Virus record (IMG/VR): IMGVR_UViG_3300037247_000847
Location: 31,948 to 95,947 of that record
Length of the DNA: 64,000 bases
Direction: 5' to 3' (one strand)
Source of the DNA: a virus
How positions within the stretch are numbered: the first letter of the stretch is position 1; every line of letters begins with the position of its first letter. The notes below the pieces were generated by a model, which was given only the letters and a program-made list of their open reading frames with translations, made no database searches and was not told the origin of the DNA. The translations under genes were made by a program, and so were the position numbers. This document shows positions 1-64,000 of this stretch, piece after piece.

Positions 1-120
1 TTAGCAGCGAAAAAGAGAAGAGGCAGACGTGCATCGATCTTAGCTAATATTAGTGAAGAGGAGGCTCAGTTGACTAATATTAGTCGTCCAGGAGCTGGTT
101 CGCTGACCTTTGGTGGTTAG
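1..120 (+). CDS. 3' end of small phage protein upstream of portal (partial)
   Basis: Open frame from base 1: LAAKKRRGRRASILANISEEEAQLTNISRPGAGSLTFGG*, with the stop just before the portal ATG. Confidence 0.6.
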   Translation, partial: LAAKKRRGRRASILANISEEEAQLTNISRPGAGSLTFGG

Positions 121-124
121 AATA

Positions 125-1810
125 ATGGCTAGTAATTTGGTAAGAGCGAAACGCCGTATAGAGCGTTGGAGGAGTTTTAAGACCAATAAAGGTCAGTGGT
201 TGTCACACTGGGAGGACCTTGCACGTCTTATGTTGCCAAGACGTATGGGATTTATTACTCAGATGACAGAGGGTGAGCGTCGTACTGAAGAGATTTATGA
301 CTCTACTGCTATGCGTGCTGCTCGAGGTCTAGCCAATGCTGTGGGTCAACTACTTCGGCCTGAGGGAGAAAAGTTTTTCTTTATCCGAGCTGAGGATGAC
401 GGATTGAACCAATCTGATGAGGTCCAAGATTGGTTAAAAAGATCTGAGGACCGTCTTCATAATTCAATTTTCAATCCCAAAGCTAGATTTAGACAAGCCA
501 CTGGTGAAGCCGATATGGACTTGGTAGTTTTCGGTACAGCTGTTAATTTTGTAGGGCTATCACGTAAGGCACGACGTCTAAAGTTTCTTACCATAGACCT
601 CAAGGATGTTGACATAGTTCTTGATGAAGAAGGTAATCCAGACACGGTTTTTCAACATCGACGTTTTACCTTGAGACAAGCAGGGCAGAGATTTACTAAA
701 GAGAGATTGAGTGAGGATCTTAGAAGACGTCTTGAAGATCAGAGTGATGCTAATCTCGATACGAAATATGACTTCTTACGTGTCGTAGAGCCGCGTGCAA
801 ATGGTAAGGTCGACGCTGCCTTGGCGCGAAACATGCCATTTACAAATGATTGGATAGAGATCGATTCAGCGCATGAAGTAAGTGAAGGGGGTTTTAGAGA
901 ATTCCCGTTTGTAATCCCTCGTTGGGACACTTCTTCTGGAGAAGTCTATGGTCGTAGTCCTGGTATGATAGCTCTACCAGATAGTGAGACGTCTAATGCT
1001 ATGTCTGAGACTATTTTAGTAGCAGGACAAAAGGCTGCTGACCCACCATTTTTTGCACCGAATGATAGTTCATTTGATGCCATAAATTCATTTTCTGGTG
1101 GAATATCCTATTATGATGTGGATACTGCAGTACAACTTCGTGGTAATCCCTTTTTCTCTATGAAAAATGATTATAACTTACCAATTACAAGAGATATGCA
1201 GTTTGATACTCGTCAACAGATAGAAGCAGCATTTTTTAAGAACGTATTTAATCTACCTATACGTGGGCCAGAAATGACAGCTACTGAGGTGATTACTCGT
1301 AAGGAAGAGTTTATTCGGGAGATGGGTGCTACATTTGGTAGGCTCGAGAGTGATTATTTAGCTCCTCAAGTTGAGAAATCTTTTAGTCTATTACTTAGGG
1401 CTGGGGAATTTGACCCCATCCCAGAAATACTGTTAGAACGCGACGTGCGTTTTGAATATACGTCACCAATTAAGAGGATTCGTGAGCAGGCTGAAGCGGC
1501 TGCTACCAGGTTGTGGGTACAGGAGTTAATAGAGCTAGAACCTATCAAACCAGAAATCATGGATAACGCGAACTTAGACGAAGTTGCTCGTCACGCGGCT
1601 CGTGCTCTAGACCTACCAACAGGTGTGGTTACGTCACAAGATGATGTAGTAGAAATAAGAACCCAACGTGCAGAAGCAGAGAGTGATGCTCTTGAACGAG
1701 AAAGGGTTGCTCAAGAAGCAGGGATCGCGGCTACTGGTGGTAAGGCAGTTAAGGATATAAGTCAGGCTTTGGAGGGGGTTTCCCCTGAAGCTTTGCAGGA
1801 GATAGTTTAA
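125..1810 (+). CDS. Portal / head-to-tail connector protein (T7 gp8/BPP-1-like)
   Basis: Motifs DLVVFGTA, PRW..SGEVYGRSPG..AL, MTATEV..R.EE....G..FGRLESD; ~560 aa; ATG at 125 in ORF 110..1810. Confidence 0.92.
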   Translation: MASNLVRAKRRIERWRSFKTNKGQWLSHWEDLARLMLPRRMGFITQMTEGERRTEEIYDSTAMRAARGLANAVGQLLRPEGEKFFFIRAEDDGLNQSDEVQDWLKRSEDRLHNSIFNPKARFRQATGEADMDLVVFGTAVNFVGLSRKARRLKFLTIDLKDVDIVLDEEGNPDTVFQHRRFTLRQAGQRFTKERLSEDLRRRLEDQSDANLDTKYDFLRVVEPRANGKVDAALARNMPFTNDWIEIDSAHEVSEGGFREFPFVIPRWDTSSGEVYGRSPGMIALPDSETSNAMSETILVAGQKAADPPFFAPNDSSFDAINSFSGGISYYDVDTAVQLRGNPFFSMKNDYNLPITRDMQFDTRQQIEAAFFKNVFNLPIRGPEMTATEVITRKEEFIREMGATFGRLESDYLAPQVEKSFSLLLRAGEFDPIPEILLERDVRFEYTSPIKRIREQAEAAATRLWVQELIELEPIKPEIMDNANLDEVARHAARALDLPTGVVTSQDDVVEIRTQRAEAESDALERERVAQEAGIAATGGKAVKDISQALEGVSPEALQEIV

Positions 1811-1821
1811 GGAGAAAAAAC

Positions 1822-2106
1822 ATGGCGGCAGATGAACAATTCTGGATTAATCGAGCGCAAACAGCAGAGGCTAAGTTGGCTACACTCAAGGAGAACCTTG
1901 AACCAGCACTGGAACGGGTGAAGAAATTCAAGGCAAACTTTGGTATTCGTGAAAAGTCTGACGGCTCTATTGATATTGACTTTGAGAAAATGGTTGATAA
2001 ATTAGGCCCAGAGGCCAGTTTGGAATTGAGATCCGTTATTAATGATAAGTATACAATTCGCCCTCGGCGTCACTTGAATCCGCAGATACACATGAATGCT
2101 TCTTAG
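1822..2106 (+). CDS. Hypothetical protein (paralogous segment shared with 54374..54724)
   Basis: 94 aa ORF with AGGAG RBS. Confidence 0.75.
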   Translation: MAADEQFWINRAQTAEAKLATLKENLEPALERVKKFKANFGIREKSDGSIDIDFEKMVDKLGPEASLELRSVINDKYTIRPRRHLNPQIHMNAS

Positions 2107-2410
2107 TAAGATGGACGAATATCTAGAGCTTCTAGCTGATCTTTCTGTTCCAGAGGACTATGATAGTGTGGATCGATACAACGATTTCCGAAAGGTCTTT
2201 TTAGAGACTGATCCAGGTCGTAGAGTGCTTAAACAGATATTAGGATGGGGTAGTTTGCTTAAAGTTCATCCTATGAGATCCCCAATCGATCCATATATGA
2301 CAGAACGATTAGAAGGACAACGCAATCTCTCGTTAAAGATATTTGCCATTATGTTGGTCAAACCTAAGAAAAAACCAGATAGGCAGGCTACAGTATCGAA
2401 GGAGGAATGA
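2096..2410 (+). CDS. Bbp19-like phage head-region protein
   Basis: Pattern FRKVF..DPGRRVL...DP....EGQRNLSLKI; position between portal and scaffold; start could be 2111. Confidence 0.65.
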   Translation: MLLSKMDEYLELLADLSVPEDYDSVDRYNDFRKVFLETDPGRRVLKQILGWGSLLKVHPMRSPIDPYMTERLEGQRNLSLKIFAIMLVKPKKKPDRQATVSKEE

Positions 2411-2416
2411 ACAGTT

Positions 2417-2620
2417 ATGGCGAAGAAAACAAAGAAGTCTAAATCAGTTGTAGCAGACGTATCTTCGGACACGGACTTCCATGCCGAGAATGATATGCGT
2501 ACTCTTATCGACGCTGAGAAGATCAAAAAAGATAAAGGGCGTATGTCTGCTGCTCTGAAAAAAGGTAAGGAGCAGCGTGTTGCTCTTGAGAGTGTAATAG
2601 ACAAGAAAAAGGAGACTTAA
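2417..2620 (+). CDS. Small basic hypothetical protein
   Basis: 67 aa ORF, GGAGG RBS upstream. Confidence 0.7.
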   Translation: MAKKTKKSKSVVADVSSDTDFHAENDMRTLIDAEKIKKDKGRMSAALKKGKEQRVALESVIDKKKET

Positions 2621-2624
2621 TATC

Positions 2625-3722
2625 ATGGCTGATGTTGGAAGTGCTGCTGCAGCTACTATAGAAGATCTTGACCTTCTCTCTACTTTGGACGTTGGAGAGG
2701 GTGAAGAGAAGGGTGAAGAGAAGGGTGAAGAGAAAGGTGAAGAGAAAGGTGAAGAGAAGGGTGAAGAGAAGGGTGAAGAGAAGGGTGAAGAGGATCCTAA
2801 GTGGTTTGAAGAGGGCATCGAAGATCTGAACCTTAGAAAATTTGCCAGTGGATTTGAGACCCAAGACGCTCTTATGGAGACTATGAGTGGATTGCAAAAG
2901 GCTCTTGGTGTAGAATCTGTTAAGGACTGGCGAAAAGATATAGAAGATGAACAGTTAAAAGAGCATGCTTATCGCTTTACCTCACCGGCTGACGTTGTAA
3001 AACATCATCTTGAGCTACGTCAGATACTGAGTTCAGCATTGATCCCTCCTAGTAAGAGTACTAGTAAGGAAGACAAGGAAGTCTTTGCATCCAGATTGTC
3101 TAAAATGCTTGGCGTTCCAGAAACGTCAGAGGGTTACGAATTTCCAGCCCCAGCGAAAGGTGTAGAACTTACGGATGAAGATAAGAAGTCTCGTGCGGAT
3201 TTGGCTAGTTTCTTTCATCAGATACATCTACCTAAGCCTATGGCAGATGCTATTCTTAATCGGGGTGTTGAGGAAGCTGTAGCCGCTAAGATAGCTGACA
3301 AGGAAGCTGACGACCGTTTCGCTGAAAAGTCTACAGCGCAACTTGAAGTTGAATGGGGTGATGATTATGATGTTAATCGCACAGTTGCGGTCAGAGCCGG
3401 TAGAGAACTTTTTGGGGATGAATTTGATGATGTCATGCGGGCGAAATTGTCCGATGACCGTCTTCTTATGGATAGTACATTCATGTTGCGCGCTCTTGCG
3501 CGGGTTGGTCGCGAGATGAGTGAAGGTAGTATGGATGTTATGACCGAAAATGAGCGTGACACTATTGACGATCAGGTCAAGGATGTGCGGCAACGCGCTG
3601 CTGATGCTAAAGATGAAGGTAACACACGATTGGCTAATAAGCTATTCAAAGAGGAGCAGGAACTTCTCACTAGGGTCGTTGGTAAAAAGCCAATTGTTGG
3701 TAGTGGTGCCCGTACCGTTTAG
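2625..3722 (+). CDS. Capsid scaffolding/assembly protein
   Basis: Acidic 365 aa ORF directly before the capsid gene; LGVPETSEGYEF and L..EWGDDYD.N motifs typical of podovirus scaffolds. Confidence 0.75.
   Translation: MADVGSAAAATIEDLDLLSTLDVGEGEEKGEEKGEEKGEEKGEEKGEEKGEEKGEEDPKWFEEGIEDLNLRKFASGFETQDALMETMSGLQKALGVESVKDWRKDIEDEQLKEHAYRFTSPADVVKHHLELRQILSSALIPPSKSTSKEDKEVFASRLSKMLGVPETSEGYEFPAPAKGVELTDEDKKSRADLASFFHQIHLPKPMADAILNRGVEEAVAAKIADKEADDRFAEKSTAQLEVEWGDDYDVNRTVAVRAGRELFGDEFDDVMRAKLSDDRLLMDSTFMLRALARVGREMSEGSMDVMTENERDTIDDQVKDVRQRAADAKDEGNTRLANKLFKEEQELLTRVVGKKPIVGSGARTV
2700..2795 (+). repeat. 12-bp tandem repeat x8 (GGTGAAGAGAAR) encoding (GEEK)7-GEED
   Basis: Read directly from the sequence. 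Confidence 0.95.
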
Positions 3723-3738
3723 TATGACCAATCATCTA

Positions 3739-3836
3739 CCTCCAAGGCCCGCAGGTAGCGGAGACTAAATTAACGGGGTTTTTACCCTTGAAGGGTCAAA
3801 TCCTCCCCTGCAGGCCTTGGAGGCGGTCCTAAAATA
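3739..3836 (+). repeat. Dispersed ~100 bp structured repeat, copy 1
   Basis: 17-bp imperfect inverted arms (3739-3755 / 3807-3823) around an inner ACCCT-TGA-AGGGT hairpin; homologous to four other copies. Confidence 0.92.
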
Positions 3837-3907
3837 CTATCTAAGCTATTTATTAGGTCTTTTCGGTGGCTCCTTACATTATCTATGTAACCCCACTTAA
3901 GATCACC

Positions 3908-4034
3908 GAGGACTCAGACAGCCCACTGATGCGCTAACCACGTTCCAGCATTGCTGGCCCCCGTGGCTGAGTATTAAGTGCTCCCTGAGTAGAGGTCTTC
4001 GCTCTTGCACAATCGCAATAACAGGAGCGAAAAA
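3908..4034 (+). promoter_or_regulatory. Structured 5' leader of the capsid gene with an SD-sequestering hairpin
   Basis: TTCGCTCTTG (3998-4007) pairs with CAGGAGCGAA (4022-4031), which contains the AGGAG RBS; further upstream stems. Confidence 0.5.
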
Positions 4035-4928
4035 ATGAGTACGTCTATCGATCAGGCATTTATCACCTCTTTCGAGGCGAAAGTGCATGAAGTGTTTCAG
4101 CGGAAGGGAGCCTATCTCAAGGATGCCGTCCGTCTGAAAACCGATGTGGTTGGTGCCACTGCCGTCTTCCAGAAAGTCGGTAAGGGTACTGCTACGACAA
4201 AGTCTCGGCATGGTACAATCGTGCCGATGAACCAAGAGCATACAGCACCGTCTGTTACTCTGCAAGACTTCTATGCAGGTGACTGGGTGGACAAGCTCGA
4301 TGAAGCGAAGATTAACATCAATGATCGTGATGTGATCGCTTCAGGCGGTGCTCAGGCATTGGGTAGGAAGGTTGATGACCAGATTACTACGGTTCTCGAT
4401 ACTACTACCCAGGCCGCAGTCACCCTAACCCTTTCCAACAAAGGTAATGTCCTTGCCTCACTGTTGGAGTTGGTCGAAGCGGTGTGGGCGAATGACGTGC
4501 CAAATGATGGGGAGAACTTCGCTGTTATGACACCTCGTCTTTGGTCTCAGGCCATGACGCTCGATCAGTTCAACCGGGCGGAGTACGTAGGAGCTGATGG
4601 GATGGTCTTCAAGCAGGGACCTAAAATCGGTGTTGCTGCGTGGAAGAACTGGATGAACATCAAGTGGAAGATGCAGACTGGGCTTCCTGGAGCTGCTACG
4701 GCTTCAGGCAAGTCTTGGGTCTGGAACATGATGGCTATCGGCTACGCTATCGCGAAGTCGGCAGGTAATGTTGCTGGACGTGAGTCTGTTTCAGCGGACA
4801 TCACTTGGCACGGTGATCGTGCAGCTCACTTCGTCAACAACATGATGAGTGGTAATGCTGTCATGATCGACGATACGGGTGTCATTGAAGCAAACTTCAA
4901 TGATACAACCGCAATCGTTACGTCGTAG
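4035..4928 (+). CDS. Major capsid protein
   Basis: N-terminus MSTSIDQAFITSFEAKVHEVFQRKG; A..ALGRKVDDQI; AGGAG RBS before ATG 4035; follows the scaffold gene. Confidence 0.9.
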   Translation: MSTSIDQAFITSFEAKVHEVFQRKGAYLKDAVRLKTDVVGATAVFQKVGKGTATTKSRHGTIVPMNQEHTAPSVTLQDFYAGDWVDKLDEAKININDRDVIASGGAQALGRKVDDQITTVLDTTTQAAVTLTLSNKGNVLASLLELVEAVWANDVPNDGENFAVMTPRLWSQAMTLDQFNRAEYVGADGMVFKQGPKIGVAAWKNWMNIKWKMQTGLPGAATASGKSWVWNMMAIGYAIAKSAGNVAGRESVSADITWHGDRAAHFVNNMMSGNAVMIDDTGVIEANFNDTTAIVTS

Positions 4929-4942
4929 AGGAGGGATAGAAA

Positions 4943-5242
4943 ATGGCATACGTACCAGGAAATCTAGCTCTCCTTAACTCGGTCAATGGTTTTGAGTTGT
5001 ATCGGTATGATTCGACTGATGGCATTACGACCGTGGATACGGCGGGCTACTTCAACAACGTTGACGACTCGCTTCTGCTGCGTGCCGGTGCCTTGATCCA
5101 TGTGATCACGTGGGTTGGGGCGGTACGTACAGGGACTATTGGTGATGTGTCCCTTGTGATCGTCACAACCGTTGACAGTGAAGGTGTTGTCAACGTTTCG
5201 TCGGACATCTTCGAAAAGGGCATTTACTCAAGCGCCGATTAG
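4943..5242 (+). CDS. Putative capsid cement/decoration protein
   Basis: 99 aa beta-rich ORF right after the capsid gene; Y.STD..TTVDTAGYFN; GAGG RBS. Confidence 0.6.
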   Translation: MAYVPGNLALLNSVNGFELYRYDSTDGITTVDTAGYFNNVDDSLLLRAGALIHVITWVGAVRTGTIGDVSLVIVTTVDSEGVVNVSSDIFEKGIYSSAD

Positions 5243-5806
5243 ATGTCTCGAACTTCAAAGGGTGGGGGCCTTGCGTCCCCACCTTACTCTTTATCTCATT
5301 CTGGACCTGTACTGGTATGTGGTAATGCTTACAATCTACACGACGACCTCGAACGCGCCCGGCAGTTATATCCAAACGCACCTGTGATTGCCGTTAACGG
5401 TGCGACGGGAGAATTGCAGGCCTTTGCGTTGTATTCTAAACATCCAGAGAAGATGCCACAATGGATTAAACGGCAACGGCAGTTTGGTAATGACTTCACG
5501 GTTCATGGCTCGAAATACAATCCCGACTGTCCTTGGGTGAATCATTGGTGGGAAGATGCCAGAGGTGGTGGTGGTTCGGCCTGGGGTGCACGTAAATTAG
5601 CAACCCTAATGGGTTTCTATCCGGTGATCCTTTGTGGTGCACCTCTTGATCCTGGGGGCTATGTGTCAAGCCCCATTGCTAAACTGATGCGACGTGAGGA
5701 TGTGATTGACAATTTCAGACGGGAGATTGAGAGTGATGTTGAATGGCATGAGGGTGTGATGAGTATGTCGGGTTGGACACGAGAATTTTTAGGAGAGCCA
5801 AAATGA
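5243..5806 (+). CDS. Putative glycosyltransferase, CstII/Maf (DUF115)-like fold
   Basis: VLVCGNA...VIAVN N-terminal strands and GGSAWGARKLATLMGFYPVILCG resemble the G.S..A...A..MGF..I.L.G motif. Confidence 0.5.
   Translation: MSRTSKGGGLASPPYSLSHSGPVLVCGNAYNLHDDLERARQLYPNAPVIAVNGATGELQAFALYSKHPEKMPQWIKRQRQFGNDFTVHGSKYNPDCPWVNHWWEDARGGGGSAWGARKLATLMGFYPVILCGAPLDPGGYVSSPIAKLMRREDVIDNFRREIESDVEWHEGVMSMSGWTREFLGEPK
5259..5297 (+). terminator. Putative leaky intrinsic terminator after capsid/cement genes
   Basis: Stem AGGGTGGGGGC / GTCCCCACCTT followed by ACTCTTTAT. Confidence 0.45.
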
Positions 5807-6000
5807 AATATATACTGGTTACTATGCTGGCGCAGATTGCCGATGATGAACCCGCACCAAAAGTTCCTGATGATTGGCCAGATAAGTCATATTGGACTGC
5901 TGACTTTTTCAATAATTCTGAGTTAGTAAATAATGTCATGAAAGACGCTCAAGTGGCTATGGGTCGAAAAATCACGCAGGATGGTATGCCGGGATGCTAA
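5803..6000 (+). CDS. Hypothetical protein
   Basis: ATG at 5803 after a GGAGAG RBS, coupled to both neighbours. Confidence 0.55.
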   Translation: MKYILVTMLAQIADDEPAPKVPDDWPDKSYWTADFFNNSELVNNVMKDAQVAMGRKITQDGMPGC

Positions 6001-6545
6001 CAGTTGCCTGTGTATTATCCGAAGGTCCAAAGCGTGTCTACAATATAGAGCACGTTCGCCGCTTGCAAGATATGGTAACACAATATCTCAAAAGGCGTTA
6101 TCATTTTGTTTGTATTACTGATTCCCCATATCCTGGTTGGTGGGCTAAAGTCAGCCTATTCGAGCCAGGGCGTTTTAAAGGCCGTGTACTTTACCTCGAT
6201 TTAGACGTAACCATTGTTGGTTTTCTGAATGATTTAGCACTTTACCCTGCACCCTTTGTAGCTATCAAGGACTGGCTACGACCAACCATCAATTCCTCCG
6301 TTATGGCTTGGGATGCCGGTAAGATGGATCATCTGTTTACCAAGTTTGATAAATCCGTCATGGACCGGCTCAAGGGTGATCAGGATTGGATCACTGGGCA
6401 GATGCCTAAAGCTGAGACGTTTCCGCGAGATTGGTGTGTATCGTATCGAAAGTCTGTGAAGATGTTTGGTGTGGTACCACCTAATGCTAAAATAGTTGTA
6501 TTTCACGGGTTTCCTAAACCTTGGGAGGTTCCTGCAGTTGTTTGA
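5994..6545 (+). CDS. GT-A glycosyltransferase (GT8-like)
   Basis: WWAKVSLF, YLDLDV (DxD), NSSVMAW, GDQDWI, VFHG.PKPW. Confidence 0.8.
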   Translation: MLTVACVLSEGPKRVYNIEHVRRLQDMVTQYLKRRYHFVCITDSPYPGWWAKVSLFEPGRFKGRVLYLDLDVTIVGFLNDLALYPAPFVAIKDWLRPTINSSVMAWDAGKMDHLFTKFDKSVMDRLKGDQDWITGQMPKAETFPRDWCVSYRKSVKMFGVVPPNAKIVVFHGFPKPWEVPAVV

Positions 6546-7980
6546 TATAGTTTTAATCAATCCAGGTGCCACGCAAGCTATTTATCAGGGTCTTTCAGAT
6601 GAATTTACTGCTATTGAGCCTCCAACCTGGGCTCGTATGATTGCTGGCTGGCTCAGAGATCGTGATTACAAGGTTGCGATCATTGACCAAGAAGCGGAAG
6701 CACTTGGTACAGACGATATCTTGACAAGACTTGAGAAAATGGGTAATCCACTTGTCGCTATTATCGTATCTGGACACCAACCATCTGCGTCGACACAACA
6801 GATGGTGGGGGCACATACTGTTGCTAATGCTATTGGAACACAATGTACTACTATAATGGTAGGTAATCATCCGTCGGCCTTACCAGAGCGTACATTAGAG
6901 GAAGAACCAGTTGAGTTTGTATGTGATGGTGAAGGTCCTATAACCATTGCTGCAATTTTGGACGGTGTATCTATTGTAGACGTACCTGGTCTTGTTTGGG
7001 CAGTTGATCCAAAACTTGATCGTGTTTGCAACCCCCGTGCTCCGCTCATTCCAATGGATGAGCTCTATGGCGATGTATGGGATCTTCTGCCAATGGATCG
7101 CTACCGTGCTCATAATTGGCAGTGCTTTGATGGTAGCCCACGTCAACCCTACGCTTCGATCTACACCTCACTTGGTTGTCCGTTTAAGTGTTCGTTTTGT
7201 ATGATCAATATATTTCAGCATACTAATCGTTATCGTATGCGAGAGCCGAAAAGTGTGGTTGCGGAAATCGAGATGCTTTACACTGATCATGGTGTACAAA
7301 CTCTCAAAATTGCCGATGAGATGTTTGTCCTGAACGACCAGCATGTGACGGAAATTTGTGAAGGGTTAGCAAAGAAACCGTTCGTTGATGAACTTAACAT
7401 CTGGGCCTACGCTCGGATCGATACGGTAAAGTCCTACCAGCCGAGATTGCTGCGCCGTGCTGGCATTCGCTGGTTGGCATTAGGTATTGAGAGTGCTAGT
7501 TCACATGTTCGGAATGGTATCTACAAATCGTTCACCCAAGATGATATTTTTGCGGTTGTTAGAATGATTCAGGAGGCAGGTATCAACGTGATTGGCAATT
7601 TTATCTTTGGATTGCCGGATGATACATTAGAATCCATGCGTGAGACCCTGGATATGGCGGAGGAGCTAAACTGTGAGTTTGCGAATTTCTATGTGGCTCA
7701 AGGATATCCAGGTAGCAAATTATTTACAGAAACACCAGTTAAGGATTTGCCAGATAGTTGGGTAGGATATTCACAACACGCCCATGAAACGTGCCCTCTA
7801 CCAACAGCTACATTATCGAGTGCAGAGGTACTGAGTTTTAGAGATTGGGCGTTTCAACATTATTTTACTGGTGAACAGTATCTCGATATGATTAATAAAA
7901 AATTTGGTACTAATGTTGTAGAAGAAATCAAGCGTATGACATCTGTTAAGATGTCGCGAAAACTATTGGAAGTAACATGA
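6538..7980 (+). CDS. Cobalamin-binding radical SAM enzyme (class B methyltransferase-like)
   Basis: N-terminal B12-binding domain (GNHPSALP, GEG), GCPFKCSFC (CX3CX2C), LGIES, FIFGLP; TTG start after GGAGG. Confidence 0.88.
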   Translation: MFDIVLINPGATQAIYQGLSDEFTAIEPPTWARMIAGWLRDRDYKVAIIDQEAEALGTDDILTRLEKMGNPLVAIIVSGHQPSASTQQMVGAHTVANAIGTQCTTIMVGNHPSALPERTLEEEPVEFVCDGEGPITIAAILDGVSIVDVPGLVWAVDPKLDRVCNPRAPLIPMDELYGDVWDLLPMDRYRAHNWQCFDGSPRQPYASIYTSLGCPFKCSFCMINIFQHTNRYRMREPKSVVAEIEMLYTDHGVQTLKIADEMFVLNDQHVTEICEGLAKKPFVDELNIWAYARIDTVKSYQPRLLRRAGIRWLALGIESASSHVRNGIYKSFTQDDIFAVVRMIQEAGINVIGNFIFGLPDDTLESMRETLDMAEELNCEFANFYVAQGYPGSKLFTETPVKDLPDSWVGYSQHAHETCPLPTATLSSAEVLSFRDWAFQHYFTGEQYLDMINKKFGTNVVEEIKRMTSVKMSRKLLEVT

Positions 7981-8384
7981 TGGAAATAGTAATTGACTTT
8001 CCACCGATCTATGACGAGATAAAGTCTGTATTCCCAATGGCTGGTCGCGGTGTTATTTATGCTTGGGGCAACAAGATCTATAATCCATCTAATGTGTATA
8101 TTCCACTACAACTTATTGCTCATGAGCGGACGCACGGGCGAAGGCAAGGTAATGACGTGGATGGTTGGTGGCGTCGTTATTTAGATGAGAAGAAATTTAG
8201 GTTGGTTGAGGAGATATTAGCCCATGCTACCGAGATGGAGTGTTTGTTAGGTCCAAACCCGAATAGGCAGATGAGACGACAAGTTATTAAATCTACTGCA
8301 AAACGTCTTTCAAATCCACTTTATCGTTATGGTATTTCACGAGTACAAGCACAAGTTCTGTTAAAAAAGAAACTCGCAGCATGA
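7977..8384 (+). CDS. Small HExxH zincin-like protein
   Basis: LIAHERTHGRRQ plus a downstream E (VEEILAH). Confidence 0.55.
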   Translation: MMEIVIDFPPIYDEIKSVFPMAGRGVIYAWGNKIYNPSNVYIPLQLIAHERTHGRRQGNDVDGWWRRYLDEKKFRLVEEILAHATEMECLLGPNPNRQMRRQVIKSTAKRLSNPLYRYGISRVQAQVLLKKKLAA

Positions 8385-8400
8385 ACGGAAGGACGATGAT

Positions 8401-8616
8401 ATGGCAGTCACCTTTACGATGACTTGGGCCGATGGCTTGGATTCCAACGTCAATATAGGTTTTGTTCTAACCGATGACCGAGGACGTATTACACCATGGA
8501 TAGTACCAACCGATTCGATTGGTAACTGTCCAGATCACGCAGCGCGGGCCGTAGCTGACGAACTTCATAATCAGAGTGGTGCAGCTTCAGGAACGGTTAC
8601 GGTCACTATCTCATGA
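8401..8616 (+). CDS. Hypothetical protein
   Basis: 71 aa ORF, GGAAGG RBS, overlaps the next start. Confidence 0.6.
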   Translation: MAVTFTMTWADGLDSNVNIGFVLTDDRGRITPWIVPTDSIGNCPDHAARAVADELHNQSGAASGTVTVTIS

Positions 8617-8837
8617 GGCGCGTTTACGCCCCTTATGGGTTTAACTGGCGGGGGATCGAGAATAATTCTGTTGCTCGATGTACCAAGTGCAATCTTGAGT
8701 ACGAGACTCGCCACGCTATCCGCAAGGAGGGTGATGAACTCGTGCAGTATTTTTCCCATCTTTGTCCTGGGTGCGATAACCTAGATCATATATTTGGTGT
8801 TAGTTCCCCACCAGAAAAGATGACCCTTCATGGATGA
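8613..8837 (+). CDS. Small Zn-ribbon-like protein
   Basis: CTKC ... CPGC pairs. Confidence 0.55.
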   Translation: MRRVYAPYGFNWRGIENNSVARCTKCNLEYETRHAIRKEGDELVQYFSHLCPGCDNLDHIFGVSSPPEKMTLHG

Positions 8838-9429
8838 TCTTATGACTCCTGATGACTTGATCGTCTTCGAGGAGGAGATTGCTGCTGAGTTCAACGCTGG
8901 TAAGATTCCCTATCCGGTCCATTTGAGCGATGGCAATGAAGCGCAGCTAATCGAAATCTTCAGGGATGTGCGACCTCAGGACTGGGTTTTCACGACTTGG
9001 CGGTCGCATTACCACGCGCTGCTCAAAGGTGTTTCATGTGAAACATTGCGAGCCGCTATCTTCCGTGGTGAATCCATGCGGCTCCGGTTTCCCGACCATC
9101 GTGTCTACGGCTCGTCGATTGTTGGTGGAACAATTTCGCACGCTCTAGGAGTCTCATTGGCAATTAAGCGTAGAGGCGTTAACGAAAAAGTTTGGGCCTT
9201 CGTTGGTGACATGGCTGCCCATAGTGGTGTCTTTTATGAATGTCGTCACTACGCTGCGGCTCATGATTTACCACTTGAGTTAGTAATCGAAGACAACAGG
9301 GCGAGCGTTTGTACTCCAACCTACGATGTTTGGGGCACCTCGCCACCACTACCATGGATGTGGGTGAGGAAATATGAATATCAGTCCAAATATCCCCATG
9401 CCGGAGCCGGGAAGCGTGTGCAGTTCTGA
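8830..9429 (+). CDS. ThDP-dependent dehydrogenase E1 alpha-like subunit (short form)
   Basis: HLSDGNE, TWRSHYHALLKG, GDMAA..G.FYE...EDN ThDP-binding motif. Confidence 0.88.
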   Translation: MDDLMTPDDLIVFEEEIAAEFNAGKIPYPVHLSDGNEAQLIEIFRDVRPQDWVFTTWRSHYHALLKGVSCETLRAAIFRGESMRLRFPDHRVYGSSIVGGTISHALGVSLAIKRRGVNEKVWAFVGDMAAHSGVFYECRHYAAAHDLPLELVIEDNRASVCTPTYDVWGTSPPLPWMWVRKYEYQSKYPHAGAGKRVQF

Positions 9430-9928
9430 CTACCGGGCCGCGCTTTCGCAGGCTATGGAGGAAATGGCCTGTGATCCCCGCGTGGTGTTCCTGGGTCAAG
9501 GGGTACGCGATCCGGGTACGTTCATGTCTACGACCTTGCAGGACGTACCACTGGATAAGCGTATTGAGATGCCGGTTATGGAGGAAACTCAGCTCGGGAT
9601 GTCGATCGGTATGACGCTGGCTGGTATGGTACCCGTTTCGATCTTCCCACGGTGGAACTTCCTCCTACTCGCTGCGAACCAGTTGGTAAACCATCTGGAC
9701 AAGATGCAGGTCCGTGTGATCGTGCGGGTGGGGATTGGTAGTTCCAAACCACTCGATCCGGGGGTTCAACATACGTCCGATTTCACCGAGGCCTTTCGCC
9801 TCATGATGCCTAATACATACATTAGGAGATTGAACAATGCGAGCGATGTCATTACAGAATATCGACAGGCGCTTGAGCGAAAAGGCCCCAGTATCCTCGT
9901 CGAAATCGCAGACCTCTATGCAGGTTAA
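9416..9928 (+). CDS. ThDP-dependent dehydrogenase E1 beta / transketolase pyrimidine-binding subunit (short form)
   Basis: VVFLGQGV, EMPVMEETQLGMSIG, NQLVNHLDK; GTG start after GGAG (ORF opens at 9374). Confidence 0.85.
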   Translation: MCSSDYRAALSQAMEEMACDPRVVFLGQGVRDPGTFMSTTLQDVPLDKRIEMPVMEETQLGMSIGMTLAGMVPVSIFPRWNFLLLAANQLVNHLDKMQVRVIVRVGIGSSKPLDPGVQHTSDFTEAFRLMMPNTYIRRLNNASDVITEYRQALERKGPSILVEIADLYAG

Positions 9929-11099
9929 GCTCCACGAGCCCACATTTGGTGAGGATGAGATCGCCGCCGCTGTCGCGGTAATGCGCTCTACTATGGTGAC
10001 CTCGGGTGCTAAGGTACGGGAGTTTGAATCCCACTTCGGTCCGAACGCGGTCATGTGCAACTCGGGTTCGTCAGCCAATCTGCTAGCTATCGCGGCCTTG
10101 TGCAATCCGATGACGCCGACCCACCTGGAACCGGGTGACGAGGTGATCGTCTCGGCGCTGTCATGGTCGACTACCGTCTGGCCGTTGGTGCAGCATGGGC
10201 TGGTGCCGAAGATCGTCGACATCGATCCCTGGACACTCAACATCGATGGGGCAGAAGTCGAGCGAGCTATCGCGCGCAAAACCAGAGCCATCATGCCAGT
10301 CCACGTCTACGGCAATCCATGTGACTTGCAGGAGATCAATCTTATCGCCGATAAACACGGCCTGTACTTGATCGAGGATTGCTGTGAGGCTCTTGGGGCA
10401 ACCTATCTAAATCAGCCAGTGGGGCACGGTGCGAATTTCGCGACATATAGCTTCTACTTTTCGCATCACATCACCACGCTCGAAGGTGGTTTGGTTACGA
10501 CGGCGAGTACTAATATTGATCTCCTCCGCATCCTGCGCGCCCACGGCTGGACCCGCGATCTTGAGGACGACACGGCCTATCGCGACAAGCACCCCGACAT
10601 CGACCCCAAGTTCCTGTTCGTCAATGCGGGCTACAACCTGCGGGCCAGCGAGGTCAACGCGGCCATCGGGCTGGTGCAGTTACCCAAGCTGCCCGGCTTC
10701 GTCGAGGCCCGGCGCGCGGCTGCGGCCCATTTGATCGAGGCCTTCCGGCCCCACAAGGAGTTTCTGTCGGTCCAGAAGGAGACGCCCGGCGGCAAATCAT
10801 CTTGGTTTGGCTTCCCGGTGATAGTCAGCAAGGACGCCCCCTTCGAGGCCAAGGCTCTCAGAACTCACTTCGAGCGCCATGGCATCGAGACCAGGGCCAT
10901 TATCTGCGGCAACATCGCGCGTCAGCCCGGCATGCAGATTTGGCCGCATGTCAAGGTCGGCTCGCTCAAGCATGCGGATCATGTGATGAGCCACGGGTTC
11001 TCGATTGGCTGCCACCAGGGCGTGGATGCCGCGGCCTGCGATCACGTTCGCACCGTCCTCGATGACTTCATGGGTCTGGTCAGATGCGCGCCTTCATAA
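9918..11099 (+). CDS. colD: PLP/PMP-dependent GDP-4-keto-6-deoxy-sugar 3-dehydratase (ColD-type, DegT/DnrJ family)
   Basis: NSGSSANL, EDCCEALGA, SFYFSHHITTLEGG (His in place of the Schiff-base Lys), LRAHGWTR. Confidence 0.82.
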   Translation: MQVKLHEPTFGEDEIAAAVAVMRSTMVTSGAKVREFESHFGPNAVMCNSGSSANLLAIAALCNPMTPTHLEPGDEVIVSALSWSTTVWPLVQHGLVPKIVDIDPWTLNIDGAEVERAIARKTRAIMPVHVYGNPCDLQEINLIADKHGLYLIEDCCEALGATYLNQPVGHGANFATYSFYFSHHITTLEGGLVTTASTNIDLLRILRAHGWTRDLEDDTAYRDKHPDIDPKFLFVNAGYNLRASEVNAAIGLVQLPKLPGFVEARRAAAAHLIEAFRPHKEFLSVQKETPGGKSSWFGFPVIVSKDAPFEAKALRTHFERHGIETRAIICGNIARQPGMQIWPHVKVGSLKHADHVMSHGFSIGCHQGVDAAACDHVRTVLDDFMGLVRCAPS

Positions 11100-12073
11100 C
11101 CGGCATCGCGGGCTTCGTCGGCTCGCACTTGGCCGAATACTTGATGGCGAATACGGATTGGGAGATCGCGGGCCTGACGCGCTGGTCCGATCCGCTGGAC
11201 AACCTCGCGGCCTTGATGCCCTGGATCAACACGGGCCAGCGCGTGCGGCTGATCGAGGGTGATCTGAATGACCCCGCGTCGCTTGCTCGAGCGGTCAAGG
11301 CTTCACGACCTGATTATGTATTCCATTTAGCGGCGCAGTCCTACGTGCCGGCGAGTTTTATCAGCCCGGCCGAGACGCTGCGGACCAATATCATCGGGAC
11401 CAGTAATCTGTTGGAGGCATTGCGGCAGGAGGTGCCGGAAGCCTGGGTGCATATCTGCTCGTCCTCGGAGGTCTACGGGCGGGCGCAAGGAACCCTGGCC
11501 GAAGATTCACCGTTGCATGCAACAAGTCCCTATTCCGTCTCCAAGATTGGAACCGATTTCCTGGGTCGCTTTTACGCCGAGGCCTATGGGCTTAAGACGG
11601 TGACGACACGGATGTTTACCCATACAGGCCCGCGTCGAGGCGATGTGTTTGCCGAATCATCCTTCGCTAAACAGATTGCTATGAAGGAGGTGGGACAACT
11701 CAGTGGGCCTATCCAAGTTGGTAATCTGAACGCGGTGCGGACAATAGCGGACGTGCGTGATGCCGTCCGGGCCTATCATATGCTACTGACCGTCAATCCC
11801 CAGGCAGGCGCGGTTTACAACATAGGTGGTACCCATACCTGTACGATCAGCCAGGTACTCGATATCCTGTTCGAAGTGGCTGGTCAGCGCTACGAAGTTG
11901 AAGTCGACCCGGAGCGGTTGCGACCCATCGATGCTGATCATCAGGTGCCGGACTGTTCTGCATTCATGGAGCACACAGGTTGGAAGCCAGAGATTTCTTT
12001 CGAGCAGACCATGGCCGACCTGCTGAAATATTGGCGTGAGAAGGTCAAACACAGGAGGCTGTTACAACGATGA
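11084..12073 (+). CDS. dmhA: GDP-(manno)heptose/mannose 4,6-dehydratase (DmhA/WcbK-type SDR)
   Basis: GIAGFVG, RW...DNL, HLAAQS, CSSSEVYG, PYSVSK, TRMFTHTGPRR, RLRPIDAD; resembles DmhA as recalled from memory. Confidence 0.8.
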   Translation: MRAFITGIAGFVGSHLAEYLMANTDWEIAGLTRWSDPLDNLAALMPWINTGQRVRLIEGDLNDPASLARAVKASRPDYVFHLAAQSYVPASFISPAETLRTNIIGTSNLLEALRQEVPEAWVHICSSSEVYGRAQGTLAEDSPLHATSPYSVSKIGTDFLGRFYAEAYGLKTVTTRMFTHTGPRRGDVFAESSFAKQIAMKEVGQLSGPIQVGNLNAVRTIADVRDAVRAYHMLLTVNPQAGAVYNIGGTHTCTISQVLDILFEVAGQRYEVEVDPERLRPIDADHQVPDCSAFMEHTGWKPEISFEQTMADLLKYWREKVKHRRLLQR

Positions 12074-12468
12074 TCGTTCTCTGTTCGGGTGGGTTTGACC
12101 CACTTCATGCTGGCCACCTTAATCATCTCATGGAAGCAAGCAAGTTAGGCACGGTTGCCGTGGCTCTGACCTCTGATGATTGGCTAATGCGAAAGAAAGG
12201 CTACGTCTTTATGTCGTGGAAGGATCGAGCGTTCATTTTGGCTGGGTTGTCTTGTGTTGCCTCCGTCCATCCGGTCGCAGATGAGGACGATACGGTTTGT
12301 GCGGCATTGAGAACTATAAGGCCGGATATTCATGCCAATGGTGGTGACCGTGTAGAGCCACTTCCTGCAGAAGATGCAGTCTGCAAAGAGCTTGGAATTA
12401 GACAGGTGTTTGGTATCGGTGGCGACAAGACACATTCATCAAGCAAACTCGTTGAGGCGGTCAGATGA
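12070..12468 (+). CDS. HIGH-family nucleotidyltransferase (RfaE-II/TagD-like)
   Basis: GGFDPLHAGH, RKKG, ANGGDR, KTHSSS. Confidence 0.85.
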   Translation: MIVLCSGGFDPLHAGHLNHLMEASKLGTVAVALTSDDWLMRKKGYVFMSWKDRAFILAGLSCVASVHPVADEDDTVCAALRTIRPDIHANGGDRVEPLPAEDAVCKELGIRQVFGIGGDKTHSSSKLVEAVR

Positions 12469-13445
12469 TTATTTCTAGAACTCCCTACAGAATTAGTTTC
12501 TTCGGTGGTGGCTCGGATTACGAGGCTCAGTATTCTCGGCATGGTGGCGCGGTCCTGAGTGCTACGATCGACAAATACTGTTACATCTCGCTCCGGCGCA
12601 TGCCACCGTTTCTTGGTAGTAAGTACCGGGTTTTTTGGTCGCAAATGGAGGCTGTCGACCACCGTGAGGACATTCAGCATGCCGGTGTGCGCGGGTGCCT
12701 TGAATTTCTCGATATCGATGATGGGATAGAAATAAACCATGCTGGTGATCTTCCGGCTCGAAGTGGGTTAGGTTCATCCTCGGCCTTTACCGTGGGTATG
12801 CTCTCTGCTCTACACGCGCTTCGTGGTGAAACACCTAGCAGAGCACAGCTTGCAAATGAGGCTATAAAGGTAGAGCAGGAGGTCTTGTGTGAAACTGTTG
12901 GTATTCAGGATCAAATTGCTTGTGCCTGGGGTGGGCTAAACATGATTGAGATCAACCGTGGGGGTAATTACGGTATCATACCTGTATTGTTGCCCGCGGA
13001 GCGCCGGACCATGCTAGAAAGTCATTTGATGTTGTTTTTTACCGGCATCCAGCGTCATGCATCTGAGATAGCTAAGACACAGATTGATAATACCGAGCGG
13101 AACGTAGATGCGCTTGGAGCGATTACCGAACAAGTGCGACAGGCGTTTGTTATTCTTAAGGAAGGAGATATGGATGAATTTGGTCATTTGCTTGGTGAGG
13201 GTTGGAAACTGAAGCGACAATTGAGTGACAAGATATCGAGCCCAGAGATTGATGCGCTATATGCTGCCGCCTGTGCTGCCGGTGCGTTGGGGGGAAAAGT
13301 GATTGGAGCCGGTGGTGGGGGCTTCATGCTTTTCTACGTTCCTCTTGAGCGCCAGACCGCTGTACGTGGGGCACTAGGGGGATTGATCGACATCCCGGTT
13401 CGGTTTGAGAATGGTGGTAGTCAGATTGTATTAAATGCCCAATAA
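12465..13445 (+). CDS. hddA: D-glycero-alpha-D-manno-heptose-7-phosphate kinase (GHMP family)
   Basis: RTPYRISFFGGGSDY, PARSGLGSSS, GIQDQ, GKVIGAGGGG. Confidence 0.88.
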   Translation: MIISRTPYRISFFGGGSDYEAQYSRHGGAVLSATIDKYCYISLRRMPPFLGSKYRVFWSQMEAVDHREDIQHAGVRGCLEFLDIDDGIEINHAGDLPARSGLGSSSAFTVGMLSALHALRGETPSRAQLANEAIKVEQEVLCETVGIQDQIACAWGGLNMIEINRGGNYGIIPVLLPAERRTMLESHLMLFFTGIQRHASEIAKTQIDNTERNVDALGAITEQVRQAFVILKEGDMDEFGHLLGEGWKLKRQLSDKISSPEIDALYAAACAAGALGGKVIGAGGGGFMLFYVPLERQTAVRGALGGLIDIPVRFENGGSQIVLNAQ

Positions 13446-15252
13446 ATCGGTTTACTTTAACGAATATAACATCCGTATGGGGTCACTGTCGTATCTACCC
13501 TTGGTATCAGGGTTGTTGCGTGCTCATGCGGAAACGTCGGAGATGGTCAGGCGGGAATATACGTTCAAGCCATTTATCTATGTTAATGACGCACCACAAA
13601 CCATTCTTGACCGTTACAACAGCCCAGCGGTTGCCGCATTCTCATCCTTTATGTGGAATGAGCAACTCAACCATACGATCGCGCGAGAGGTTAAGGCATC
13701 TTGGCCTGAGTGCCTGATTGTATTTGGTGGACCGCAAGTTCCTCATCATCCAATGGAGTACATGAAAGAACGACCTTGGATCGACGTGTGTGTCCGTGCC
13801 GAGGGTGAAGTGGCCTTCACCGAGGTGCTAGAGCGCTTCGTTGAAACAACTGATTTCTCGGCTATTCCTGGTATAACATGGCAAGGAGGTGAAAACCATG
13901 GGGAGCGTCCTTTCTCACGTGATCTCGACGAATTGCCATCGCCTTATTTGGAGGGACTCTATGATACGTTGGTTGAAGGTGGAGATAGTTTCCAAGCCAT
14001 TATCGAAACTAACCGTGGATGCCCCTTTCACTGCACATTCTGCTATTGGGGTAAGGGTGGCCTTAGTCGAAAATATAAATATTTCGGATTGGAGCGGATC
14101 TATCGTGAATTAGAATGGTGTGCCAAACACAAAATAAAGTACATCTTCAATGCCGACAGTAATTTCGGCATGAACAAACGCGATACCGAGATTGCAGATT
14201 TTCTGGTTGATCTCAAGGAACGAACCGGGTTCCCCGATAAGTTCCGCACATGTTACGGCAAGAATACGGACGAAAAGATATTTGCTATTGGCTCACTGTT
14301 TCACAAGCACAAGTTGGAAAAGGGCATCACGTTGGCTCGGCAGTCCAATGACAAAACGGTGTTGAAGAATATCAAGCGTGGTAATATATCTATGGATACC
14401 TACAAGAACCTACAGGAGCGTTTCAACCACGAAAATATCCCAATTTATTCGGAGTTGATCCTTGGATTACCAGGGGAGACGGTTGAGAGTTGGCGGAATG
14501 GTATTGATGAATTGTTGAGGGCTGGGCTCAAGAATCAACTGTTTGTTTATTTCTGCCAGGTCTACCCAAATACTGATCTCGGAGATCCGGGGTATCAGAA
14601 AGAATTTGGTATTGTTACCCAGCAGGTACCACTTAACGAAATTCATGGAACGATTCATTATGAAGCATTTTGGGTAACGGAATACGAGGAAATCGTAGTC
14701 GCTACTGATAGTATGCCAACCGAGGATTGGCGGCAGATGGCTATTCTATCGTGGGTCACGATGTTGATGCATAGTCTCAAGCTGGGCTACTTTGTGATGG
14801 AGTGGATGCATGACGAACATGACGTACCTCATATTGAGTTTTTGGAATACCTCGCTACAGGTTTAGGAGATGGTCCGATAGCCCGTGAAATAGCAATTTT
14901 CAATGCTACGCTTGATGACATGCTGGTTGGGAAGGGACGTGGTTGTGTCATTGATGACTGTGGTAATACCTATTGGGATATCGAGGAAGCCAGTTTTATC
15001 CGCTGTATGCGAAGTCCACATGATTTTTATTGGGAAGACCTGTACTTTCAAGTTAAAATGTTTCTCTTTGATTATTGGAGAAAAAATGGCTTCGGCGAGC
15101 GCTCAAAGATAAAAAGAAGTTTATCTGAAGTGATCGAATATCAGAAGTCGCGTATACCAACCATCGAGATGTTTGACGGTAACGTAGAACGCTGGGCTCG
15201 TGAGACCATCTTATGGGGTCGCAAGAGTGGAACGATGTTGGTGCCTGAATGA
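13435..15252 (+). CDS. Cobalamin-binding radical SAM enzyme
   Basis: VFGGPQ, AEGE, ETNRGCPFHCTFC, DSNFG, ELILGLPGET. Confidence 0.88.
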   Translation: MPNKSVYFNEYNIRMGSLSYLPLVSGLLRAHAETSEMVRREYTFKPFIYVNDAPQTILDRYNSPAVAAFSSFMWNEQLNHTIAREVKASWPECLIVFGGPQVPHHPMEYMKERPWIDVCVRAEGEVAFTEVLERFVETTDFSAIPGITWQGGENHGERPFSRDLDELPSPYLEGLYDTLVEGGDSFQAIIETNRGCPFHCTFCYWGKGGLSRKYKYFGLERIYRELEWCAKHKIKYIFNADSNFGMNKRDTEIADFLVDLKERTGFPDKFRTCYGKNTDEKIFAIGSLFHKHKLEKGITLARQSNDKTVLKNIKRGNISMDTYKNLQERFNHENIPIYSELILGLPGETVESWRNGIDELLRAGLKNQLFVYFCQVYPNTDLGDPGYQKEFGIVTQQVPLNEIHGTIHYEAFWVTEYEEIVVATDSMPTEDWRQMAILSWVTMLMHSLKLGYFVMEWMHDEHDVPHIEFLEYLATGLGDGPIAREIAIFNATLDDMLVGKGRGCVIDDCGNTYWDIEEASFIRCMRSPHDFYWEDLYFQVKMFLFDYWRKNGFGERSKIKRSLSEVIEYQKSRIPTIEMFDGNVERWARETILWGRKSGTMLVPE

Positions 15253-16112
15253 AGGCTCTATTTGTCACGCCAGAATCTCATGAGCTTGTCTTAGCGTGGA
15301 ATTCGTGGAATGAGCCAGCTACGCACAAGACGTTTAATGTTTGGGACGAGCCCGACGATGAAAGCATATTGCAAATTGTTAGAGACACTGCGCCGGATGT
15401 GATCTTTTATGTTGGTGGTAATGCAGGTAAAGGCTTACCATCATTCAAGACGTTTCGGGATCTTCGAAACCTGGCACCTCTTATTCATTTATGTTGGGAT
15501 GCAACTGACGTCGCTTGGCACGCGACCCTTGCGGAATACAAAAGATACGAGTGTTTCAATCTCCAGGTTGCAATGGATGGAGGAACGGACTCTCCGGTAG
15601 ATATGGCTACATTGACGCCGTGTGATCCACGGCCATATGAACGAAGCAGTGACGTAAGAAATATCAGGTGTGCTTTTGCTGGGCAGAATGTCAACAGAGC
15701 GTTTAATCCTATTGATCAACACCCTCGGTGGAATATCCTGATGCCCCTGGTTAAAATGAAGTTGGTCAAATACCGGAAACGAAATGCTGGACCATATAGT
15801 GATTATGTAGAGTATATTAAGAACTGTCAGATATTGCTCAACATCTCACATACTGGATCGGGTAGGGCTCATCATGTCAAGGTACGTGTTATTGAAGCTG
15901 GACTTGCTGGATGTGCCCTTTTGGAAATGAGACAAGCACCAACTAGTAAATGGATACCGAAGGAATTGTTATTTCAGTATAGAAATATTAAAGAAGCAGC
16001 AGAGATAATTCGTTCAGCCGAGATAGAGGACAAGGCTTCTGCATTAGGTACGTATGTGCGTGAGAATTATAGTCCACAGCGGATTTACGAAAGCATTCTG
16101 GATCGGCTATGA
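15249..16112 (+). CDS. CgeB/YkvP-like GT-B glycosyltransferase, paralog 1
   Basis: PDVIFY, LLNIS...VKVRVIEAGLAGCALL, Y.P..IY C-terminus. Confidence 0.65.
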   Translation: MKALFVTPESHELVLAWNSWNEPATHKTFNVWDEPDDESILQIVRDTAPDVIFYVGGNAGKGLPSFKTFRDLRNLAPLIHLCWDATDVAWHATLAEYKRYECFNLQVAMDGGTDSPVDMATLTPCDPRPYERSSDVRNIRCAFAGQNVNRAFNPIDQHPRWNILMPLVKMKLVKYRKRNAGPYSDYVEYIKNCQILLNISHTGSGRAHHVKVRVIEAGLAGCALLEMRQAPTSKWIPKELLFQYRNIKEAAEIIRSAEIEDKASALGTYVRENYSPQRIYESILDRL

Positions 16113-16981
16113 AAGCGGTCTTTGTAACGACATTTCCTAATGACGTAGCCAATGTGATTGCAGCTTGGGATTGCTGGAATGAGGTTAAATCCGAGCGGAT
16201 TATTTTTGACTTCCGTCAAGTTATCGACGACGCAGATATTTTGCGCCGTGCGGAGGCAGCTTCACCGGACGTAATTTTTTATGTTGGTGGTTGTGGTGGA
16301 CCAATGCACTTACCCACCATTGCGACGCTCCAAGCATTGAAGGAAATGGCCCCTTCTATTAATTTGATTTTTGACGGTATCGAGGATGCATGGTATGAAA
16401 TGATTGCGAAATACAAGCAGCATGAATGCTTCAATTTGCAGGTTACTATTGACGGGTGTCCCGACGCTCCTGTTGATTTGGTCACCACTGCTCCGGTTGA
16501 TACGAGGTTGTTTGCGGGGGAAGATCCACCCAAGGATATCCCCTGCGGGATTTCGGGAAACATTGGCCGTGGTGATAAGAGGTCGAAAATCATCAATCCG
16601 TTGATATGGGAAGGTCTAGTAGAAATGAGGAGGAGGGATGTGGTTGGGGATGGGTTCCCGGAGCACGTTGCCTTTATGCGAAGATGCCAAATGATCATTA
16701 ACACGTCTTTTACAGGTTCAGGCAACAAACATCATGTAAAGCAGCGTGTGTTCGAAACCGGGTTTGCTGGAGCTGCCTTACTTGAATGTGAAGCAGCCCC
16801 AACACATTTCTGGATACCACAGTCATATTTCTTTAGGTACAAAAATACTTTACACGCAAGTCAGATTATTAAGACACTCGACGCGAGGGAGATTGCGGAA
16901 AAGGGTCAAATGTTGCAACAATATGTTAGGGCTCATTATATGCCAGAGCAAGTATATGGTGCAATGTTGGATCGATTATGA
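16109..16981 (+). CDS. CgeB/YkvP-like GT-B glycosyltransferase, paralog 2
   Basis: PDVIFY, CFNLQV, KQRVFETGFAGAALLE. Confidence 0.65.
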   Translation: MKAVFVTTFPNDVANVIAAWDCWNEVKSERIIFDFRQVIDDADILRRAEAASPDVIFYVGGCGGPMHLPTIATLQALKEMAPSINLIFDGIEDAWYEMIAKYKQHECFNLQVTIDGCPDAPVDLVTTAPVDTRLFAGEDPPKDIPCGISGNIGRGDKRSKIINPLIWEGLVEMRRRDVVGDGFPEHVAFMRRCQMIINTSFTGSGNKHHVKQRVFETGFAGAALLECEAAPTHFWIPQSYFFRYKNTLHASQIIKTLDAREIAEKGQMLQQYVRAHYMPEQVYGAMLDRL

Positions 16982-18006
16982 GGGCATTATTCGTTACCAG
17001 CTCGACGTCCGATGTAGATAGTCTCGTTCGTGCCTGGGATTGCTGGCAGCCTGACAAATCTATCCGCGTGATGTTTCCCCACATGGGGGAGCCTAGAGAC
17101 GAGAAAATTCTGGCTATAGCTAGGGAAATGCGACCGGATATTATTTTCTACATTGGAGCCAATGAAGGTTCAGGTATTCCTTCGATGGAAACGTTTTTGA
17201 GACTTCGGGAAATGGCTCCGTCGATCAACCTTTGTTGCGATGCTGGGGATACGCCGTGGTACGAACCTTTGAAGCGTTACAAAAAAGCGGGGTGTTTCAA
17301 TCTGCAAGTTGCGCTTGATGGCTATCTTAATGCTCCGGTCGATCTTGTGACCATAACCCCGGTCGATCCTGCACCGTACATTCAGCCTGTCGCGTGGAAA
17401 CGCTTCATCCGGTGTGGGTTTTCGGGAGGGGTATCTTCCAAGGAAAGGCTTGCTGTTTTCAAAGTAAGCTTTGCAAGCCGGATGCCACCAAAGATCGTTA
17501 AGAAGCGCCCTCGCAATGCGTTGCCTGCTTGGAAGCCACTGTATAAGAAACATCCCGACATGCCACCTCCAGTGCCAACCACACAGCGGGACAAGATCGT
17601 TTGGGGTCTTGAGAACATGAAAGACATTATCACTGTGCGGCGGCGAACATCCAAGGCCCCTTATTCCGATCACGTCGCATTTATGCAGTCGTGTCATATA
17701 ATCATAAATACGTCAACCAGTGGAACGGGAGACACACATCAAATTAAGGGGCGTGTTCTCGAAGCTGGATGGGCTAAATGCGCGCTACTTGAATCAGTAG
17801 GCTCGCCAATAGCCGAGTGGCTACCAGAAGAAAGTTATTTCATTTACCGTGATGCTGATCATGCGAAGGACCTGATCAAAAGTCTAACAGTTGAGCAAGT
17901 CACAAAATCAGCGCTCGTACTAAATGAATATGTGGAGAATCATTATCACCCTCGTCAGATTTACGGCGAGATTTTGGAGCGAGCTGGTGTGGATTATTCC
18001 GTCTAG
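16978..18006 (+). CDS. CgeB/YkvP-like GT-B glycosyltransferase, paralog 3 (K/P-rich insertion)
   Basis: PDIIFY, CFNLQV, KGRVLEAGWAKCALLE. Confidence 0.65.
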   Translation: MRALFVTSSTSDVDSLVRAWDCWQPDKSIRVMFPHMGEPRDEKILAIAREMRPDIIFYIGANEGSGIPSMETFLRLREMAPSINLCCDAGDTPWYEPLKRYKKAGCFNLQVALDGYLNAPVDLVTITPVDPAPYIQPVAWKRFIRCGFSGGVSSKERLAVFKVSFASRMPPKIVKKRPRNALPAWKPLYKKHPDMPPPVPTTQRDKIVWGLENMKDIITVRRRTSKAPYSDHVAFMQSCHIIINTSTSGTGDTHQIKGRVLEAGWAKCALLESVGSPIAEWLPEESYFIYRDADHAKDLIKSLTVEQVTKSALVLNEYVENHYHPRQIYGEILERAGVDYSV

Positions 18007-18571
18007 GGGGCGACCTCAAAATATTAATCGTTTGGCTGAAGCTTTTCGGGACACTGGAGTAACAACGCCCGTTCGGTTACGGCTCGATGATGATGATCCG
18101 TGCGGATATGTTTGTCCAGCTCACTGGGAAGTAGTTACTGGGCCGCGAGCACCTTTAAGCCAATACTACAACGAAGTGTTTGATCGCAGCCTCGATTGGT
18201 ACGGGCTCTTTGCCGACGATGTAGTACCAGAAACGCCGTACTGGGATATACTTCTAATCGAAGCTGCCGGTTCCGATGGTGTAGCTTATGGTAATGATGG
18301 GATTGGTACTAGGCCAACACACTTTGTGGTCGGTGGGCAGCTTGCCCGCGAGATTGGCTGGCTGGCGCTGCCTGGCTTATCACGTATCTACATCGACACG
18401 GTTTGGCACGATATCGCGACCAAGCGCAACGTGTTGCGGTTTCTTCCTGATGTTCGGATTCCGCATCTGCATTTTTCTAACCGGCTGGCGTTGTTCGACC
18501 GAACGTATCGCAAGTCTACTAAGGACCAGGACCGCGCTCTCTATCAGGCGTGGCGCAATCGAGAAGGATGA
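17987..18571 (+). CDS. GT2-like GT-A glycosyltransferase
   Basis: WIIPSRGRP N-terminus, FADDVVP (DxD-like), Y.D..W, HLH; start approximate. Confidence 0.65.
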   Translation: MWIIPSRGRPQNINRLAEAFRDTGVTTPVRLRLDDDDPCGYVCPAHWEVVTGPRAPLSQYYNEVFDRSLDWYGLFADDVVPETPYWDILLIEAAGSDGVAYGNDGIGTRPTHFVVGGQLAREIGWLALPGLSRIYIDTVWHDIATKRNVLRFLPDVRIPHLHFSNRLALFDRTYRKSTKDQDRALYQAWRNREG

Positions 18572-19101
18572 GTATCATGAGACAGGCGAAACGGGTGTTA
18601 AAGCCGCAGGTCATAAATGTGTTTGATAATGCGGTTGTGCAGGTAAAATGTATACCTAGTGAGGACGAAATCGACGTTGCGACCCTCTTGGGTCATTCAT
18701 TAGCACGATTCGAGTTTATTATTGGTACGTCGTTCGATCTACAATTTCTTTCTATGGACGGATCACAGTTGCTAGGTATCCGTCGTTATATTGTTAATGA
18801 GGTGACGGACAGAATAGCTGTCAATGATGTTAATCACTACCAAACATTGTCAAAGACAGTTTTTGATCGGAAGTGTGAACCTATTGGAGATTGGTTCTTT
18901 TTCCATGAGGAGGGTAATCAACTACAAAAAAATCTTGTAGGTGATAAACCTAATAATAAGACTAAAGACTTTCGTAATATGAGTGTAGCCGATCTCCAGG
19001 GTACTATGAAGGGATTGAGAGGGAGTGGATTTAAAGTAGGTACTAAACACGGCGCAATGGTTAAAGCTATTCGTAAGCACCTATCGACTGTCCAGGAGTA
19101 G
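18568..19101 (+). CDS. Hypothetical protein
   Basis: 177 aa ORF coupled to the upstream gene, before tail tube A. Confidence 0.65.
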   Translation: MSIMRQAKRVLKPQVINVFDNAVVQVKCIPSEDEIDVATLLGHSLARFEFIIGTSFDLQFLSMDGSQLLGIRRYIVNEVTDRIAVNDVNHYQTLSKTVFDRKCEPIGDWFFFHEEGNQLQKNLVGDKPNNKTKDFRNMSVADLQGTMKGLRGSGFKVGTKHGAMVKAIRKHLSTVQE

Positions 19102-19106
19102 TATCA

Positions 19107-19727
19107 ATGACTTCTGATATTGATGTAGTTAATGTGGCTCTTCGACGTGTTAGTGCAAGCCGAATTACTTCATTTACGGAAGATTCAGCGTCAGCTACCG
19201 TAGCTAATGATCTTTATGATGAGGTCTTAGACGATCTTCTTCGTCAGCACGCTTGGAACTTTGCTACGAAGAGAGCAAAACTAGCCCAACTATCGGAAAC
19301 TCCTACCTTTGAGTTCGATCATGCTTATACGATGCCACCAGACTGGATTAGAACAATATCAGTACACCCGAATTCAGCAGGTGCTGGTACTATGTTTTAT
19401 CGAGAAGAGCAACTTGATGATAAACGGGTGATACTTACGAGTGCTGATGAAGTATATTTACGCTATATAGTCAGGGTTACAGATCCCAACTTGTGGCCAC
19501 CAGACTTTAGAAATGCATTTAGTATGACTTTATCTCGCGACTTTGCAATACCGCTTGGCAATTCTAACACTATGCATGCTAGTTTTGACAGACTTAGTAG
19601 GAGTGCTCTAGCTAGAGCACGCTCTACTGATGCGATGGGATCTTCACCAGAGAGACGACCACGTGGCTCTTGGGTGACGCGGAGGGGTGGTCCCTCGAGA
19701 CCAATTGTTGGTAATACAACTACGTAG
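19107..19727 (+). CDS. Tail tubular protein A (T7 gp11-like adaptor)
   Basis: N.AL..V...I.SF.E.S..A, LLRQHAWNFATKR, Y.MP.D.IR, LRYI..VTDP. Confidence 0.85.
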   Translation: MTSDIDVVNVALRRVSASRITSFTEDSASATVANDLYDEVLDDLLRQHAWNFATKRAKLAQLSETPTFEFDHAYTMPPDWIRTISVHPNSAGAGTMFYREEQLDDKRVILTSADEVYLRYIVRVTDPNLWPPDFRNAFSMTLSRDFAIPLGNSNTMHASFDRLSRSALARARSTDAMGSSPERRPRGSWVTRRGGPSRPIVGNTTT

Positions 19728-19753
19728 GTATGGGTATTTAGAAGGATCGTAAT

Positions 19754-22700
19754 ATGACGAAAATAGATCCCCTCCAAGCCTCATTTAATGCTGGGGAACT
19801 GAGCCCACGTCTGCATGCTAGAACAGATTTTGTCAAATACCCATCTGGATTAGAAGAGTGTCAAAATCTTATTCCTCTACCTGAAGGTGGTTTAACCCGT
19901 AGGCCAGGCACACGATTTGTTGCTGAAGTAGCAGACTCTGCCGTAAAAGGTCGACTGTTCGGTTTTGAGGCAACTGCAGAGCAACATCACGTATTAGAGT
20001 TAGGTGAGAACAAAATACGGTTTTATTTTCGTCAGGGTCAACAGGTTGTCTTAGATACCGATGCAGTGATTACTAACGGACTGTTTCCGTCAGATATATC
20101 TGATTGGGATGATCGCTCGACTGGTGGTGCTGGTAATCAGATAAGTCACGATGCTACGAACGATCGTCTGACATTGGAGACTAGTGGTGTAGCAGCAGAT
20201 GATATAGGCTGGGCGGAGCAGGATGTTACTACTACAGATACTGACCAAGAACATGTTATAAAATTTGAGGTAATTGGTGATCCAGGTGATAAGATTGAGT
20301 TTCAAGTTGGAACTACTTCAACTGGGTCAGAGACACTTGGTCCTGTAGAGAAATTGGTGGGATTCCATTGTGTTGCCTTTACTCCTACAACGTCACCGTT
20401 CTACATTCAATTCCGTAATCTCGGTAGTAATGCTGATAAAGACATTCAAATTGATAACGTGTCTATCATTGATAATTCAGCATTAGAAATAGACTCCCCT
20501 TATGTAGAGTTGCAACTTTTTCAGATAATGGGTGCACAGTCCAATGATGTTAAATATCTTTTCCGTTCTGGTGTAGCACCTTATAAATTAGAGCGACGTG
20601 AGCTTGCCTCCTGGTCTCTGATTAGGGTTGCTTGGCAGGATGGTCCATATATTACGCAAAATACTACAGCAACTACCCTAACTCCAGCAGCTACTAGTGG
20701 AGTTGCAGTTACGATAACAGCTTCCTCTATTGTAGGTATTAATGATGGCCTAGGTTTTTTATCAACAGATGTAGGTCGACTCGTACGAATTGATAACGGT
20801 GCATTTTGGGGATGGGGTATAATTGTTACTTTCACAAGCACCACAAGCGTTGATATTCATGTAAAGAAAGACTTTGCAGATACTATCGCAACTGTTGATT
20901 GGAGATTAGGCGCGTGGTCAGATACTACTGGGTGGCCAAAGACAGGTGGATTTTTTGAGCAGCGTTTATATGTAGCAAGTACTGATGATCAATCACAAAC
21001 CTTATGGGGCTCTCAAACTGGAGACTTTGAAAATTTCAAACCAGATGATGATACTGGTACAATAGAAGCTGATGACGCTCTTAACTTTACCCTCTCAGCT
21101 GATAGTGTCAATGAGATTCGCTGGATGTCAGCTGGAGAAGACACTCTAGCTATCGGTACTACAGGTGGGGAATGGGTACCATCAGCAAGTGGTATTGTTA
21201 TAACACCTTTGGATATTACTATTCGTCGACAGACTACACATGGATCAGCTTTGATTGCTCCACTTAGAATTGATCACGTAGTCTTGTTCGTACAAAGGGC
21301 CAGGCGCAAAATTCGTGAGTTCGTATTCAACTTTGAGATCGATAGTTTTCTAGCACCTGATCTTACTAGGTTAGCTCAGCATATTACTGCTCCTAGTATA
21401 AATGAAATGGCTTTCCAGCAAGAGCCAGATAGTCTAGTATGGATAATACGCTCAGACGGAGTAATGGCATCTCTAACTTTTAGAAGAGATGAAGACGTTG
21501 TTGGTTGGGCGAGGCATGTTATAGGTGGTTCGGGATCCACAGGTGCGGAAGGGAGTTTTGAGATTACTGGAGGCTCGGTGGGCGCAAGTAATCAGATAAC
21601 ATCCATCACGGTTGCAGGGGAAGAAATTCTTGCCGCGCCAGCCACTTGGGCGGAGAGCAACGAAGTCACCGCCGAATGGATCAAGACCATTGTTGGTACG
21701 TTCATCAAGTTACCACCGGGGCCTGACGTTAATTCCTTCAATCCGGTCGAGAACAATTTTCAATCGGGCATGGCCTTCTCCTCTGATGGCACGAAGATGT
21801 ACCTTAACGTGGGGGCCAATAACGAAATCAGTCAGTATTCTCTTTCCACCCCCAGGGACATAACAACGGCAACTCTTGATGCCGAGACCTTTGATTACAG
21901 CACCGGCGTAGCGTGGGAATCGGAAACCCTCGCCGGTGGTGATGGTACGTCACAATTCGGGTTTGGTGATCCAATCGGCATCACGTTTTCTCCAGATGGC
22001 CAAACGCTTTGGTTCTGTGACAATACATACAAAACCATATACAAAGTCGCGCTGGCTACCGCCTGGGATATATCAACCGGGACGCATACCTACGGGCAAA
22101 GGTGGCGTGTTCCTAGCGGTCGCCGGCCGCAGAGTGTGGATTTCAATAACGATGGCACCAAGATATATGTCTTTGATGACAACACCGTAATTCGCGAATA
22201 CAATCTTTCCTCCGCGTATAATATCCAAGGTGGCGCTTACGGCGGTGTTGAATTTGATCCGGAGGATCAAGTTACTATTGCTGGGGAGGTGAGTTCGGTT
22301 TTCCATCCTAATGGATATCAATTCTTTGTTCTCGGCGTTAATGACGGAACAATCTATCAATACTCTATGCGAACGCAGTGGGATTTATCCACGGCAATTT
22401 ACGATGTTAGAACTTTTGTTCCCGGCAGCGTCCAGCCCCAACCAAAGGTGATGGCCATCAGCCCCGATGGTGGAATAATTTATGTGGCTAGCATTAATAA
22501 CAGTGCTATTGTTACCCAGTATTCATTCATCACAGCACTCTACGTCGTGAACGTGATTGGTAGCACGGTGACTATATCTACGGTCAGTGGTTTCACAGGT
22601 GCAGGTTCGGAAGTCGTGATTATAACGACTGGAGATATGACGGTTGATAGTAGTTCTTTTTCCTTGGTCTCGACTGGTATCTCGCTGTCGAACTCGGTCA

Positions 22701-23377
22701 TAACTATCTCTGGTAACGATGATCCAGGCCAGGTGCAAAACTCGGAAGATCGTAATGAGGTTTGGATTTTGATCGAGAGAACCATAAATGGTGAAACCAA
22801 GCGGTACGTGGAGTTTTTTGAGGGTTATTATGATAATCTTCTACACGACCAAGAGGATGCCTACTATGCAGACTCTATCATTACTTACGATGGGTTATCA
22901 ACCAATATTATTACTGGTCTTAATCATCTTGAGGGTGAGACCGTAAAAGTTTGGGGTGATGGAGCTATTTTACCAGATGTAGTAGTATCTAATGGACAGG
23001 TAACTCTATCAACTGCTGTAAAGGTTGCACAAATTGGATTGGCATATACACATCGTCTTAAAACTTTGAAAGTAGAAGGTGGGAATCCTGCTGGAACTGC
23101 TATGGGTAAGAAAAAGCGTATTAATAGTATAACTTTCGTCCTACAGAATAGTCATACTCTTACCTTTGGTCCTGACGACAATAATCTCTTCGAGACAGAT
23201 TTCAGACTGGTTAGTGATCCTATGGACGCTGGGGTACCTTTGTTTACTGGTGAACAATTTAGGGGATTTGATGGTGGTCTGGCTACTGATACACGGATTA
23301 TTGTGGAATCAGACGATCCAGCACCTTTCACACTTCTTGCAATGATACCGGAAATAAAAGTTAATCCTTCTAAATAG
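19754..23377 (+). CDS. Tail tubular protein B / nozzle (T7 gp12-like) with two inserted domains
   Basis: Q.SFNAGELSP.L..RTD, GG..RRPGT.FV, FFEQRL, GT.GGEW, VLFVQR, GWARH, GLNHLEGETV, GLAYT. Confidence 0.88.
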   Translation: MTKIDPLQASFNAGELSPRLHARTDFVKYPSGLEECQNLIPLPEGGLTRRPGTRFVAEVADSAVKGRLFGFEATAEQHHVLELGENKIRFYFRQGQQVVLDTDAVITNGLFPSDISDWDDRSTGGAGNQISHDATNDRLTLETSGVAADDIGWAEQDVTTTDTDQEHVIKFEVIGDPGDKIEFQVGTTSTGSETLGPVEKLVGFHCVAFTPTTSPFYIQFRNLGSNADKDIQIDNVSIIDNSALEIDSPYVELQLFQIMGAQSNDVKYLFRSGVAPYKLERRELASWSLIRVAWQDGPYITQNTTATTLTPAATSGVAVTITASSIVGINDGLGFLSTDVGRLVRIDNGAFWGWGIIVTFTSTTSVDIHVKKDFADTIATVDWRLGAWSDTTGWPKTGGFFEQRLYVASTDDQSQTLWGSQTGDFENFKPDDDTGTIEADDALNFTLSADSVNEIRWMSAGEDTLAIGTTGGEWVPSASGIVITPLDITIRRQTTHGSALIAPLRIDHVVLFVQRARRKIREFVFNFEIDSFLAPDLTRLAQHITAPSINEMAFQQEPDSLVWIIRSDGVMASLTFRRDEDVVGWARHVIGGSGSTGAEGSFEITGGSVGASNQITSITVAGEEILAAPATWAESNEVTAEWIKTIVGTFIKLPPGPDVNSFNPVENNFQSGMAFSSDGTKMYLNVGANNEISQYSLSTPRDITTATLDAETFDYSTGVAWESETLAGGDGTSQFGFGDPIGITFSPDGQTLWFCDNTYKTIYKVALATAWDISTGTHTYGQRWRVPSGRRPQSVDFNNDGTKIYVFDDNTVIREYNLSSAYNIQGGAYGGVEFDPEDQVTIAGEVSSVFHPNGYQFFVLGVNDGTIYQYSMRTQWDLSTAIYDVRTFVPGSVQPQPKVMAISPDGGIIYVASINNSAIVTQYSFITALYVVNVIGSTVTISTVSGFTGAGSEVVIITTGDMTVDSSSFSLVSTGISLSNSVITISGNDDPGQVQNSEDRNEVWILIERTINGETKRYVEFFEGYYDNLLHDQEDAYYADSIITYDGLSTNIITGLNHLEGETVKVWGDGAILPDVVVSNGQVTLSTAVKVAQIGLAYTHRLKTLKVEGGNPAGTAMGKKKRINSITFVLQNSHTLTFGPDDNNLFETDFRLVSDPMDAGVPLFTGEQFRGFDGGLATDTRIIVESDDPAPFTLLAMIPEIKVNPSK

Positions 23378-23392
23378 GGTGGAGAAATCTGA

Positions 23393-24742
23393 ATGACCTT
23401 AACAGCAGGAAACCGTGTTCGATATAATGGTGATGACGTCACCATTTCTTTCCCTATTACGTTCGTCTTTTGGAAACCTGATGACCCACAAGCCACACTG
23501 GCCGACGTCGATGGTGTAGAAACGACTTGGATTAGGGGTACACATTATACCATATCAGGTGGCTCAGGATCGTCTGGTACGTTAACGGTTATTACCTTAC
23601 CAACCGATTACACTCCTGCTACGGGTGAAACGCTTACAATCAAATCTGATCTTGCTAATACACAACCTAGTAAATTTCCGTTAGGTGGACCTTTTCCGTC
23701 TGTCGCTGTGGAACTACAGCTTGACCAAATCGTCCGTCAAATACAGCAAATATCCGAGGAGATTAGTCGCTCTATTCAGCTCAAGATTTCTTCTTCAGAG
23801 AGTGATATTTTCATTGATGATCTCTTAGGTAATGCCGCCAAGTTCCTTCGGGTTAAAACCGCCGAAGAAGGGATTGAGCTCGCTGCAGTCGTACCAAGTG
23901 GTTCGATTGGTGTTCCAGTAGCAGTTAATGAGGGTGGCACAGCTGCCACCACCGCAGCGATTGCGTTGACTAATCTAGGGGCGGCTGGGACAGGTATTAC
24001 CAACACCTTTATCAAAAACCAAGTATGGAATAAGGGTGCCGATTTGACTAGTGCCACCCCATTGGTGCTTGGATCGGATGGCAATTTCTGGGATGTAGCT
24101 GGCACGATTGGGTTCTCTCAAATCACATGTACGGCTGGCACTCTGTTCATGTTACAGTTCGACGACGCGCTTATCATGACTGATGGTGCGAATCTCGATT
24201 TAGGTGGGACTAATATTACTACGGCGACCGGGGACCGGGGGTTGTTCTTCGCCATCGCGGCCGATACGGCGATACTGCTTACCTTCAAGCACGAATCGCA
24301 GCGGCGGGTCATTAACAGCCACGCCAAAATCGGAGCTACGGCAGGCTGGGCAGTCAATACCACAGACGATATTGGGTTGCTTGCGACCTGTCCAGCTTCG
24401 CAGACGAATTCTACGCTGGTCGTGCCGGTATCAGGTCTCAAGGTAGGGGATAAGATCACCTCATTCAGTATTGTAGGTCAGATCGAGAGTGGTGGTAATG
24501 CGGTGACTCTCGATGCTAATCTGCGCAAGATGACCGCTGCCACATCAGATGTGACTGATGCTTCGGTGGGTTCAATTACACAGATTTCTGTCACGGCGGA
24601 TGCTATTATAAGCGCCGAAAAAACTGGACTTACAGAAGTTGTGGGGGCTAACGAGACTTTTTACATTTTACTTACTGCCACTACTCTAGGTTCGACTGAT
24701 ATCGCACTGCAAGGTGCTACCATCACGGTTTCCGAGGGATAA
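23393..24742 (+). CDS. Tail fibre/spike with T7 gp17-like N-terminal anchor
   Basis: YNGDDVTISFPITF ... VELQLDQIVRQIQQ anchor, GGTAATTA linker, beta-rich C-terminus. Confidence 0.78.
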   Translation: MTLTAGNRVRYNGDDVTISFPITFVFWKPDDPQATLADVDGVETTWIRGTHYTISGGSGSSGTLTVITLPTDYTPATGETLTIKSDLANTQPSKFPLGGPFPSVAVELQLDQIVRQIQQISEEISRSIQLKISSSESDIFIDDLLGNAAKFLRVKTAEEGIELAAVVPSGSIGVPVAVNEGGTAATTAAIALTNLGAAGTGITNTFIKNQVWNKGADLTSATPLVLGSDGNFWDVAGTIGFSQITCTAGTLFMLQFDDALIMTDGANLDLGGTNITTATGDRGLFFAIAADTAILLTFKHESQRRVINSHAKIGATAGWAVNTTDDIGLLATCPASQTNSTLVVPVSGLKVGDKITSFSIVGQIESGGNAVTLDANLRKMTAATSDVTDASVGSITQISVTADAIISAEKTGLTEVVGANETFYILLTATTLGSTDIALQGATITVSEG

Positions 24743-24796
24743 TGTAGTGATAAATATACGTAAAGTAGTTACATCTTATAGGGGGGTTATATCACT

Positions 24797-25315
24797 ATGT
24801 CGTTAGCAAGTGTAATTTCTGGTGTATCTACGTTAGTTTCTGTTGTAGGATCTATTGTTAAAGGTAATGCAGCAGCTAAACGAGTTAAAGCAGAGGCTGA
24901 AGCAGGAGCTAGACAAAGTGAGGCACAAGCTGCAGCCGATCGTGAGCAGGCCGCGCGTGAAAGAGAGGTAGCAGCGCAACAAGAAGGAGATTTTCGTTCA
25001 AGACAACGTTTTGCTGCTGGTGCTATAAGAGCAGCGGTTGGTGCGCGTGGTGTTATGACTGACGTAGGTTCTATCTTACTAACGGCGGAAGATTTTGCTA
25101 GGCAGTCTGAAATTCAAGCCCTGCGTATTCGTGAGGGTGGTGAAGTTAGATCTTCAAGACTAGAACAACAAGCTGATCTCTTAACTAGCCAGGCTGGCTC
25201 CATACGCTCGTTAGGTAGTTCGAGGGCTTCTGCGGCTCGTACCGCTGGATTTTTTGGGGCTGGAACTAGTCTCCTAAGCGGTGGTTTCCGTACAGCTAGG
25301 ATCTTGCAGGAATAA
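24797..25315 (+). CDS. Small internal virion (ejection) protein
   Basis: Ala/Gly-rich hydrophobic ends with a central coiled coil; position after the fibre gene. Confidence 0.65.
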   Translation: MSLASVISGVSTLVSVVGSIVKGNAAAKRVKAEAEAGARQSEAQAAADREQAAREREVAAQQEGDFRSRQRFAAGAIRAAVGARGVMTDVGSILLTAEDFARQSEIQALRIREGGEVRSSRLEQQADLLTSQAGSIRSLGSSRASAARTAGFFGAGTSLLSGGFRTARILQE

Positions 25316-25342
25316 TAAACTCTAATAGAAGAGGATAATATT

Positions 25343-28300
25343 GTGGTTAGGATCGCTCCTTCAGGTGGCAGAACTCGTAGAAAAGGTGGAGCCATCTCAT
25401 TAGCAGGTGCTGACGTACCCATTGTAACACCTGCTCGAGACCCTGGGCTAAACGTTCCCCTTATTCCAATCCCAGGAGGTGAAATGGGGGGTGTTATAGG
25501 GGAGGGACTTCAGTCTTTAGGGAATGTACTTGATCAGGGTGCTAATCTAGCTTTACAGGTGGTTCAACGCGATGAGGGTCTAGCTAGAGACGCTGACGAG
25601 ACTTCATATTCTGACACATTGCAGGATACAATTAGGGATCTTCAGAAAACAGCTGATCTTTCAGACAGCGCACTGGTAGAAGCTGCTGGTGAAAAGATGT
25701 TTCAGGAGAAGATGCGTATCCTAAGTGAGCACAAGGGTGGGAAAATAAGTAGCACTCTACTCGATAATCGCCTAACAAAAATGCATAATCGTTTCGCTGA
25801 CACACTTGCAGTAATAAATATTAATGCAGCTGATACCCGTTTGAACCTGGCTGTTGATAGGAAAATATCATCTATTGCTAGAGATGTACTCACTGATCCT
25901 GATGTACTTATGTCAGAAGATCCGTTAGAGTCTTTTCGTTTCCATACAGGTCAGCTTGAAGAGGAAATAGATTTCCTTGAGCTTAGACCAGATCAAGCTC
26001 GTATAGTAAGACAGGTTGGGAGGTCTGAGATTGCTTTGTCAATGATTACACCCCTTATCAAAAATGGTCAATTTGAGCGAGCTAAGGTGCTGCTACGAAG
26101 TGATGAGATAGCAGAGGTATTGTCACCTGGGCAGCATCGCGACGCAATACAGAGAGTAATTGATGCAGAAAGAAAATCAGTTGAGGTGAAAAACGAAGGA
26201 CAGGAGTTTCTTAATACAGCTAGGACTATTCTTGGTCCAACTGCTACTGACGATGACGTTCGTGATGCAGCTGCACAGATGGCAGGTATGGAACAAGATG
26301 GGGGATTTAAGATAGTAGATGTGGGGGGAGGTAAAGTTGTTGCTGTAAATGAAGATACTTTAGAAGTTCAGACACTTGTTTCAGGTCCAACTGAAGACGA
26401 GAAAGTTGCGCTAGAGAGTCGATTAGAGAATGCCAGACTTATAGCAAGAAAAGATGTCATGAGTAGTATGGCTGTAGACGCTGGACTTGGTCAGCTGTTT
26501 GGAGTAGCACCAACTGAACCTGTTAGTGGTGAAGGAGAAAAATCTAAACCTGCTGCACCCACTGCAACTGAGAAAGAGGGTGCACCTGCTGGACCAGAAG
26601 TGGTACCACCATTATCCGAGGAGGCTGTTTCTACCCCATTTGGTCCTGAAGAGGAGCCAGCTAGTAGTGATATGCAATCGGTATTAGGCCTAATGGCTCT
26701 TTCACGGAGATTTTTCCTTATTGGTGATAATGTATCAGCAAATGGTTTGCTGAGTCAGGCTCGTATGATCGTAGATAACAGTCGTGAAATACAAGAACAG
26801 AGGGAGCTAGACAAACCAATTACAAATGTGGAAATGCTTAGAGAGCTGGGTCTACCACTTGGTGCAACAATGAGACAGGGTGCTGGTAGAATGCTACAAT
26901 CTGCTGAGCAACTCCAGTCAGTTCGACAGAAGGGTGAGCGTATAACTCTTGATGAGGCACGTGAATTTCAGGTACCTACAACTATTAATAGAGGTGAGTT
27001 AGAGGCTATCCAACGTGATCGAGAGAGATCAGGAGCAGGGTCGGCTGTTCCTCGTACTTTTGAGGAGAAAGCTCAGGCTGGATCTCTTGCTAGTGCACGT
27101 GGTAGGAATCAGGCGCAAGCGGAAGTACAAATGAGATTTGTGTTTGAGACTCATCAGCAGGTTACTGATATATTAGAAGAGATAAAAGATGATCCAACTC
27201 TAGTGGGTACTGTTGGTGCTATGCGTGCTACAGGTCGTACAGCTCTTACCCTGTTAGCCGATCTCGGCTTTGATAATTTCGTAGATGCGGCTAGGGATAT
27301 CGCATCTGACCAGTCCGATTTGGGGGCTGATGAGATATTTGATTTCTTCGATGACCCTTTACTATCGGCTCTTGACCTTTTGTCTAATTCGATTGGTATA
27401 AATCGGGCTCGCTTACGTAATCCCATTGGTCGCGTACCTGTTGAGATTATTAAGAGGTCCATTAAGGATTCTGACCTAACAAAATTTGGTGGTTCCGAAA
27501 AGATTATTGATGTGTTGAATAGAGTTCTTAAGGACGAGCTAGGTCGTCGTAGGAATGTTCTTAAGAAGCAATTCCCAGGTATGTTTGATCCTTTCGAGGA
27601 CGGGGGTGAAATTTCTGAGGAACAAGTTATCCCACCTGGCATTCCTGAGTTCCGTCTTGAGGGTGGTAAATTCGTTCCTGTAATTCCTGATGAAGCCTCA
27701 GGAGGTGGCTCCCCGGAGATCCCTTTTAAGGGTGAAGTGGAACAAGATGAGATTGATAAAGCTCGTTTGGAAGCTGAAGAGCGTTTCCCCTTTATCAAGC
27801 AATTTAGTCAAGTGCAGGTTGCACCCTCAACCGTGCAGAATAAGGGAGGTTTGGGTGAATTTGTCGAGCCAGATAGCCCAGACAATCCTTTACCGGGTCA
27901 GTTTACTATTACTATTGGAGAGGGATCACGAGGCTTACAGGGTGGAGTAGCTGATACGGTTGTCGCCGATATGGTACACGCTGCTGCTGAGTTCAGCCCT
28001 GAATTCCAATCTCTTAAGAAAAAGTTGGTTAAAAGTTTTAGTAAAAGTGAGTTGGAGCTTGCACGACGCAGATACAACGACGACTTTAAGGGAAAGTTTA
28101 CTGGATCAAACTTTTCAACATTTGAAAATTTCCTGGAGAGTTTTTGGACGGAGGGCATGGTTCAGCATCTCTTATTGCCTGAAAATTCTGAAATTGGGTC
28201 TATCCAAAAAAATAATCCGAAGGCAGTTCCCATATTGAACGACATTGAAGCATTGTTCAAGAGAGAGCCGGTTAGTCCTACAGATAGTTCGGGAGAAATT

Positions 28301-28831
28301 TCTGGTAGTGAAGGTGTAGATGAGTTACGAGGTGAAGCCCCCAACGCGTCTCTTGAAACGATCTTGGTCTCTAACGCCAGTGGCGAATCAACTGTTGACG
28401 AAACCGTGGCTGCGGTTGATCAACTATTTGGTGGTGGTGAATTTCTCAAGCGTGTGGCCAAGGTAGAAAGTAATTTTGGTGCTGATAAAGGTACCTTTAG
28501 AAAGAGGGGTGACCGGGGTATTTGGCAGCTCAATCAAAAGACAGGCTTCGAGGCAACTAAAGACGTCAAAGCACATCCTGGTCTTAAAAAGGCACATGAA
28601 AAAATTCGTGAGGAATTTGGGATCGACTGGAATGAGGTATCGTTCGAGGACTTAGGGAAGCCACTAATCTCCGCCCTTGCGGCGCGGTTGTTCCTGCTCA
28701 CTATCCCTGAGAAAATCCCCGATACACTTGAAGGACAAGCTGTGTACTGGAAGAAGCACTATAATACGGTTAAAGGTAAAGGTACGACTAAGAAGTTTAT
28801 CGAGGACAACTCAATCGAAGTTGAAGGGTAG
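25343..28831 (+). CDS. Large internal virion protein with C-terminal lysozyme-like domain
   Basis: 1162 aa helical protein; C-terminal VAKVESNFG...GIWQL...YWKKHYNT..GKG. Confidence 0.7.
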   Translation: MVRIAPSGGRTRRKGGAISLAGADVPIVTPARDPGLNVPLIPIPGGEMGGVIGEGLQSLGNVLDQGANLALQVVQRDEGLARDADETSYSDTLQDTIRDLQKTADLSDSALVEAAGEKMFQEKMRILSEHKGGKISSTLLDNRLTKMHNRFADTLAVININAADTRLNLAVDRKISSIARDVLTDPDVLMSEDPLESFRFHTGQLEEEIDFLELRPDQARIVRQVGRSEIALSMITPLIKNGQFERAKVLLRSDEIAEVLSPGQHRDAIQRVIDAERKSVEVKNEGQEFLNTARTILGPTATDDDVRDAAAQMAGMEQDGGFKIVDVGGGKVVAVNEDTLEVQTLVSGPTEDEKVALESRLENARLIARKDVMSSMAVDAGLGQLFGVAPTEPVSGEGEKSKPAAPTATEKEGAPAGPEVVPPLSEEAVSTPFGPEEEPASSDMQSVLGLMALSRRFFLIGDNVSANGLLSQARMIVDNSREIQEQRELDKPITNVEMLRELGLPLGATMRQGAGRMLQSAEQLQSVRQKGERITLDEAREFQVPTTINRGELEAIQRDRERSGAGSAVPRTFEEKAQAGSLASARGRNQAQAEVQMRFVFETHQQVTDILEEIKDDPTLVGTVGAMRATGRTALTLLADLGFDNFVDAARDIASDQSDLGADEIFDFFDDPLLSALDLLSNSIGINRARLRNPIGRVPVEIIKRSIKDSDLTKFGGSEKIIDVLNRVLKDELGRRRNVLKKQFPGMFDPFEDGGEISEEQVIPPGIPEFRLEGGKFVPVIPDEASGGGSPEIPFKGEVEQDEIDKARLEAEERFPFIKQFSQVQVAPSTVQNKGGLGEFVEPDSPDNPLPGQFTITIGEGSRGLQGGVADTVVADMVHAAAEFSPEFQSLKKKLVKSFSKSELELARRRYNDDFKGKFTGSNFSTFENFLESFWTEGMVQHLLLPENSEIGSIQKNNPKAVPILNDIEALFKREPVSPTDSSGEISGSEGVDELRGEAPNASLETILVSNASGESTVDETVAAVDQLFGGGEFLKRVAKVESNFGADKGTFRKRGDRGIWQLNQKTGFEATKDVKAHPGLKKAHEKIREEFGIDWNEVSFEDLGKPLISALAARLFLLTIPEKIPDTLEGQAVYWKKHYNTVKGKGTTKKFIEDNSIEVEG

Positions 28832-28836
28832 ACGTC

Positions 28837-30702
28837 ATGGGTGAAATGTTAATACGGGATGAAGAAGGAAATGCTATTGGTATTTTCAATATTGAAGGTG
28901 ATAGCCCTAATGAGGTGGAGACACAAGCTCTTATTGAGTTTATGGGGCGTTCTGAAGATGAAGGCGAAGAAGATCCTCTTCCTTTACCTACACGTACTGT
29001 TTCTAACATTAGGGGTGGTGGTCGTACTGGGGTCCTAAGTATTGTAGAGGGATTAGAACCACCACCTGTTAATATTCCAGATCGTGAAGGACCTCTCGGT
29101 CTGATGCCACTTGAATCTAGAATGGGTGTTAGAAGGGGAGTTGAAGCGCAGCCAGGTCTCGTTCAGTTTGTTACCGAAATGACACCTAGTGCTTTAGGAA
29201 CTGCTGGTGGTGCGACCCTAGGAGGAGTACTCACGGCTGGTAATCCTCTCGGGATCATAGGTGGTGGTGTATTAGGAGGTTTTCTTGGTGAGCTTGCTGC
29301 TCAGGAGACTGGTATCGCTCCGACGAGTGAACTAAATCTATTACTTGCAGGTGGAGGTCCCTTAGGAGGCCCACTCGTGGGTGGAGTTCTAAAAGGGATT
29401 AAACGTGGGGCTGGCGCTGGGTTTACGAAGTTATTTCCTGCTGCTAGAGTAGCTAGAGCTCGTAATGTCATGGGTCGTGCTGTGAGTGAATTTGAAAGTA
29501 TCGGTGCGACTATACTTAATAAAATATCAGGTGTATCTACTCTTCCTGCTAGTGAACTCTATAAGGCAACCGCTCGAGCAAAAATTCGTATCCCTGTTGA
29601 CCAATTAAAGAGCACACGAGATGAGATTGCTGCACTAGTTAAAAGGCTCACTCCTTTATCTGCACTACCCGACGTAGGGCAGTCTCTAAAGGCTTTAGAG
29701 CAAGTTAGCGCGACTATGTTGAATAATCCTAAAGGGGTTCTTTTATCAGAGTTTATTGAAGCTCGTGGTTTTATTGGTGCTATTATTGGTAACTTGACAA
29801 AGAAAGGTGGAACCAAGTTAAATGTCTCTAAGAGAGTCTTTGCTAAAATGACTGACGATCTAGATAGGTTCGCTAAGAGTCCTTTCAGAAAGGGTCGTCA
29901 AGCACGTTTGGCTAAATCAGCTATTAAGAGAGCAAAACTAGAATTTGCTGTAGAGAGAATACAAGGAAAGGTAGCACAATTTACTCAACGAAACGTCAAG
30001 GGTATTCCACCAGATGATACAGTAGTTAATTTTAAGAGTTTATCGAAATGGCTTGATGATGTTACCAATCCAAAACATAAGGCAAAATTTGACAAGAACT
30101 TTACAGAATCGCTGAAAGAACTCCTACCTGAGTTAAAAAAGAGAATAGATGTGCTTGCCAAGATGAGTGCAACTGGTAGTCCAGCTGGTCCTGGTTCTAT
30201 CGTAATTCGAGGACAATCAGCAAAGCTTGGTAGAGGACTCGTTGGTGGTGCACTAGGTTTTCTAGGTACAGGAGGTTCTGCAGCAGGCGCCGCAATCGGT
30301 GGCTTAGCATTTGCTCAGCTTCCAGAGATGATGGTTGCAATGCTTGTAACTAAGCCAGGTGCTGCTTTCTTAGAAGCTGCTGCAAAAGCGGGTAAGGGTA
30401 CTATTAATCATCGTGCTTGGCTTACGGCCTCAGAGATCGTGTTCCGTGTTCTTGGAGAAACTGGGGCGGGTAAAGGTGGTGTCCTTCGAGATGTCCTTGA
30501 GGATCTTGAGCCTTCTGCGGTTAAGAAGGGTGTATCCCCAAGAGGTGGGGGTCGAACAGGACCTTCGTCTAAATCCAAGGTCAAGACCAAAGCCAAAGCC
30601 AAAGAGACAGCTACTGGTGAAGTTACTATCGAGCCGAAGCGTACTCGTAAGCGTCTCTCGGAAGAGACAAAGGGTTTTTTGCGACCGCCAATCGCTAACT
30701 AA
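28837..30702 (+). CDS. Internal virion / DNA ejection protein
   Basis: Gly-rich hydrophobic segments (GGATLGG..., GGALGFLG...); last gene of the virion module. Confidence 0.6.
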   Translation: MGEMLIRDEEGNAIGIFNIEGDSPNEVETQALIEFMGRSEDEGEEDPLPLPTRTVSNIRGGGRTGVLSIVEGLEPPPVNIPDREGPLGLMPLESRMGVRRGVEAQPGLVQFVTEMTPSALGTAGGATLGGVLTAGNPLGIIGGGVLGGFLGELAAQETGIAPTSELNLLLAGGGPLGGPLVGGVLKGIKRGAGAGFTKLFPAARVARARNVMGRAVSEFESIGATILNKISGVSTLPASELYKATARAKIRIPVDQLKSTRDEIAALVKRLTPLSALPDVGQSLKALEQVSATMLNNPKGVLLSEFIEARGFIGAIIGNLTKKGGTKLNVSKRVFAKMTDDLDRFAKSPFRKGRQARLAKSAIKRAKLEFAVERIQGKVAQFTQRNVKGIPPDDTVVNFKSLSKWLDDVTNPKHKAKFDKNFTESLKELLPELKKRIDVLAKMSATGSPAGPGSIVIRGQSAKLGRGLVGGALGFLGTGGSAAGAAIGGLAFAQLPEMMVAMLVTKPGAAFLEAAAKAGKGTINHRAWLTASEIVFRVLGETGAGKGGVLRDVLEDLEPSAVKKGVSPRGGGRTGPSSKSKVKTKAKAKETATGEVTIEPKRTRKRLSEETKGFLRPPIAN

Positions 30703-30748
30703 TTAGGTTCCTGTATTCATGTATATGAGGTTATACAGAAAATAGGAG

Positions 30749-31159
30749 GTGGCTGTGCATGAAGTAATTGAAAGTGGTATGATCAAACCACTAATGTATG
30801 GTGAGGTATCAACTACTTGTCCTTGTTGTGGTCATGTGTCATACTCAACAACTGGTTTAATCAGTTTTGATTATTGGAAGGGGTTGGTCTTTAAGAAAGA
30901 TAAACGGATATGTTTAGAGCCTATGGAAGCTGATCTGTTAAAGATCTTGCTAGATAATTGGCCTAAAATCTGCTCTAGAGAGAAATTATTAGTAGGTCTC
31001 TACGGGGGTAATTATTGTGAAAGAGTATCTAGTGATAATGTTGGTGTACTTATATCTAAGCTTAGACATAAGATCAAGATATTTGATATTGAAATAAAGA
31101 ACACTAAACGTCGGGGGTGGTTGCTTGTTAAGAAACCTACAGAACGACGATTTAATTAA
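30749..31159 (+). CDS. OmpR/PhoB-type winged-helix DNA-binding protein with CPCCG motif
   Basis: L...E..LL..L.......SRE.L...LYG....V.ISKLRHKI.....I......GW pattern. Confidence 0.75.
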   Translation: MAVHEVIESGMIKPLMYGEVSTTCPCCGHVSYSTTGLISFDYWKGLVFKKDKRICLEPMEADLLKILLDNWPKICSREKLLVGLYGGNYCERVSSDNVGVLISKLRHKIKIFDIEIKNTKRRGWLLVKKPTERRFN

Positions 31160-31171
31160 GAGATAAAGAGA

Positions 31172-31279
31172 CCCCTCACAAGCCCGTAGACCAACGAAAC
31201 CAAATTAGGTAGGGTTTTTACCCTTGAAGGGTCAAATCCTCGTCTGCAGGCCTTGGAGGCGGTCCTAAAATAGGTTTAG
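31172..31279 (+). repeat. Dispersed structured repeat, copy 2
   Basis: 105/108 identical to the reverse complement of copy 3. Confidence 0.92.
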
Positions 31280-31287
31280 ACCTACAT

Positions 31288-31327
31288 ACGAAGATAGCCC
31301 CGGCACCTGTAATGGATGCCGGGGCTA
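31288..31327 (-). terminator. Intrinsic terminator at the convergence of the two arms
   Basis: 11-bp perfect stem TAGCCCCGGCA / TGCCGGGGCTA (31295-31327) about 20 nt after the HU stop, followed by TCTT on the - strand. Confidence 0.7.
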
Positions 31328-31346
31328 CATTCACGACCGGGTTTTG

Positions 31347-31769
31347 CTAGATTTCTCCAGCAGCCGCTTTTTTGAGATTCACAAGGGCGCGAATTTTTAC
31401 CCGCTTAGACGCTGGGCGGCCCTTACTCGGGACCATCCCACCAGTTGCAGGTGAACGAACCATAGTACCCTTCTTAATCGCAGGTTTGGTTTTCAGAGTG
31501 ACTTTGAACAGTCTTGGCATCATGAATTCACCTGCACCACCTGGACGAATAGACTTTTGGATGGCGTCAGTAAGACCGTCCATTGTCGCAGTTATGAGTT
31601 TCTTCATACTCTTCGACGTTATTTCTGATGTGATCTCTTCTTCTTGTTCCTCAACGTAATTCACCAAATAACCAACGAGTTGTGATTTGGTCATCTTGGT
31701 CTTGATAGTCTTCGATCCTGCCATTTTAGCTGCAGGACGAGACCCTTTGTTCTTACGCTTTTTTGCCAT
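31347..31769 (-). CDS. HU/IHF-family DNA-binding protein
   Basis: MTKSQLV, F.MP.LFKV, KPA...MVRSPATG, PASKRVKIRAL..LK. Confidence 0.85.
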   Translation of the reverse strand: MAKKRKNKGSRPAAKMAGSKTIKTKMTKSQLVGYLVNYVEEQEEEITSEITSKSMKKLITATMDGLTDAIQKSIRPGGAGEFMMPRLFKVTLKTKPAIKKGTMVRSPATGGMVPSKGRPASKRVKIRALVNLKKAAAGEI

Positions 31770-31828
31770 TGGTAGTACTCCTTTAGAGGTTTGAGATTAC
31801 TTATCACTCTTATAATACAGGAAAACTA

Positions 31829-32209
31829 CTAAATCTTGTTAGATAGTCTCTTACGGTGACGAGGGATAATAGATTTATCTCTTCCGAGTATACCTTGTAA
31901 CCATGGATCCCATCCTGGTAACCCAGCTCGAAAACAGGCTTCTATACTAGCATACATGGAGCCATTCTTATTTATTATGTCAGCACGAACTTGTTTGTAT
32001 TGAATACCAGGGAACTGAGTTTCCCAACTTTTAACAACACGTTTTGCCTCTCGGACATTTGGGAATGTAATTGCAGAATCTTGGCCAACTGGATCGAGCT
32101 TGGACCAAAATCCTAAACCCATAGCTGATCCTAGATAGATACCCTCACTTCTGGTGTATATAATTATTTGTCTACCTAGTCGTCTTCTATCCAACATCGT
32201 GTTCTCCAA
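31829..32209 (-). CDS. Hypothetical protein
   Basis: 126 aa ORF in the - operon. Confidence 0.65.
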   Translation of the reverse strand: MENTMLDRRRLGRQIIIYTRSEGIYLGSAMGLGFWSKLDPVGQDSAITFPNVREAKRVVKSWETQFPGIQYKQVRADIINKNGSMYASIEACFRAGLPGWDPWLQGILGRDKSIIPRHRKRLSNKI

Positions 32210-32215
32210 TATTAA

Positions 32216-32806
32216 TTAAGTTCGTCCTAGCCACACTTTTCCAAAACGGTCAATCTGACGTAATTCATCTGGTGTTTTAGTTTCTTGGTCTGGAACCTTA
32301 AGCTTGGAAGGTTGCGCCCCTGTTTTCTGGTCTTGATATTGACCAGAATAAGGTTGCTCTGTATGTTCGTCTAGATAATGAAACACAATCTGCGCGATAG
32401 GTGTACCTGCATTGAGAGTTAAGTCTTCTTTATCCAGCTGACGTCCTTGTGTAATTTGTTCGTCTCCTTGTTTCCAGGAATGGAGTAGGTGATATGAAAT
32501 TTCCAATGTTAGATATCCTCCCCACCCAGGATCTATAAAGGTATTCTGGACCAAAACACCAGCTCTTGCTAGTGAAGACTTGTCATGTACTACACCACAG
32601 ACGTTGTCTGGCATAGTAAAGTGTTCCATAGTAGATGCGAGTGTGACCAAACCTTCGTATAGATAAGTATCTTCTGCTAATCTCACATCATACGATGCTG
32701 CACCACAACCATAGCTAAGGTTAGTCGATTCGTGTATGGTTCTCTCACAAAATGGTAGTAAGATTTTAGCTTTCTTGATCGATTGGTACGACAACACACT
32801 CATCAC
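32216..32806 (-). CDS. dcd: dCTP deaminase (dUTPase-like trimeric fold)
   Basis: SYG...ASYDVRL, DKSSLARAG, IDPGWGGYLTLE, GTPIAQ, YSGQYQDQ. Confidence 0.88.
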   Translation of the reverse strand: MMSVLSYQSIKKAKILLPFCERTIHESTNLSYGCGAASYDVRLAEDTYLYEGLVTLASTMEHFTMPDNVCGVVHDKSSLARAGVLVQNTFIDPGWGGYLTLEISYHLLHSWKQGDEQITQGRQLDKEDLTLNAGTPIAQIVFHYLDEHTEQPYSGQYQDQKTGAQPSKLKVPDQETKTPDELRQIDRFGKVWLGRT

Positions 32807-32819
32807 ATTTCCTCTCTAT

Positions 32820-33329
32820 TTATCTTATCGCTGTTGATAACACAGTAAGTCCCCGACGTAATAATTCAATATCAGATTTCTCGTCCTTGCGGAGAGTATT
32901 GATGATAGCCGTCTCAACATCCTTGCCGCAAGCCTTTAGTATATTATACACGTCATCATATTTCTTTTTGACTTTAGCAAACTTCTTTTGGGCAGATTTA
33001 GATAGGTCTTCGATCGCAGGTGAAGTAAATTTCTCATGTCCAGAGGCTTGTACACCGGAAGAGCGGTGCAACATTGTTTCATAATTACGGGTTACTTTGC
33101 TAAGATGCTCAGCAGCCTCATATTGGTCTCTTGTAATAACCCCAACAAGATATAGTCGTCCGTAGTGCCATTCAGCTTCCTGTCGTGTTGCTAATCTACG
33201 GATCATTTGGCTAGGATAGGTCTCTAACAGGTTTAATAATTCTTGTTCACGATGTTGAAGTTCATATGCTCTAATAACAGGTTTATTACGTCTACCTGAT
33301 ATAGTCTTTTGCTTTTTGTGTTCTGTCAT
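32820..33329 (-). CDS. Hypothetical phage protein (possible regulator)
   Basis: 169 aa; GRLYLVGVITRDQYEAA pattern. Confidence 0.65.
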   Translation of the reverse strand: MTEHKKQKTISGRRNKPVIRAYELQHREQELLNLLETYPSQMIRRLATRQEAEWHYGRLYLVGVITRDQYEAAEHLSKVTRNYETMLHRSSGVQASGHEKFTSPAIEDLSKSAQKKFAKVKKKYDDVYNILKACGKDVETAIINTLRKDEKSDIELLRRGLTVLSTAIR

Positions 33330-33344
33330 AACTAATCCGATACG

Positions 33345-33452
33345 CTAAACCTATTTTAGGACCGCCTCCAAGGCCTGCAGACGAGGATTTGACCCTTCAA
33401 GGGTAAAAACCCTACCTAATTTAGTTTCGTTGGTCTAGAGGCTTGTGAGGGG
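33345..33452 (-). repeat. Dispersed structured repeat, copy 3
   Basis: Inverted near-identical partner of copy 2; begins 3 nt after the nrdJ stop. Confidence 0.92.
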
Positions 33453-33454
33453 AT

Positions 33455-35842
33455 CTAACCACAATTGGAGAAATTACAGGACAAACACGTTTGGCATCCT
33501 TCCTTACTAATTAGTGCTGGAGCTTGACATTGTGGGCACTGCTCCCCGACAATATTTTCCGAACTGTCATCAGCTAAGACTGTAACTTTTCCACTATTCT
33601 CGATACCAATCTTCAAGTGTGAAATCTTGTCAGAGAGTTGGACTTTGAGGTTACGACCCAGAATATCGTTGTGATACTTTGTTAGGTGATCTTCCAAGAC
33701 TGATCCGATTAGGGCTACTAGACTAGGAACATATTTCTTTCCTACCCAAGCACCCCCTAGACTAGAGTGAACCTCCTGTAGCTCCTTTATGATAAACATA
33801 AAGTCTCCACCTCGTCGGAAGATAGCAGAGATACTTCTAGTAAGAGCCATGATCCATTCTTGGTGACTAGCATCCTTGGTGTTAATAAATACCTCAAATG
33901 GACGACTGTATCCATGCTCGTCGATACAATTATTGATGGTAATGTAGTACGCGTGCTCTTGCCATTTGGTCTTGTAAGTTTTACCCGACAGTTCTGTTGG
34001 TCTTTTGATTATTGGAGATAATTGAGGTTGGTCTTTGGGTGTAGCTACAGAAAGTATAGAACCTCTAACTTTCTCCAAGATTTCGGACGGATGATACGTA
34101 GTGCATCCTTTTAGTTTCATATCATACGCAGTGATATAGACATCTTTGAAGTTCTCAAAGGTTATTTCTTTGGGACAATTAATAGTCTTGGAGATTGAGG
34201 CGTCTACGTATTCTTGACAGGTGGCTTGCATGTTTAGATGATCTTGTACTGTAAGATCATTAGTTGTGACCATGTAGTCGGGCATTTCTTTTATTATCTC
34301 TTCGTCGTCTCTGTCCGTTAGGTTCTTTACTTCCTTATAAAGTCGATAACCATAATCCTCTACCTGCTCGAATTCCTTGAACGATCCGTCTGCTTGACGC
34401 ATTTTTCTGTTGTATCTCCAAGCAAAGGTTGGTTCCAAGCCAGAGGAGACATTTCCGTAGTAAATTGATGTCGTACCTGTTGGGGCTATTGTTAGAAGTA
34501 CACTGTTTCGTATACCTATTCGAGATGAAATTTCATCTCGAATAGGTATTGGAAGCCTTTTGATAAATTTTCCTTGCATGTATTTGTCTACATCAAATAA
34601 TGGAAATTGACCACGTTCTAGAGCTAGATCAATTGATGCTAAGTAGGCACTATTTCTAATCTTTTCCATTACGAGACGAGTGGTTATGACAGCCGTCTCG
34701 CTACCATAACGTATTCCAAGTTGTTGAAGCATATTTCCTAGACCAGTTATCCCTAATCCGGTACGTCTTTTGTTCATAGACTCCATACGCTGTTCCGAAA
34801 TAGGATAGTGGGTTTCGTCAAGAACATTATCTAAGAACCTCATGGCTATTTTAGATACTTCTCCAATGCGATCAATTTTGAGAGAAGCATATTCGGAGAA
34901 TGGATTTTTGACCATAACGGCTAGATTAATAGCTCCTAGATCACAAGCACCATGTGGGGGTAAACTTTGCTCTCCGCACGGATTTGTGCAATTGATCTTT
35001 TCGCAGTACCACAAATTGTTTTGCTCATTGATACGGTCAATGAATATCACCCCCGGCTCTGCATAATCGTAGGTAGAGCGCATTATCTTTTCCCACAATT
35101 CTCTTGCGGGAAGTTTGTGGTATATGTACCATATCACATCATCCCCCTGTGTTATTTCTCCTACATGTTGTCCATCTAACCTTGGTTTGTTAAACCCAAG
35201 TAACCACTCTTTATCTTCTTTCACAGCCCTCATGAATTTGTCTGAGACAAGAATTGAAATATTGAAATTGGTTAAACGACCAGGAGTATGTTTTGCTTCG
35301 ATAAATTCCAACACATCTGGGTGATCACAAGCAAGTGTGGCCATCATGGCTCCTCGACGCCAGCCTGCAGCCATGATCGTTCCACACATAGTGTTCCATA
35401 AATCCATAAAGGTTATTGGTCCACTAGATGCGGTATTACGCTGACGTACTAATGCGCCTTTAGGACGAAGGGTTGAAAAATCCATTCCAATCCCACCACC
35501 CATCTGCTGTGTCAAGGAGGCTACTTCGAGAGACTGCATAATACCCATTATGTTTGGTTCATCTGACTCTGTCACCATGGAGTCTTCAATCGTAGGTGAG
35601 ACAAAACAGTTGATCAAAGTTACTTTCCTACCAGTTCCAGCTCCCGCATGAATGCGCCCAGCTGGACACCATTCAAGACTTTTCATTACGTTTAATGCGT
35701 CTCCGAAGTGGGGTCCATCCATGTCGTGTAGGTAGACACCTCTACAAACTCGTTCGTGTGTATCCCAAATCGTCTCTTCGTCTCCATTACGGTACTTTTC
35801 ACGCCAAACAATATTCGTTATTTCCTGCGTCTCTAACTTCAT
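33455..35842 (-). CDS. nrdJ: Class II (adenosylcobalamin-dependent) ribonucleotide reductase
   Basis: PAGRI, TLINCFV, GGGIG.DFS.LRP.G, RRGAMM, TNPCGEQ, TIAPTGT, C-terminal RPFEVFIN domain and EGC..C..C..S.C; no beta subunit nearby. Confidence 0.9.
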   Translation of the reverse strand: MKLETQEITNIVWREKYRNGDEETIWDTHERVCRGVYLHDMDGPHFGDALNVMKSLEWCPAGRIHAGAGTGRKVTLINCFVSPTIEDSMVTESDEPNIMGIMQSLEVASLTQQMGGGIGMDFSTLRPKGALVRQRNTASSGPITFMDLWNTMCGTIMAAGWRRGAMMATLACDHPDVLEFIEAKHTPGRLTNFNISILVSDKFMRAVKEDKEWLLGFNKPRLDGQHVGEITQGDDVIWYIYHKLPARELWEKIMRSTYDYAEPGVIFIDRINEQNNLWYCEKINCTNPCGEQSLPPHGACDLGAINLAVMVKNPFSEYASLKIDRIGEVSKIAMRFLDNVLDETHYPISEQRMESMNKRRTGLGITGLGNMLQQLGIRYGSETAVITTRLVMEKIRNSAYLASIDLALERGQFPLFDVDKYMQGKFIKRLPIPIRDEISSRIGIRNSVLLTIAPTGTTSIYYGNVSSGLEPTFAWRYNRKMRQADGSFKEFEQVEDYGYRLYKEVKNLTDRDDEEIIKEMPDYMVTTNDLTVQDHLNMQATCQEYVDASISKTINCPKEITFENFKDVYITAYDMKLKGCTTYHPSEILEKVRGSILSVATPKDQPQLSPIIKRPTELSGKTYKTKWQEHAYYITINNCIDEHGYSRPFEVFINTKDASHQEWIMALTRSISAIFRRGGDFMFIIKELQEVHSSLGGAWVGKKYVPSLVALIGSVLEDHLTKYHNDILGRNLKVQLSDKISHLKIGIENSGKVTVLADDSSENIVGEQCPQCQAPALISKEGCQTCLSCNFSNCG

Positions 35843-35856
35843 CGCAACCTCCTTAT

Positions 35857-37707
35857 TTAGATCTCTAGGTGTGAACCTTTTGTGTCCTTGACTACTGTTA
35901 TAACTCCGTCAAAAGGAAAATCGAGATTGTGCTGATCAATTAACCAAATTTGTTTATTGTGTTGTTTAGCTGTCTCTTGTAATAATTCGAGCATATCATC
36001 TTCCCCCGATCCTGATAACCAATAGAGACGCTCGTCCCACACCTGAATATTACAGTCTTGGTTAAATTGATGAAGAATTAGATTTGATAATGCTAAAGTA
36101 CCCGCTAACCGTAGACGTTGTCCCTCTCCCCCAGACCAAATCTCCCAAGGTTTTGGACTAGAATTTGAGTTGATACCTGGATCAACCATTACTCGGAAGC
36201 CTCTGCTTATCTTACCTGCTTTGGTTTCACGTTCGACTTCCATACTTACAGACCAATCAGCCATTCCAAGGTCTGCTAGATAGCTATTTACTTCCACCTG
36301 AAGAGATGTAAGTGCCTCGTCTACTTCAAATAGTCGTATATCCTTAAAACCTCGAACCCAGTATTTTGCTAATTGTATATCATTATTTAATTCAGCTAAA
36401 CTCTTTCGTGCTTCTTTCATCTCCCGTTTGTTATGTTTTAATCTCTTTTTACACTTTTGGATCTTTTTGTCATAAAACTCACTTAGTTGATCTAGTTGTG
36501 CTATTTGATTATTGATAGAATGGATCTTATTATCCAATCCCTTGATGTCAGAATTGGCCTGATTCAAGCTAAGGAATATTTTGGTAGACTTAGAGTGATC
36601 TAGCTTCTTTTTGAGTTCTTCGAGATCACTGAGTTTATCACTATATATTCCGATTTCAAGATCGTGATTCAGCTGTAAGTCACTTAGTGAATTACTATAA
36701 TCCTTTTTTCTCTTTGTTATACGTTGTTTTTTCGATCTGCGATGTTGTGGTGATATTTTCTGTTTGCAGACAGGGCAGGTATCCTTTGACTCCAGTAAGT
36801 CGATAAGATCCTCATCTAAGCTCTCAATACGAACCTGAGTCTCTTTTAGCTTACCCTCTGTATTACGTATTTCGTTTGTAATAGTACCTAGATCTTTAGC
36901 TAATGCTCCAATCTTTATGGCTAGTTTATTATCCTTGGTCGTACGGGTTTCGAATTTTTCTTGCAAATTTACAGTTCGACTTTTAAGATCTGATTTTTTA
37001 GTTTTGATCTCACGTAGCTTGCGTTTCAGGACCCTCTGTGAATTACCAAACGATGCAGTCTTTTCGTCTGCTTCTACCATAGTTGAACTCAGAGTGTTTT
37101 TAAGCTCACTTCGTATCCCTTCTAATCGTGATAAGGTTTTCTCAAATTCGAGTTGGTCTTCTCTTAATACTGATAATGTTGTAGTAACCCGTTGTGAGCA
37201 TTCCAACCAATAATCCAAATTGAGTAGTTCGGTAAAGACTGATAACTTATCTCTTGGTTTTAAGTCGAAAAACATTTGAGAGAATTGACCTATTACGATA
37301 CTGTTTTGAAATGTATTTGAGCTGAAGCCGATGATGTCTTCAAGTTGCTCCTGCTTAACGCCACGTTCACGACTACCACGTGTGACAAGTAAATTGTTGG
37401 GACGATAACTCCTGGTAATACGCCTCTTTTTACCATTGGTTCTGTAGGTGATTTCAGCCCATGGTGTACCTGTATTCTGCCATGGTACTAGTTGAGGTGT
37501 TTTCGTCCCTCTAATACTAGATCCAAACAGACACCAATGTAGTACGTCAAAGATTGTACTCTTTCCCGCACCATTGGATCCTAATTCGGGGTCCACTCTG
37601 TTTTCTCCAGAGATGAAATGAAGTCCAGAACCAAAAGATGTAAAATCCAATTCGTGCTCACCTGTGAACGATTTAAAATTGGACCATTTAAGTTTGAGTA
37701 TGTCCAT
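35857..37707 (-). CDS. sbcC: SbcC/Rad50/T4 gp46-like ATPase
   Basis: Walker A GSNGAGKST, coiled coil with CPVC zinc hook, signature SGGEGQR, WDE. Confidence 0.9.
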   Translation of the reverse strand: MDILKLKWSNFKSFTGEHELDFTSFGSGLHFISGENRVDPELGSNGAGKSTIFDVLHWCLFGSSIRGTKTPQLVPWQNTGTPWAEITYRTNGKKRRITRSYRPNNLLVTRGSRERGVKQEQLEDIIGFSSNTFQNSIVIGQFSQMFFDLKPRDKLSVFTELLNLDYWLECSQRVTTTLSVLREDQLEFEKTLSRLEGIRSELKNTLSSTMVEADEKTASFGNSQRVLKRKLREIKTKKSDLKSRTVNLQEKFETRTTKDNKLAIKIGALAKDLGTITNEIRNTEGKLKETQVRIESLDEDLIDLLESKDTCPVCKQKISPQHRRSKKQRITKRKKDYSNSLSDLQLNHDLEIGIYSDKLSDLEELKKKLDHSKSTKIFLSLNQANSDIKGLDNKIHSINNQIAQLDQLSEFYDKKIQKCKKRLKHNKREMKEARKSLAELNNDIQLAKYWVRGFKDIRLFEVDEALTSLQVEVNSYLADLGMADWSVSMEVERETKAGKISRGFRVMVDPGINSNSSPKPWEIWSGGEGQRLRLAGTLALSNLILHQFNQDCNIQVWDERLYWLSGSGEDDMLELLQETAKQHNKQIWLIDQHNLDFPFDGVITVVKDTKGSHLEI

Positions 37708-37708
37708 T

Positions 37709-38728
37709 TTATTCTTCCAAAAATATACTTCCAGTTTGGACTAAGTCACTTCCTATATCATATCTGCTGCAGAATGCATCGAACGTTTCTGTATGGGTTC
37801 TAATCTTGGACTCGTTTTTAATTCTCTTATCATCTTTTCTTTTGGTGTCGTGCATTTCTTTTAGAATTACGCTGTGTAATATTAGGTCAATTTTCTTAGC
37901 TGTTTTCCGGACCTGATCTCTATGCTCAGGCCAGTTACCAAATTTACTACGAGGAAGATGAATACGAACTTTTGCTCTATCACCACTCTGCAACTTACGA
38001 CGCATCTTGTTGAGGTCTTTTCCATGACTAAGGTCGAGCATAAGCTTTCGTGGTGCTGAAAACTGCACATCCTGTGTCTTAAATTTACGATTTAACAGAA
38101 GCACTCTAGGCTCGAATTGGTCTCCATAATGAATATGATAAGGACATCCTATGTATGTAATAGGACCAAGCTGTTGTGGAACGTGTATATCACCGGAGAA
38201 GATTGGACATCCAAAACGTTGAAATCGTCGAGAGCTAATACCCTCTAATACTCTTCCTGATTCAGATACTGATCCACGAAACGTTTGGTGCATAAATATT
38301 ATACCAACTGATTCCATCTCAGGTTTGCTAAGGATACCCCAGTCCTCCCCAGGTTTGCGGGAGTGGGGTAGAAACAATCTGTTATGATAGATCGTTGGTG
38401 TTGATATATAGGTTACATTGGTATATTTTCCGAGAAAACCGAAGAATGGTTGTATAGGGTCTACATCGTAGTCGTGATTTCCACAGAGTATATACACGTT
38501 AAAGTGTTTTGCTAAAGACCTTATGCAATCCACAACTTTATTTACAAAAAAGTCTGCGTGATAGTTTTTTCTATTAGTAAGATCACCAAGTATTATTACA
38601 GTACCCACTTTGTTTCTAAAGTGTTTTATGATCCATGGAAACAAATCGAAGCGATAACTGTCTTCCCCTTTTTCTGTAAGGTGAAGATCTGTTGTCAACA
38701 ACGCAACTGGATTGAATTTAGATGTCAT
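37709..38728 (-). CDS. sbcD: SbcD/Mre11/T4 gp47-like nuclease
   Basis: TDLH, LGDL, GNHD, GDIH metallophosphoesterase motifs; adjacent to sbcC. Confidence 0.88.
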   Translation of the reverse strand: MTSKFNPVALLTTDLHLTEKGEDSYRFDLFPWIIKHFRNKVGTVIILGDLTNRKNYHADFFVNKVVDCIRSLAKHFNVYILCGNHDYDVDPIQPFFGFLGKYTNVTYISTPTIYHNRLFLPHSRKPGEDWGILSKPEMESVGIIFMHQTFRGSVSESGRVLEGISSRRFQRFGCPIFSGDIHVPQQLGPITYIGCPYHIHYGDQFEPRVLLLNRKFKTQDVQFSAPRKLMLDLSHGKDLNKMRRKLQSGDRAKVRIHLPRSKFGNWPEHRDQVRKTAKKIDLILHSVILKEMHDTKRKDDKRIKNESKIRTHTETFDAFCSRYDIGSDLVQTGSIFLEE

Positions 38729-39266
38729 AACTTAGTTTCCAACCATTTCTGTCCGAGGTACGGTACCATTTATAGTGAGTCATAAAATTTTGAACCGTAT
38801 TAGGGACGTTATCTCCGTTGGTGTTAAACCAATATTCAGCATTTGATCTACCTTCGTTAGCATTACAATTACCTAGTGCTTGCTGGTCCATAGACCAAAG
38901 CCAAAACTCCAACATGTCACATGCTTTAAGCCACTTAAGATCTTCTGCTGATAGATCAAAGTTTATCCCAAGACTGGACTCTATAGAACTTTCAAATCTT
39001 TTAAGTTCATCCATTGTATCCTTTCCTAATAACCATTTAGCAGGTGATGGGATATCTCCTATCCATCTTTCGTGTACATCATGCCATAGTCCAGCTAGTA
39101 TGAGATCTCTGGATGGGTTAGGATGAAGAATAGTTAATAGTGTAGCTACACCCCAACTATGTTCAGCAATACTGTAGCTACCGTGATGTGGGGTAGTATG
39201 ACAACGTTCGGTACTCCCACCTTCGCGGATAGCCCGGACCCTATGAATGGTTTTTAGGATAGACAC
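38718..39266 (-). CDS. HD-domain deoxynucleotide phosphohydrolase (YfbR-like)
   Basis: SIAEHSW, HDVHE...GDIPSPAK, KACD.LE. Confidence 0.82.
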   Translation of the reverse strand: MSILKTIHRVRAIREGGSTERCHTTPHHGSYSIAEHSWGVATLLTILHPNPSRDLILAGLWHDVHERWIGDIPSPAKWLLGKDTMDELKRFESSIESSLGINFDLSAEDLKWLKACDMLEFWLWSMDQQALGNCNANEGRSNAEYWFNTNGDNVPNTVQNFMTHYKWYRTSDRNGWKLSYDI

Positions 39267-39763
39267 TAGAGCCTCCTTCTCAATCTCTTACGTGGTTCAT
39301 TTGCTCGATATTTCCTATAGCCATATAGAGCCAATAGAGCCGCTTCGGCTCGTCCGTGATCTTTCTTTTTGGCAAAGAAGTAGTGATAATCAGGAAATTC
39401 CTCAATAGCTTTGGTGCATGAGTATTCTTTGTCCTTAGTAACTCTCATGATACGTTTCCATTGATTGGGAGGAACTCTAATTATGTTTTTAGTATATACA
39501 ATAACACAACCAAGGATGATACCCTCTACCAATCCACCCTTTCTTGCCGATGATACACCCTCACGAGGTCTAGAACTATTACGTTCTACGTATGCTGCAC
39601 CAAACGGTGCTAACTTACGCACCAAGTCTGCAAATGCTGGTAGGTTAACTTCATTTCCTCGTTTTCGTGCTTTCATAATTGGTACGTCTACAACAATCAG
39701 TTGTTTGCCATCCCACGACGCTAGAGCGCCTTGTAGACCAGGGTCAACACCTAATACCCTCAT
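39266..39763 (-). CDS. ruvC: RuvC-like Holliday junction resolvase
   Basis: VLGVDPGLQGA, YVE, P..WK, DHGRAEAALLA. Confidence 0.82.
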   Translation of the reverse strand: MRVLGVDPGLQGALASWDGKQLIVVDVPIMKARKRGNEVNLPAFADLVRKLAPFGAAYVERNSSRPREGVSSARKGGLVEGIILGCVIVYTKNIIRVPPNQWKRIMRVTKDKEYSCTKAIEEFPDYHYFFAKKKDHGRAEAALLALYGYRKYRANEPRKRLRRRL

Positions 39764-40785
39764 TTGTGATACTTCCTCTTTTGTGGTAAGAAACTGGATT
39801 CCACATCACGCCACCCTTCTGATACATGTTTAGATAGTTCTTCTCTAATATCATCAATGTCATCTAATTTAGAATGTTCAGCATCTTTACGGATTGCTTT
39901 AAGTTCTTTCTGTGTTAAATCAGTACGTTTTGTTTGATGATTTTCCAGCAACCAGTCGATAGACGCACAAACATCTTCGATACCGTACCCAAATAGGACG
40001 GGGAAACTACAAGATCTAAAGGGTAAACCAACTTTGTTCTTTGTGCATTTAACTTTGATGTTTACACCAACGGATCTTTTTACCTTGTTGATTTCGTGTC
40101 TTATTTCTCCTGTATGAGCCAGATATAATATTTGAGAAGCATAGAAGTCTAGAGCCGATCCTCCTGATCTTGTATATTGTCGACCAAACGAGACGTTAAT
40201 CCGTTGTCGTGTCTGACTTATTACCATTAGATGACAGTTACTTTGCTCTAATTTTCTGATGACCCGACGGAACGTTTGTGACATCTTTTTTGCCTTACCC
40301 ATACCGTAGCTGCCCTTATCTATTGCCTCTTTTAATTCAGCAGCATCGGAGAGGGCATCCAAGGAATCCAGAATATATAAACCAGCCTTCTTGACCCTAT
40401 CTATATATTCCATAATGTCGTCATGAAACTCTTCTACGGTATTGAGAGGATGTCGTGGCCTTTCTATTCTTCCTATTGGTATGCCTAACGCATCGGCATA
40501 TTCGTCATCGAACGCTGCTTCGGTCTCAGCAAACCTAGACTTGCACTTTGGGAATGCTCTTGCAAAGTTAGCCATGGCCTCGATAGCTAAAAGAGTTTTA
40601 CCAGTAGACCTGTCCCCAATAATATTAGATACCCTCGCAAGAGGCCACCCCCCTCCGAGGACGTTATCTAGTACGGCAGCTCCACTATGGATGAAGGTGA
40701 ACGATTTGCTAGGGGCAAGAAAATATGCCCCCAGCATCTCGTCTTGCGTGTCACTAAGGTGACGACGCTTACGTGTTTTAGGCAT
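39760..40785 (-). CDS. recA: RecA/UvsX recombinase
   Basis: LGGGWP, GDRSTGKT, LDSLDAL, ISQ.R, SGG.AL.FYAS, KNKV..PFR. Confidence 0.9.
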   Translation of the reverse strand: MPKTRKRRHLSDTQDEMLGAYFLAPSKSFTFIHSGAAVLDNVLGGGWPLARVSNIIGDRSTGKTLLAIEAMANFARAFPKCKSRFAETEAAFDDEYADALGIPIGRIERPRHPLNTVEEFHDDIMEYIDRVKKAGLYILDSLDALSDAAELKEAIDKGSYGMGKAKKMSQTFRRVIRKLEQSNCHLMVISQTRQRINVSFGRQYTRSGGSALDFYASQILYLAHTGEIRHEINKVKRSVGVNIKVKCTKNKVGLPFRSCSFPVLFGYGIEDVCASIDWLLENHQTKRTDLTQKELKAIRKDAEHSKLDDIDDIREELSKHVSEGWRDVESSFLPQKRKYHK

Positions 40786-40815
40786 TGCTACTACAATTAG
40801 GTTGCTATAGGGCTC

Positions 40816-41088
40816 CTAAGCGAATGCCTTAATCGTAGCAACACTAACGCGGAGATTTTCAAGCATCTTCTCTTGAGTGCCCAGCCGATCTTGTACCAGC
40901 TGGTAAACTCCTGCGGCGGGAGATTCTGGCTGTGACTTTTCCTCCTTGGCGGGTTGGGGACCACGGAAGCGAATAATAAAACCCTCCAGTTCTTCTATCT
41001 CCTTTTGTAGCCGATCATTGTGTTCGTTCAGTCTCCCAATGATGTTGTCCATTGAGGTAGCATCACTGACGGCAGTTTCGTTAGACAT
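40816..41088 (-). CDS. Hypothetical coiled-coil protein
   Basis: 90 aa ORF, AGGAG RBS. Confidence 0.65.
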   Translation of the reverse strand: MSNETAVSDATSMDNIIGRLNEHNDRLQKEIEELEGFIIRFRGPQPAKEEKSQPESPAAGVYQLVQDRLGTQEKMLENLRVSVATIKAFA

Positions 41089-41142
41089 GTTGAAGCTCCT
41101 ATTTATTCCAGGGTTTGAACGCAGTCGCTCTTACGATCCAAA

Positions 41143-42276
41143 TCACCGACGACGCTTAGACGACTTTTTCTTTCCCTTTGACTTGGTTGTCTTTTTGGCT
41201 CGATTAGCAGCCTTTTTCAAACGGCTCGCAGACGACTCCTTTTTCTTAGAGCTCTTACGACGCTTAGGCTTTTTCTCCTCCTCATCCTCATCTTCATCGT
41301 CTTCATCGTCATCTTCATCTTCGTCATTATCTTCGTCTTCATCTTCATCATCGTCTTCATCTTCATCATCGTCTTCATCGTCATCTTCATCTTCGTCATT
41401 ATCTTCGTCTTCGTCTTCATCATCGTCTTCGTCTTCATCTTCGTCTTCGTCTTCATCTTCGTCTTTCTTGCTCTTTTTCTTAGAGCTCTTACGACGACGT
41501 GACTTTTTCTTCTTACCTTCATCGTCGTCATCGTCATCTTCGTCTTCGTCATCATCACTAGATGTTGCTTGCCCCTCTAGTATGCTTTGGAGATACTCAT
41601 TGTCGAAGAAAACCAAAGCTTTATTGAGTGGGTTCTCTTGGATAAACGACAATATTCTCTCCATGTCATCTTCGTCAGATACGATTGGTCTTTGTTTTCC
41701 GAGACGGATACCAGTGTACTTGGTCTTTAGCTTGGCTCCCTCTTTGTTGAATAGAATATCGTGACCATCTTCAGGGTGGTCTAACTCAATTACTTCACCA
41801 TCTTCGTCCTTGCAGACCAATACTGTATCTTTCCAGGTTCCAAACGGCATTGCCCAGAGTAGTGGATCAGCTGTATCAGCCTTCCGGTCGATGAGCCACG
41901 CAGCCTTACGCTTTTTATGTTTGAATGAAGATGCGTCGTCAGCTTCACCCTCTTTTGTGAGGCGTTTTTGCTCATCACAAATGGCACATTCCTCATCTTC
42001 TCCCAACATCTTACGGCATAGATATGTCTGCTCGTCAGCTCCAATACCATAGTGTACTAGAAGGGTAAGAGCAAAGTCACTGGGATCTTCAAAGGTTGGT
42101 GGGAGGACACGTATTCGATTAGAGCCATCGTGAGGCTTAAACGTGGGAATGCCATCTTTGATGTAGGCATCAAATTGACCTGAACTCTCAGAGGAGCTCT
42201 TGTCATAATCTTGCTTAGAACGACTCGTATATTTGAAACCCTTTTTCTTATCACGCTTCTTTGTCTTTTTTGCCAT
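41143..42276 (-). CDS. T4 gp32-like single-stranded DNA-binding protein with long acidic/basic tail
   Basis: G.NRIRVLPP, HY...YLC...CAIC Zn site, HP..GHDI..K.G...T.Y; D/E tract; ATG at 42276 after GAGGAG. Confidence 0.78.
   Translation of the reverse strand: MAKKTKKRDKKKGFKYTSRSKQDYDKSSSESSGQFDAYIKDGIPTFKPHDGSNRIRVLPPTFEDPSDFALTLLVHYGIGADEQTYLCRKMLGEDEECAICDEQKRLTKEGEADDASSFKHKKRKAAWLIDRKADTADPLLWAMPFGTWKDTVLVCKDEDGEVIELDHPEDGHDILFNKEGAKLKTKYTGIRLGKQRPIVSDEDDMERILSFIQENPLNKALVFFDNEYLQSILEGQATSSDDDEDEDDDDDDEGKKKKSRRRKSSKKKSKKDEDEDEDEDEDEDDDEDEDEDNDEDEDDDEDDDEDEDDDEDEDEDNDEDEDDDEDDEDEDEEEKKPKRRKSSKKKESSASRLKKAANRAKKTTKSKGKKKSSKRRR
41276..41560 (-). repeat. Low-complexity GAY/GAR codon tract (poly-Asp/Glu) in the SSB
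   Basis: TCATCT/TCGTCT runs on the + strand. Confidence 0.9.
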
Positions 42277-42277
42277 T

Positions 42278-42463
42278 TTATATCTCCTCATCGTTCTGGC
42301 GTTTAGGTTCTGGATGTTTCTCATCCACGTGTAGTAACGTTTCGTACTCGTGTTTAGTGCGGTGCCAAGCGATTGCGGCTAATCTAACTAAACAATACAC
42401 GATGGCAGGGCCACCGAAGATGATAATAATCATCCATGTTAGGTTGGTTATTAATTCTGGCAT
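42278..42463 (-). CDS. Small membrane protein
   Basis: 61 aa with a hydrophobic segment. Confidence 0.55.
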   Translation of the reverse strand: MPELITNLTWMIIIIFGGPAIVYCLVRLAAIAWHRTKHEYETLLHVDEKHPEPKRQNDEEI

Positions 42464-42491
42464 AATTTAGACCTCAGTATGACCTTACTAT

Positions 42492-42665
42492 TTACACCCT
42501 AACGACCTTTTCTTTGCCACACTCCGAACAGCGATAGGTGACGATGCAAGGCTTCGTGCTCGGATTGGTCGTACCTTCCCAGTTAAATTTCGCGTTTCCC
42601 GACTGCTCGATCATAGATGGTAGGATTTCCTTGTTTTTCACGACCCATTTGTGAAGCCAGCACAT
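42492..42665 (-). CDS. Small Zn-binding protein (below the ORF-track cutoff)
   Basis: Hand translation MCWLHKW...YRCSECGKEKVVRV (57 aa), AAGGA RBS. Confidence 0.6.
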   Translation of the reverse strand: MCWLHKWVVKNKEILPSMIEQSGNAKFNWEGTTNPSTKPCIVTYRCSECGKEKVVRV

Positions 42666-42688
42666 GGTTCAATCCTTTCTCATTATTC

Positions 42689-42853
42689 TTAGCTAGGACG
42701 CTTACGATGACGCTTGGCTTGCTTTTTGATCTTATCCCACAATAGAACTGCTGGCAGGGCAACTATCATGAGGATCGGTGCTGTTAGCCAAATTAGTATC
42801 CACCTTGTTATAAAATCCGCCTCAACAAGTGTCTGTCTCATTGTATCTAGCAC
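42689..42853 (-). CDS. Small membrane protein ending KRHRKRPS (below the cutoff)
   Basis: Hand translation, 54 aa, GTG start after AAGGAAGG. Confidence 0.55.
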   Translation of the reverse strand: MLDTMRQTLVEADFITRWILIWLTAPILMIVALPAVLLWDKIKKQAKRHRKRPS

Positions 42854-42869
42854 TGTTCAGATTCCTTCC

Positions 42870-43451
42870 TTATTGAGGACGCTTACGATGACGCTTGACA
42901 CTCGTCTCTCGTCGATCTTTCATCTTACCTGTTATCCGTTCTACTTCAGCCTCCTGTCTTTCCTTACGCATACCTGAGGCTGATCGAGAGGAGTAGTACG
43001 AAGCAAGGAAAAGATCAACCATATCTCTAAGGGCGTAAGACCGATGCCTAAACGATGTGGTTAAAGCTTCCAACCGTCGTTGTGTATGACGTGCGTTAAG
43101 TTGTTTGATCACCATCTTTTTACGATCTTCATCACTAGCGATAATAGCCTTGATCGCATTCTCTGTGATACGATCACCCTCGGTCTCAGCATCTGCTCTT
43201 GCTTGAGTATCGAGGTCAGCTTCTAACTCCTTGATCTGTTCATCTAGCGACTCTACTTGAGACTTAGCTAGTGATGCTGCTTCAGCTACCTCACCGTATA
43301 ATTCTGGTTGCTGCTCGACTTCATCATCCAGCGCATGTTTATCAATTTTCAACCTCTGGCGAAGTTCGTCTGGATCAAATCTCAGCTCCAATTCATAGCT
43401 AGGCCATTCGGTAGCTTTCTTCTTAGTCTTCTTGATCTTTCTTCTTGCCAT
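42870..43451 (-). CDS. Putative UvsY-like recombination mediator
   Basis: LKIDKHALDDE..QQP.LY helical pattern; context near SSB and RecA. Confidence 0.5.
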   Translation of the reverse strand: MARRKIKKTKKKATEWPSYELELRFDPDELRQRLKIDKHALDDEVEQQPELYGEVAEAASLAKSQVESLDEQIKELEADLDTQARADAETEGDRITENAIKAIIASDEDRKKMVIKQLNARHTQRRLEALTTSFRHRSYALRDMVDLFLASYYSSRSASGMRKERQEAEVERITGKMKDRRETSVKRHRKRPQ

Positions 43452-43469
43452 CTTCCTATTCCCTTTTAT

Positions 43470-43564
43470 CCTATTTTAGGACCGCCTCCAAGGCCTGCAG
43501 GCGAGGATTTGACCTTGAAAGGGTAAAACCCCGCTTAAATTTAGTCTCATTAGCCTGCGGGCTT
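43470..43564 (-). repeat. Dispersed structured repeat, copy 4 (more diverged)
   Basis: Core CTGCAGGCCTTGGAGGCGGTCCTAAAATAGG identical to copies 2/3. Confidence 0.9.
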
Positions 43565-43590
43565 CTTATTAGGTTAATACAGTGGGCCTT

Positions 43591-43782
43591 TTAGATATTG
43601 GGCCAAAGGTCGTCACGATGTCGCCGTAACAATTCTTTTATCTTAATCTCGGTTTCCTCGTCGTGGTCCAACATTAGTAATCTAACACGTGTAGCAATAA
43701 TTATTTTATCACGAAATGGGGTCAAGCCGATAATTTCATCAGGTTCATGATCATCTATTGTTAGTAGCATCTTAATTTTCAT
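43591..43782 (-). CDS. Hypothetical protein
   Basis: 63 aa ORF, AAGGA RBS. Confidence 0.55.
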   Translation of the reverse strand: MKIKMLLTIDDHEPDEIIGLTPFRDKIIIATRVRLLMLDHDEETEIKIKELLRRHRDDLWPNI

Positions 43783-43794
43783 GATTTCTTTTCC

Positions 43795-44718
43795 TTAGTC
43801 AAAACATAGACGACCCACAGCCAGCAGGAGGGGCGCTTTACCTTCACGATCCAAGTATGGTTGAGAGAATTCATCCATTATTGCTAACATCCGCTGCGGG
43901 TCCTTTCCTTTGATCGCAACTGTCGTCATGTACCTAAGAACAATTATACGAACAGACTCGGGTGAGCTCTCTATCTTACCTATACACGTGGTAAGTTCTT
44001 TCCATGATGCACCCTTCATGAGAATTCGGCAGAGATCGATCGCTTCCTTTGATGTTCCAACTTCACCAGTGCATAGAGCTCGTACTTCATCCTCGTCTTT
44101 TAAATGACCACAGCGAGCAAGCATAGAGAGAGCTAGTCTTGGGCTACCTTCAGCAGCGTCAGCTATCTCTGTTAGTGCTTCTCGGTTCTTACGTATTGAT
44201 AGTCGTTCAGCTTTTGCTATCTCTGTTAAGAGTTCGAAGATGTCAGTTCTGGGTACTGGTTTCAATACGTAGTCAAGGCACCGTGTACGGACTTCTTTGG
44301 GGACCTTTGATAGTACTGTTGTACATAAGATCCAATAAACATTTTCCGGTGGCTCTTCAAGGATCTTTAGTAAGCTTTTAAAGGCTTGAGCTGATACAGC
44401 GTGGCATTCATCAACTATGACTACTCTTGGTGACCCACCAACTGATTTATATAGCAGGTGTGTCATAAGTTCCCGCATAGCGTCTATTCCAGTTGTCGAT
44501 GCCCCATCAACCTCGATTAGATCAAATGACTTGCACCCAATCTCTTTGGCGATGATTCGTCCAATCGTAGTTTTACCAACACCCGATGGACCAGAGAGTA
44601 GAAAGGATCTACCACGCTTCTTTTTCAATGCTATAGAGATTGATTTGCAAACTGCTGATTGCCCCTTGACATCATCAAAATTAGTTGGACGATATTTGTT
44701 GATAAGTTCATTAGTCAT
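43795..44718 (-). CDS. dnaX: Clamp loader AAA+ ATPase (DnaX gamma/tau-like)
   Basis: KYRP..FDDVKGQ, GPSGVGKTT, VDECH, LLKILEEPP, RTRC, GSPR. Confidence 0.88.
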   Translation of the reverse strand: MTNELINKYRPTNFDDVKGQSAVCKSISIALKKKRGRSFLLSGPSGVGKTTIGRIIAKEIGCKSFDLIEVDGASTTGIDAMRELMTHLLYKSVGGSPRVVIVDECHAVSAQAFKSLLKILEEPPENVYWILCTTVLSKVPKEVRTRCLDYVLKPVPRTDIFELLTEIAKAERLSIRKNREALTEIADAAEGSPRLALSMLARCGHLKDEDEVRALCTGEVGTSKEAIDLCRILMKGASWKELTTCIGKIESSPESVRIIVLRYMTTVAIKGKDPQRMLAIMDEFSQPYLDREGKAPLLLAVGRLCFD

Positions 44719-44891
44719 GCTCGTCTCCAAGTAAGTTGTAGTTTACCTTTACCCCACCAAAGTTGAAATATTCCACGTGCATCTGATGTAGTATGTCTCT
44801 GACGGGCGTGTTGTGACATGTAGAACTTCTTTGGACACTTCCACGCAAACTCTTTTGGGTAGAAGAATTCAATGCCTATATCTAAGACCAT
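44715..44891 (-). CDS. Small hypothetical protein (below the cutoff)
   Basis: Hand translation MVLDIGIEFFYPK...LTWRRA (58 aa), ATGA-coupled to the clamp loader. Confidence 0.5.
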   Translation of the reverse strand: MVLDIGIEFFYPKEFAWKCPKKFYMSQHARQRHTTSDARGIFQLWWGKGKLQLTWRRA

Positions 44892-44910
44892 ACCCTTTCT
44901 TCCTCTCTAA

Positions 44911-45063
44911 TCACGTTCTATCCATCCAATAACACTTTGGACAACATTTTCCTCCTGGAAGATATACTACTAGATATTCGTAACATTTAGGACAAGTTAT
45001 TTGTGGGGACCTAAATAGCCACGTAGAAAATAACCAGTCCCAAAAATTATTCCAGATACTCAT
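44911..45063 (-). CDS. Small CxxC/CxxC protein (below the cutoff)
   Basis: Hand translation with CPKC...CCPKC (50 aa), TGATG-coupled to the polymerase. Confidence 0.5.
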   Translation of the reverse strand: MSIWNNFWDWLFSTWLFRSPQITCPKCYEYLVVYLPGGKCCPKCYWMDRT

Positions 45064-47807
45064 CAGAACCCACACTCCTTCCGGTTTAAAAGCCCAAGAT
45101 CATCTGAGTAAATAGTAGACACTTCCTCTTGATCAAACCAATTTGGACCCTTACCTATTTCGAGACATAGTGGTACTGTAATCCAAGGAAAGTGTTCGCA
45201 TTGTAGCATTTCATATGCTATGAATTCTAGGTCCCTATCAATAGTTTTCTTTGGTATCCAGAATCCTAATTCATCATGTACCATTAGACGTGCTTGGAAC
45301 TGCCACTCTTCTAGTTCTTGTGCAGCCTCTGATAGACGATCCATTGCGTGTAGGACAATTTCTACCTCCGCGTTTTGAATAGGTGTATTGATGATCTCAC
45401 CATGGTCTAATGGACCATGGCGCCTCCACCCGGTTGGTCCTTCTACATAACCATTATCATCGTAAAAGTTTCTCATGCGCTTCTGATAACTACTTAACCC
45501 GGGCATCTCTCTAAAAAATTGTCTAATGAGTGGTTTTAGATCTTCTACTGGAATATGTAGATATTCAGATACTGATTTTGCAGTAGCTCCAAAAATTAGG
45601 GGGAACGTCCACTGGTTCTTTACATCTGTGCGGAACTTTTTCAGTGCGTCTTTGTCTTTGAGAAACTTCTCCCCACCTATTCGACGTGGATATGCACGGG
45701 CTAGTTTCTTTGTCCACCTCATGTGAATGTCATTTCTATCCCAGAGATAGGTACAATACATTTTGTCATGTGATAGCATACCTGCAATCCGTGCTTGGAT
45801 TTGGCCGTAATCTATTGCCACGAACCAGCAATCGTCTTCAGTTACGTGACTTGGTAGGTTATAATCAAATCCACTTTTTATCCTTTCACGTATAGCACGG
45901 GTTGGTGATATGAACAAGCGGCGTAGATCTGAGTAACCTTCATCTCGTTTAGGCCAGAACTGTTCATTCGGGAAAGAACAGGATGTCCTCCGTGTTACAA
46001 GAAACTGAGTTTGAAGAGCTGCGTGTGTCATACCATCAGGCCAAATACACAAGCCAGTTGCTTTCTTTTTGGTTATTACTACCTTTGGAGCATGATCCTT
46101 CGGTAGTAGAGGATCAACATATTTTGACTTGTTTCCACGTACAGCGCGATACTCACGTATTTTCTTGGCGATCTTGAGTGGGATCTTCTCCAAAACTGCG
46201 TCTTCTGTTGAGTATTTTGCTTTTCCCTTTTCGTCTTCTCCCACCTTACATTCTTTACGACCTAGGACATTTTTTAACATCAACAAGACGTCTTGTGGGG
46301 ATGAGGGTTTGAATCTTCTCCCCATCCTCTTCTCAAATTTGGATGCTGCTGAACTATTCTGGAACCAAGTCTCAAGCTTAACTATTTTGGGACTATATTT
46401 TTCATCAAATCCAAGTAAGGCATCAAAGTCAATCAACATTCCGAAGTGAGATTTAAGTGCAACTGTAGGTACGTGCCGCACTTGTTCTCTATACACATCT
46501 AATAATTTTTTATATTCTATCACTTTCTGTTGTACAACAAATAAAGCATGTTCCCATTTAGCATCTAATGCATTATAAAGTAGAACTTTAGGTAGAGGTT
46601 CATTATCTAAGTTACTAAGATTAACTGGTACCACATCCTTTAGCCGGAAACCAAAGTTGGTTAATATTAGAGCATCGAGGTTGGTGGTACCACGTTGTCT
46701 ACCGAGTACATATGCTTGAGCCATTGTGTCGTGCCAAGTACAGCATCTAGCTAAATCTTTTCCAAAGAACTCGATAGTCCATTCTAATTCAAAGAATAGA
46801 TGGTGTGCAATTTTCTCAGTATCTGATCGGAGAAATGAAATCCAAGCTTGCCATACTTCCTCGAACTGGCTCTTAGTCCATTCAGCTTCTCTATGTTTTA
46901 TTGGAAATGCAATCGTATCCTTCTTAGTTCCTACAGCAATAGTGAGTATGCGTGCGTTTTGTCCATAAGGTCGAACCTGTTTTTCTACAATAGCAGGTTT
47001 CTCATCACTAGCTGTCTCGTAGTCAAAAGCAACTTTGGATAATTTAGCATATTGATCCAACTTCTTTTTTATTAGCTTGACATCTTTCCATCCTCTTTCT
47101 CCAGTAATGATTTTAATATTACTCTTGATTTCATCTTCACTGATAATAGTAGCTTTTGGAAGTGATTCTAATTCGTTGATTGCACGTTGTATATCCCGAT
47201 CAAATGTTCGCTCCTGTTCACTAGGAATTTCTCTCCGAGTTTTGGGATGACGTCTACGCATTCGGCTAAGGTATGATGGGTGATAAAATGGATAATACCA
47301 ACAGCAGTGATTTCCTACTTGTATTGGAATACGTAGGCCACGCCAAGAAGTAATCCTTTCCTCACCTATTGCCCACTTGAGTGGGATACCACCAAAACCA
47401 AAGATCACTTTTGGTTTGGTCTTTTCTATATCTGATATCAGACGTGGTCGGCAGCAGGTTATCTCAATAGATGTTGGAGTAACATTCTTATCTTTGTGAC
47501 AATTTATGGTATTATTCAAACGAGCAATTTCTAGTAGCTCTTCTGGTATATATTCTCTAAGTAAATGTCCTGACTTACCAATAAATTGTTCATTGAGCTT
47601 ATCTTCTTCTACTCCTGGTCCCTCCCCTAAAATGTATGCCAATGGTTTCTTGGAGCCAGTTGCATCCATCTTTGGATGACGTAGATCCTTAACGCGATCA
47701 AGAGGACATGCTTTGCAGCCCATTTTAAATAATGTATGCATCGAGAATTGTCGTGAGCTACCACGTTTCTTAGTACTTTCATCTTCATCGAAGAGCCAAC
47801 CCCCCAC
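45063..47807 (-). CDS. polA: Family A DNA polymerase with N-terminal family-4 uracil-DNA glycosylase-like domain (SPO1-type)
   Basis: CKACPL, GEGPG.EED...FIGKSG, HPSY (UDG); DYET, YNALD (3'-5' exo); DYGQIQAR, R...K...FP..FG, NTPIQ, VHDEL. Confidence 0.9.
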   Translation of the reverse strand: MGGWLFDEDESTKKRGSSRQFSMHTLFKMGCKACPLDRVKDLRHPKMDATGSKKPLAYILGEGPGVEEDKLNEQFIGKSGHLLREYIPEELLEIARLNNTINCHKDKNVTPTSIEITCCRPRLISDIEKTKPKVIFGFGGIPLKWAIGEERITSWRGLRIPIQVGNHCCWYYPFYHPSYLSRMRRRHPKTRREIPSEQERTFDRDIQRAINELESLPKATIISEDEIKSNIKIITGERGWKDVKLIKKKLDQYAKLSKVAFDYETASDEKPAIVEKQVRPYGQNARILTIAVGTKKDTIAFPIKHREAEWTKSQFEEVWQAWISFLRSDTEKIAHHLFFELEWTIEFFGKDLARCCTWHDTMAQAYVLGRQRGTTNLDALILTNFGFRLKDVVPVNLSNLDNEPLPKVLLYNALDAKWEHALFVVQQKVIEYKKLLDVYREQVRHVPTVALKSHFGMLIDFDALLGFDEKYSPKIVKLETWFQNSSAASKFEKRMGRRFKPSSPQDVLLMLKNVLGRKECKVGEDEKGKAKYSTEDAVLEKIPLKIAKKIREYRAVRGNKSKYVDPLLPKDHAPKVVITKKKATGLCIWPDGMTHAALQTQFLVTRRTSCSFPNEQFWPKRDEGYSDLRRLFISPTRAIRERIKSGFDYNLPSHVTEDDCWFVAIDYGQIQARIAGMLSHDKMYCTYLWDRNDIHMRWTKKLARAYPRRIGGEKFLKDKDALKKFRTDVKNQWTFPLIFGATAKSVSEYLHIPVEDLKPLIRQFFREMPGLSSYQKRMRNFYDDNGYVEGPTGWRRHGPLDHGEIINTPIQNAEVEIVLHAMDRLSEAAQELEEWQFQARLMVHDELGFWIPKKTIDRDLEFIAYEMLQCEHFPWITVPLCLEIGKGPNWFDQEEVSTIYSDDLGLLNRKECGF

Positions 47808-47811
47808 AGTA

Positions 47812-48093
47812 CTATCCTTTCCTTATAGAAAGCAGTTCTTTACATGTGTATGTTTGGTCGGAAAACATATTGACCCGAAAAGCACCGAGGATACGAGAAG
47901 CTACATATTTACTTGGTTTCTCTCCATCAGGATTGTGGTCCCTCCTTAATATATTTAGTGCACTGAATGGCGAATGTGCCAATACTATTCCTACGTGTTC
48001 AATTCTAGTTAGGATACTTTTCGAGTATTTACTATTATAGATGGCACATACTAGATACTTATGGGGTTTTGTCTTTTTGTTTATTTTTGACAT
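47812..48093 (-). CDS. Hypothetical protein
   Basis: 93 aa ORF with RBS. Confidence 0.55.
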   Translation of the reverse strand: MSKINKKTKPHKYLVCAIYNSKYSKSILTRIEHVGIVLAHSPFSALNILRRDHNPDGEKPSKYVASRILGAFRVNMFSDQTYTCKELLSIRKG

Positions 48094-48110
48094 TTCTCAT
48101 CTCCTCTGTG

Positions 48111-49196
48111 TTATCTGTTAGCAACCACGTAGATGAAATCACCCGATTTGGATCGCATTACAGTAGTGTTACTACCAAAGGATATTTCTTCACATTTATC
48201 TAGTTGCTTGATTATAAGGTCAGCTGCGATTTTGGCACTTATATCAGATGTGTTCTCACCATCTTTAAAATCTACCAAATCTTTTAATGAGGTTCCATCT
48301 TTTGACCTAGTATGAAAGAGTATTCCTGTCTCTTCAGAGGTAATGTGACAAGTACCCTCATCACCTATCGTATTGGCTCTTTTTAGGGCAGCAGCAAGAT
48401 CTTCAGTTATTGGTATAAAGTCTAATTCCTCTGAGACTGTCTCCTCAAACTTACCAACAATGTTGGGCATTTCGACATTGATTAGCTTACCTACAATAAC
48501 ATTTTCTCCATCACCCCAATCTAAAACAACGCTATCCTCATTAATGTGAAGCTTTGCTGACATTCCAAATTCTTTAGACATCGGTACAGCAGCTTTGCAG
48601 AATGATGAAGGTATTGAGATTTGTTTGTTCTTTTTTCTAAGAACTCCCAAGAGCTTTCTTGATCTTGATTTCAAGTCATGGACATCAAAATGGGAGATTG
48701 TAGATCGTCCTCGTCCTACCCCGTATACACCTAATGAGGCACCAAACGTAAGTATGATGCCACCTATCCAACTTCCTAATCCAGTATCGGGAGACTGACT
48801 AGAACACATCTCGATAGCTGTAAAGAAACTCTCACCTACAGTCAATGATATTGCTTGTTCTACATCTGGAAATTCAAATGGCCATTCTTCATCTGGAAGT
48901 GACGACAATAATAGTTTGCTAGACCCACATCTGATGATAAGATTTCCTTTCTTACTAATAGCAAGTTTGACCTCTTTGGTGTTACAGGCTGATAGAAAGC
49001 CGGTTAATTTCTTACCTGGAACGATTACCTTCTCGAATGCATTTACAGATAAGCATGTAGCTATCACGTCATTGGATGCTATAACGTGAGTACCAGTAAA
49101 CCAAAAACTCTTGAGTATTGGTAAAACAACCTCATTATCACTAAGAAGAGCAGGTGCTGCTAATTTTAGTGTATCGAGAAGTTCCTCTCTTTTCAT
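48111..49196 (-). CDS. dnaN: DNA sliding clamp (beta-clamp-like)
   Basis: 361 aa; REELL..L...., PIL...., three-domain length; near the polymerase and clamp loader. Confidence 0.65.
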   Translation of the reverse strand: MKREELLDTLKLAAPALLSDNEVVLPILKSFWFTGTHVIASNDVIATCLSVNAFEKVIVPGKKLTGFLSACNTKEVKLAISKKGNLIIRCGSSKLLLSSLPDEEWPFEFPDVEQAISLTVGESFFTAIEMCSSQSPDTGLGSWIGGIILTFGASLGVYGVGRGRSTISHFDVHDLKSRSRKLLGVLRKKNKQISIPSSFCKAAVPMSKEFGMSAKLHINEDSVVLDWGDGENVIVGKLINVEMPNIVGKFEETVSEELDFIPITEDLAAALKRANTIGDEGTCHITSEETGILFHTRSKDGTSLKDLVDFKDGENTSDISAKIAADLIIKQLDKCEEISFGSNTTVMRSKSGDFIYVVANR

Positions 49197-49201
49197 GTTG
49201 A

Positions 49202-49819
49202 CTACTCCTCTCCTTCTGGTCCAGGTATTGCTTCCGCCTGTGCATCTATCCTTGCTTCTGTTAGTGCATCATCATCAAAGTTATCATCCTCTGGCTTGCT
49301 TTTAGGTAAGCGTGGATCGTCAATTTGGTCAGGGTGATAGGTAGGATAGGGGGGGTCTGAATCCTCACCCTCATCAAAGCCGAATGGGTGTTTCATACCT
49401 GACGGTTCGGTTTCATCTGTTAGTGCTAAAGGAGGGAAACTCATATTCAATTCCTTGATTCTGGTAACATGACCAATTTCGATCATATGCTCTACCAAAA
49501 TTAGAAGGTATCCGACCAAATCCAGGCAGTCATCTAATATAGTTTCATTTCGACCATCTGCTTCGAATACATCGAAGATGTCGTACTTTGCTGGATGTCG
49601 TGTCTCGCAGGCCTGTTCGATACGATCCCATTTTCTAGCTATTACCATAAAGGCTCCAGCTCCCCCACGCTTTCGCCAAGAGCTTCCATACTGAATGTCT
49701 TTATCATTTACGAACTTTACCAGTTCTTCAGCTATGAGATTTAGGCGGTGGTATTGGCGGCCATATCGTTTCATATCTGCATTAATCATGACCAGCTTAG
49801 ATGCGGGCTTGTCAGACAT
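49202..49819 (-). CDS. MazG-like nucleotide-modification-associated protein (Nmad1/DUF1599-like)
   Basis: K..QYG.SW...G.....ARKWDR....D...DL.GY. Confidence 0.65.
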   Translation of the reverse strand: MSDKPASKLVMINADMKRYGRQYHRLNLIAEELVKFVNDKDIQYGSSWRKRGGAGAFMVIARKWDRIEQACETRHPAKYDIFDVFEADGRNETILDDCLDLVGYLLILVEHMIEIGHVTRIKELNMSFPPLALTDETEPSGMKHPFGFDEGEDSDPPYPTYHPDQIDDPRLPKSKPEDDNFDDDALTEARIDAQAEAIPGPEGEE

Positions 49820-49877
49820 TTCTCTTCCTTTCTTTGTTCAAGGTTCAACCGTTTGCATCCTTTAGTTAGTAATACAG

Positions 49878-50954
49878 CTAGTGTTTAATTGAACGCCTCT
49901 TCATCCAATGTCGAGCTGCGTGCAACCAGTCGATATGTTGCGTGTTTGGTAACAAATAATCTAGTTCCCAATCAATGCATTCAAATTGATTGGGATCGTC
50001 TTTACGCCTTCGAAATATCATATACGCTTTTACCATAGGGATCGCGACTCTTGAAAAGATAGGGTTACGCCATGGATACATATAATACATATCTATTTTT
50101 GGTTCGTCTTCTTTGGTAGCCCCCAACCGTGCGTCGTGCCATTGAAAAAAGTGATGTAATTCTTGATCGAATTTAACTGGATCGTAGATTAGCTGGGTTG
50201 GTTTGACTACTCCAGTGGAATATTCATCGTTATGATATGTAATAGGTGGCCGACCAATTGAGGGGGGTCTTAATGATTTAAGTTTATCAAAAATTTCAGT
50301 GTAGGCATGAAAGTTGTTGCTAATTTGATATAGTGATCCAACATCTATACCAAGATTGGCAGCCAAATACTCTTGTAGGATAGAAAATTGTACCGCATTG
50401 GCCCCGGCTGCACCCCAAATTACATCATTGGACCTGCAGAATACGGTCATATCTAAAAGCTGATTATTGATCCAAGGTGTAACGATGAGATTACACGGGA
50501 TATCTTTGACATTCTCATGCTCGTGTAGATCATCTTCACAGTCCCATATCTGAATAACAGCGCGACGAGATTGTGGATGTTTTTTAAGAAGTATTTCAAC
50601 TTTGATCAACTGATCAATTGGCCAATGTAGATGCCATCTATAACCATAAGCCCCGTGAAAGGTTGTTCCATCATCAGAGAAGTTTGACATACGACGAACG
50701 TAGTGAGTCAAAGTTGCAACATCTCGTCTGCCAGCTAGCATCCATAGTGCTTCTATAAGATGGAAAAAGGGATTGGCATCCCTAATAGGTGAGAAGAGTA
50801 CTCTTTCCATAGGCTTTCTATAGACAGTAGTGACAGGAGTTGGTGCTACAATAACCTCACCTGCTCTAGATGAGTTACGTTCTCCTTCTTTCTCAAGATG
50901 TTGAAGCATTTCAGGAAGTGCTTCATTTACGTTCCTAACATCTAGTACGTGCAT
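49878..50954 (-). CDS. Thymidylate synthase-family enzyme, probable dUMP hydroxymethylase
   Basis: NPFFHL.E.LWML.G, GAYG.R, SRRAV, DIPCN, RSND..WG, NFHAY; ATG at 50954 after AAGGAG; linked to 5hmdU-modification genes. Confidence 0.85.
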   Translation of the reverse strand: MHVLDVRNVNEALPEMLQHLEKEGERNSSRAGEVIVAPTPVTTVYRKPMERVLFSPIRDANPFFHLIEALWMLAGRRDVATLTHYVRRMSNFSDDGTTFHGAYGYRWHLHWPIDQLIKVEILLKKHPQSRRAVIQIWDCEDDLHEHENVKDIPCNLIVTPWINNQLLDMTVFCRSNDVIWGAAGANAVQFSILQEYLAANLGIDVGSLYQISNNFHAYTEIFDKLKSLRPPSIGRPPITYHNDEYSTGVVKPTQLIYDPVKFDQELHHFFQWHDARLGATKEDEPKIDMYYMYPWRNPIFSRVAIPMVKAYMIFRRRKDDPNQFECIDWELDYLLPNTQHIDWLHAARHWMKRRSIKH

Positions 50955-50955
50955 G

Positions 50956-51222
50956 TTATATCTCCTTTTCCCTCTGTACTGTACGCGCTCGGATTTCACT
51001 TGCTACACGAGCACGAAATTCCGAACAACCATCTAGCGCCGCTGCTTCGACCAATTCTGCACACGCCTCACGCTCACGCTCCCGAATGATTTCATTCTCG
51101 CGTTTCCAGGTTTTCTCGGGAATGATGACCACCCGGTCAGAACCGTTTCCTTCGAGCGTTTCTAGAGCGTGGGGCTGATCAGCCGCTCCGATGTAGATGA
51201 CTAGGGGACTATCTTCTGTCAT
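50956..51222 (-). CDS. Hypothetical protein
   Basis: 88 aa; ERERE.CA..V...IRAR motif common in phage accessory ORFs. Confidence 0.6.
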   Translation of the reverse strand: MTEDSPLVIYIGAADQPHALETLEGNGSDRVVIIPEKTWKRENEIIREREREACAELVEAAALDGCSEFRARVASEIRARTVQREKEI

Positions 51223-51246
51223 GGCTCATACCCTCCTCGTAAGTGG

Positions 51247-52071
51247 TTACACATCAAACCAAGGGAGTTGACTATGTCGACCCCTTTCTCCTCCCCATGG
51301 TACATCGTCTACATGTCTTATAGCATTGTAATTTATTAATTCAATGTCAAAGGATTCTATAGATGATAGATGTTGATTTTCAATCCAAAACCTACGTATG
51401 TTTACTTGAGACACGTTTGTAAAGGTAATGTAAAATGGTACTCCTGTAAATGATAACATTCGTAGATTACGTTCAAACCTCTGCCAGTTGGGATGCTTAC
51501 GTGTGTTATCCATCCACTCCTTGCGATCATAACCTTTGATATTGACTGCTATAAGCACGTGGTCTCTTACACATTTTAGATACTGTAGTGTGTCCGATGA
51601 ATAATTAACCTCAGTAAGCATCATATCTGAATGGAATACCCATTTTCTATGTAGTAACTTTTTCCGCCGTGCAAGTTCTCCAATTAACTCTGGCCAGCGA
51701 ACCATACTTAGAGCAGGGGCACCACCCATAAGATGAAATACTTGTAGGTTAGACTCAATAAACGCGTCAACCATTTGTGCAGTAGATACCTGCTCATATT
51801 TACCCCACACACCTTCTCGCGTGACGTAACAATATGGACAGTCTAAGTTACAACCAAACAACTGAACGACAAACTGATGTTGTGCTTTCCATCCGAGACG
51901 TTTCATGCATATTTCTGAGAATTGGTCGTATCCTCCTCCTCCGCGTTTAGTGTCACAAGATCTGTATAGTCCCCCATTCAGAATATCTTCCTCACGAACA
52001 TCGAGACGTTGACCCCTACTTAGTGGAACCACTTTCCAATTCTTTTTGGGATCACGAGTTCCCATTACCAT
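51247..52071 (-). CDS. Radical SAM protein (minimal)
   Basis: GCNLDCPYCYV (CX3CX2C), HLMGGAP. Confidence 0.82.
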   Translation of the reverse strand: MVMGTRDPKKNWKVVPLSRGQRLDVREEDILNGGLYRSCDTKRGGGGYDQFSEICMKRLGWKAQHQFVVQLFGCNLDCPYCYVTREGVWGKYEQVSTAQMVDAFIESNLQVFHLMGGAPALSMVRWPELIGELARRKKLLHRKWVFHSDMMLTEVNYSSDTLQYLKCVRDHVLIAVNIKGYDRKEWMDNTRKHPNWQRFERNLRMLSFTGVPFYITFTNVSQVNIRRFWIENQHLSSIESFDIELINYNAIRHVDDVPWGGERGRHSQLPWFDV

Positions 52072-53263
52072 TTCTCAGACCTTTCTGTTGACTAGATATT
52101 ACCAAATCAGCAAATTCATCGAAACCAACTATGTCTTTGTCAGATAGGTTGCTCACTACATAGTCTCTAGTTCTCGTCATTTGAGTATTGGTAAGATCCA
52201 ATAGCCAACGTGTGCGCTCCTCTGACATATCTATTTGTAAGTCTTGATACAACTGTAGCATACTCTCAAAGACATTAGAAGTTAGGTCACTACAGTTTAA
52301 TAATACAGTGTCCCGAGTCTCATTACAAATTGTATTATAGAAAGCAACGAATTCTGTACATTCCCTCCTTCGGAACTTCACGTTCGCTTTGTGCCATTCA
52401 ATAGATAATGATTTATCAATTCCGGTCTTAGTCAACGTGCTTTCTCGTGAAAGTGCTACATAGGAGGATAACATATCTTTGTGGTCACGTACCAAAAACA
52501 GGAGCTTTGCATACGGAAAGGACTTGAACAATGCACGGTAAAATGACACATCTTCGTTTTCCTTTGTGACCCAAATTCTGTCCTTGCCTCGGTAATATGC
52601 TACTTTTCTTATTACACGCATAAAGACTTTTAGTAGACGTTCCTGGTTTTTACTATTGAGAGTGTTGAAGTGAGTTAACTTATCCAAAAGTGAGGTAAAC
52701 GGAAATCTCCGGAATACGAAATAATGATGATAGAATTTCTCTTCTAGAAATATACCATGTTCTTCATGATTACCATAAAGGTGAGGATGCATCTGACTGG
52801 CTAGAAGACCAGCAGTATCCTTATTAGACCAATAATTCCAACCGTTGATCCAATCTCTAAGTCTTAAACAATCTAATAAGTACCATATACATATATAAGG
52901 CCAACGCCATTCTAGATAGGTAACTGCAAAGAACACATCCTTATCATCGGCCAACAACCGATGTAGGAAGGTAGAACCACTTCTGGGTTGGCTAATAATG
53001 AAGACAGGATCCTTGAGACTTACGCAGTTCAGTTGTCTACTAAATATCACTTCATCTAATAACCACAAGGTACAATGTAGTGGGCTCAATACTAGGTCAC
53101 GCAGCAAGTATGTGAGTAGTCGCAGCTTGACACGTTTAGGAAGCTGTTTGTCTCTACACGTTGCTCGGAAGACACACCAATACGAACCCCAGTGTGATAG
53201 GGGATTGATATAGCCTAGAAGAACAGCTACTGTGCAGATTAATATAATAATAGAGAGAAGCAC
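52052..53263 (-). CDS. PAPS-dependent sulfotransferase family protein
   Basis: 5'-PSB loop PVFIISQPRSGSTFLHRLL; 3'-PB motif LVRD..DMLSSY; hydrophobic N-terminus. Confidence 0.78.
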   Translation of the reverse strand: MLLSIIILICTVAVLLGYINPLSHWGSYWCVFRATCRDKQLPKRVKLRLLTYLLRDLVLSPLHCTLWLLDEVIFSRQLNCVSLKDPVFIISQPRSGSTFLHRLLADDKDVFFAVTYLEWRWPYICIWYLLDCLRLRDWINGWNYWSNKDTAGLLASQMHPHLYGNHEEHGIFLEEKFYHHYFVFRRFPFTSLLDKLTHFNTLNSKNQERLLKVFMRVIRKVAYYRGKDRIWVTKENEDVSFYRALFKSFPYAKLLFLVRDHKDMLSSYVALSRESTLTKTGIDKSLSIEWHKANVKFRRRECTEFVAFYNTICNETRDTVLLNCSDLTSNVFESMLQLYQDLQIDMSEERTRWLLDLTNTQMTRTRDYVVSNLSDKDIVGFDEFADLVISSQQKGLRNGNGNS

Positions 53264-53275
53264 TGCTCATTCCCT

Positions 53276-53440
53276 CTATTTCGTACGCCAGAACTCTATG
53301 GCCATCTGGATGTCATGAGTCAGTTGGTTGCAAAGATTGGTGTGAGATTCATCGTCTGCCTCCATGACGATTTCGCATCCACGTTCAGCCCGCCGTTCAT
53401 GGACGTGGGCGATGGCTCTGGCATTTTCTTTCGGTGTCAT
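53276..53440 (-). CDS. Small hypothetical protein (below the cutoff)
   Basis: Hand translation MTPKENARAIAHV...EFWRTK (54 aa), AAGGAGG RBS. Confidence 0.55.
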   Translation of the reverse strand: MTPKENARAIAHVHERRAERGCEIVMEADDESHTNLCNQLTHDIQMAIEFWRTK

Positions 53441-53450
53441 CACGCCCTCC

Positions 53451-53681
53451 TTAGTTTTCGTCGTCCTCGGTCGTCATTTCAACAGGCTGAACCTGGGCAG
53501 CATCCTCCTCCCCACAGAAGAATTCGCCAGCGGAGTTGAATGCCATCACCCGATTGTTGTCGTGATGATACTCGCTCTTGAAGCAGAGCAATTCCGGGTT
53601 CTCCTGTGTCACGAACGGTCCTGGTGGTGCTTCCTTTAGTGAGCAGGGCCAGCCTATCGGTGTGATGATTTTCTGGATCAT
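53451..53681 (-). CDS. Hypothetical protein
   Basis: 76 aa, AGGAGG RBS, ATGA-coupled. Confidence 0.6.
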   Translation of the reverse strand: MIQKIITPIGWPCSLKEAPPGPFVTQENPELLCFKSEYHHDNNRVMAFNSAGEFFCGEEDAAQVQPVEMTTEDDEN

Positions 53682-54298
53682 GTTAGCCTCCTTTCTAACA
53701 ACTGATATATTGCACGCATGGGTTTACGATAGTCAATGATAACTGTTTCTTCACCCTCACTCTCGAACTTCTTACGTGTAGCTTCGGTTGCAATGAACTT
53801 TTTCTCTACATGCTTAGTTCCACTACTACCCCTTATTCTACCAGAAGCAGCAGTCTTATTTTTGTTACGAGCTTCGATCCGTTCGTAGCAGACTTCTAGT
53901 GGGGTATCCATATAGCACCAAGTAATACCTCCGAGCTCTTGTGATAATTCATAAAACCTTCTGAATAGACCACTGACGATAAAACCCTCAAAGAATACAT
54001 GACCTTTACCTGCAAATTTTCTTACTATATCACATACATCATCCAATCCACCAAAGTGCTTCATGACATAATCTGCACCCCCAGACATAGTTACATAGGA
54101 GCCGACGAAATAGACTGGGTCTCCCTTATACATACCTTTATACCCTATTACCCGCCCTATGAGACGACCTGGCTCCGGGTCTGCGTATAGAGGAGTAGCG
54201 TTGCTCTTCTTCATCAGCTCCCTAATAATCCAAGACTTGCCTGATCCGTTGCAGCCACGAATATTCACGATGCGATATTTATTGCGTTTTCTAGACAC
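53678..54298 (-). CDS. P-loop nucleotide kinase of base-modification clusters
   Basis: NIRGCNGSGKS, GGAD, FEG, DTPLEVC.ERI..R. Confidence 0.8.
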   Translation of the reverse strand: MSRKRNKYRIVNIRGCNGSGKSWIIRELMKKSNATPLYADPEPGRLIGRVIGYKGMYKGDPVYFVGSYVTMSGGADYVMKHFGGLDDVCDIVRKFAGKGHVFFEGFIVSGLFRRFYELSQELGGITWCYMDTPLEVCYERIEARNKNKTAASGRIRGSSGTKHVEKKFIATEATRKKFESEGEETVIIDYRKPMRAIYQLLERRLT

Positions 54299-54373
54299 CG
54301 TTTTTTCCTCCGTCTTCGGTGCATATGATGCGTCTAGTTTAATGGTTTGTAGGGCTTCTCCCTGATGTCTTTT

Positions 54374-54724
54374 TCAATTAGACGTTGGCGCTAGACGTTG
54401 GCGCAACTCCTCGTGGCGGATCTTAATGGTACGCATCATCTCGGCTTCACCATCTGGGCCAAGGTTATTCAACAACTTGTCGTAGTCTACATCAATACGG
54501 CTGCCAAACTTGCGGCTGATACCGGCTGCCTCCACAGTCGAGACAAAGGCACGGAGCGTATCCTGCTGTTCAATTAAACCCTTATGGCTTGCCGCCGCCG
54601 CACCAAGCGCGTTAATCACCCGCTGCAACGTCAGATTAATAGCAATTTGCTGTGCCAATAAGTTTTCGAGCACCTGTGGCAAGCTAAATTGCACCCGGAA
54701 AAAACACCTCAGTCCCTTCAACAT
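54374..54724 (-). CDS. Hypothetical protein (paralogous segment with 1822..2106)
   Basis: ATG at 54724 after AGGAGG. Confidence 0.6.
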   Translation of the reverse strand: MLKGLRCFFRVQFSLPQVLENLLAQQIAINLTLQRVINALGAAAASHKGLIEQQDTLRAFVSTVEAAGISRKFGSRIDVDYDKLLNNLGPDGEAEMMRTIKIRHEELRQRLAPTSN

Positions 54725-54987
54725 TGTTTCATCCTCCTTCTTCGGTTCAGCATAATGCGTCCGAGTTCCTTGACACTCACTTCTACAGCTCCTGCCTTCA
54801 CGGCTAGCGCGCGCTTGGATAGACATATGTCAAAATGGCTGCGAGGTGTGCCTGGATATTGATGCCACTTGCGTTGTACACCAATCTTGTCTACCATAGT
54901 TAACAGCTCTTCGTCGCTATCGGCTATCATGTGACACATGATTAGGCGTCCGAAAGGAGCACGCATGTTGTCTACTCGAACGGTCAT
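54718..54987 (-). CDS. DUF4031-like protein
   Basis: V.VD......GR..MCHMIADS.EEL......IG..RKW.Q....HFD....KR..A...GA. Confidence 0.75.
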   Translation of the reverse strand: MTVRVDNMRAPFGRLIMCHMIADSDEELLTMVDKIGVQRKWHQYPGTPRSHFDICLSKRALAVKAGAVEVSVKELGRIMLNRRRRMKQC

Positions 54988-55913
54988 AACGTTTTTACCA
55001 CCTTGACGTTACCAAAATCGTTTACCAACCTCCTTCTATCTCTATAGACACCTTTAAGTTGTCCCCGAGGTTCTGACCATCCCCCAAATTCACCTAATAG
55101 TCTTATATCAAAAATCACCCCTCTTGCTTTCCATAATATTTTAGATAGGTTGTTGTCATGTAGCTTTAGTTGTTTAAGGTCTCTGTCAATATCATGACCG
55201 TGGTAGTATTTTCCGTTAGTCAATGACTGCCAATCACATAACATACTTTCTAGTTGGTCTAACCCGTTGACTGGCGCACCGAAGTCTATAGTTACTCGTA
55301 ATAGATCTCGATGTACTTTATTATTGTTAGCACATATGTCCCAACCTAGTCCTGTTAGTGTGTTAAGACCAGCTATCGGCCCTGCTGTCGCGCCTGGCTT
55401 TGTTCCAATATCAGGAGCGGTGATGGGGTATGAATGAACGAATTTCATCATGTCACAGAACTTGTAGCTAGACCAAGGTCCATGATAGGGTAATTCCGAA
55501 ACAGCTTCTCTAATTTTAGCCCAACTCTTTTCACGGTTATTACTGACTAGGTTGTCTACCCATGAAACTAAATCCCCATCGGTGAGTGATACCAATGTAT
55601 TTATCTGATTAAGTGCCTGCTCGTTGCCTCGAAAGCAACGACGTTGTTTGAAATAGGGAAGGTCATTACTCCAGTCCTTCTTTCGGATGATATCTGGTTT
55701 TGGATATCGTTTCCAAGCTTGAACAGCACTACCAAGATGGTAGTACAATAAATAAATACATGTGAACCAAAGTGCAGTGTTACGGTCTAATTTGAGTTTC
55801 TTATACATGTGTCTTAATATAGGGAATTGAGGGTCCAAATCTCCGGAGAGGATCATTGCGCGGCCGAACCGGGCAAAGTCTCTTAGTTCTTTAGATTTAT
55901 CTTTGTACCACAT
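54984..55913 (-). CDS. Amino acid:DNA transferase (aGPT-Pplase2/AADT, glycosylase-like fold)
   Basis: GDLDP.F, RRCFRG, GPWSSYK..D, ESMLCDW...YY.GHDI; cluster context. Confidence 0.7.
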   Translation of the reverse strand: MWYKDKSKELRDFARFGRAMILSGDLDPQFPILRHMYKKLKLDRNTALWFTCIYLLYYHLGSAVQAWKRYPKPDIIRKKDWSNDLPYFKQRRCFRGNEQALNQINTLVSLTDGDLVSWVDNLVSNNREKSWAKIREAVSELPYHGPWSSYKFCDMMKFVHSYPITAPDIGTKPGATAGPIAGLNTLTGLGWDICANNNKVHRDLLRVTIDFGAPVNGLDQLESMLCDWQSLTNGKYYHGHDIDRDLKQLKLHDNNLSKILWKARGVIFDIRLLGEFGGWSEPRGQLKGVYRDRRRLVNDFGNVKVVKTL

Positions 55914-55919
55914 AATAGA

Positions 55920-56019
55920 CCTATCTTAGGACCGCCTCCAAGGCCTGCAGGGGAGGATTTGACCCTTTAAGGGTAAAAACCCCGTTAATTTAGTCTCCGT
56001 TACCTGCGGGCCTTGGAGG
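55920..56019 (-). repeat. Dispersed structured repeat, copy 5
   Basis: About 3 differences from copy 1 over ~98 bp; overlaps the 3' end of the upstream ORF. Confidence 0.92.
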
Positions 56020-56538
56020 GGTCGGTAAAACGGTACATATTTCGTCAAATAGCTCCGAAGGGATATTTGGGTCAGTAGTAACACCAATTCCCCCTGAGTA
56101 ATCGTCAGTAAATAGGCAACATTGTTTTACCTTCTCTAATACTATTCGCAGGCGCCACTTCTCGTCATCGGCGGCTTTGGCGCGGTCTTTCCATGTGATA
56201 CGAGCCTTCGCACCGTCTATACCTGCGGTCGCTTCACCCATCCAATATTCTGAGGTTTTCTCCAACTCCGCCCCCCGCTCCCGTGTCTCCTTTATAGTTT
56301 TAACTAATCCATTACACTCCTCCGCTGTAACCAACTCATGTAGTTCATGGAGTTTTTCACTTCCTTGTGTATATTCTGGAATTTCTTCCTCGTAGAAACC
56401 CCAAATCAATTGACCTTGTAGCTCCTCGATCTTGTTGGCTACTTCGTTTAAGAACATCGTACCCTGTTCAATTGTCATAAATACAATGCTGGAGCCACGC
56501 AGTCGTTCAATGATGTCAGTCGTTGTGAGGTCTACCAT
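55990..56538 (-). CDS. Hypothetical protein (C-terminus supplied by repeat copy 5)
   Basis: ATG at 56538 after AGGAG; ends PPRPAGNGD*. Confidence 0.6.
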   Translation of the reverse strand: MVDLTTTDIIERLRGSSIVFMTIEQGTMFLNEVANKIEELQGQLIWGFYEEEIPEYTQGSEKLHELHELVTAEECNGLVKTIKETRERGAELEKTSEYWMGEATAGIDGAKARITWKDRAKAADDEKWRLRIVLEKVKQCCLFTDDYSGGIGVTTDPNIPSELFDEICTVLPTPPRPAGNGD

Positions 56539-56548
56539 GATATATCTC

Positions 56549-57469
56549 CTACCACTCATTTGATTTTTTCGGGACGAAACGTTCTAACACACCTTGTCCA
56601 AGTTTGATCCTTTCGATCTTGTCAAACTCACAAAGCCAATGTTCGACCTCTCGCATTTCCCAAGGTGGTGTATGTAGACCCCACCTTGGCTCTTGAGATT
56701 TTGCTAAGAGACCTTGCATGGCTTCTAATGCATTCTTTTTCGGGAAGGAACAACCTTCAATCTGCCTCGTCTTCGGTTGATACCCCCAAAGTCGGGTCAA
56801 TCCTCGAAGAGCCCCCGGCCCGGCATTTGCCCAAGTCATAATATCAGGGGCGTTACGTAGGTATACCGTATGACGAAGATCTGAGACGACTTCATAAGCC
56901 AAGAAGTCTCCAAGACCTCGTTGACTACGAAGCCATTTCCACATGTCTTCTAGACTATTGGTATTGATAATCCAAGATGGATGGCGTAGTTCGCGGTAGA
57001 GAGGGGTGAGTACAGAATTTACGAGATAGATAGCACGTTCGCTCCCTTTTGGGCATGAACCGAGTAGATATGCACCTGTATAGATTTTCTTACCTCCATC
57101 CTTACGACGATGCAAGACCCCCAATACCTTTTCTGGGTTCCAACGTTTGGGAAAGCCTATCTCCTCTAAGGTGGGAGGCCAATTGATTAACCTAGCTAGT
57201 GCCATTGCAAAAGGTAGGTTGGGATGATCTGCATAAGGCTCACGCCAATTCTCCCGTAACCAAATAGTCACCTTATCATGTTCTCTAAATAAATTACAGA
57301 ATTTGTACTTCTGGAAAATAGGGTCATCCGTCCATGGTGGGATTTGGCTAAATTCCCTATCCCTACGTAAGCGAATATTGTAACGCTCCTTAGCCGTCTT
57401 GAAATATCGACGTAGCTGAGTGTATTTAGGTCCACACGCTACCTGCTCGGATGTTAGTGTAGTTGTCAT
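56549..57469 (-). CDS. 5-hydroxymethyluracil DNA kinase, helical family (aGPT-Pplase1/5-HMUDK)
   Basis: ER..I..RR...PPWTDDPIFQ.YKFCN..RE.DKVT, AR.INWP.TL, YTGAY, F.AYEVV.D, GPGA.RGL, EHWLCEFDK. Confidence 0.82.
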   Translation of the reverse strand: MTTTLTSEQVACGPKYTQLRRYFKTAKERYNIRLRRDREFSQIPPWTDDPIFQKYKFCNLFREHDKVTIWLRENWREPYADHPNLPFAMALARLINWPPTLEEIGFPKRWNPEKVLGVLHRRKDGGKKIYTGAYLLGSCPKGSERAIYLVNSVLTPLYRELRHPSWIINTNSLEDMWKWLRSQRGLGDFLAYEVVSDLRHTVYLRNAPDIMTWANAGPGALRGLTRLWGYQPKTRQIEGCSFPKKNALEAMQGLLAKSQEPRWGLHTPPWEMREVEHWLCEFDKIERIKLGQGVLERFVPKKSNEW

Positions 57470-57520
57470 AACGACCTCACTTTCTCGTTGTTCGGATCCT
57501 ATATAACAATACAGCGACGA

Positions 57521-57565
57521 AGAAAATAATAAGGAGGGAGGAACGCAATGAACCCCCCTCCTTTA
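57521..57565 (-). terminator. Intrinsic terminator after the acidic-protein gene
   Basis: - strand AAGGAGGGGGG..CCTCCCTCCTT followed by ATTATTTT. Confidence 0.7.
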
Positions 57566-57589
57566 ATTAGATATTCAGGTCGAAGAATG

Positions 57590-58585
57590 TTACGAAAGTT
57601 TGATCCAACCCTTCTCCTCGGCGACGCTGAGGAACTTGGACGTACCCCCTGCCGCAGTGTACTTAGCAACCGTCTTAGATGCTTTCATGATCTTGAACAT
57701 GTCGGCACGCTTGGAACCTTCCCTCAGCTTTGGTTTACGGTCGAGAACCTTGATCTTCTTGTTTGCATTCTCGCTGGGTCGACCACGACCTTTACCATTA
57801 GACGATTCCTTTTTCGTCTTGGATTTTCCTTTGCTCTCTTTCTTGGTCTTAGTTGATTTATTTTCCTTCTTGTCCTTCTTGGTCTTGTCCTTCTTGGTGG
57901 TTTTATTTTTGTCCTCAGTCTTCTTGGTCTTCTTGTTCTTCTTTTTCTCTTCGGTCTTCTTGTCCTTTTTACTCATAGCCTTAGTCTCCTTTTCATCTTC
58001 GTCTTCATCTTCATCTTCGTCTTCATCTTCATCTTCATCTTCGTCTTCGTCTTCATCATCTTCGTCATCATCTTCATCTTCGTCTTCGTCATCATCTTCG
58101 TCTTCATCGTCATCTTCGTCTTCGTCATCTTCGTCTTTCTTGCTCTTTTTCTTACTAGAACTCTTACGACGCTTAGGCTTTTTCTCTTCATCTTCATCTT
58201 CATCTTCGTCTTCGTCTTCGTCATCTTCGTCTTCGTCTTCATCTTCGTCATCTTCGTCTTCGTCTTCATCTTCGTCTTCGTCTTCGTCATCTTCGTCTTT
58301 CTTACTCTTTTTCTTAGAGCTCTTACGACGACGTGTCTTTTTCTCTTCCTCCTCTTCATCTTCGTCTTCGTCTTCGTTCTCAAAGTTGGGGATCTCTTTT
58401 TTCTCCTCCACAGCGTCGATGGCAGCATCGACCCATTTTTGGGTTTCGTCCGATAGCGTGTAGAACTTCTCGTCGTCGGTCTTGTCTATCATAAGTAGAA
58501 TACGTTTGAGAAAAGACTGTTCTGTTTCTTTCTTTTTCTGACCCTTTATCCCAGTCAGTTTCAGCAGTTCTTGTTCAATAGACAT
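57590..58585 (-). CDS. Highly charged protein with long poly-D/E tracts and K-rich C-terminus
   Basis: 331 aa, AGGAG RBS; acidic and basic blocks. Confidence 0.8.
   Translation of the reverse strand: MSIEQELLKLTGIKGQKKKETEQSFLKRILLMIDKTDDEKFYTLSDETQKWVDAAIDAVEEKKEIPNFENEDEDEDEEEEEKKTRRRKSSKKKSKKDEDDEDEDEDEDEDEDDEDEDEDEDDEDEDEDEDEDEEKKPKRRKSSSKKKSKKDEDDEDEDDDEDEDDDEDEDEDDDEDDEDEDEDEDEDEDEDEDEDEDEKETKAMSKKDKKTEEKKKNKKTKKTEDKNKTTKKDKTKKDKKENKSTKTKKESKGKSKTKKESSNGKGRGRPSENANKKIKVLDRKPKLREGSKRADMFKIMKASKTVAKYTAAGGTSKFLSVAEEKGWIKLS
57993..58383 (-). repeat. Low-complexity poly-Asp/Glu codon tracts
   Basis: TCTTCG/TCATCT runs on the + strand. Confidence 0.9.
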
Positions 58586-58610
58586 TTTTACTGCACTCCT
58601 TGGTAGTTGG

Positions 58611-59213
58611 TTAACTATTGAAAGCTTCGTCGAGTTCGTCGAATAGGTCCCTAGAAGGGTTTAGTTTAGCTGTCCTGGCTAGAGCTATACCTAAAGGTTC
58701 CAACCGGGGACGACCTGATAGTCGTTTTGACCTACGTTGCTCAATACACGATACACCAACAAAGTCTCTAATCAATAATTTTAACACTTCTACCAACTCC
58801 TCTGATAGCTTCTCAAATAAATCAGAGAAGGTGTCTAAAGTAAATGCTAATTCGTGTTCCACTAAATGTGTAAGGTTGCAATCATCTATATCCAGCACCA
58901 GTTTACCTTTACCCTTTTCGTAAGCATATGTATTAGGGAAACATTGTCGTGAGCGGTTATTGACGCGTCCCCAGAGTGCACAACGGTAAATTTTGAAGAG
59001 GTCTTCCTCACCACACTTGGGGTGTCGTCTATATACACCAAGATATACAGCAAATGCGTCTTGTTGTACGTCTTGAAAATCGTACATGGCACGTATGCGC
59101 CAGAGGTGACGTCTTAAATAATTCTCTCCCCACTGTCGAGCTCGTTTATCGTAGAACTTTGTCAGACGTATGTGTGTTGATTTACGCTTAGGTCTCTTGG
59201 ATCCTGCAGTCAT
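58611..59213 (-). CDS. Putative phage sigma-factor-like regulator (sigma70 region 2-like)
   Basis: YDFQDVQQDAF..Y..V.RR resembles the D.EDL.QE.F region-2 helix. Confidence 0.45.
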   Translation of the reverse strand: MTAGSKRPKRKSTHIRLTKFYDKRARQWGENYLRRHLWRIRAMYDFQDVQQDAFAVYLGVYRRHPKCGEEDLFKIYRCALWGRVNNRSRQCFPNTYAYEKGKGKLVLDIDDCNLTHLVEHELAFTLDTFSDLFEKLSEELVEVLKLLIRDFVGVSCIEQRRSKRLSGRPRLEPLGIALARTAKLNPSRDLFDELDEAFNS

Positions 59214-59318
59214 CGCATTCTCCCCCTATTAAGCGGAAGCGTCAAGTCTAACGCCCCGCAACCGTAAGTACAATATATAAAATGCGTAATTATAACTAAA
59301 TATTTCAAAGACTTAACC

Positions 59319-60314
59319 TTACAATTTAGAAAAGAGGTCAATAATTTCATGCTTACTTAACTCTGCTGGGTCCTTTACGTTGTTGGGTAGTGGTAAATTT
59401 TGCACGTTAATATCGTATGCAGCTGACAATAGGTTCATGACGTTGGCTTCCGCATTTTGATCACCACATATTACCAATATATCACATCTCTCTCTAATTG
59501 AATATAGCATATCTAGCTGGGCTTCCCGTATACCAGTACCAAATGTACCAATTGCACATATCCCATAACGATGACCATAGTAATCCACTTTGATGACGTC
59601 AAATGGTCCCTCCACTATTACGCAAACGTGATGGTGTTTCTTTACCACGTTGTCATAGTTGAATAGTAAGTCACGGGCATTAATTAATCCCCTAGGTTCT
59701 GCATCCTTCTTATGGCTAAGGCTGCGATAGCGTAGTTCTTCAGTATCGTAGACCGTACGACCAGTCCACGATAAGAGCTCCCCACCTATCTTTATTGGCA
59801 TAATAATACGGCCTCTCCACATACCTTTGTCGCAGTAATGTAAGTCATATCTGCTTCTGAGTTGGCTTACATGACTAGATCTGAAACCTCTAGACATGAG
59901 ATATCTCCAGTACATTCTCGCTCGACCTGAAGGTGATTTGAGAGGACGAAACTCGGTAGGAAACTCCAATCGGTCGTGTTGTTTAGGTTCATTGTCATTT
60001 TGCATAAACTCAGATGATGCTTCATCAAAGTCGGACAACTCTACTACATCATCTTGTACGTAACTGTTGGCTTGCTCGTGAGTACACCCTATCAGCCGCA
60101 TTATTATGCGGCATGGATCAGATCCTTTGTGACCGATAGGATCGCGATAGCAAGTCCATCTACCACTCTTATGTAAACCTAAATGGAAGCTCTGATCTGT
60201 ATCACCACAAAATGGGCAATGAATATTAATGTAACCACGAGCAAAACTAGCTGCAGTCTTCAAATATTCAATGTGTTGGAGAGCACAGAATTTTTCCCAG
60301 TTAACTTTTGCCAT
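59319..60314 (-). CDS. dnaG: DNA primase (Zn finger + TOPRIM)
   Basis: CPFCGD..FHLG, YL.SRG, RIIMPI, WTGR, VEGPFD, KDP. Confidence 0.88.
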   Translation of the reverse strand: MAKVNWEKFCALQHIEYLKTAASFARGYINIHCPFCGDTDQSFHLGLHKSGRWTCYRDPIGHKGSDPCRIIMRLIGCTHEQANSYVQDDVVELSDFDEASSEFMQNDNEPKQHDRLEFPTEFRPLKSPSGRARMYWRYLMSRGFRSSHVSQLRSRYDLHYCDKGMWRGRIIMPIKIGGELLSWTGRTVYDTEELRYRSLSHKKDAEPRGLINARDLLFNYDNVVKKHHHVCVIVEGPFDVIKVDYYGHRYGICAIGTFGTGIREAQLDMLYSIRERCDILVICGDQNAEANVMNLLSAAYDINVQNLPLPNNVKDPAELSKHEIIDLFSKL

Positions 60315-60502
60315 TAGACCTCTCTATTTTGCACTTGTATCACACTGGTCTCGTCATCTGCAAGTGCTATACATAGGTCCGCAACACTCAGCATGAGCAC
60401 ATTCATCTTCCGTTCGAGCGAGACTGTTTCCTCCCGACTCTTCTGAAGCCAGTCCATCAGATTGCGGTGCGTCAGCTTCAATAACACTTTGTCCATGCTC
60501 AT
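60314..60502 (-). CDS. Hypothetical protein
   Basis: 62 aa, coupled on both sides. Confidence 0.55.
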   Translation of the reverse strand: MSMDKVLLKLTHRNLMDWLQKSREETVSLERKMNVLMLSVADLCIALADDETSVIQVQNREV

Positions 60503-62067
60503 ATCCTCTTCAGTTTGAGTTGGGTCTTGCCACGCATTAAAGCTTGTCGAAGGTCTTTACCCTCTTTCAGAAATTCTTGTATACTCTCATCAGCACTATT
60601 TTTACGCATTATGATATCCATAAAGAAGCAGCGTTTTTTCTGACTACCTCTGTGGATACGCTTTTCGGCTTGAGCTCTAACAATTGGTGATACAGGTGAC
60701 TCCACAAATATCTCATAGTTTGCTATTTGTAAGTTGAGTGAAAATGCTCCACACCCATTACTAGCCACTAATCCGGTAATGTCATCCTGCTCTATAAATC
60801 TTCTAAGCACCCCAGGTCCATCTTTCTGTCCACCATAAAGTCGGGAGTGGGGTATCTTAAGTTCGTCTAATTCCCTACTGATTCTCGCTCCTGTCCAACG
60901 GTATTCGTGAAAGATAAGGAACTTACGACCAGCTGGTATCTCCCTAACAATTTGTGACATAGCTTCGATCTTGGGGTTCTCAGGAAACTCGATCTGTACC
61001 TTATCACCAGTCTCATCATCTACCAGACCGATGAAACCAGACGCAATTTGCCTCATGTGTAAAAATGAATTTCTTACAAGTCGTAGATCGTGTTTGTCGG
61101 TTTTTAGTTTATCCACAATGTTGTTGTAATAAGAGCGCATGTCATCAGTAAATGGTACATATATTGGTTTGTACACCTTTTTTGGCATATCACGACATTC
61201 ACTCTCATCATAACTGATGGAGCAATGTTGGAGTACACGGTTCAGTTCTCCAGACTTTTTCTTATCGAATTTATAGTCGTAGTATCCACTCCAGTAGTTG
61301 ACCTTTTTCTTGAAGAATGCTTCTCTATATATGGCAAGGGTCTCACCTAGTGTATCACCATGATCACAGAAATTGAATTGTGACCACAACACAAGTGGAT
61401 TCCTACCAACAGGAATACCGGACATTCCGAACCGATGTTTATATGATGTACTCACCTTTCTGCAAACACGATAGGTCAAAGATTTATGTGACATAATCTC
61501 AGTACATTCATCTAAACACATAAAGTTGAATTTTGAAGATACCCTCTTAAGCCTAGCTGGTGTCATTACTAACTTTCTGGCTTTATGTCCAACATGTATT
61601 AGCTCAGAGCACATGTAGTTAAGACCAGCATAATTTATCACAAATAGATCCGCCTTTTTCTCCAGCATCTGGATCCTCTGTTTTGTATTACCATACATTG
61701 GGATACACTTGAGATCCGGTCTATGTTCTTCTACCTCCATAACCCAAGTTTCTATGGCAGAATCATTCAATACCACTACGAGAGCAGATTTAAGTTCTCC
61801 TTTCTTCTTGAGATATGCTATCATTTCTAGTACGACCCGAGTTTTTCCGAGACCCATATCAAGAAAAAACAAAAAGTGTCCTAAATAAATTCCAGCCAAG
61901 AGAGATGCTAATTGATGTTTCCACATTGGTTTTGATGAGATGAAGTCAGGAACTGGATCAAGATCATTTAACATCTGTGTCAATGTGCTGCGTGTGAGTT
62001 TCTTCAAATACCTGAAGTCATTTAGCTCACGTTTGCGGAAACGTTTTACGGCGAGTTTGGATAGCAT
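60499..62067 (-). CDS. SNF2-family (SF2) helicase
   Basis: DMGLGKT, INY, LDEC, SG.P, LNLQ.A, QAEKRIHR.SQ. Confidence 0.88.
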   Translation of the reverse strand: MLSKLAVKRFRKRELNDFRYLKKLTRSTLTQMLNDLDPVPDFISSKPMWKHQLASLLAGIYLGHFLFFLDMGLGKTRVVLEMIAYLKKKGELKSALVVVLNDSAIETWVMEVEEHRPDLKCIPMYGNTKQRIQMLEKKADLFVINYAGLNYMCSELIHVGHKARKLVMTPARLKRVSSKFNFMCLDECTEIMSHKSLTYRVCRKVSTSYKHRFGMSGIPVGRNPLVLWSQFNFCDHGDTLGETLAIYREAFFKKKVNYWSGYYDYKFDKKKSGELNRVLQHCSISYDESECRDMPKKVYKPIYVPFTDDMRSYYNNIVDKLKTDKHDLRLVRNSFLHMRQIASGFIGLVDDETGDKVQIEFPENPKIEAMSQIVREIPAGRKFLIFHEYRWTGARISRELDELKIPHSRLYGGQKDGPGVLRRFIEQDDITGLVASNGCGAFSLNLQIANYEIFVESPVSPIVRAQAEKRIHRGSQKKRCFFMDIIMRKNSADESIQEFLKEGKDLRQALMRGKTQLKLKRI

Positions 62068-62095
62068 TGTTCTTTACTTCTTGGTGGTGGTACAC

Positions 62096-62428
62096 TTAAC
62101 CCTCATATATTTTTCTGTTTGTTAGTAATTCCTTAGCTATTGTCTCTTGTTTAGTCCTTAAAGTATTTAGTTCTACCAACAACCGCTCCACCTGTTCTAC
62201 ACGCTGCGTCATGTCGCGGTCGTGCTGCGCTTGAAGATCAAATACTCCGTGCTTCTTGTCGTCGCCCCGGCGATTGAGAGCTACCGCGCCCCAAGATAGT
62301 CCGCCGCGACGGATATAGACACAGGTGTTACCAAACCGATTACTGATCTGCTGCATATCAGCTATAAAAGTATCGATCTTAACCATGTGGTCCATGTCGT
62401 TTGCGTCGTATTGGCTTTTTTCTGTCAT
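62096..62428 (-). CDS. Hypothetical protein
   Basis: 110 aa, GGAG RBS. Confidence 0.6.
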   Translation of the reverse strand: MTEKSQYDANDMDHMVKIDTFIADMQQISNRFGNTCVYIRRGGLSWGAVALNRRGDDKKHGVFDLQAQHDRDMTQRVEQVERLLVELNTLRTKQETIAKELLTNRKIYEG

Positions 62429-62604
62429 GTTTCTTCTCCATCTTCGTTGTCTAGTCCCCTAGCTCTAGTCAAAGTTAACTGCCGTAGTGCCTCCTCAAAC
62501 GGTACTTTTTTACTTGCTAATTCTAGTGGGATAACCTTCCCTGTACGGCAATACAAATCCAGACGTATTAACATCGTCTCAATACGATCTAGTTGCGTGG
62601 TCAT
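62425..62604 (-). CDS. Small ORF ending GLDNEDGEET (below the cutoff)
   Basis: Hand translation MTTQLDRIETMLIRLDLYCRTG...GLDNEDGEET (59 aa), ATGA-coupled on both sides. Confidence 0.6.
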   Translation of the reverse strand: MTTQLDRIETMLIRLDLYCRTGKVIPLELASKKVPFEEALRQLTLTRARGLDNEDGEET

Positions 62605-64000
62605 GTCTCTTCTCCTTCTTCGTTGTCTAGTCCAGCCTTCTTACTTATGAGATCCATATAATTATCACGCATCCTTATTGAGTCTACACAGAATTGACCC
62701 ATTGAATAATTCTGCGCTATCAAAACCTCCCATCCCGAACTAACATCACGAGCGTCGTCAACATATATACGAGCTAATCCTAGTTTGGCTTCCATCTTTG
62801 TTTGCCGGTACACTAGACCGACGTCTAGCGTCTGGGTTTGGGAAAAGTCCTCACCTATATCGCTCGTATCTATTTTCCCCACCTGACCCTTTCCCACGCG
62901 GTGTGATTGGGCTACTGTAGCAACAGCCATATTCCTTTCCACACCCAAACCCCGCAGGTCCTCTAATAATGCACCTAAAGCCAATCTAAAGTTATTCATG
63001 TCTATCCGCATTAGCTTAGGATAGTCTACTATTAACAAGTCAGGCACGAACTGTTCCTGAATTTCAAGTCTGTCAATATATGCTACCAGTTGATTAAACG
63101 TTAATTGTCGAGTTGGAAATGACTTAATAATGATATTGTTAAGTCGGCGTCCAAAGCGGTCTATTCGTTTACCCAGTTCCTTGCGTATCCGTTTATCATC
63201 TAGTGCTAATCTGACTTTTGCTTTTTTATAGGCAACTCTGGTAAGTCGGCCGAATTCGTCTTTCTTAAATTTGCTGCGCCGGATCTCAGTACGATGTTGA
63301 GCAATGGCAAAAAACGACTGATAATATCGTTTTAACATCCGCTCCTCATCCATCTCTAGACTTACATGTAGCACTTTGGCATCTTGCATTGCTGCGTGCT
63401 GTGCTAGTTGTACCAACCACCTTGTCTTGCCGACCTTTTTTAGACCTACTAGAATATGTAATGTCTTTCTCTTTGGACCGAGATTGTACTGGTCTAATTC
63501 TTTTATACCAGTTGGAAATACATCTTCTGAGTCGTCCCGTAGTAAAGAATTGATCGCTCGTTTCTTATCACCTAATTTAATACCAGGATCGAAAGTCTCA
63601 ACTCTATCACGTGTAGCTTGGTTGAGAATACCTTCCATTTGATCGATAGACTCATCATCCTCCATACCTGTATTGAATAGACTAAGTAACTCCCGTGTAG
63701 CTGTCTTGATACGAAAATATCTAAGACGTTTATCAAGTCGGGACATTACGTGCTCAACATTCAATTTTCCCTCGTGTGTACGTTTGATCATTTTCATCGC
63801 TCGCCCCACACGTCGGGCTTTTTTATTCTCCTTACTTAGAATGTCATCAAGTAAGTCGTCTAGGTTAGTTCTGGGTGCCTTCTTGTACTTGTCTATATAT
63901 GGGTAGACCGCACGTGCTATGTCCCCGTAGATGCCCTCAAAAGATGCTGCTGGGAGTGCATTTCGTATAATGCATGCACTATCATTGTGCATACAGAGGA
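62601..64000 (-). CDS. dnaB: DnaB-like replicative helicase (5' end outside the window)
   Basis: PTGIKELD, G.KKVGKT, HVSLEM, IVDY, VATVAQ..R. Confidence 0.85.
   Translation of the reverse strand, partial: LCMHNDSACIIRNALPAASFEGIYGDIARAVYPYIDKYKKAPRTNLDDLLDDILSKENKKARRVGRAMKMIKRTHEGKLNVEHVMSRLDKRLRYFRIKTATRELLSLFNTGMEDDESIDQMEGILNQATRDRVETFDPGIKLGDKKRAINSLLRDDSEDVFPTGIKELDQYNLGPKRKTLHILVGLKKVGKTRWLVQLAQHAAMQDAKVLHVSLEMDEERMLKRYYQSFFAIAQHRTEIRRSKFKKDEFGRLTRVAYKKAKVRLALDDKRIRKELGKRIDRFGRRLNNIIIKSFPTRQLTFNQLVAYIDRLEIQEQFVPDLLIVDYPKLMRIDMNNFRLALGALLEDLRGLGVERNMAVATVAQSHRVGKGQVGKIDTSDIGEDFSQTQTLDVGLVYRQTKMEAKLGLARIYVDDARDVSSGWEVLIAQNYSMGQFCVDSIRMRDNYMDLISKKAGLDNEEGEET

Follow-up and report, generated by a model that had tools for sequence, protein, structure and literature searches.

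Copies of a repeated intergenic element

The DNA derives from an uncultured, podovirus-like phage with a 95,947-bp genome that combines T7-like portal and tail genes with a T4-like replisome. The replication and recombination genes, including those for UvsX and UvsY, are T4-like, and SbcCD-like recombination genes are also present. The window, meaning the entire 64,000-nt stretch that was analyzed, carries five copies of an element of ~110 nt. Two further copies lie outside it, giving seven genome-wide.

Copy 1 (3729-3842, + strand; 124 bits with the R2 model) lies between a scaffold-like gene (2625-3722) and the major capsid gene (4035-4928). Its 5′ arm, CCTCCAAGGCC, occupies positions 3739-3749 and is followed by GCAGG at 3751-3755, with the 3′ arm and tail at 3807-3836. 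Copy 2 (31164-31278, + strand; 119 bits) is located past the last rightward gene (30749-31159), which has a Trans_reg_C domain. It is succeeded by a plain hairpin (~31296-31325) at a convergent junction, with no gene downstream on the same strand. Copies 3, 4 and 5 are on the minus strand. Copy 3 (33346-33460; 117 bits) sits directly past the ribonucleotide reductase large-subunit gene (33455-35842) and 17 nt from the next ATG (33329). Copy 4 (43466-43580; 100 bits), in which the outermost stem is gone and the inner hairpin is weaker, is found past a 63-amino-acid ORF (43591-43782) that is itself downstream of a clamp-loader gene, and is 15 nt from a UvsY-like gene (42870-43451). Copy 5 (55916-56029; 117 bits) has the best outer stem (GACC plus 11 plus 5 bp). 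Its 5′ arm overlaps the end of an ORF (55990-56559) whose stop codon is the TAA of the conserved loop of the element, and 3 nt separate its other end from the ATG of an amino-acid:DNA-transferase-like gene (54984-55913). Outside the window, also on the minus strand, are the canonical copy 6 (genome positions 5322-5437) and the divergent copy 7 (genome positions 17980-18095; R2 model, 21.3 bits, E = 6e-4).

A 25-nt 3′ motif, CTGCAGGCCTTGGAGGCGGTCCTAA, is identical in copies 1-5; it occurs exactly five times in the window and in none of 100 shuffles (chance expectation 0). The five copies reported in the initial annotation are confirmed at the coordinates given there, and the genome as a whole has seven. 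The same annotation described the copies as co-oriented with transcription and placed at or just after stop codons. Indeed, all seven are intergenic and sense to the neighboring genes, and the window copies start 0-30 nt past a stop codon, or contain it in the case of copy 5. Orientation tracks GC skew and transcription alike.

The annotation had also recognized no known family in the element, and database searches agree. Rfam 15 gave no matches over the window at the gathering threshold or at E≤0.5, and at E≤10 returned only hairpin-shaped miRNA models that fall far under threshold. Families without a match include hammerhead, twister, twister-sister, pistol, hatchet, HDV-like and tRNA, and an ARAGORN search found no tRNA. 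Among 185,579 bacterial and archaeal species genomes there were only four chance pattern matches and no true match, and nothing similar was found in phage collections or IMG/VR. The family is a well-supported structured RNA candidate that Rfam does not contain.

Fold and covariation of the element

The canonical element can be folded into a long outer duplex (H1) that encloses an inner ACCCT-N3-AGGGT hairpin, a 19-nt asymmetric loop and a strongly conserved unpaired loop, GAGACUAAAUUA. A short second hairpin (H2) may arise from the 3′ arm and tail, GGAGGCGGUCCUAAAAUAGG, such that the element comprises two stem-loops one nucleotide apart. The termini form an imperfect palindrome of ~23 bp (TAGGACC-CCTCCAAGGCC-C-GCAGG and its complement). 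H1 spans 17-23 bp in the best copies and 20-30 bp in copy 7 and a distant relative, L009. Copies 1, 5 and 7 and the relatives L017 and L009 have a duplex of about 20 bp or more; in copies 2, 3, 4 and 6 it is about 9-14 bp long. Folding z-scores range from -3.9 to -6.6 for copies 1, 2, 5 and 7, L009 and L017. In copy 7 and L009 the duplex and the short tail hairpin are kept while the apical domain is replaced, and the duplex and tail are therefore the persistent features of the fold.

A covariance model search identified one orthologous copy in each of ten related metagenomic phages (67-105 bits), always directly past the scaffold-like gene and ahead of the capsid gene, the region at which the relatives were compared. 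The site is occupied in 10 of 12 relatives at 64-86% identity, and the remaining two contigs stop within the upstream gene. Conservation of the orthologous copy (77-88%) is about equal to that of adjacent coding DNA (75-87%). In total, the family has 16-17 members with a covarying stem.

In an alignment of 16 sequences, including the ten orthologs, compensatory double changes were observed at 7 of the 18 outer-stem pairs (21 cells). None of 500 shuffles reached this number, and slid controls were far lower. Likewise, 87.5% of outer-stem cells are paired, compared to 29-57% in slid controls. The covariation that the initial annotation ascribed to the outer stem is thus upheld through the relatives, whereas within the genome it consists of a single fully compensated pair (G-C to A-U) and one neighboring pair, both common to a single subfamily. 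Its proposal that the 5′ arm drifts while pairing is kept holds for copies 1 and 5 (17 bp). However, the outer 11 bp of copies 2 and 3 contain three mismatches, and copies 4 and 6 have lost the outer part of the stem, leaving ~9-10 bp; in copy 6 a substitute pairing joins TAGGACCG with CGGTCCTA. The inner hairpin is conserved as described, but shows no compensatory change in the 16 sequences; copy 4 and three orthologs have a C.A mismatch there, and an alternative fold with two hairpins fits about equally well.

The balance of wobble pairs differs between the two parts of the fold. Outer-stem counts of G.U and A.C (18 versus 15) by themselves favor neither RNA nor DNA, while the inner domain has 22 G.U and 5 A.C, its G.U pairs are conserved, and the opposite strand scores far lower with the covariance model. 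The element is selected, base-paired and orientation-dependent, with selection acting on the outer pairing, as expected for the functional structure first proposed; significant double changes relative to shuffles and orthologs in ten phages were the outcome of the covariance-model check suggested at that time.

Paralogs within the genome share 92-97% identity over the apical domain, 3′ arm and tail and 58% over the 5′ arm, while between genomes both arms diverge to a similar extent. In copies 2 and 3 the 5′ arm fits the 3′ arm variant of the relatives instead of that of its own genome, and similarity among paralogs ends about 8-10 nt past a TAAAAT motif. The near-identity of paralogs from the apical domain to the tail means either that the 3′ half carries an additional sequence-specific signal, recognized by a factor particular to this genome, or that gene conversion keeps it uniform. 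Uniformity within a genome combined with divergence between genomes points to a phage-encoded factor or to highly active concerted evolution.

Proposed punctuation of long messages by RNA elements

When host polymerase transcribes its 45-kb operons, a phage has to fix the boundaries and stoichiometry of its messages post-transcriptionally. In this phage, Rfam-supported type II hammerhead ribozymes (RF02276) punctuate the early leftward operon and are found nowhere else in the genome, so that cleavage between cistrons already belongs to its strategy. Copy 6 adjoins the last hammerhead at a distance of 4 nt. The 3′ flank of copy 3, CGTATCG, is a remnant of the hammerhead start seen past copy 6, and homology between these two copies extends 12 nt beyond the element into the hammerhead. 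This remnant suggests segmental duplication rather than precise transposition.

The cassette most likely marks points at which long messenger RNAs are cut, end or are stabilized. Our preferred reading, tentative and at somewhat less than even odds, is that the cassette is transcribed between cistrons and serves the processing and stability of messages in the manner of the RNase III sites of T7, with an extra sequence-specific signal in the 3′ half. The cassette would be a clade-specific form of intercistronic punctuation that acts at the RNA level within long polycistronic messages. The long irregular duplex of H1 may be cut by a host endonuclease of the RNase III type that is specific for double strands; alternatively or additionally, H1 may block 3′-to-5′ exonucleases. 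By either route the upstream message would gain a protective 3′ hairpin, and the downstream message would start within the invariant 3′ arm and tail. We infer cleavage, stabilization and the identity of the nuclease alike, and among the mechanisms put forward by the initial annotation an RNase III-type processing site is tentatively the best single choice. Copy 2 suits a role at 3′ ends better than one as a promoter because no gene lies downstream on its strand.

T7 has about ten mutually similar intergenic RNase III hairpins that process and stabilize its messages, and the cleaved hairpin remains on the upstream message and stabilizes it. Like these sites (R0.3 to R18.5), the copies are mutually similar sense hairpins between genes, and the best of them form an irregular duplex of about two helical turns. 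In contrast, the cassette is about twice as long and without sequence similarity to them, its cleavage is predicted, and it has a conserved apical domain, the 19-nt asymmetric loop and an invariant tail that is single-stranded or forms a short hairpin. RNase III has little sequence specificity, and recognition by this enzyme therefore leaves the difference between 92-97% and 58% identity among paralogs unexplained. The strongly conserved unpaired loop is likewise not explained by RNase III, and the outer stems of copies 4 and 6 are short for this enzyme. Beside copy 6, the hammerhead already supplies a cut, and no RNase III gene was recognized in the phage genome.

With the hammerheads, the cassette shares an intercistronic, sense-oriented arrangement, although it lacks a hammerhead core. 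The task of the cassette in middle and late operons may be the one that type II hammerheads perform in the early operon. One genome appears to use two RNA devices, hammerheads early and an unclassified structured cassette elsewhere, and because the two occur side by side, the largely unknown role of self-cleaving ribozymes in bacteria and phages becomes testable by comparison within a single genome.

Alternative explanations

The main rival, possible but less probable, is a composite in which the hairpin attenuates or ends upstream transcription and the invariant 3′ half is a promoter that restarts the next module. The -10-like TAAAAT would direct initiation about 7 nt downstream, a phage-encoded activator or sigma-like factor would read the part upstream, and the ~100-bp repeats would double as recombination sites. 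Strong internal promoters are common ahead of capsid genes, and copy 1 precedes one. A 3′ arm that is uniform within the genome and divergent between genomes is the pattern of promoters co-evolving with a phage factor, and the fit of the 5′ arms of copies 2 and 3 to the relatives' 3′ arm variant, the end of paralog similarity near the predicted start, an ATG 3-17 nt past copies 3, 4 and 5, and a TAAAAT 9-11 nt before the hammerhead at copy 6 are all consistent with this reading. So are the T4-like replisome and recombination genes and the apparent segmental duplication at copy 3. Close counterparts are the promoter-early stem-loop cassettes (PeSLs) of T4-type phages, in which a stem-loop and a promoter are combined in an intergenic unit of ~100 bp (PMC2839356, PMC4122927) that spreads by recombination, as may also hold for the cassette. 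PeSLs also flank variable ORFan cassettes and mediate insertions and deletions between close relatives, and the hammerhead remnant at copy 3 is a hint in this direction. However, PeSLs have consensus sigma-70 -35 and -10 elements and an AT-rich upstream region, whereas TAAAAT is the sole sigma-70-like feature of the cassette, and the cassette stem-loop is much larger and conserved at orthologous sites. No -35 hexamer is present; even the closest sequences agree at 2-4 of 6 positions, and these lie within the 3′ arm, where they covary with the 5′ arm rather than hold sequence. A simple sigma-70 scan calls none of the copies, and neither an RNA polymerase nor a sigma factor was recognized among the phage genes. 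Moreover, copy 2 would fire into the convergent junction, the 50-kb rightward block has no copy at its head, and L009 drops TAAAAT but keeps the tail hairpin. Nine copy-1 orthologs replace the TAGG partner and keep the downstream UUAGG partner, which argues for RNA pairing in the tail. A hairpin promoter of the N4 type, also raised initially, lacks a supporting polymerase, as the T7-like RNA polymerase domain PF00940 was not found.

The cassette is unlikely to be a new class of RNA with an autonomous function, whether as a self-cleaving ribozyme or as a site for a phage-encoded, sequence-specific RNA-processing factor that co-evolves with the 3′ half; if it were, it would form with the hammerheads a two-tier, temporally partitioned system of RNA punctuation. 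The chance that it is specifically a new self-cleaving ribozyme class, or another catalytic or ligand-binding RNA, is slight. Covarying stems combined with highly conserved unpaired nucleotides in the loop, apical domain and tail would suit such an RNA, as would a hammerhead-rich genome, since bacterial self-cleaving ribozymes tend to cluster and new classes have been found by proximity (PMC6765202). A candidate loop-tail pairing fits 12 of the 16 sequences, but its covariation falls short of significance (p about 0.08 by a Fisher test calculated by hand and uncorrected for kinship). Rfam gave no ribozyme match even at E≤10, copy 7 and L009 retain the stem and tail although their conserved loop and apical domain are missing, and in the ancestral copy-6/copy-3 type the adjacent hammerhead would make a second cutter redundant.

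The other candidates are highly improbable. A non-autonomous REP- or MITE-like element spreading through intergenic sites, one of the original suggestions, is disfavored despite its dispersed copies, terminal inverted repeats (an imperfect palindrome of up to ~23 bp) and the short similar words that flank some copies. Seven of seven sense copies would arise by chance about 0.8% of the time (hand-calculated, (1/2)^7), the scaffold-like/capsid copy is fixed in ten relatives and diverges along with them, flank repeats vary in offset and length without consistent target-site duplications, and the ends are not fixed, as the hammerhead beyond copy 6 has 7 additional bases in common with copy 3. REP and BIME elements are also imperfect palindromes in intergenic transcribed DNA, and REPs stabilize upstream messages, but the cassette has only seven copies in one orientation and was not found in the bacterial genomes searched.

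Processive antitermination, in which a cis-acting RNA modifies polymerase and would be renewed at intervals of 10-25 kb over the two transcription blocks of ~45 kb, is similarly doubtful. HK022 put is a pair of stem-loops that closely follows a promoter and acts on polymerase while tethered. The cassette has the two-hairpin architecture in sense orientation along very long operons transcribed by host polymerase, and no phage polymerase was found. However, the copies are not just past promoters, copy 2 is at an operon end, and cleavage by the hammerhead next to copy 6 would detach the RNA from polymerase.

Finally, there is little likelihood of a single-stranded or cruciform DNA signal, such as a lagging-strand-template priming or replication signal or a recombination hot spot. 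The outer stem pairs equally well in DNA and on both strands, orientation also follows GC skew, and SbcCD-like and T4-like recombination genes are present, but the inner domain is rich in G.U, the opposite strand scores far lower, and every copy is strictly intergenic and tight against stop or start codons.

Copies of the element and their genomic placement

Seven copies of an intergenic hairpin cassette of ~110 nucleotides are present in this phage genome. The five listed in the initial annotation, at window positions 3739-3836 (+), 31172-31279 (+), 33345-33452 (−), 43470-43564 (−) and 55920-56019 (−), are confirmed, and each carries an exact 25-nt 3′ motif for which chance predicts no occurrences. 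A canonical sixth copy lies outside the window at genome positions 5322-5437 (minus). A covariance model built from 16 sequences and run with filters off identified a divergent seventh at 17980-18095 (minus; 21.3 bits, E = 6e-4), and this type of search yielded no further copies in the genome. Copy 7 pairs through a fully compensated stem of 10+10 base pairs of its own; its apical part differs and its tail reads GGGTCTAAAAATAGGTCTAGG.

Each of the seven copies lies between genes, in the sense orientation relative to its neighbours. Copy 1 separates a scaffold-like gene from the capsid gene, copy 3 separates ribonucleotide reductase from small genes, copy 4 follows the clamp loader and a 63-aa ORF and precedes a UvsY-like gene, and copy 5 sits between a 189-aa ORF and an amino-acid:DNA-transferase-like gene. 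Copy 6 lies between the last small early ORF and a hammerhead ribozyme. Copy 2 is found at the end of the rightward gene block, 3′ of a Trans_reg_C protein, and copy 7 at the end of a small leftward islet within that block. The rightward block runs from genome position 13456 to window position 31160, while the leftward block runs from genome position 12600 to 1 and then from the record end down to window position 31347; GC skew is split in the same manner.

The claim that the element matches no recognized family also holds. Rfam was searched with the element itself, the full window, the remainder of the genome and two relatives, both at gathering threshold and in E-value mode, and returned nothing for the element; ARAGORN reported no tRNA. 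A tRNA-like reading, considered for the T-loop-like GGGUCAAAUCC and a 19-nt loop the size of a D region, was dropped because the element lacks a D stem, has arms of insufficient length and matches no model. The element is unmatched by blastn among 50,697 phage records, and three scans of IMG/VR with exact or degenerate patterns were likewise negative. When 185,579 species genomes were scanned by pattern, four matches emerged, approximately the number expected by chance, none of which fits the covariance model. No IMG/VR relatives of the clamp-loader gene were found in which copy-4 orthologs might be sought.

Conservation and covariation among relatives

The phage has no close relative among cultured phages (portal no more than 32% identical), although metagenomes encode homologues of the protein upstream of copy 1 that are 50-78% identical to it. 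Relatives were compared at the copy-1 position only. A model built from the six canonical copies of this genome found one match in each of 10 of the 17 metagenome loci scanned, always directly 3′ of the homologous gene and scoring 67-105 bits. These orthologous elements are as conserved as the adjacent coding DNA. The element represents a real, selected and previously unclassified family, with seven copies here and conservation in a clade of sediment phages.

Compensatory changes in the outer stem, the long duplex of 5′ and 3′ arms, had been proposed from the window alone and are borne out by a hand-written structure tested on an alignment of 16 sequences. Seven of the 18 outer-helix pairs are changed on both sides, in a total of 21 cells, a number reached by none of 500 shuffles. 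In this helix 87.5% of cells are paired, whereas sliding the partner column leaves 29-57% paired. For example, one pair occurs as C-G, U-G and U-A, a mismatch position occurs as C·A, U-A and C-G, and the pair singled out in the initial annotation exists in both G-C and A-U states.

The inner helices are conserved and never altered on both sides in this alignment. RNAalifold prefers two hairpins here, GGGG/CCCU and a T-loop-like GGG-UCAAAU-CCU, a predicted alternative that fits about as well as the hand-written candidate fold. A candidate pseudoknot pairing A(G/A)AC of a loop with (G/A)U(C/U)U of the tail, which 12 of 16 sequences can form, was rejected as not significant.

The two halves of the element differ in their history. 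Among the six canonical paralogs, identity is lowest in the 5′ arm (58%) and the internal loop (70%) and much higher in the apical domain (92%), 3′ arm (94%) and tail (97%). In the 11 copy-1 orthologs the arms diverge alike (77% and 81%), indicating that the 3′ half is uniform within a genome and free to change between genomes. Moreover, copies 2 and 3 have a 5′ arm, CCTCACAAGCC, that fits the 3′ arm variant GGCTTCTGAGG found in most relatives and mismatches this genome's own GGCCTTGGAGG, and the two positions of the 3′ half that differ between subfamilies are exactly those compensated in the 5′ arm. These patterns suggest that the uniform 3′ half is either read by a genome-specific factor or homogenized by gene conversion. 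The latter is plausible because the recombination genes are T4-like, the replisome and recombination set comprising UvsX, UvsY, single-strand-binding protein, clamp, clamp loader, SbcCD, primase and helicase.

The spacer that follows copy 1 holds further non-coding sequence. A ~170-nt leader before the capsid gene (window 3866-4034), with sequence conservation in the relative L009 (3085-3265), is a candidate structured 5′ UTR for which Rfam gives no match. Three more distant relatives have a different conserved block between scaffold-like and capsid genes, GACGGCTCACCCG..AAGGCCCCGTCAAAG ... GAGAGGGCAT..ATG (L010:8330-8530, L011:3390-3580 and L031:590-790), and Rfam has no match for the L031 example.

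A proposed transcribed punctuation cassette and its alternatives

Every member, including copy 7 and the L009 element, retains an irregular duplex directly after a stop codon, in sense orientation, and one nucleotide past it either a small additional hairpin or a tail rich in A and U. The duplex reaches about 20 bp or more in copies 1, 5 and 7 and in L009, and about 9-14 bp in copies 2, 3, 4 and 6. At the copy-1 site of L009 (58% protein identity), a 30-bp irregular hairpin and a short tail hairpin persist where sequence similarity survives in patches only. The tail pairing reads CCUA-AAA-UAGG in most paralogs, CCUAA...UUAGG in copy-1 orthologs and CUAGG...UCUAG in L009. This combination of features is the anatomy of an intercistronic site for RNA processing and stability, with the RNase III sites of T7 as the closest working analogue. 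We therefore tentatively favour a transcribed punctuation cassette, the processing-site option among those offered in the initial annotation. The duplex might be cut by a double-strand-specific host nuclease, or might block exonucleases, or both, and the 3′ half would set where the downstream message begins. No RNase III gene (PF14622) is recognized in the phage. The element belongs with known phage intercistronic hairpin cassettes, as a clearly distinct variant whose sequence-specific 3′ half is unexplained.

The main rival, which we consider somewhat doubtful, is a composite resembling the promoter-early stem-loop (PeSL) cassettes of T4-type phages, which join a stem-loop to a promoter (PMC2839356, PMC4122927), with the invariant 3′ half serving as the promoter. 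The tail does contain TAAAAT, but a −35 element is missing, the region where it would lie covaries as a stem, and L009 keeps the tail hairpin but not the hexamer. Similarity among paralogs stops near the predicted start, and downstream genes or a hammerhead follow immediately; however, copy 2 points into the convergent junction and no copy heads the rightward block. Promoters that depend on a phage factor typically show such uniformity inside a genome, yet a simple sigma-70 scan calls none of the copies. No sigma factor or polymerase is recognized among 79 ORFs by PHROGs or Pfam, and a T7-like RNA polymerase (PF00940) is absent. A 1379-aa ORF just 5′ of the portal region (genome 25245-29384, +; L008:9246-13385) is unmatched in Pfam and PHROGs, and the DxDGD polymerase motif occurs neither in this protein nor across all six frames.

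An intrinsic-terminator scan calls no copy, and neither hairpin is followed by a U-tract. In the outer stem G·U (18) shows no excess over A·C (15), while inner pairs have 22 G·U and five A·C, so the case for RNA over DNA rests on orientation, position, the inner G·U pairs and the tail pairing. A single-stranded-DNA signal, a put-like antiterminator RNA as in HK022, a new ribozyme and a non-autonomous mobile element (MITE) each face specific contrary evidence and are very improbable; the REP/MITE-like option of the initial annotation is disfavoured, since target-site duplications, inspected by eye, are inconsistent and copy ends vary.

Hammerheads, duplication and gene content

Three type II hammerhead ribozymes (RF02276) score above the Rfam gathering threshold of 37 bits at genome positions 12523-12602, 10705-10774 and 9247-9316, all minus, and a candidate at 5248-5317 (minus) falls just below it at 35.9 bits. 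They lie 5′ of SD+ATG cassettes in the early operon; Rfam finds none elsewhere in the genome and none in the window. The last hammerhead begins 4 nt past the end of copy 6, and its start, CGTATCG, forms seven bases beyond the element that are common to copies 3 and 6. This sharing indicates that new copies come from segmental duplications whose ends vary, rather than from precise transposition, and that the ancestor of copies 3 and 6 was an element-plus-hammerhead unit. At L007:2052-2256 (minus), a tRNA gene (48 bits) adjoins a sub-threshold match to the Y-RNA-like YrlA (34.8 bits, where the gathering score is 69).

The source record is complete (95,947 bp, with 127-bp terminal repeats), and the window spans its bases 31948-95947. 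According to PHROGs and Pfam, the portal and tail tube are T7-like and the capsid belongs to family PF19821; ribonucleotide reductase and a DNA-hypermodification cluster are also encoded. The divergent gene blocks are separated by ~850 non-coding nucleotides (L007:12600-13456) with two tandem GGGCTATTGGCACCAC at 13106-13140 and a 17-bp terminator-like hairpin at 13408-13445. Their convergent junction has a GC-rich 10-bp hairpin, AGCCCCGGCA...TGCCGGGGCT (window 31296-31325), with a U-tract on neither strand.

Although it is not followed by a start codon, the 3′ arm and tail sequence GGAGGCGGTCC (window 3813-3830, the same motif in every copy) agrees at 9 of 11 positions with GGAGGTGATCC, which is fully complementary to the 3′ tail of 16S rRNA. 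Correspondingly, the 5′ arm is similar to that rRNA tail itself. Copies 2 (+) and 3 (−) form a ~95% identical inverted pair (window 31164-33460) around 2.07 kb that hold the final four genes of the leftward block, dCTP deaminase (32216-32806) among them, and could be a substrate for inversion or recombination.

Follow-up and report, generated by a model that had tools for sequence, protein, structure and literature searches.

The 95.9-kb genome of an uncultured short-tailed phage (IMG/VR record IMGVR_UViG_3300037247_000847, closed and with terminal repeats) carries, between its head and tail genes, an island of 18 genes whose products appear, from their family relationships, to synthesise a branched deoxy-heptose of an unusual kind and to attach sugars, most likely to the phage head. 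Comparative evidence partly supports a glycosylation of the virion, and favours it over the alternatives considered below; the function that we regard as reasonably probable is the addition of glycans to the capsid in the cytoplasm, with the decoration protein p99 as the probable target. The window analysed here is a stretch of 64,000 nucleotides of this genome (positions 31,948 to 95,947 of the record), and all positions below are those of the window. The island and its structural neighbours comprise the following features:

4035..4928, + strand: major head protein (MCP; phrog_3437, E 2.7e-42)
4943..5242, + strand: p99, putative head decoration protein by its fold and its position after the MCP gene
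5243..5806, + strand: i01, MptE/Maf/GT42-fold protein, conserved first gene of the island
5259..5285, + strand: 11-bp G+C-rich hairpin, just past the p99 stop codon and within the first codons of i01
5803..6000, + strand: i02, 64-aa ORF that overlaps a neighbouring gene at each end
5994..6545, + strand: i03, GT8-like (GT-A) glycosyltransferase with an L-D-L-D motif, partner of i01
6496..7980, + strand: i04, B12-binding radical SAM enzyme, start codon uncertain
7977..8384, + strand: i05, 135-aa ORF
8401..8616, + strand: i06, 71-aa ORF
8613..8837, + strand: i07, small protein with four Cys and a weak ferredoxin-like match
8830..9429, + strand: i08, truncated E1 alpha-like ThDP-binding subunit (PF00676, 63 bits)
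9374..9928, + strand: i09, E1 beta-like pyrimidine-binding subunit (Transket_pyr, PF02779, 53.7 bits)
9837..11099, + strand: i10, ColD/E1-type PLP/PMP-dependent NDP-4-keto-6-deoxy-sugar 3-dehydratase of the DegT family
11084..12073, + strand: i11, SDR, DmhA-type NDP-heptose 4,6-dehydratase (PF16363, 240 bits)
12070..12468, + strand: i12, cytidylyltransferase-fold sugar-phosphate nucleotidyltransferase, RfaE domain II-like
12465..13445, + strand: i13, HddA-like GHMP sugar kinase with GHMP N- and C-terminal domains
13435..15252, + strand: i14, second B12 radical SAM enzyme, with the KedN5-family C-methyltransferases as closest family
15249..16112, + strand: i15, Glyco_trans_1_2-like, first of three paralogues (PF13524, 28.4 bits)
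16109..16981, + strand: i16, Glyco_trans_1_2-like, second paralogue (PF13524, 21.2 bits, under cut-off)
16978..18006, + strand: i17, Glyco_trans_1_2-like, third paralogue (PF13524, 26.1 bits)
17924..18571, + strand: i18, virus-specific GT2-like (GT-A) glycosyltransferase (phrog_14945, E 1e-27)
18550..19101, + strand: i19, conserved structural-frame gene of ~150-180 aa between the island and tube A
19107..19727, + strand: tail tubular protein A / adaptor (phrog_394, E 3e-49; PF24175 weak)

The island extends from the stop codon of p99 to i19, and the whole of 5243-18571 is filled by + strand ORFs, most of which overlap by 4-90 nt or abut. An earlier, sequence-only reading of this DNA had described about 17 translationally coupled + strand ORFs; coupling and strand are retained, and the count becomes 18 with i02, which fills the sole apparent gap. 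The location given by that reading, between the capsid/cement genes and tail tube A, also holds, except that i19 intervenes before tube A, and the placement within the morphogenesis operon is borne out by structural genes on both sides (the major head protein and p99 before the island, tail tubular proteins A and B after it) with overlapping or abutting junctions. Promoter-like and terminator-like sites are no commoner in the island than in shuffled sequence, and the island thus reads as a part of the late operon. The hairpin at the left edge (-20 kcal/mol, with a z-score of only -1.3) encodes a G-G-G...P-P peptide conserved in relatives, and might act in attenuation or stabilise an RNA end. 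At the right edge, i19, for which no family match was found, precedes tube A in relatives whether or not they have an island, and is the right border marker of the insertion site. Neither a family match nor a homologue in relatives was obtained for i02, i05 and i06.

All 18 island products are soluble, with no transmembrane segment, and neither a credible multi-span membrane protein nor an initiating phosphoglycosyltransferase, flippase, polymerase or ligase was found in the whole genome. In the absence of any membrane or export component, assembly of the glycan must be cytoplasmic.

Domain and structure matches confirmed the sugar-making families proposed from the sequence alone, namely HddA, the nucleotidyltransferase, the DmhA- and ColD-type dehydratases and the ThDP E1 pair, together with the B12-binding and radical SAM domains of both i04 and i14. 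The kinase i13 scores 133 bits against NF049969, under its cut-off, and has the heptose-7-P kinases 3K85, 4USK and 4N3O as best PDB matches; i12 matches PF01467 (32.6 bits), TIGR02199 (64 bits, under its cut-off) and PDB entries. The best solved match of i11 is the GDP-D-glycero-D-manno-heptose 4,6-dehydratase 7US5, with 322 bits against at most 133 for GMD. Besides PF01041 (275 bits) and the RfbH model (317 bits), i10 matches best the solved structure of ColD (2GMS, 260 bits) and keeps the active-site His of S-H-H. The NCBIfam match of i08 is PDH E1 alpha, and i09 is devoid of the C-terminal domain. PF04055 and PF02310 match i04 with 61 and 44.5 bits, its top NCBIfam family, HpnJ, being far under cut-off, while i14 matches NF033712 with 262 bits, under its cut-off, and PF04055 with 38.5 bits.

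A route to the sugar may be drawn from these homologies, on which all its steps rest. D-glycero-D-manno-heptose 7-phosphate would be taken from the host, probably with the 7-phosphatase activity as well. Searches of the 95.9-kb genome gave no GmhA, GmhB or HddC-type transferase; the absence of the first two implies that the first heptose steps must come from the host, so that the island was described too generously as self-contained and as a full de novo pathway. The kinase i13 and the nucleotidyltransferase i12 would produce an NDP-heptose, which i11 would convert to a 6-deoxy-4-keto sugar and from which i10 would remove the C3 hydroxyl, the heptose 4,6- and C3-dehydration steps of this route being established in C. 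jejuni (PMC10440746). The nucleotidyltransferase fold of i12 is at odds with the GDP preference suggested by the likeness to DmhA and ColD. A two-carbon branch from pyruvate would then be placed on the C4 keto group by the split pair i08/i09, in the manner of the E1 pairs Plm8/Plm9 (paulomycose) and AviB1/AviB2 (eurekanate); such C2 branching has precedent (PMC4802897), and the absence of any encoded C4 reductase or C5 epimerase fits with a keto group that serves for branching. Lastly, i04 and i14 would C-methylate or otherwise tailor the sugar, possibly with electrons donated by the Cys-rich i07 (PF14697, E 0.005, under cut-off).

Where the sequence-only reading had about six glycosyltransferase-like proteins, six were recovered, and they belong to three or more folds. 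The paralogues i15, i16 and i17 share 42-43% pairwise identity in their alignment. The true start of i18 is probably near 17987; it has conserved D-D-D-D-P and A-D-D-V motifs, and the Atlas clusters closest to it consist of viral glycosyltransferases, PF00535 being found in 24% of the members of one of them. These four proteins would extend a glycan that i01 and i03 would have begun in the cytoplasm on a protein of the virion, either ahead of head assembly or in its course.

This Maf-fold/GT8-like pair is the conserved core of the island and recurs in head modules of unrelated phage lineages. The AF2 model of i01 (pLDDT 90) matches SteA (Z 12.1), Maf 5MU5 (Z 11.3 over 166 residues), CstII (10.9) and MptE (10.8), the MptE fold being shared, with equal Z, by SteA and a pyrophosphokinase; its match to PF01973 (20 bits) is under cut-off. 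Maf enzymes perform the cytoplasmic O-glycosylation of flagellin (PMC3426422, PMC4065374), and i01 is proposed here, from its modelled fold, to be a protein-directed glycosyltransferase. Its family is restricted to viruses, with more than 400 proteins, and in the family of the window phage it always follows MCP/Dec immediately. Its partner i03 has profile matches to the Skp1 alpha-galactosyltransferase 6MW5 (E 1e-6), glycogenins and phrog_1962 (E 1e-18), and is homologous to PmgQ of phage P1. Proteins like i01 (HMM E 1e-8 to 1e-34) are also encoded within head modules with other portal and MCP families, and a GT8-like gene is present in 6 of the 7 MAG contigs with an i01-like protein. One such module (L111) reads scaffold, i01, MCP (phrog_247), another gene and GT8; a second (L114) reads MCP (phrog_10), a 139-aa protein and i01; two more (L112 and L115) have an MCP-protease fusion, and in L113 i01 and GT8 are fused into one ORF.

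The surrounding frame, MCP, Dec, a variable 0 to 9 kb, i19 and tube A, is conserved in ~90 related contigs, the nearest cultured relatives being pelagiphage and Vibrio podophages with 25-36% identity. Islands at one locus, for which the sequence-only reading had proposed a synteny survey, were found, with variable contents: islands homologous to that of the window (type A) occupy the same site in 11 or more related viral contigs, with 45-69% amino-acid identity. They keep i04 (54-63% identity), and no homologue of i14 was found in the fetched relatives, among which it is present only in the window phage. Other contigs have a PseB/PseC/WbuX/HisF-like/CMP-transferase/GNAT/NeuB cassette, which by its gene content is a predicted nonulosonic-acid pathway, or no more than i01, in some cases accompanied by a GT8-like gene and a methyltransferase; the island of the window is the largest seen at this site. 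Islands are present in relatives of 44% and 65% G+C and each island matches the composition of its own genome, indicating that the function follows the phage and not the glycan of one host.

The candidate acceptors are encoded just upstream of the island. The AF2 model of p99 (pLDDT 90.6) matches the base of the LME-1 decoration protein with Z 9.5 (runner-up 6.0), suggesting a head decoration protein, and the gene follows the MCP gene throughout the family, as in LME-1. In LME-1 the part C-terminal to the matched base points outward; in p99 the last 10 residues, of lower pLDDT (68), form a flexible tail ending in Y-S-S-A-D, whose Ser95-Ser96, if likewise outward-pointing, would be the most likely acceptor. 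A [LIFVY]-S-S-x-x end is found in the window and in all 11 type-A relatives, and at only 2 of ~50 other loci (L009 and L019, both island-less), a correlation that comprises only two independent contrasts on supported branches and is inseparable from linkage, p99 being the neighbour gene. The major head protein would be the second candidate; its start is probably ATG 4035 rather than the TTG 4005 of the mechanical ORF, since MSTSI is the N-terminus at this position in all relatives, and comparison with relatives revealed no island-linked insertion or tail.

Remodelling of the host surface seems unlikely. The soluble enzymes would then make the unusual NDP-sugar and transfer it, on the cytoplasmic side of the membrane, to lipid-linked intermediates of the host (Und-PP O-units or lipid A-core), which host flippases would export, causing a late surface change that might block superinfection or prevent re-adsorption of the progeny to debris. 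Heptose is indeed a sugar of LPS and capsules, the pathway leans on host GmhA/GmhB, LPS cores are frequent substrates of GT8 and GT-B enzymes (LgtC, other GT8 entries), and membrane-bound acceptors can be served by soluble glycosyltransferases. Moreover, the heptose-kinase and DegT genes of cyanophages and pelagiphages are usually taken as host-surface genes, and HddA-like and DegT-like genes are also present in Caulobacter phage Cr30. However, the initiating and export functions listed above are not encoded, the island is tied to Dec/MCP genes in the family and in unrelated head modules, a common acceptor glycan is unlikely for the hosts of phages with 44% and 65% G+C, and the late-operon position would leave little time before lysis.

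We give still less credit to DNA hypermodification, in which the heptose-derived sugar would be put on 5-hydroxymethyl-uracil, or a derivative, shortly before packaging. The window phage has a ThyA homologue, a 5-hmdU DNA kinase and an amino-acid:DNA transferase, and is predicted to make a hydroxymethyl-pyrimidine precursor, so that the island would extend this thymidine hypermodification pathway. Phage clusters placing heptose on DNA by means of a cytidylyltransferase and a GT-B glycosyltransferase have been demonstrated (bioRxiv 10.1101/2023.12.21.572611), DNA glycosylation comes late, ahead of packaging (PMC13326640), and Streptomyces phages have homologues of i18 among their DNA-replication genes, together with a second glycosyltransferase and a nucleotidyltransferase. 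Known DNA-sugar pathways nevertheless cluster with their own base-modifying genes (bioRxiv 10.1101/2023.12.21.572611), whereas those of the window phage are 30 kb from the island, on the opposite strand and in another module, and the i01/GT8 pair adjoins capsid genes in unrelated lineages. Furthermore, in G001, the complete 55.6-kb genome of a relative carrying a type-A island, no ThyA homologue, 5-hmdU kinase (HMUDK), Tet/JBP or C5-methyltransferase gene was found by the same searches that match G000; the conserved function of the island therefore cannot need a hydroxylated pyrimidine of any known route.

Another soluble target, be it a small molecule, a cytoplasmic protein of the host or a phage protein outside the virion, or a free glycoside, is very improbable. 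The pathway resembles antibiotic deoxysugar tailoring in its C2 branch and C-methylation, with the closest E1-pair and KedN5-type radical SAM precedents in natural-product clusters, but no aglycone gene (PKS, NRPS, terpene) was seen in the annotated parts of the genome (beyond its first ~13 kb and apart from many small ORFs), and the capsid linkage across lineages would be unexplained. Finally, the chimeric assembly earlier envisaged, with the island or its G+C-rich middle (GC3 0.62-0.74 across 9374-12073 versus 0.30-0.45 in neighbouring genes) as host DNA joined to a phage contig, can be set aside as vanishingly improbable given reading frames overlapping every junction, the recurrence of this gene order at the same site in no fewer than 11 independent viral contigs from different samples and a closed genome, the 44-65% G+C span of the relatives explaining the composition by exchange with a G+C-rich relative.

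The virion glycosylation put forward in the sequence-only reading is thus favoured by the capsid-linked core, by G001 and by the lack of export genes, its acceptor and glycan being those that we infer above. Glycosylation of the capsid by the island would provide this phage with a strain-variable sugar coat on its head.

The source record is a closed 95,947-bp IMG/VR virus genome with a 127-bp terminal repeat, and the window covers its bases 31948-95947. One + strand block carries the genes for the small and large terminase subunits, the portal, a scaffold-like protein, the major head protein (MCP), the 99-residue putative decoration protein p99 (4943-5242), the island under study (5243-18571), and the tail (tubular proteins A and B, fibre-like proteins). 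The island consists of 18 ORFs, i01 to i18, which follow the stop codon of p99 (5242) and extend to i19 (18550-19101), a conserved gene of 183 residues; they overlap or abut at nearly all junctions, the sole apparent gap being closed by a 64-codon ORF at 5803-6000. The gene inventory proposed by the sequence-only reading was borne out by Pfam, NCBIfam, PHROG and PDB comparisons.

Features of the head module and island (window positions)
110-1810, + strand: portal
4035 (probable true start; a mechanical TTG start at 4005 is probably wrong), + strand: MCP, phrog_3437
i01, + strand: 187 residues, MptE/Maf/GT42 fold
5803-6000, 7977-8384 and 8401-8616, + strand: i02, i05 and i06, no family match
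i03, + strand: GT8-like, GT-A core, L-D-L-D motif with two invariant Asp (D69, D71)
6496-7980, + strand: i04, cobalamin-type radical SAM enzyme (PF02310 44.5 bits and PF04055 61.3 bits, both above cut-off)
8613-8837, + strand: i07, small four-Cys protein, weak ferredoxin match
8830-9429, + strand: i08, truncated E1 alpha-like ThDP subunit, 199 residues (PF00676 63 bits)
9374-9928, + strand: i09, truncated E1 beta-like (pyrimidine-binding) ThDP subunit, 184 residues (PF02779 54 bits)
9837-11099, + strand: i10, DegT-family enzyme of ColD/E1 type (260 bits to ColD 2GMS, 231 bits to E1 3BCX)
11084-12073, + strand: i11, SDR (322 bits, E 3.5e-95 to the C. jejuni GDP-D-glycero-D-manno-heptose 4,6-dehydratase 7US5)
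12070-12468, + strand: i12, small nucleotidyltransferase, cytidylyltransferase fold
12465-13445, + strand: i13, GHMP kinase, nearest solved relatives the heptose-7-phosphate kinases 3K85, 4USK and 4N3O
13435-15252, + strand: i14, cobalamin-type radical SAM enzyme (PF04055 38.5 bits, above cut-off; PF02310 28 bits, below 32.1)
i15, i16 and i17, + strand: three Glyco_trans_1_2 (PF13524) paralogues
i18, + strand: virus-specific GT2-like protein

Promoter-like and terminator-like sites in the island are not in excess over shuffled sequence, with the exception of an 11-bp G+C-rich hairpin at 5259-5285, directly 3' of the p99 stop codon. The conserved G-G-G...P-P at the start of the i01 protein is encoded by the two arms, and the hairpin may reduce read-through into the enzyme genes from the head genes, which are highly expressed. 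Rfam searches at gathering thresholds found no known RNA family in the window, and about 300 nt upstream of the MCP gene (3723-4034) hold no convincing ORF. GC3 reaches 0.62-0.74 over 9374-12073 (E1 beta, ColD-type and 4,6-dehydratase genes), against 0.30-0.45 in neighbouring genes. Since relatives range from 44% to 65% G+C and reading frames overlap across both borders of this patch, replacement of the mid-island by recombination with a G+C-rich relative is the simplest explanation, rather than contamination.

Among the sugar genes, i13 scored 133.5 bits against an HddA equivalog cut-off of 600 (NF049969) and is a putative HddA-like kinase, its HddA membership being unproven. The i11 enzyme is nearer the heptose dehydratase than the hexose 4,6-dehydratases (322 bits for 7US5 versus 133 bits for the best GDP-mannose dehydratase, GMD), while i10 has an active-site His replacing the aminotransferase Lys, with an S-H-H segment that aligns with ColD 2GMS. 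The ORFs of i08 and i09 are adjacent, overlapping and upstream of the dehydratase genes. Both i04 and i14 fit the class B (cobalamin-dependent) radical SAM layout, with an N-terminal B12-binding domain and a radical SAM core; their nearest families are HpnJ-like and KedN5-like (262 bits), respectively, both far under the equivalog cut-offs. The island had initially been described as self-contained, which proved incorrect: GmhA (SIS-domain), GmhB and an NTP_transferase-fold HddC are absent from the genome in searches that matched control genomes, so that not all four steps of the NDP-heptose route (GmhA, kinase, GmhB, nucleotidyltransferase) are encoded. Host heptose 7-phosphate is thus required, and probably a host phosphatase too, together with host cobalamin, ThDP, PLP and SAM.

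In the capsule route of C. jejuni (PMC10440746; 7US5), a heptose 4,6-dehydratase followed by a PLP-dependent C3-dehydratase forms GDP-3,6-dideoxy-4-keto-heptose, and an epimerase and a C4-reductase finish the sugar. The window enzymes are closest to the first two types. In contrast, the phage is devoid of C5-epimerase and C4-reductase; a ThDP E1 pair adjoins the dehydratases instead, accompanied by the two B12 radical SAM enzymes, and the nucleotidyltransferase is of cytidylyl/adenylyl-transferase fold, not HddC. This fold of i12 is at odds with the GDP preference implied by i10 and i11. The C. jejuni product also reaches the capsule through membrane machinery that is absent in the phage. In the paulomycin and avilamycin pathways, E1 alpha/beta-like pairs (Plm8/Plm9 for paulomycose, AviB1/AviB2 for eurekanate) put a pyruvate-derived two-carbon chain on C4 of NDP-4-keto-deoxysugars (PMC4802897). 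The phage pair is likened to these by its domains and gene neighbourhood, being a split ThDP enzyme beside deoxysugar dehydratases whose substrate would be a 4-keto-deoxysugar; its subunits are much shorter (199 and 184 residues) and the substrate would be a heptose. The most economical reading of these genes is that the island product would be a C4-branched 3,6-dideoxy-heptose, subsequently C-methylated or rearranged by the radical SAM enzymes i04 and i14.

Six glycosyltransferase-like ORFs, translationally coupled, lie between the decoration gene and the tail genes. Structure comparison of i01 matched SteA (Z 12.1), Maf 5MU5 (Z 11.3 over 166 residues, rmsd 3.6), CstII (Z 10.9) and MptE HPPK (Z 10.8), Maf and CstII being tied with SteA and MptE, and 5MU5 was the best Foldseek match. 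The protein stays under the Pfam gathering threshold for PF01973 (20.0 bits versus 34.6), a family found in 34% of the members of one i01 sister cluster. It does not have the full-length Maf architecture (about 600 residues with flanking substrate-binding domains), its alignment to the 632-residue 5MU5 chain being confined to residues 261-505. Databases contain more than 400 homologues of i01. In cultured phages, i01 has no tblastn match. A profile of ten i03 homologues matched the Skp1 alpha-galactosyltransferase 6MW5 (E 1.2e-6), glycogenins (E about 3e-4) and GT8 entries. The i03 protein is also 27% identical to PmgQ of Escherichia phage P1 (pmgQ, NC_005856 81449-82096), a late protein of "putative morphogenetic function" annotated as a glycosyltransferase in RefSeq. 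PDB sequence-profile searches returned nothing usable for i01, i18, the Glyco_trans_1_2 paralogues or c6, a protein family carried by nonulosonic-acid cassettes.

A scan of IMG/VR with the MCP yielded 80 loci, and a scan with the i01 alignment gave more. The order portal, scaffold, MCP, p99, variable segment, i19, tail tubular protein A is kept in all of them, and the synteny survey called for by the sequence-only reading did find islands at this same site. The MCP-to-tube-A distance is 0.26 to 9.2 kb in relatives and 14.2 kb in the window, the largest seen. Eleven relatives carry an island homologous to that of the window (type A), with i01, i03, a radical SAM enzyme, the E1 pair, the ColD-type and DmhA-type dehydratases, the nucleotidyltransferase, the kinase, a Glyco_trans_1_2 protein and i18. 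Their identities (45-69%) are on par with those of portal and tube A, which argues for a long residence of the island in the family. No counterpart of i14, of two of the three Glyco_trans_1_2 copies or of i02, i05, i06 and i07 was found in the fetched relatives. Other members have at this site only i01, alone or joined by GT8-like genes and a SAM methyltransferase, or a nonulosonic-acid set comprising PseB, PseC, WbuX, a HisF-like protein, a CMP-transferase, a GNAT protein and NeuB (L035:2113-11251, L044:5340-13393). The nonulosonic-acid cassettes bring two copies of the c6 family, which hhalign did not link to i01, and a long-form decoration protein. In three close relatives (L009, L013, L021) the site is empty, and on the MCP tree the type-A island is scattered among island-less phages, with five changes. 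Megablast of the island against 50,697 phage records gave no match; two "Bacteriophage sp." gut contigs (MT835828, MT835644) matched the kinase only, shared nothing else of the window and were dropped. As the complete relatives are mostly of 51-56 kb (G001, G002 and G005; G004 has 84 kb, and G003 is also complete), the 96-kb genome appears as an expanded member of the family. Metagenomes that contain relatives include those of marine sediment and other anoxic habitats. The record holding L048 is flagged as a provirus by IMG/VR, suggesting that some members may be temperate.

The AlphaFold model of p99, built from 15 homologues, has a pLDDT of 90.6 (68 for the last ten residues). It matched the LME-1 capsid chain H (9eg4_H) with Z 9.5 and rmsd 2.4 Å over 76 of 89 residues at 22% identity, the next match being at Z 6.0, and p99 is by its predicted fold a putative head decoration protein. 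In the T7-like module of LME-1, the MCP gene is followed immediately by the decoration gene, and the rest of the decoration protein projects outward (PMC12407071). The two proteins share the trimeric capsid-binding base fold and this gene position; they differ in that the LME-1 protein (9EG4 chain H) runs on into a distal domain, whereas p99 ends after a tail of about ten residues. From this fold and geometry, it is a decoration gene that immediately precedes the island, and p99 should present its short C-terminal tail on the outside of the shell. Long decoration proteins (190-225 residues) with an extra C-terminal domain as in LME-1 occur in some relatives (L009:10919-11596, L024:10908-11483, L029:10914-11492, L035:2128-2760); they go with no island or with c6-type cassettes and, except in the divergent L030, were not seen with i01.

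The C-terminus of p99 reads [LIFVY]-S-S-x-x at every type-A locus (11 relatives and the window). Tails are mostly T/S-D-x-D in island-less relatives and mostly T-Y-G-D-like at i01-only loci; an S-S ending also occurs at two island-less loci whose protein is of the long form. On supported branches, the association of the S-S tail with island type comes down to two independent contrasts (p = 0.5), p99 being moreover the adjacent gene. The correlation is thus suggestive but weak, and Ser95/Ser96 of p99 as candidate acceptor site is a testable guess. The MCP alignment offers no acceptor clue, as it contains no insertion or tail linked to the island.

Synteny internal to one family would be insufficient to tie these genes to the capsid. 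When 185,579 species genomes were scanned, seven MAG contigs proved to carry i01-like genes (HMM E 1e-8 to 1e-34), and six of the seven also have a GT8-like gene. On L111 the order is portal (phrog_145), head-morphogenesis protein, scaffold, i01-like gene, MCP (phrog_247), one ORF and GT8-like gene; L114 has a portal (phrog_12), an MCP (phrog_10), a 139-residue ORF and the i01-like gene; and the head of L112 and L115 is of the MCP-protease fusion type. A single ORF of L113 (8341-9510) combines an i01-like with a GT8-like domain. These gene orders tie the i01/GT8 pair to capsid genes in at least four head-module types. A tandem fusion of two i01-like domains is encoded on the MAG contig L110 (356-1345). 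Such swappable cassettes are widespread in uncultured phages, and none of those seen is as elaborate as the window island.

From gene content and synteny, we consider it fairly probable that the island is a capsid-linked cytoplasmic protein glycosylation island. The initial proposal of virion glycosylation is thereby partly upheld, through the capsid linkage in the family and in unrelated lineages, and its claim of self-sufficiency is withdrawn. The foremost alternative, that the island enzymes remodel the host surface, is unlikely in our estimation. Soluble transferases can use host-made lipid-linked acceptors, which would suit it; however, it leaves unexplained both the capsid linkage across lineages and the persistence of the island in relatives of 44% and 65% G+C, where its genes match the composition of their own genome. 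No hydrophobic segment was found in the island products, nor any credible multi-span membrane protein genome-wide, so that no initiating transferase, flippase, polymerase or ligase is phage-encoded. The initiating polyprenyl-phosphate transferase and the export/polymerisation proteins of Wzx/Wzy-, ABC- or synthase-dependent surface polysaccharide loci are thus lacking.

A serious rival, to which we nevertheless attach a still lower probability, is that the island sugars go onto phage DNA. The window encodes at 49-57 kb a ThyA homologue, a 5-hmdU DNA kinase and an amino-acid:DNA transferase, known phage clusters put heptose on DNA by means of a cytidylyltransferase and a glycosyltransferase (bioRxiv 10.1101/2023.12.21.572611), and homologues of i18 are located among replication genes in Streptomyces phages, beside a second glycosyltransferase and a nucleotidyltransferase. 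Against this, the island lies 30 kb from the ThyA homologue, on the opposite strand, and a complete, terminally repeated relative of 55.6 kb (G001, holding L023 and a type-A island) lacks PF00303, PF18723, PF12851 and PF00145 (Thymidylat_synt, HMUDK_hel, Tet_JBP and DNA_methylase, the first two of which matched the positive control G000). According to PMC13326640, every known route to glycosylatable pyrimidines, 5-hydroxycytosine included, uses these families. In the window phage specifically, DNA could still be the target of some of the enlarged island. DNA sugar hypermodification clusters (bioRxiv 10.1101/2023.12.21.572611; PMC13326640) resemble the island in combining a nucleotidyltransferase with glycosyltransferases and in having heptose among their sugars, but they adjoin ThyA-homologue or 5mYOX/C5-MT genes, while the island belongs to the head module and is retained by a relative without such genes. 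A chimeric assembly, which had been named as a possible refutation, is rejected given the homologous islands at the same site in 11 relatives, their frame-like identities and the reading frames overlapping across composition borders.

Several neighbouring observations concern DNA metabolism. The thymidine hypermodification cluster of the window (49202-57469, minus strand) comprises the ThyA homologue, 5-hmdU DNA kinase, amino-acid:DNA transferase, a P-loop kinase, a sulfotransferase and a radical SAM enzyme, and its product may be a new DNA base. At 45063-47807 (minus strand), a family A DNA polymerase is fused to an N-terminal domain of the uracil-DNA-glycosylase superfamily. In Streptomyces phage Jada (L108, 58151-59875), a glycosyltransferase - glycosyltransferase - nucleotidyltransferase trio, one member of which is an i18 homologue, lies among the replication genes of phages of about 130 kb and is a candidate for DNA-sugar modification.

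The capsid-linked glycosylation island that we favour has close parallels in Maf flagellin islands (Aeromonas, Campylobacter, Magnetospirillum Maf 5MU5), where O-glycosylation takes place in the cytoplasm before assembly (PMC3426422, PMC4065374). In both, a Maf-fold gene neighbours the one for an abundant structural protein that self-assembles, and the sugar cassettes vary (nonulosonic acids in sister islands). They differ in their acceptor, flagellin versus a proposed phage head protein, and in that i01 has 187 residues, limited to the catalytic core and under the Pfam cut-off, against about 630 for Maf; furthermore, i01 goes with heptose or methyl-sugar cassettes, whereas nonulosonic-acid cassettes carry c6 instead. 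Giant viruses (chloroviruses, mimiviruses; PMC9614988) likewise encode sugar-nucleotide synthesis and glycosyltransferases that act in the cytoplasm on their own capsid or fibril proteins, but they have eukaryotic hosts and unrelated capsids, while the window belongs to a 96-kb tailed phage with a swappable cassette at one locus. In full-text searches of the literature, neither a glycosylated phage decoration protein nor the island's gene set in a phage came up; an article on Acinetobacter "RNA and Sugars" (PMC8402811) was irrelevant to the island.

Among tailed phages, the window shares with mycobacteriophages phage-encoded soluble glycosyltransferases adjoining structural genes. Virion glycosylation in mycobacteriophages was reportedly described by Freeman et al. 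in 2023 (Cell Host Microbe 31:1216; cited as ref. 80 in PMC12582341), who are said to have proposed that soluble glycosyltransferases encoded near structural genes O-glycosylate capsid or tail subunits, reportedly in their C-terminal regions. Those phages reportedly have actinobacterial hosts, few glycosyltransferases and recourse to host sugar nucleotides. The window, in contrast, has six glycosyltransferase-like proteins and a predicted 10-gene sugar-nucleotide synthesis and tailoring route, and its glycosyltransferase set differs (Maf-fold, GT8-like) and is set in a podovirus frame.

A bolder proposal, quite possible though falling short of probable, is that this podophage family, widespread and uncultured, and unrelated lineages with the Maf-fold/GT8 pair coat their capsid with a strain-variable glycan encoded by a swappable cassette beside the decoration gene; in the present phage, an undescribed C4-branched, C-methylated 3,6-dideoxy-heptose, made through ThDP and cobalamin radical SAM enzymes, would be carried by the C-terminal Ser-Ser of the decoration protein. 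To our knowledge, virion glycosylation has been demonstrated only in actinobacteriophages and, in a different form, in giant viruses. If the proposal is true, it would give the first demonstrated case of a tailed phage that synthesises its own exotic nucleotide sugar to glycosylate its virion, and the island would be a phage counterpart of flagellin glycosylation islands. The island would also provide a compact, soluble, membrane-free protein O-glycosylation kit, and its enzymes would be candidates for making a new branched, methylated deoxy-heptose. Environmental phages of other bacteria would then commonly have sugar-coated heads, the coat being specified by a hypervariable cassette at one fixed locus, in the manner of bacterial O-antigen and flagellin glycosylation islands; this would matter for phage stability, for phage engineering and for how grazers, lectins and immune systems recognise phages.

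Follow-up and report, generated by a model that had tools for sequence, protein, structure and literature searches.

The complete 96-kb genome of an uncultured, metagenome-derived phage contains a thymidine hypermodification cluster of the 5-hmdU type, in which a PAPS-type sulfotransferase is encoded between the DNA kinase and the hydroxymethylase. We tentatively propose, with a confidence just short of even, that the DNA of this phage carries a sulfated thymine derivative and that the sulfotransferase tailors the side chain attached by the amino acid:DNA transferase (AADT). The genes are listed in Table 1, with positions in the window, i.e., the stretch of 64,000 nucleotides that was analysed. 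The seven ORFs that an earlier sequence-only reading had placed in this cluster were all confirmed at their coordinates, co-oriented on the minus strand.

Table 1. Genes of the putative hypermodification cluster and associated genes in the window.
Positions	Strand	Length (aa)	Product	Basis or remark
32216..32806	-		dCTP deaminase/dUTPase-like enzyme	Pfam DCD (9.6e-17) and dUTPase (1.9e-07)
38718..39266	-		HD-domain YfbR-like 5'-deoxynucleotidase	Pfam YfbR-like and HD_3
45063..47807	-	914	UDG-family A DNA polymerase fusion	Pfam UDG and DNA_pol_A
49202..49819	-	205	Protein with acidic tail	Possible Nmad1/DUF1599-like nucleotide-modification-associated domain
49878..50954	-		Putative dUMP hydroxymethylase (thymidylate-synthase homologue)	phrog_5131 and orthology
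51247..52071	-	274	Compact radical SAM enzyme of a phage family	Radical_SAM (PF04055)
52052..53263	-	403	PAPS-type sulfotransferase (Stf1/Stf9 structural class) with N-terminal hydrophobic anchor	Sulfotransfer_3
53678..54298	-	206	5-hmdU DNA kinase, P-loop	Orthology to PaMx11 gp49
54718..54987	-	89	Small DUF4031 protein	PF13223 (1.4e-22); variable accessory ORF
54984..55913	-	309	AADT (amino acid:DNA transferase/aGPT-Pplase clade 2)	PF18724
56549..57469	-	306	Helical partner of the 5-hmdU DNA kinase (aGPT-Pplase clade 1/HMUDK_hel)	PF18723

Judged by its genes, the cluster is a genuine 5-hmdU-type hypermodification cluster. The genome holds orthologues of the hydroxymethylase, the kinase, its helical partner, AADT and the HD nucleotidase of the Pseudomonas phages PaMx11 and YuA, which bears out the pathway named in the sequence-only reading; we infer that 5-hmdU is incorporated in the phage DNA. 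The modified base is 5-AcNmdU in PaMx11 and 5-NedU in M6/YuA (PMC8989533, PMC11472151), and as in these phages the genes belong to one replication-module operon beside the polymerase. The hydroxymethylase is 42% identical to PaMx11 gp51 and 45% to YuA gp17, a protein with the annotation deoxyuridylate hydroxymethyltransferase, and it matches phrog_5131 at 2e-106 and Pfam Thymidylat_synt at 7.6e-19. Its ORF extends to 50999, with Met16, at 50954, as the likely start. Orthology points to a hydroxymethylase rather than a methylase activity.

Two ORFs of the cluster had been read as kinases, the 306-aa protein as the one of the HMUDK family. Both ORFs are real, but their identities were swapped. 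The 306-aa protein is rejected as a kinase and is instead a partner of the aGPT-Pplase1 type: it matches Pfam HMUDK_hel (PF18723, 1.9e-46) and is approximately 40–41% identical to PaMx11 gp50 (40%) and YuA gp14, the genes downstream of the kinase in their own phages. Sequence comparison assigns the role of 5-hmdU DNA kinase to the P-loop protein of 206 aa. Over 95% of its length this protein shares 32% identity with PaMx11 gp49 (pairwise E 3e-26), with its Walker A motif (GCNGSGKS) aligned, and it is 29% identical to YuA gp13. Its match to PF18748 (HMUDK_HMUD1) reaches 27.6 bits, just above the cut-off of 27, and its matches to APS kinases are below significance.

AADT is recognised by Pfam ADDT (PF18724, 1.6e-11) and by sequence matches in the PDB to two entries, 25qc, whose annotation is that of an amino acid:DNA transferase domain-containing protein, and 8z2m, listed as a glycinyltransferase. 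Glu222 and Cys226 of the E-x-x-L-C motif are invariant in two alignments, and this Glu/Cys pair is essential according to Lee et al. (PMC8989533). The identity to AADTs of the PaMx11/YuA type is 21%, while the nearest relatives are found in IMG/VR (38–44%) and in actinophages (approximately 30%). These nearest relatives sit in clusters of the TET/JBP and ParB type. In contrast to its counterparts in PaMx11 and M6/YuA, the AADT described here resembles the TET/JBP-associated clade more closely than it does the glycine transferases.

Besides these core enzymes, several genes may supply or assist the pathway. The dCTP deaminase/dUTPase-like enzyme probably supplies dUMP, and the HD nucleotidase, an orthologue of PaMx11 gp52 and YuA gp18 (41% identity), may have a role in clearing the nucleotide pool before replication. 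The UDG-polymerase is approximately 30% identical to the Vibrio phage SSP002-like polymerases, and UDG-PolA fusions are known from phages with T-modified genomes (PMC13697223). The 205-aa protein is retained downstream of the hydroxymethylase in relatives. It had been labelled MazG-like, a label that finds no support: no MazG model matched, there is no match in Pfam, NCBIfam or the PDB either, and a weak language-model (Atlas) lead points to DUF1599/Nmad1 instead (score 0.90, TM 0.38–0.5). The DUF4031 ORF is shared with one relative only (L041) and also adjoins a homologue of the radical SAM gene in L073.

The tailoring genes set this phage apart from PaMx11 and M6/YuA. The sequence-only reading had seen no PLP decarboxylase, and the same is true for the entire 96-kb genome, in which no homologue of the known PLP, M6-type radical SAM, FAD lyase or acetyltransferase tailoring enzymes was found (tblastn, E ≤ 0.01). 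The space between kinase and hydroxymethylase is taken here by the sulfotransferase, alone or together with a small, unrelated radical SAM enzyme. The gene order differs as well, being partner-AADT-kinase here and AADT-tailoring-kinase-partner in PaMx11 and M6/YuA.

The sulfotransferase can confidently be assigned to the PAPS enzymes of the Stf1/Stf9 type, on the basis of its sequence and its predicted structure. It matches Pfam Sulfotransfer_3 at 8.4e-15, and its model (pLDDT 92.5) shares its fold over nearly the full length, with 341–349 residues aligned, with the mycobacterial enzymes Stf9 (PDB 2z6v; Z 28.2, rmsd 3.7 over 349 residues) and Stf1 (PDB 2zq5; Z 25.7), whereas other sulfotransferases score a Z of approximately 12–13. 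Identity to Stf1/Stf9 is only 14%, but a sequence profile matches Stf1 at 4e-09. The P-loop-like 5'-PSB motif and the Arg/Ser pair of the 3'-PB are common to these enzymes: the QPRxGxT loop (Q92-P93-R94-x-G96-x-T98) shows no variation among 27 sequences and can be aligned with the loop of Stf1, and the likewise invariant R259 and S267 align with its Arg and Ser. Because of this fold (Z 28 to Stf9) and the invariant PSB and PB motifs, the enzyme looks catalytically competent. PAPS is the probable donor in this family, since bacterial relatives adjoin APS kinase, CysD/CysN and CysQ; the phage genome itself contains no PAPS-making genes. One distant match carries the name menaquinone sulfotransferase. 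In contrast to Stf1/Stf9, the phage family sits in a DNA-modification operon and has an additional, strongly hydrophobic N-terminal segment. This segment, to which the sequence-only reading had drawn attention, was confirmed, with a Kyte-Doolittle value of 2.9 across 19 residues, and is family-wide, as the anchor and the subsequent basic run are conserved in phage and bacterial copies.

An unrelated insertion, as had been considered for the sulfotransferase, is contradicted by its evolution. The gene is retained between kinase and hydroxymethylase in approximately 20 related metagenomic contigs and is under purifying selection (dN/dS 0.18–0.28). Its identity to the relatives (77%) is the same as that of AADT, the hydroxymethylase and the partner, i.e., it evolves at the rate of the core enzymes. 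In 18 of the 20 contigs it directly follows the kinase, at a spacing as small as 12 nt, and its ORF touches or overlaps that of the hydroxymethylase in several of them. Synteny among these relatives, which are 70–87% identical, is mostly inherited, so that they provide few independent observations. Four divergent copies (49–51% identity) are found on contigs exactly as long as those of kinase-partner homologues, which suggests that they share contigs with the kinase partner. Co-occurrence with the kinase is seen in 18 of the 20 relatives and, with the kinase partner, on the four divergent contigs, but of the 80 AADT loci in IMG/VR that are closest to this one, none has a sulfotransferase. Nor does the homologue list place one on the contigs of 62999, 85133 and 34313 bp that carry similarly distant relatives of the kinase partner.

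The phage and divergent copies form a single clade (SH-aLRT 100) nested within bacterial sequences. Bacterial relatives (30–44% identity) occur in Paraburkholderia, Variovorax, Enterobacter, Salmonella, Methylococcaceae and others, and these secondary-metabolite sulfotransferases have the length, the anchor and the invariant residues of the phage enzyme. Their neighbours are NRPS or ATP-grasp enzymes, a carbamoyltransferase, MFS or HlyD exporters and PAPS-supply genes, with neither kinase partner nor AADT at these loci. The NRPS/ATP-grasp clusters suggest amino-acid-derived substrates.

In the proposed route, the dCTP deaminase/dUTPase-like enzyme, the dUMP hydroxymethylase, the HD nucleotidase and the UDG-fused polymerase would provide for 5-hydroxymethyluracil in place of thymine before replication. 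The P-loop 5-hmdU DNA kinase and its helical partner would phosphorylate the hydroxymethyl group on DNA, and through AADT an amine or amino-acid nucleophile would displace the phosphate. The Stf1/Stf9-type sulfotransferase would stand in for tailoring by PLP, radical SAM isomerase, FAD or acetyl-transfer enzymes. Drawing on host PAPS, it would place sulfate on the AADT-attached side chain, its acceptor being either the donor, still free at the membrane and not yet transferred, or the adduct once AADT has formed it. The route would end in a sulfated thymine derivative, of either the O-sulfo or the N-sulfo kind, with the radical SAM gene as an optional extra outside the core route. The nucleophile, the substrate of the sulfotransferase and the final base are given here as proposed identities. 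A literature search yielded no paper that ties a sulfotransferase to thymidine hypermodification, in agreement with the sequence-only reading, which knew of no PAPS sulfotransferase in these pathways. Several observations argue against a sulfated base. A membrane anchor, present in all phage copies, is odd for an enzyme that would have to reach thousands of DNA sites; the nearest solved or named relatives act partly on lipids; and the slot also holds a radical SAM gene that is evidently independent of the pathway, so the site tolerates unrelated genes.

Since the anchor is conserved and the bacterial relatives belong to small-molecule clusters, a substrate other than DNA is a serious rival, although we consider it unlikely. 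The sulfotransferase would then be a membrane-anchored, cytoplasm-facing enzyme that originates from a bacterial secondary-metabolite cluster and sulfates a small molecule, lipid or glycan of host or phage, e.g., an envelope component changed in infection, and its gene would merely ride in the early/replication operon. The distribution of the gene speaks against such a passenger: all viral copies with visible flanks lie inside thymidine-hypermodification modules, and no copy turned up in 50,697 GenBank phages or in IMG/VR beyond this genome. The tight packing of the gene, whose junctions with kinase and hydroxymethylase often overlap or measure 12 nt, argues in the same direction. On the other side stand the anchor and basic run kept in phage and bacterial copies, the exporters and the NRPS or ATP-grasp enzymes beside the bacterial relatives, and the mycobacterial Stf enzymes as closest structures, while the adjoining radical SAM gene shows that pathway-independent genes can occupy this site.

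The radical SAM gene itself had been counted among the pathway members. Its product matches Radical_SAM at 1.1e-08 and has an invariant CxxxCxxC cluster motif (CNLDCPYC, residues 74–81), and 707 homologues were found; the fold is the generic one of the superfamily, with a partial TIM-barrel core and with PFL-AE and QueE as nearest structures (TM about 0.5). The 20-nt overlap of its ORF with that of the sulfotransferase, reported earlier, was confirmed (52052–52071), and an overlap of 17 nt is seen in L039, L040 and L049. This could mean that both enzymes tailor the appended group as a translationally coupled pair, an improbable reading in our judgement. Of the 16 close relatives in which the sulfotransferase is retained and the slot is visible, nine lack the radical SAM gene, which amounts to at least 3–4 gains or losses. 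In IMG/VR, 30 contigs carry the family in replication modules without kinase partner or AADT, and within 8 kb of the gene none of these loci encodes a sulfotransferase, a kinase or AADT; the kinase partner is also absent from three genomes with the radical SAM gene and a completeness of at least 90%. Coupling would agree with the location of the family in other phages, always among DNA replication and repair genes, and with the tailoring of glycinyl-thymine by a different radical SAM enzyme in phage M6 (PMC8989533). An identity as a glycinyl-thymine isomerase of the M6 gp53 type was rejected, however, as the protein does not resemble the M6/YuA/Pam3 enzymes in sequence and its family occurs without AADT. 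With YuA gp12 and Pam3 gp46 as queries, no match was obtained in this genome, and the radical SAM enzyme of the window has no tblastn match in the 50,697 phages. Patchy in relatives and present in many phages without the pathway, it is probably a dispensable accessory and not a dedicated pathway member.

Least probable, and in our opinion very unlikely, is that the sulfotransferase acts on 5-hydroxymethyluracil in DNA, yielding, next to the phosphate ester, 5-sulfooxymethyl-uracil as a second activated intermediate with sulfate as the leaving group, a second fate (another nucleophile or reduction to thymine) and packaged DNA without sulfate: sulfotransferase-fold enzymes in which sulfate has this role are represented in the structural comparison by CurM ST, olefin synthase ST and retinol dehydratase, and 5-hmdU has two fates in known phages, hypermodified base or thymine (PMC8989533), but the kinase and its partner are complete and conserved, so that a second activating enzyme is unnecessary, the membrane anchor speaks against a processive DNA enzyme, and the activating sulfotransferases score a Z of about 12 compared to 26–28 for Stf1/Stf9.

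The preferred reading therefore remains that of a sulfate on the AADT-attached side chain. If true, the resulting sulfated thymine derivative would be a DNA base that has not been described previously.

The window spans bases 31948-95947 of its source record, an IMG/VR virus of 95,947 bp with direct terminal repeats that is rated complete. Judged by its sequence, this genome has the whole known front end of thymidine hypermodification, and the finishing enzymes known so far are all absent from it. This follows from the presence of orthologues of the core enzymes, combined with the lack of any match in the whole genome to the YuA PLP enzyme, the radical SAM (rSAM) enzymes of YuA and Pam3, the PaMx11 FAD lyase and an acetyltransferase. 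The seven genes listed in the sequence-only reading are all present at the positions given there and, the 'MazG-like' protein aside, match the superfamilies proposed, and the ORFs of the sulfotransferase and the rSAM protein indeed overlap by 20 nt. Three labels had to be changed. The protein that was taken for the kinase is the helical aGPT-Pplase clade 1/HMUDK_hel partner, and the real 5-hmdU DNA kinase is the P-loop protein, as illustrated by its Walker A motif and its identity to PaMx11 gp49 (32% over 95% of its length) and YuA gp13 (29%), both experimentally characterised kinases (PMC8989533 Table 1; PMC13458397). The kinase gene is followed by that of the partner in PaMx11, YuA and Pam3. 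The 'MazG-like' label finds no match in Pfam, NCBIfam or the PDB; the single lead for this protein comes from a language model and points to DUF1599, 'nucleotide modification associated domain 1'. The thymidylate-synthase homologue, which probably starts at Met16, shares 42-45% identity with its hydroxymethylase counterparts in PaMx11 and YuA. The amino acid:DNA transferase (AADT) retains the invariant Glu222 and Cys226, both of which are essential according to mutagenesis of M6 gp51 and ViI gp247 (PMC8989533). Very probably, 5-hmdU would be incorporated into the DNA and subsequently acted upon by the kinase and the AADT.

Features of the replication arm and the thymidine-hypermodification cluster (window positions)
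Feature	Positions	Strand	Remarks
HD nucleotidase	38718-39266	minus	orthologue of PaMx11 gp52/YuA gp18
UDG-PolA fusion	45063-47807	minus	914 aa; family 4/5-type uracil-DNA glycosylase domain and family A polymerase
Putative Nmad1-like protein ('MazG-like' in the sequence-only reading)	49202-49819	minus	
Hydroxymethylase	49878-50954	minus	thymidylate-synthase homologue
rSAM protein	51247-52071	minus	
C-terminal extension of rSAM	51247-51280		ends in SQLPWFDV
Sulfotransferase	52052-53263	minus	
5-hmdU DNA kinase	53678-54298	minus	206 aa; P-loop, Walker A GCNGSGKS
Longer ORF	54374-54826		150 aa
DUF4031 ORF	54718-54987		89 aa; Pfam 1.4e-22
AADT	54984-55913	minus	
Partner	56549-57469	minus	306 aa
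Small ORFs	53276-53681, 55990-56559, 50956-51222		55, 76, 189, 88 aa; no family match

The closest relatives of the AADT are 38-44% identical in IMG/VR and approximately 30% identical in actinophages, and they adjoin TET/JBP dioxygenases, ParB-like proteins and P-loop kinases. Because the AADT is nearest to these TET/JBP-associated enzymes, the cluster is a mosaic and the donor substrate of the AADT is not readable from homology. Clusters with TET/JBP and ParB proteins (compared across the nearest AADT loci, L100-L179) correspond to post-replicative oxidation of T, and the AADT of the window stands with a pre-replicative dUMP hydroxymethylase and a kinase pair of the M6/PaMx11 type, so the module mixes the two known routes. 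The DUF4031 ORF runs over the stop of the AADT and conflicts with the longer ORF; in an unrelated viral locus (L073), 1.3 kb separate a homologue of it from an rSAM-family gene. The small ORFs between the enzymes are variably present in close relatives, while the surrounding enzymes are constant.

Beyond approximately 31.3 kb, all sizeable ORFs as far as the window's end are on the minus strand, and the region is that part of a tailed phage which serves replication and nucleotide metabolism. Among its products are a dCTP deaminase/dUTPase-like protein, a class II ribonucleotide reductase, SbcCD-like proteins, an HD YfbR-like nucleotidase, RecA and a UvsY-like protein, as well as a clamp loader, a UDG-PolA fusion, a beta-clamp, a Toprim protein, an SNF2 helicase and a DnaB-like helicase. 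The UDG-PolA fusion is approximately 30% identical to polymerases of the Vibrio phage SSP002-like group, and such fusions have been reported in phages with T-modified genomes (PMC13697223). Close membership in the SP15/YerA41 polymerase group, for which structures were published in 2026, was rejected, as the relationship is limited to a weak match of the UDG domain to 9qhs. A scan for promoters and terminators gave counts no better than shuffled sequence, so operon boundaries are not callable. Neither an Rfam scan of 44000-64000 nor a megablast of the region against 50,697 GenBank phages produced a match.

The sulfotransferase belongs to a family of 74 homologues of approximately 400 aa, unnamed except for a few distant ones. 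An alignment of 27 sequences shows an invariant QPRxGxT loop, Arg259, Ser267 and several acidic and histidine residues. The AlphaFold model (pLDDT 92.5) superposes best on the mycobacterial enzymes Stf9 (Z 28.2) and Stf1 (Z 25.7), compared to approximately 13 for other sulfotransferases, and a search by sequence profile also retrieves Stf1 (4e-09) and aligns the PAPS loops. Residues 1-19 have a Kyte-Doolittle mean of 2.9. Throughout the family this segment is variable in sequence but always hydrophobic and is followed by an Arg/Lys run, and we read it as a predicted membrane anchor that would leave the catalytic domain in the cytoplasm. The phage enzymes are more positively charged than the other family members, which are mostly unassigned metagenomic sequences, but this signal is weak and not decisive. 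One divergent homologue (P0041) has an insertion of approximately 50 residues near its C-terminus with a zinc-ribbon-like CxxC...CxxC spacing. The P-loop protein was also considered as an APS kinase feeding the sulfotransferase, and this was rejected on its PDB E-values of 0.3-0.6, the lack of a match to Pfam APS_kinase and its orthology to PaMx11 gp49. No genes for PAPS synthesis were found in the phage, which would therefore depend on a PAPS-making host.

The genomic neighbourhood suggests a link between the sulfotransferase and the pathway. A metagenome scan yielded 26 loci; in 22 of them, all from one marine-sediment data series, the encoded sulfotransferase is 70-87% identical. Upstream sequence is available for 20 loci, and in 18 of these the kinase immediately precedes the sulfotransferase, sometimes with a gap of 12-27 nt; on the 3′ side lies the rSAM gene or the hydroxymethylase, the latter overlapping the sulfotransferase stop in three loci. 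In the longer loci the order is constant: partner, AADT, kinase, sulfotransferase, hydroxymethylase, Nmad1-like protein and polymerase. Mean identity to these relatives is 77.1% for the sulfotransferase, 76.8% for the AADT, 77.3% for the partner and 76.2% for the hydroxymethylase, and the dN/dS of the sulfotransferase against four relatives is 0.18-0.28. As the close relatives form one lineage, this synteny is partly inherited. Four divergent sulfotransferases (49-51% identity) are found on contigs of 14,878, 11,257, 5,797 and 77,401 bp, and for each of these lengths, to the base pair, there is a contig with a partner homologue (59-67% identity). We infer co-location from the equal lengths in the two homologue lists, all eight proteins being singletons; the same check in the close clade gave six matches, three of which were confirmed directly by fetched loci, indicating that the approach works. 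For three contigs with similarly distant partner homologues (62,999, 85,133 and 34,313 bp), the sulfotransferase list has no entry, and the 80 nearest AADT loci of IMG/VR contain no sulfotransferase-like ORF by HMM or motif. The sulfotransferase is thus a lineage-specific addition to the pathway rather than a universal component. It had no tblastn match in the 50,697 GenBank phages, and searches of IMG/VR with the single protein and a profile returned the source genome only.

In 37 bacterial genomes that encode the family (30-44% identity), the kinase partner, AADT or rSAM gene is never nearby. Its neighbours in Burkholderiales and Enterobacterales are ATP-grasp proteins, MFS exporters, carbamoyltransferases, a heme-oxygenase-like oxidase and a Cys/Met PLP enzyme, and in other lineages NRPS C-A modules and HlyD proteins. 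APS kinase, CysD, CysN and a CysQ-like phosphatase recur as well. These neighbourhoods support PAPS as the likely donor and point to amino-acid-derived small molecules as the probable ancestral acceptors. In a quick tree, the phage copies and those of 49-53% identity form one clade (SH-aLRT 100) nested in Pseudomonadota sequences, as would fit a gene that was captured once and then kept for a long time. A cluster common to Enterobacter, Salmonella enterica, Paraburkholderia and Variovorax (L012-L015, L008, L009) combines the sulfotransferase with the first set of neighbours, supplemented in Paraburkholderia by APS kinase and the CysQ-like phosphatase; its make-up suggests a pathway, so far undescribed, to a sulfated, carbamoylated small molecule.

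The rSAM protein, which had been counted among the pathway enzymes, probably does not keep that place. It contains a CxxxCxxC motif, its compact rSAM fold is generic, with PFL-AE and QueE as the nearest matches, and it belongs to a large, uncharacterised family (707 homologues) of approximately 250 aa with a conserved N-terminal WKVVPLS...GGGGYDxF domain. Among close relatives with a visible slot it is present in 7 and absent from 9 of 16, and the sulfotransferase tree including the window (17 sequences, eight with and nine without rSAM) implies a minimum of three or four gains or losses. In 30 IMG/VR loci (L067-L096), several from jumbo phages, members of the family have genes for DnaB, RecA, exonuclease, SNF2 and nuclease proteins as neighbours, always amid replication and recombination functions and without a fixed partner, and no kinase, AADT or sulfotransferase occurs within 8 kb. 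From five of these rSAM-bearing records, three of which are 90% complete or more, the kinase partner is entirely missing. Since the gene is patchy in relatives, occurs elsewhere without the pathway and shows no similarity to the rSAM isomerase of M6, YuA and Pam3, it is treated as an optional replication-module gene, and its involvement with the modified base is unlikely. No tblastn match was found in the 50,697 GenBank phages. The C-terminal extension of the window protein, which close homologues lack, resembles a beta-clamp-binding motif, and the phage beta-clamp gene is located 2 kb downstream; across the module enzymes no consistent clamp-binding tail was seen, the QLPWF end being confined to this protein.

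Altogether, the gene-level case is solid, and the sulfotransferase probably, though with modest confidence, has a role in the pathway. Its substrate would be the AADT side chain, as part of either the free donor or the adduct, and the product a sulfated base, for which the chances appear somewhat below even. Given the predicted anchor and the family's small-molecule origins, the free donor is at least as likely to be sulfated as the adduct on DNA. More tentatively, virion DNA of this marine-sediment phage clade may contain a thymine derivative with a sulfate ester or sulfamate, made by the kinase, the AADT and the PAPS sulfotransferase. An unrelated membrane or small-molecule role is less likely but a serious rival. 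Direct sulfation of 5-hmdU, with sulfate as the leaving group, is improbable in a cluster that retains both kinase and partner.

The sulfated-base reading is attractive but unproven. In known thymidine hypermodifications, amines, amino acids or sugars are added. Described tailoring classes comprise PLP decarboxylases, radical SAM isomerases, flavin lyases, acetyltransferases and amidoligase and amidotransferase enzymes (PMC8989533). In the full texts searched, no paper names a sulfotransferase alongside hypermodification of thymidine or DNA, 5-HMUDK or aGPT-Pplase. If the sulfated-base reading is true, no genome has previously been known to contain a sulfated nucleobase, and no sulfotransferase to participate in DNA modification; the enzyme would bring a new class of tailoring enzyme and a strongly anionic group onto DNA. 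Sulfated DNA would bear on restriction evasion, DNA packaging, the sequencing of 'dark matter' phage genomes and enzyme tools for DNA functionalisation. If the target is instead a membrane or small molecule, a sulfotransferase in a replication operon would still be an unusual host-takeover function.
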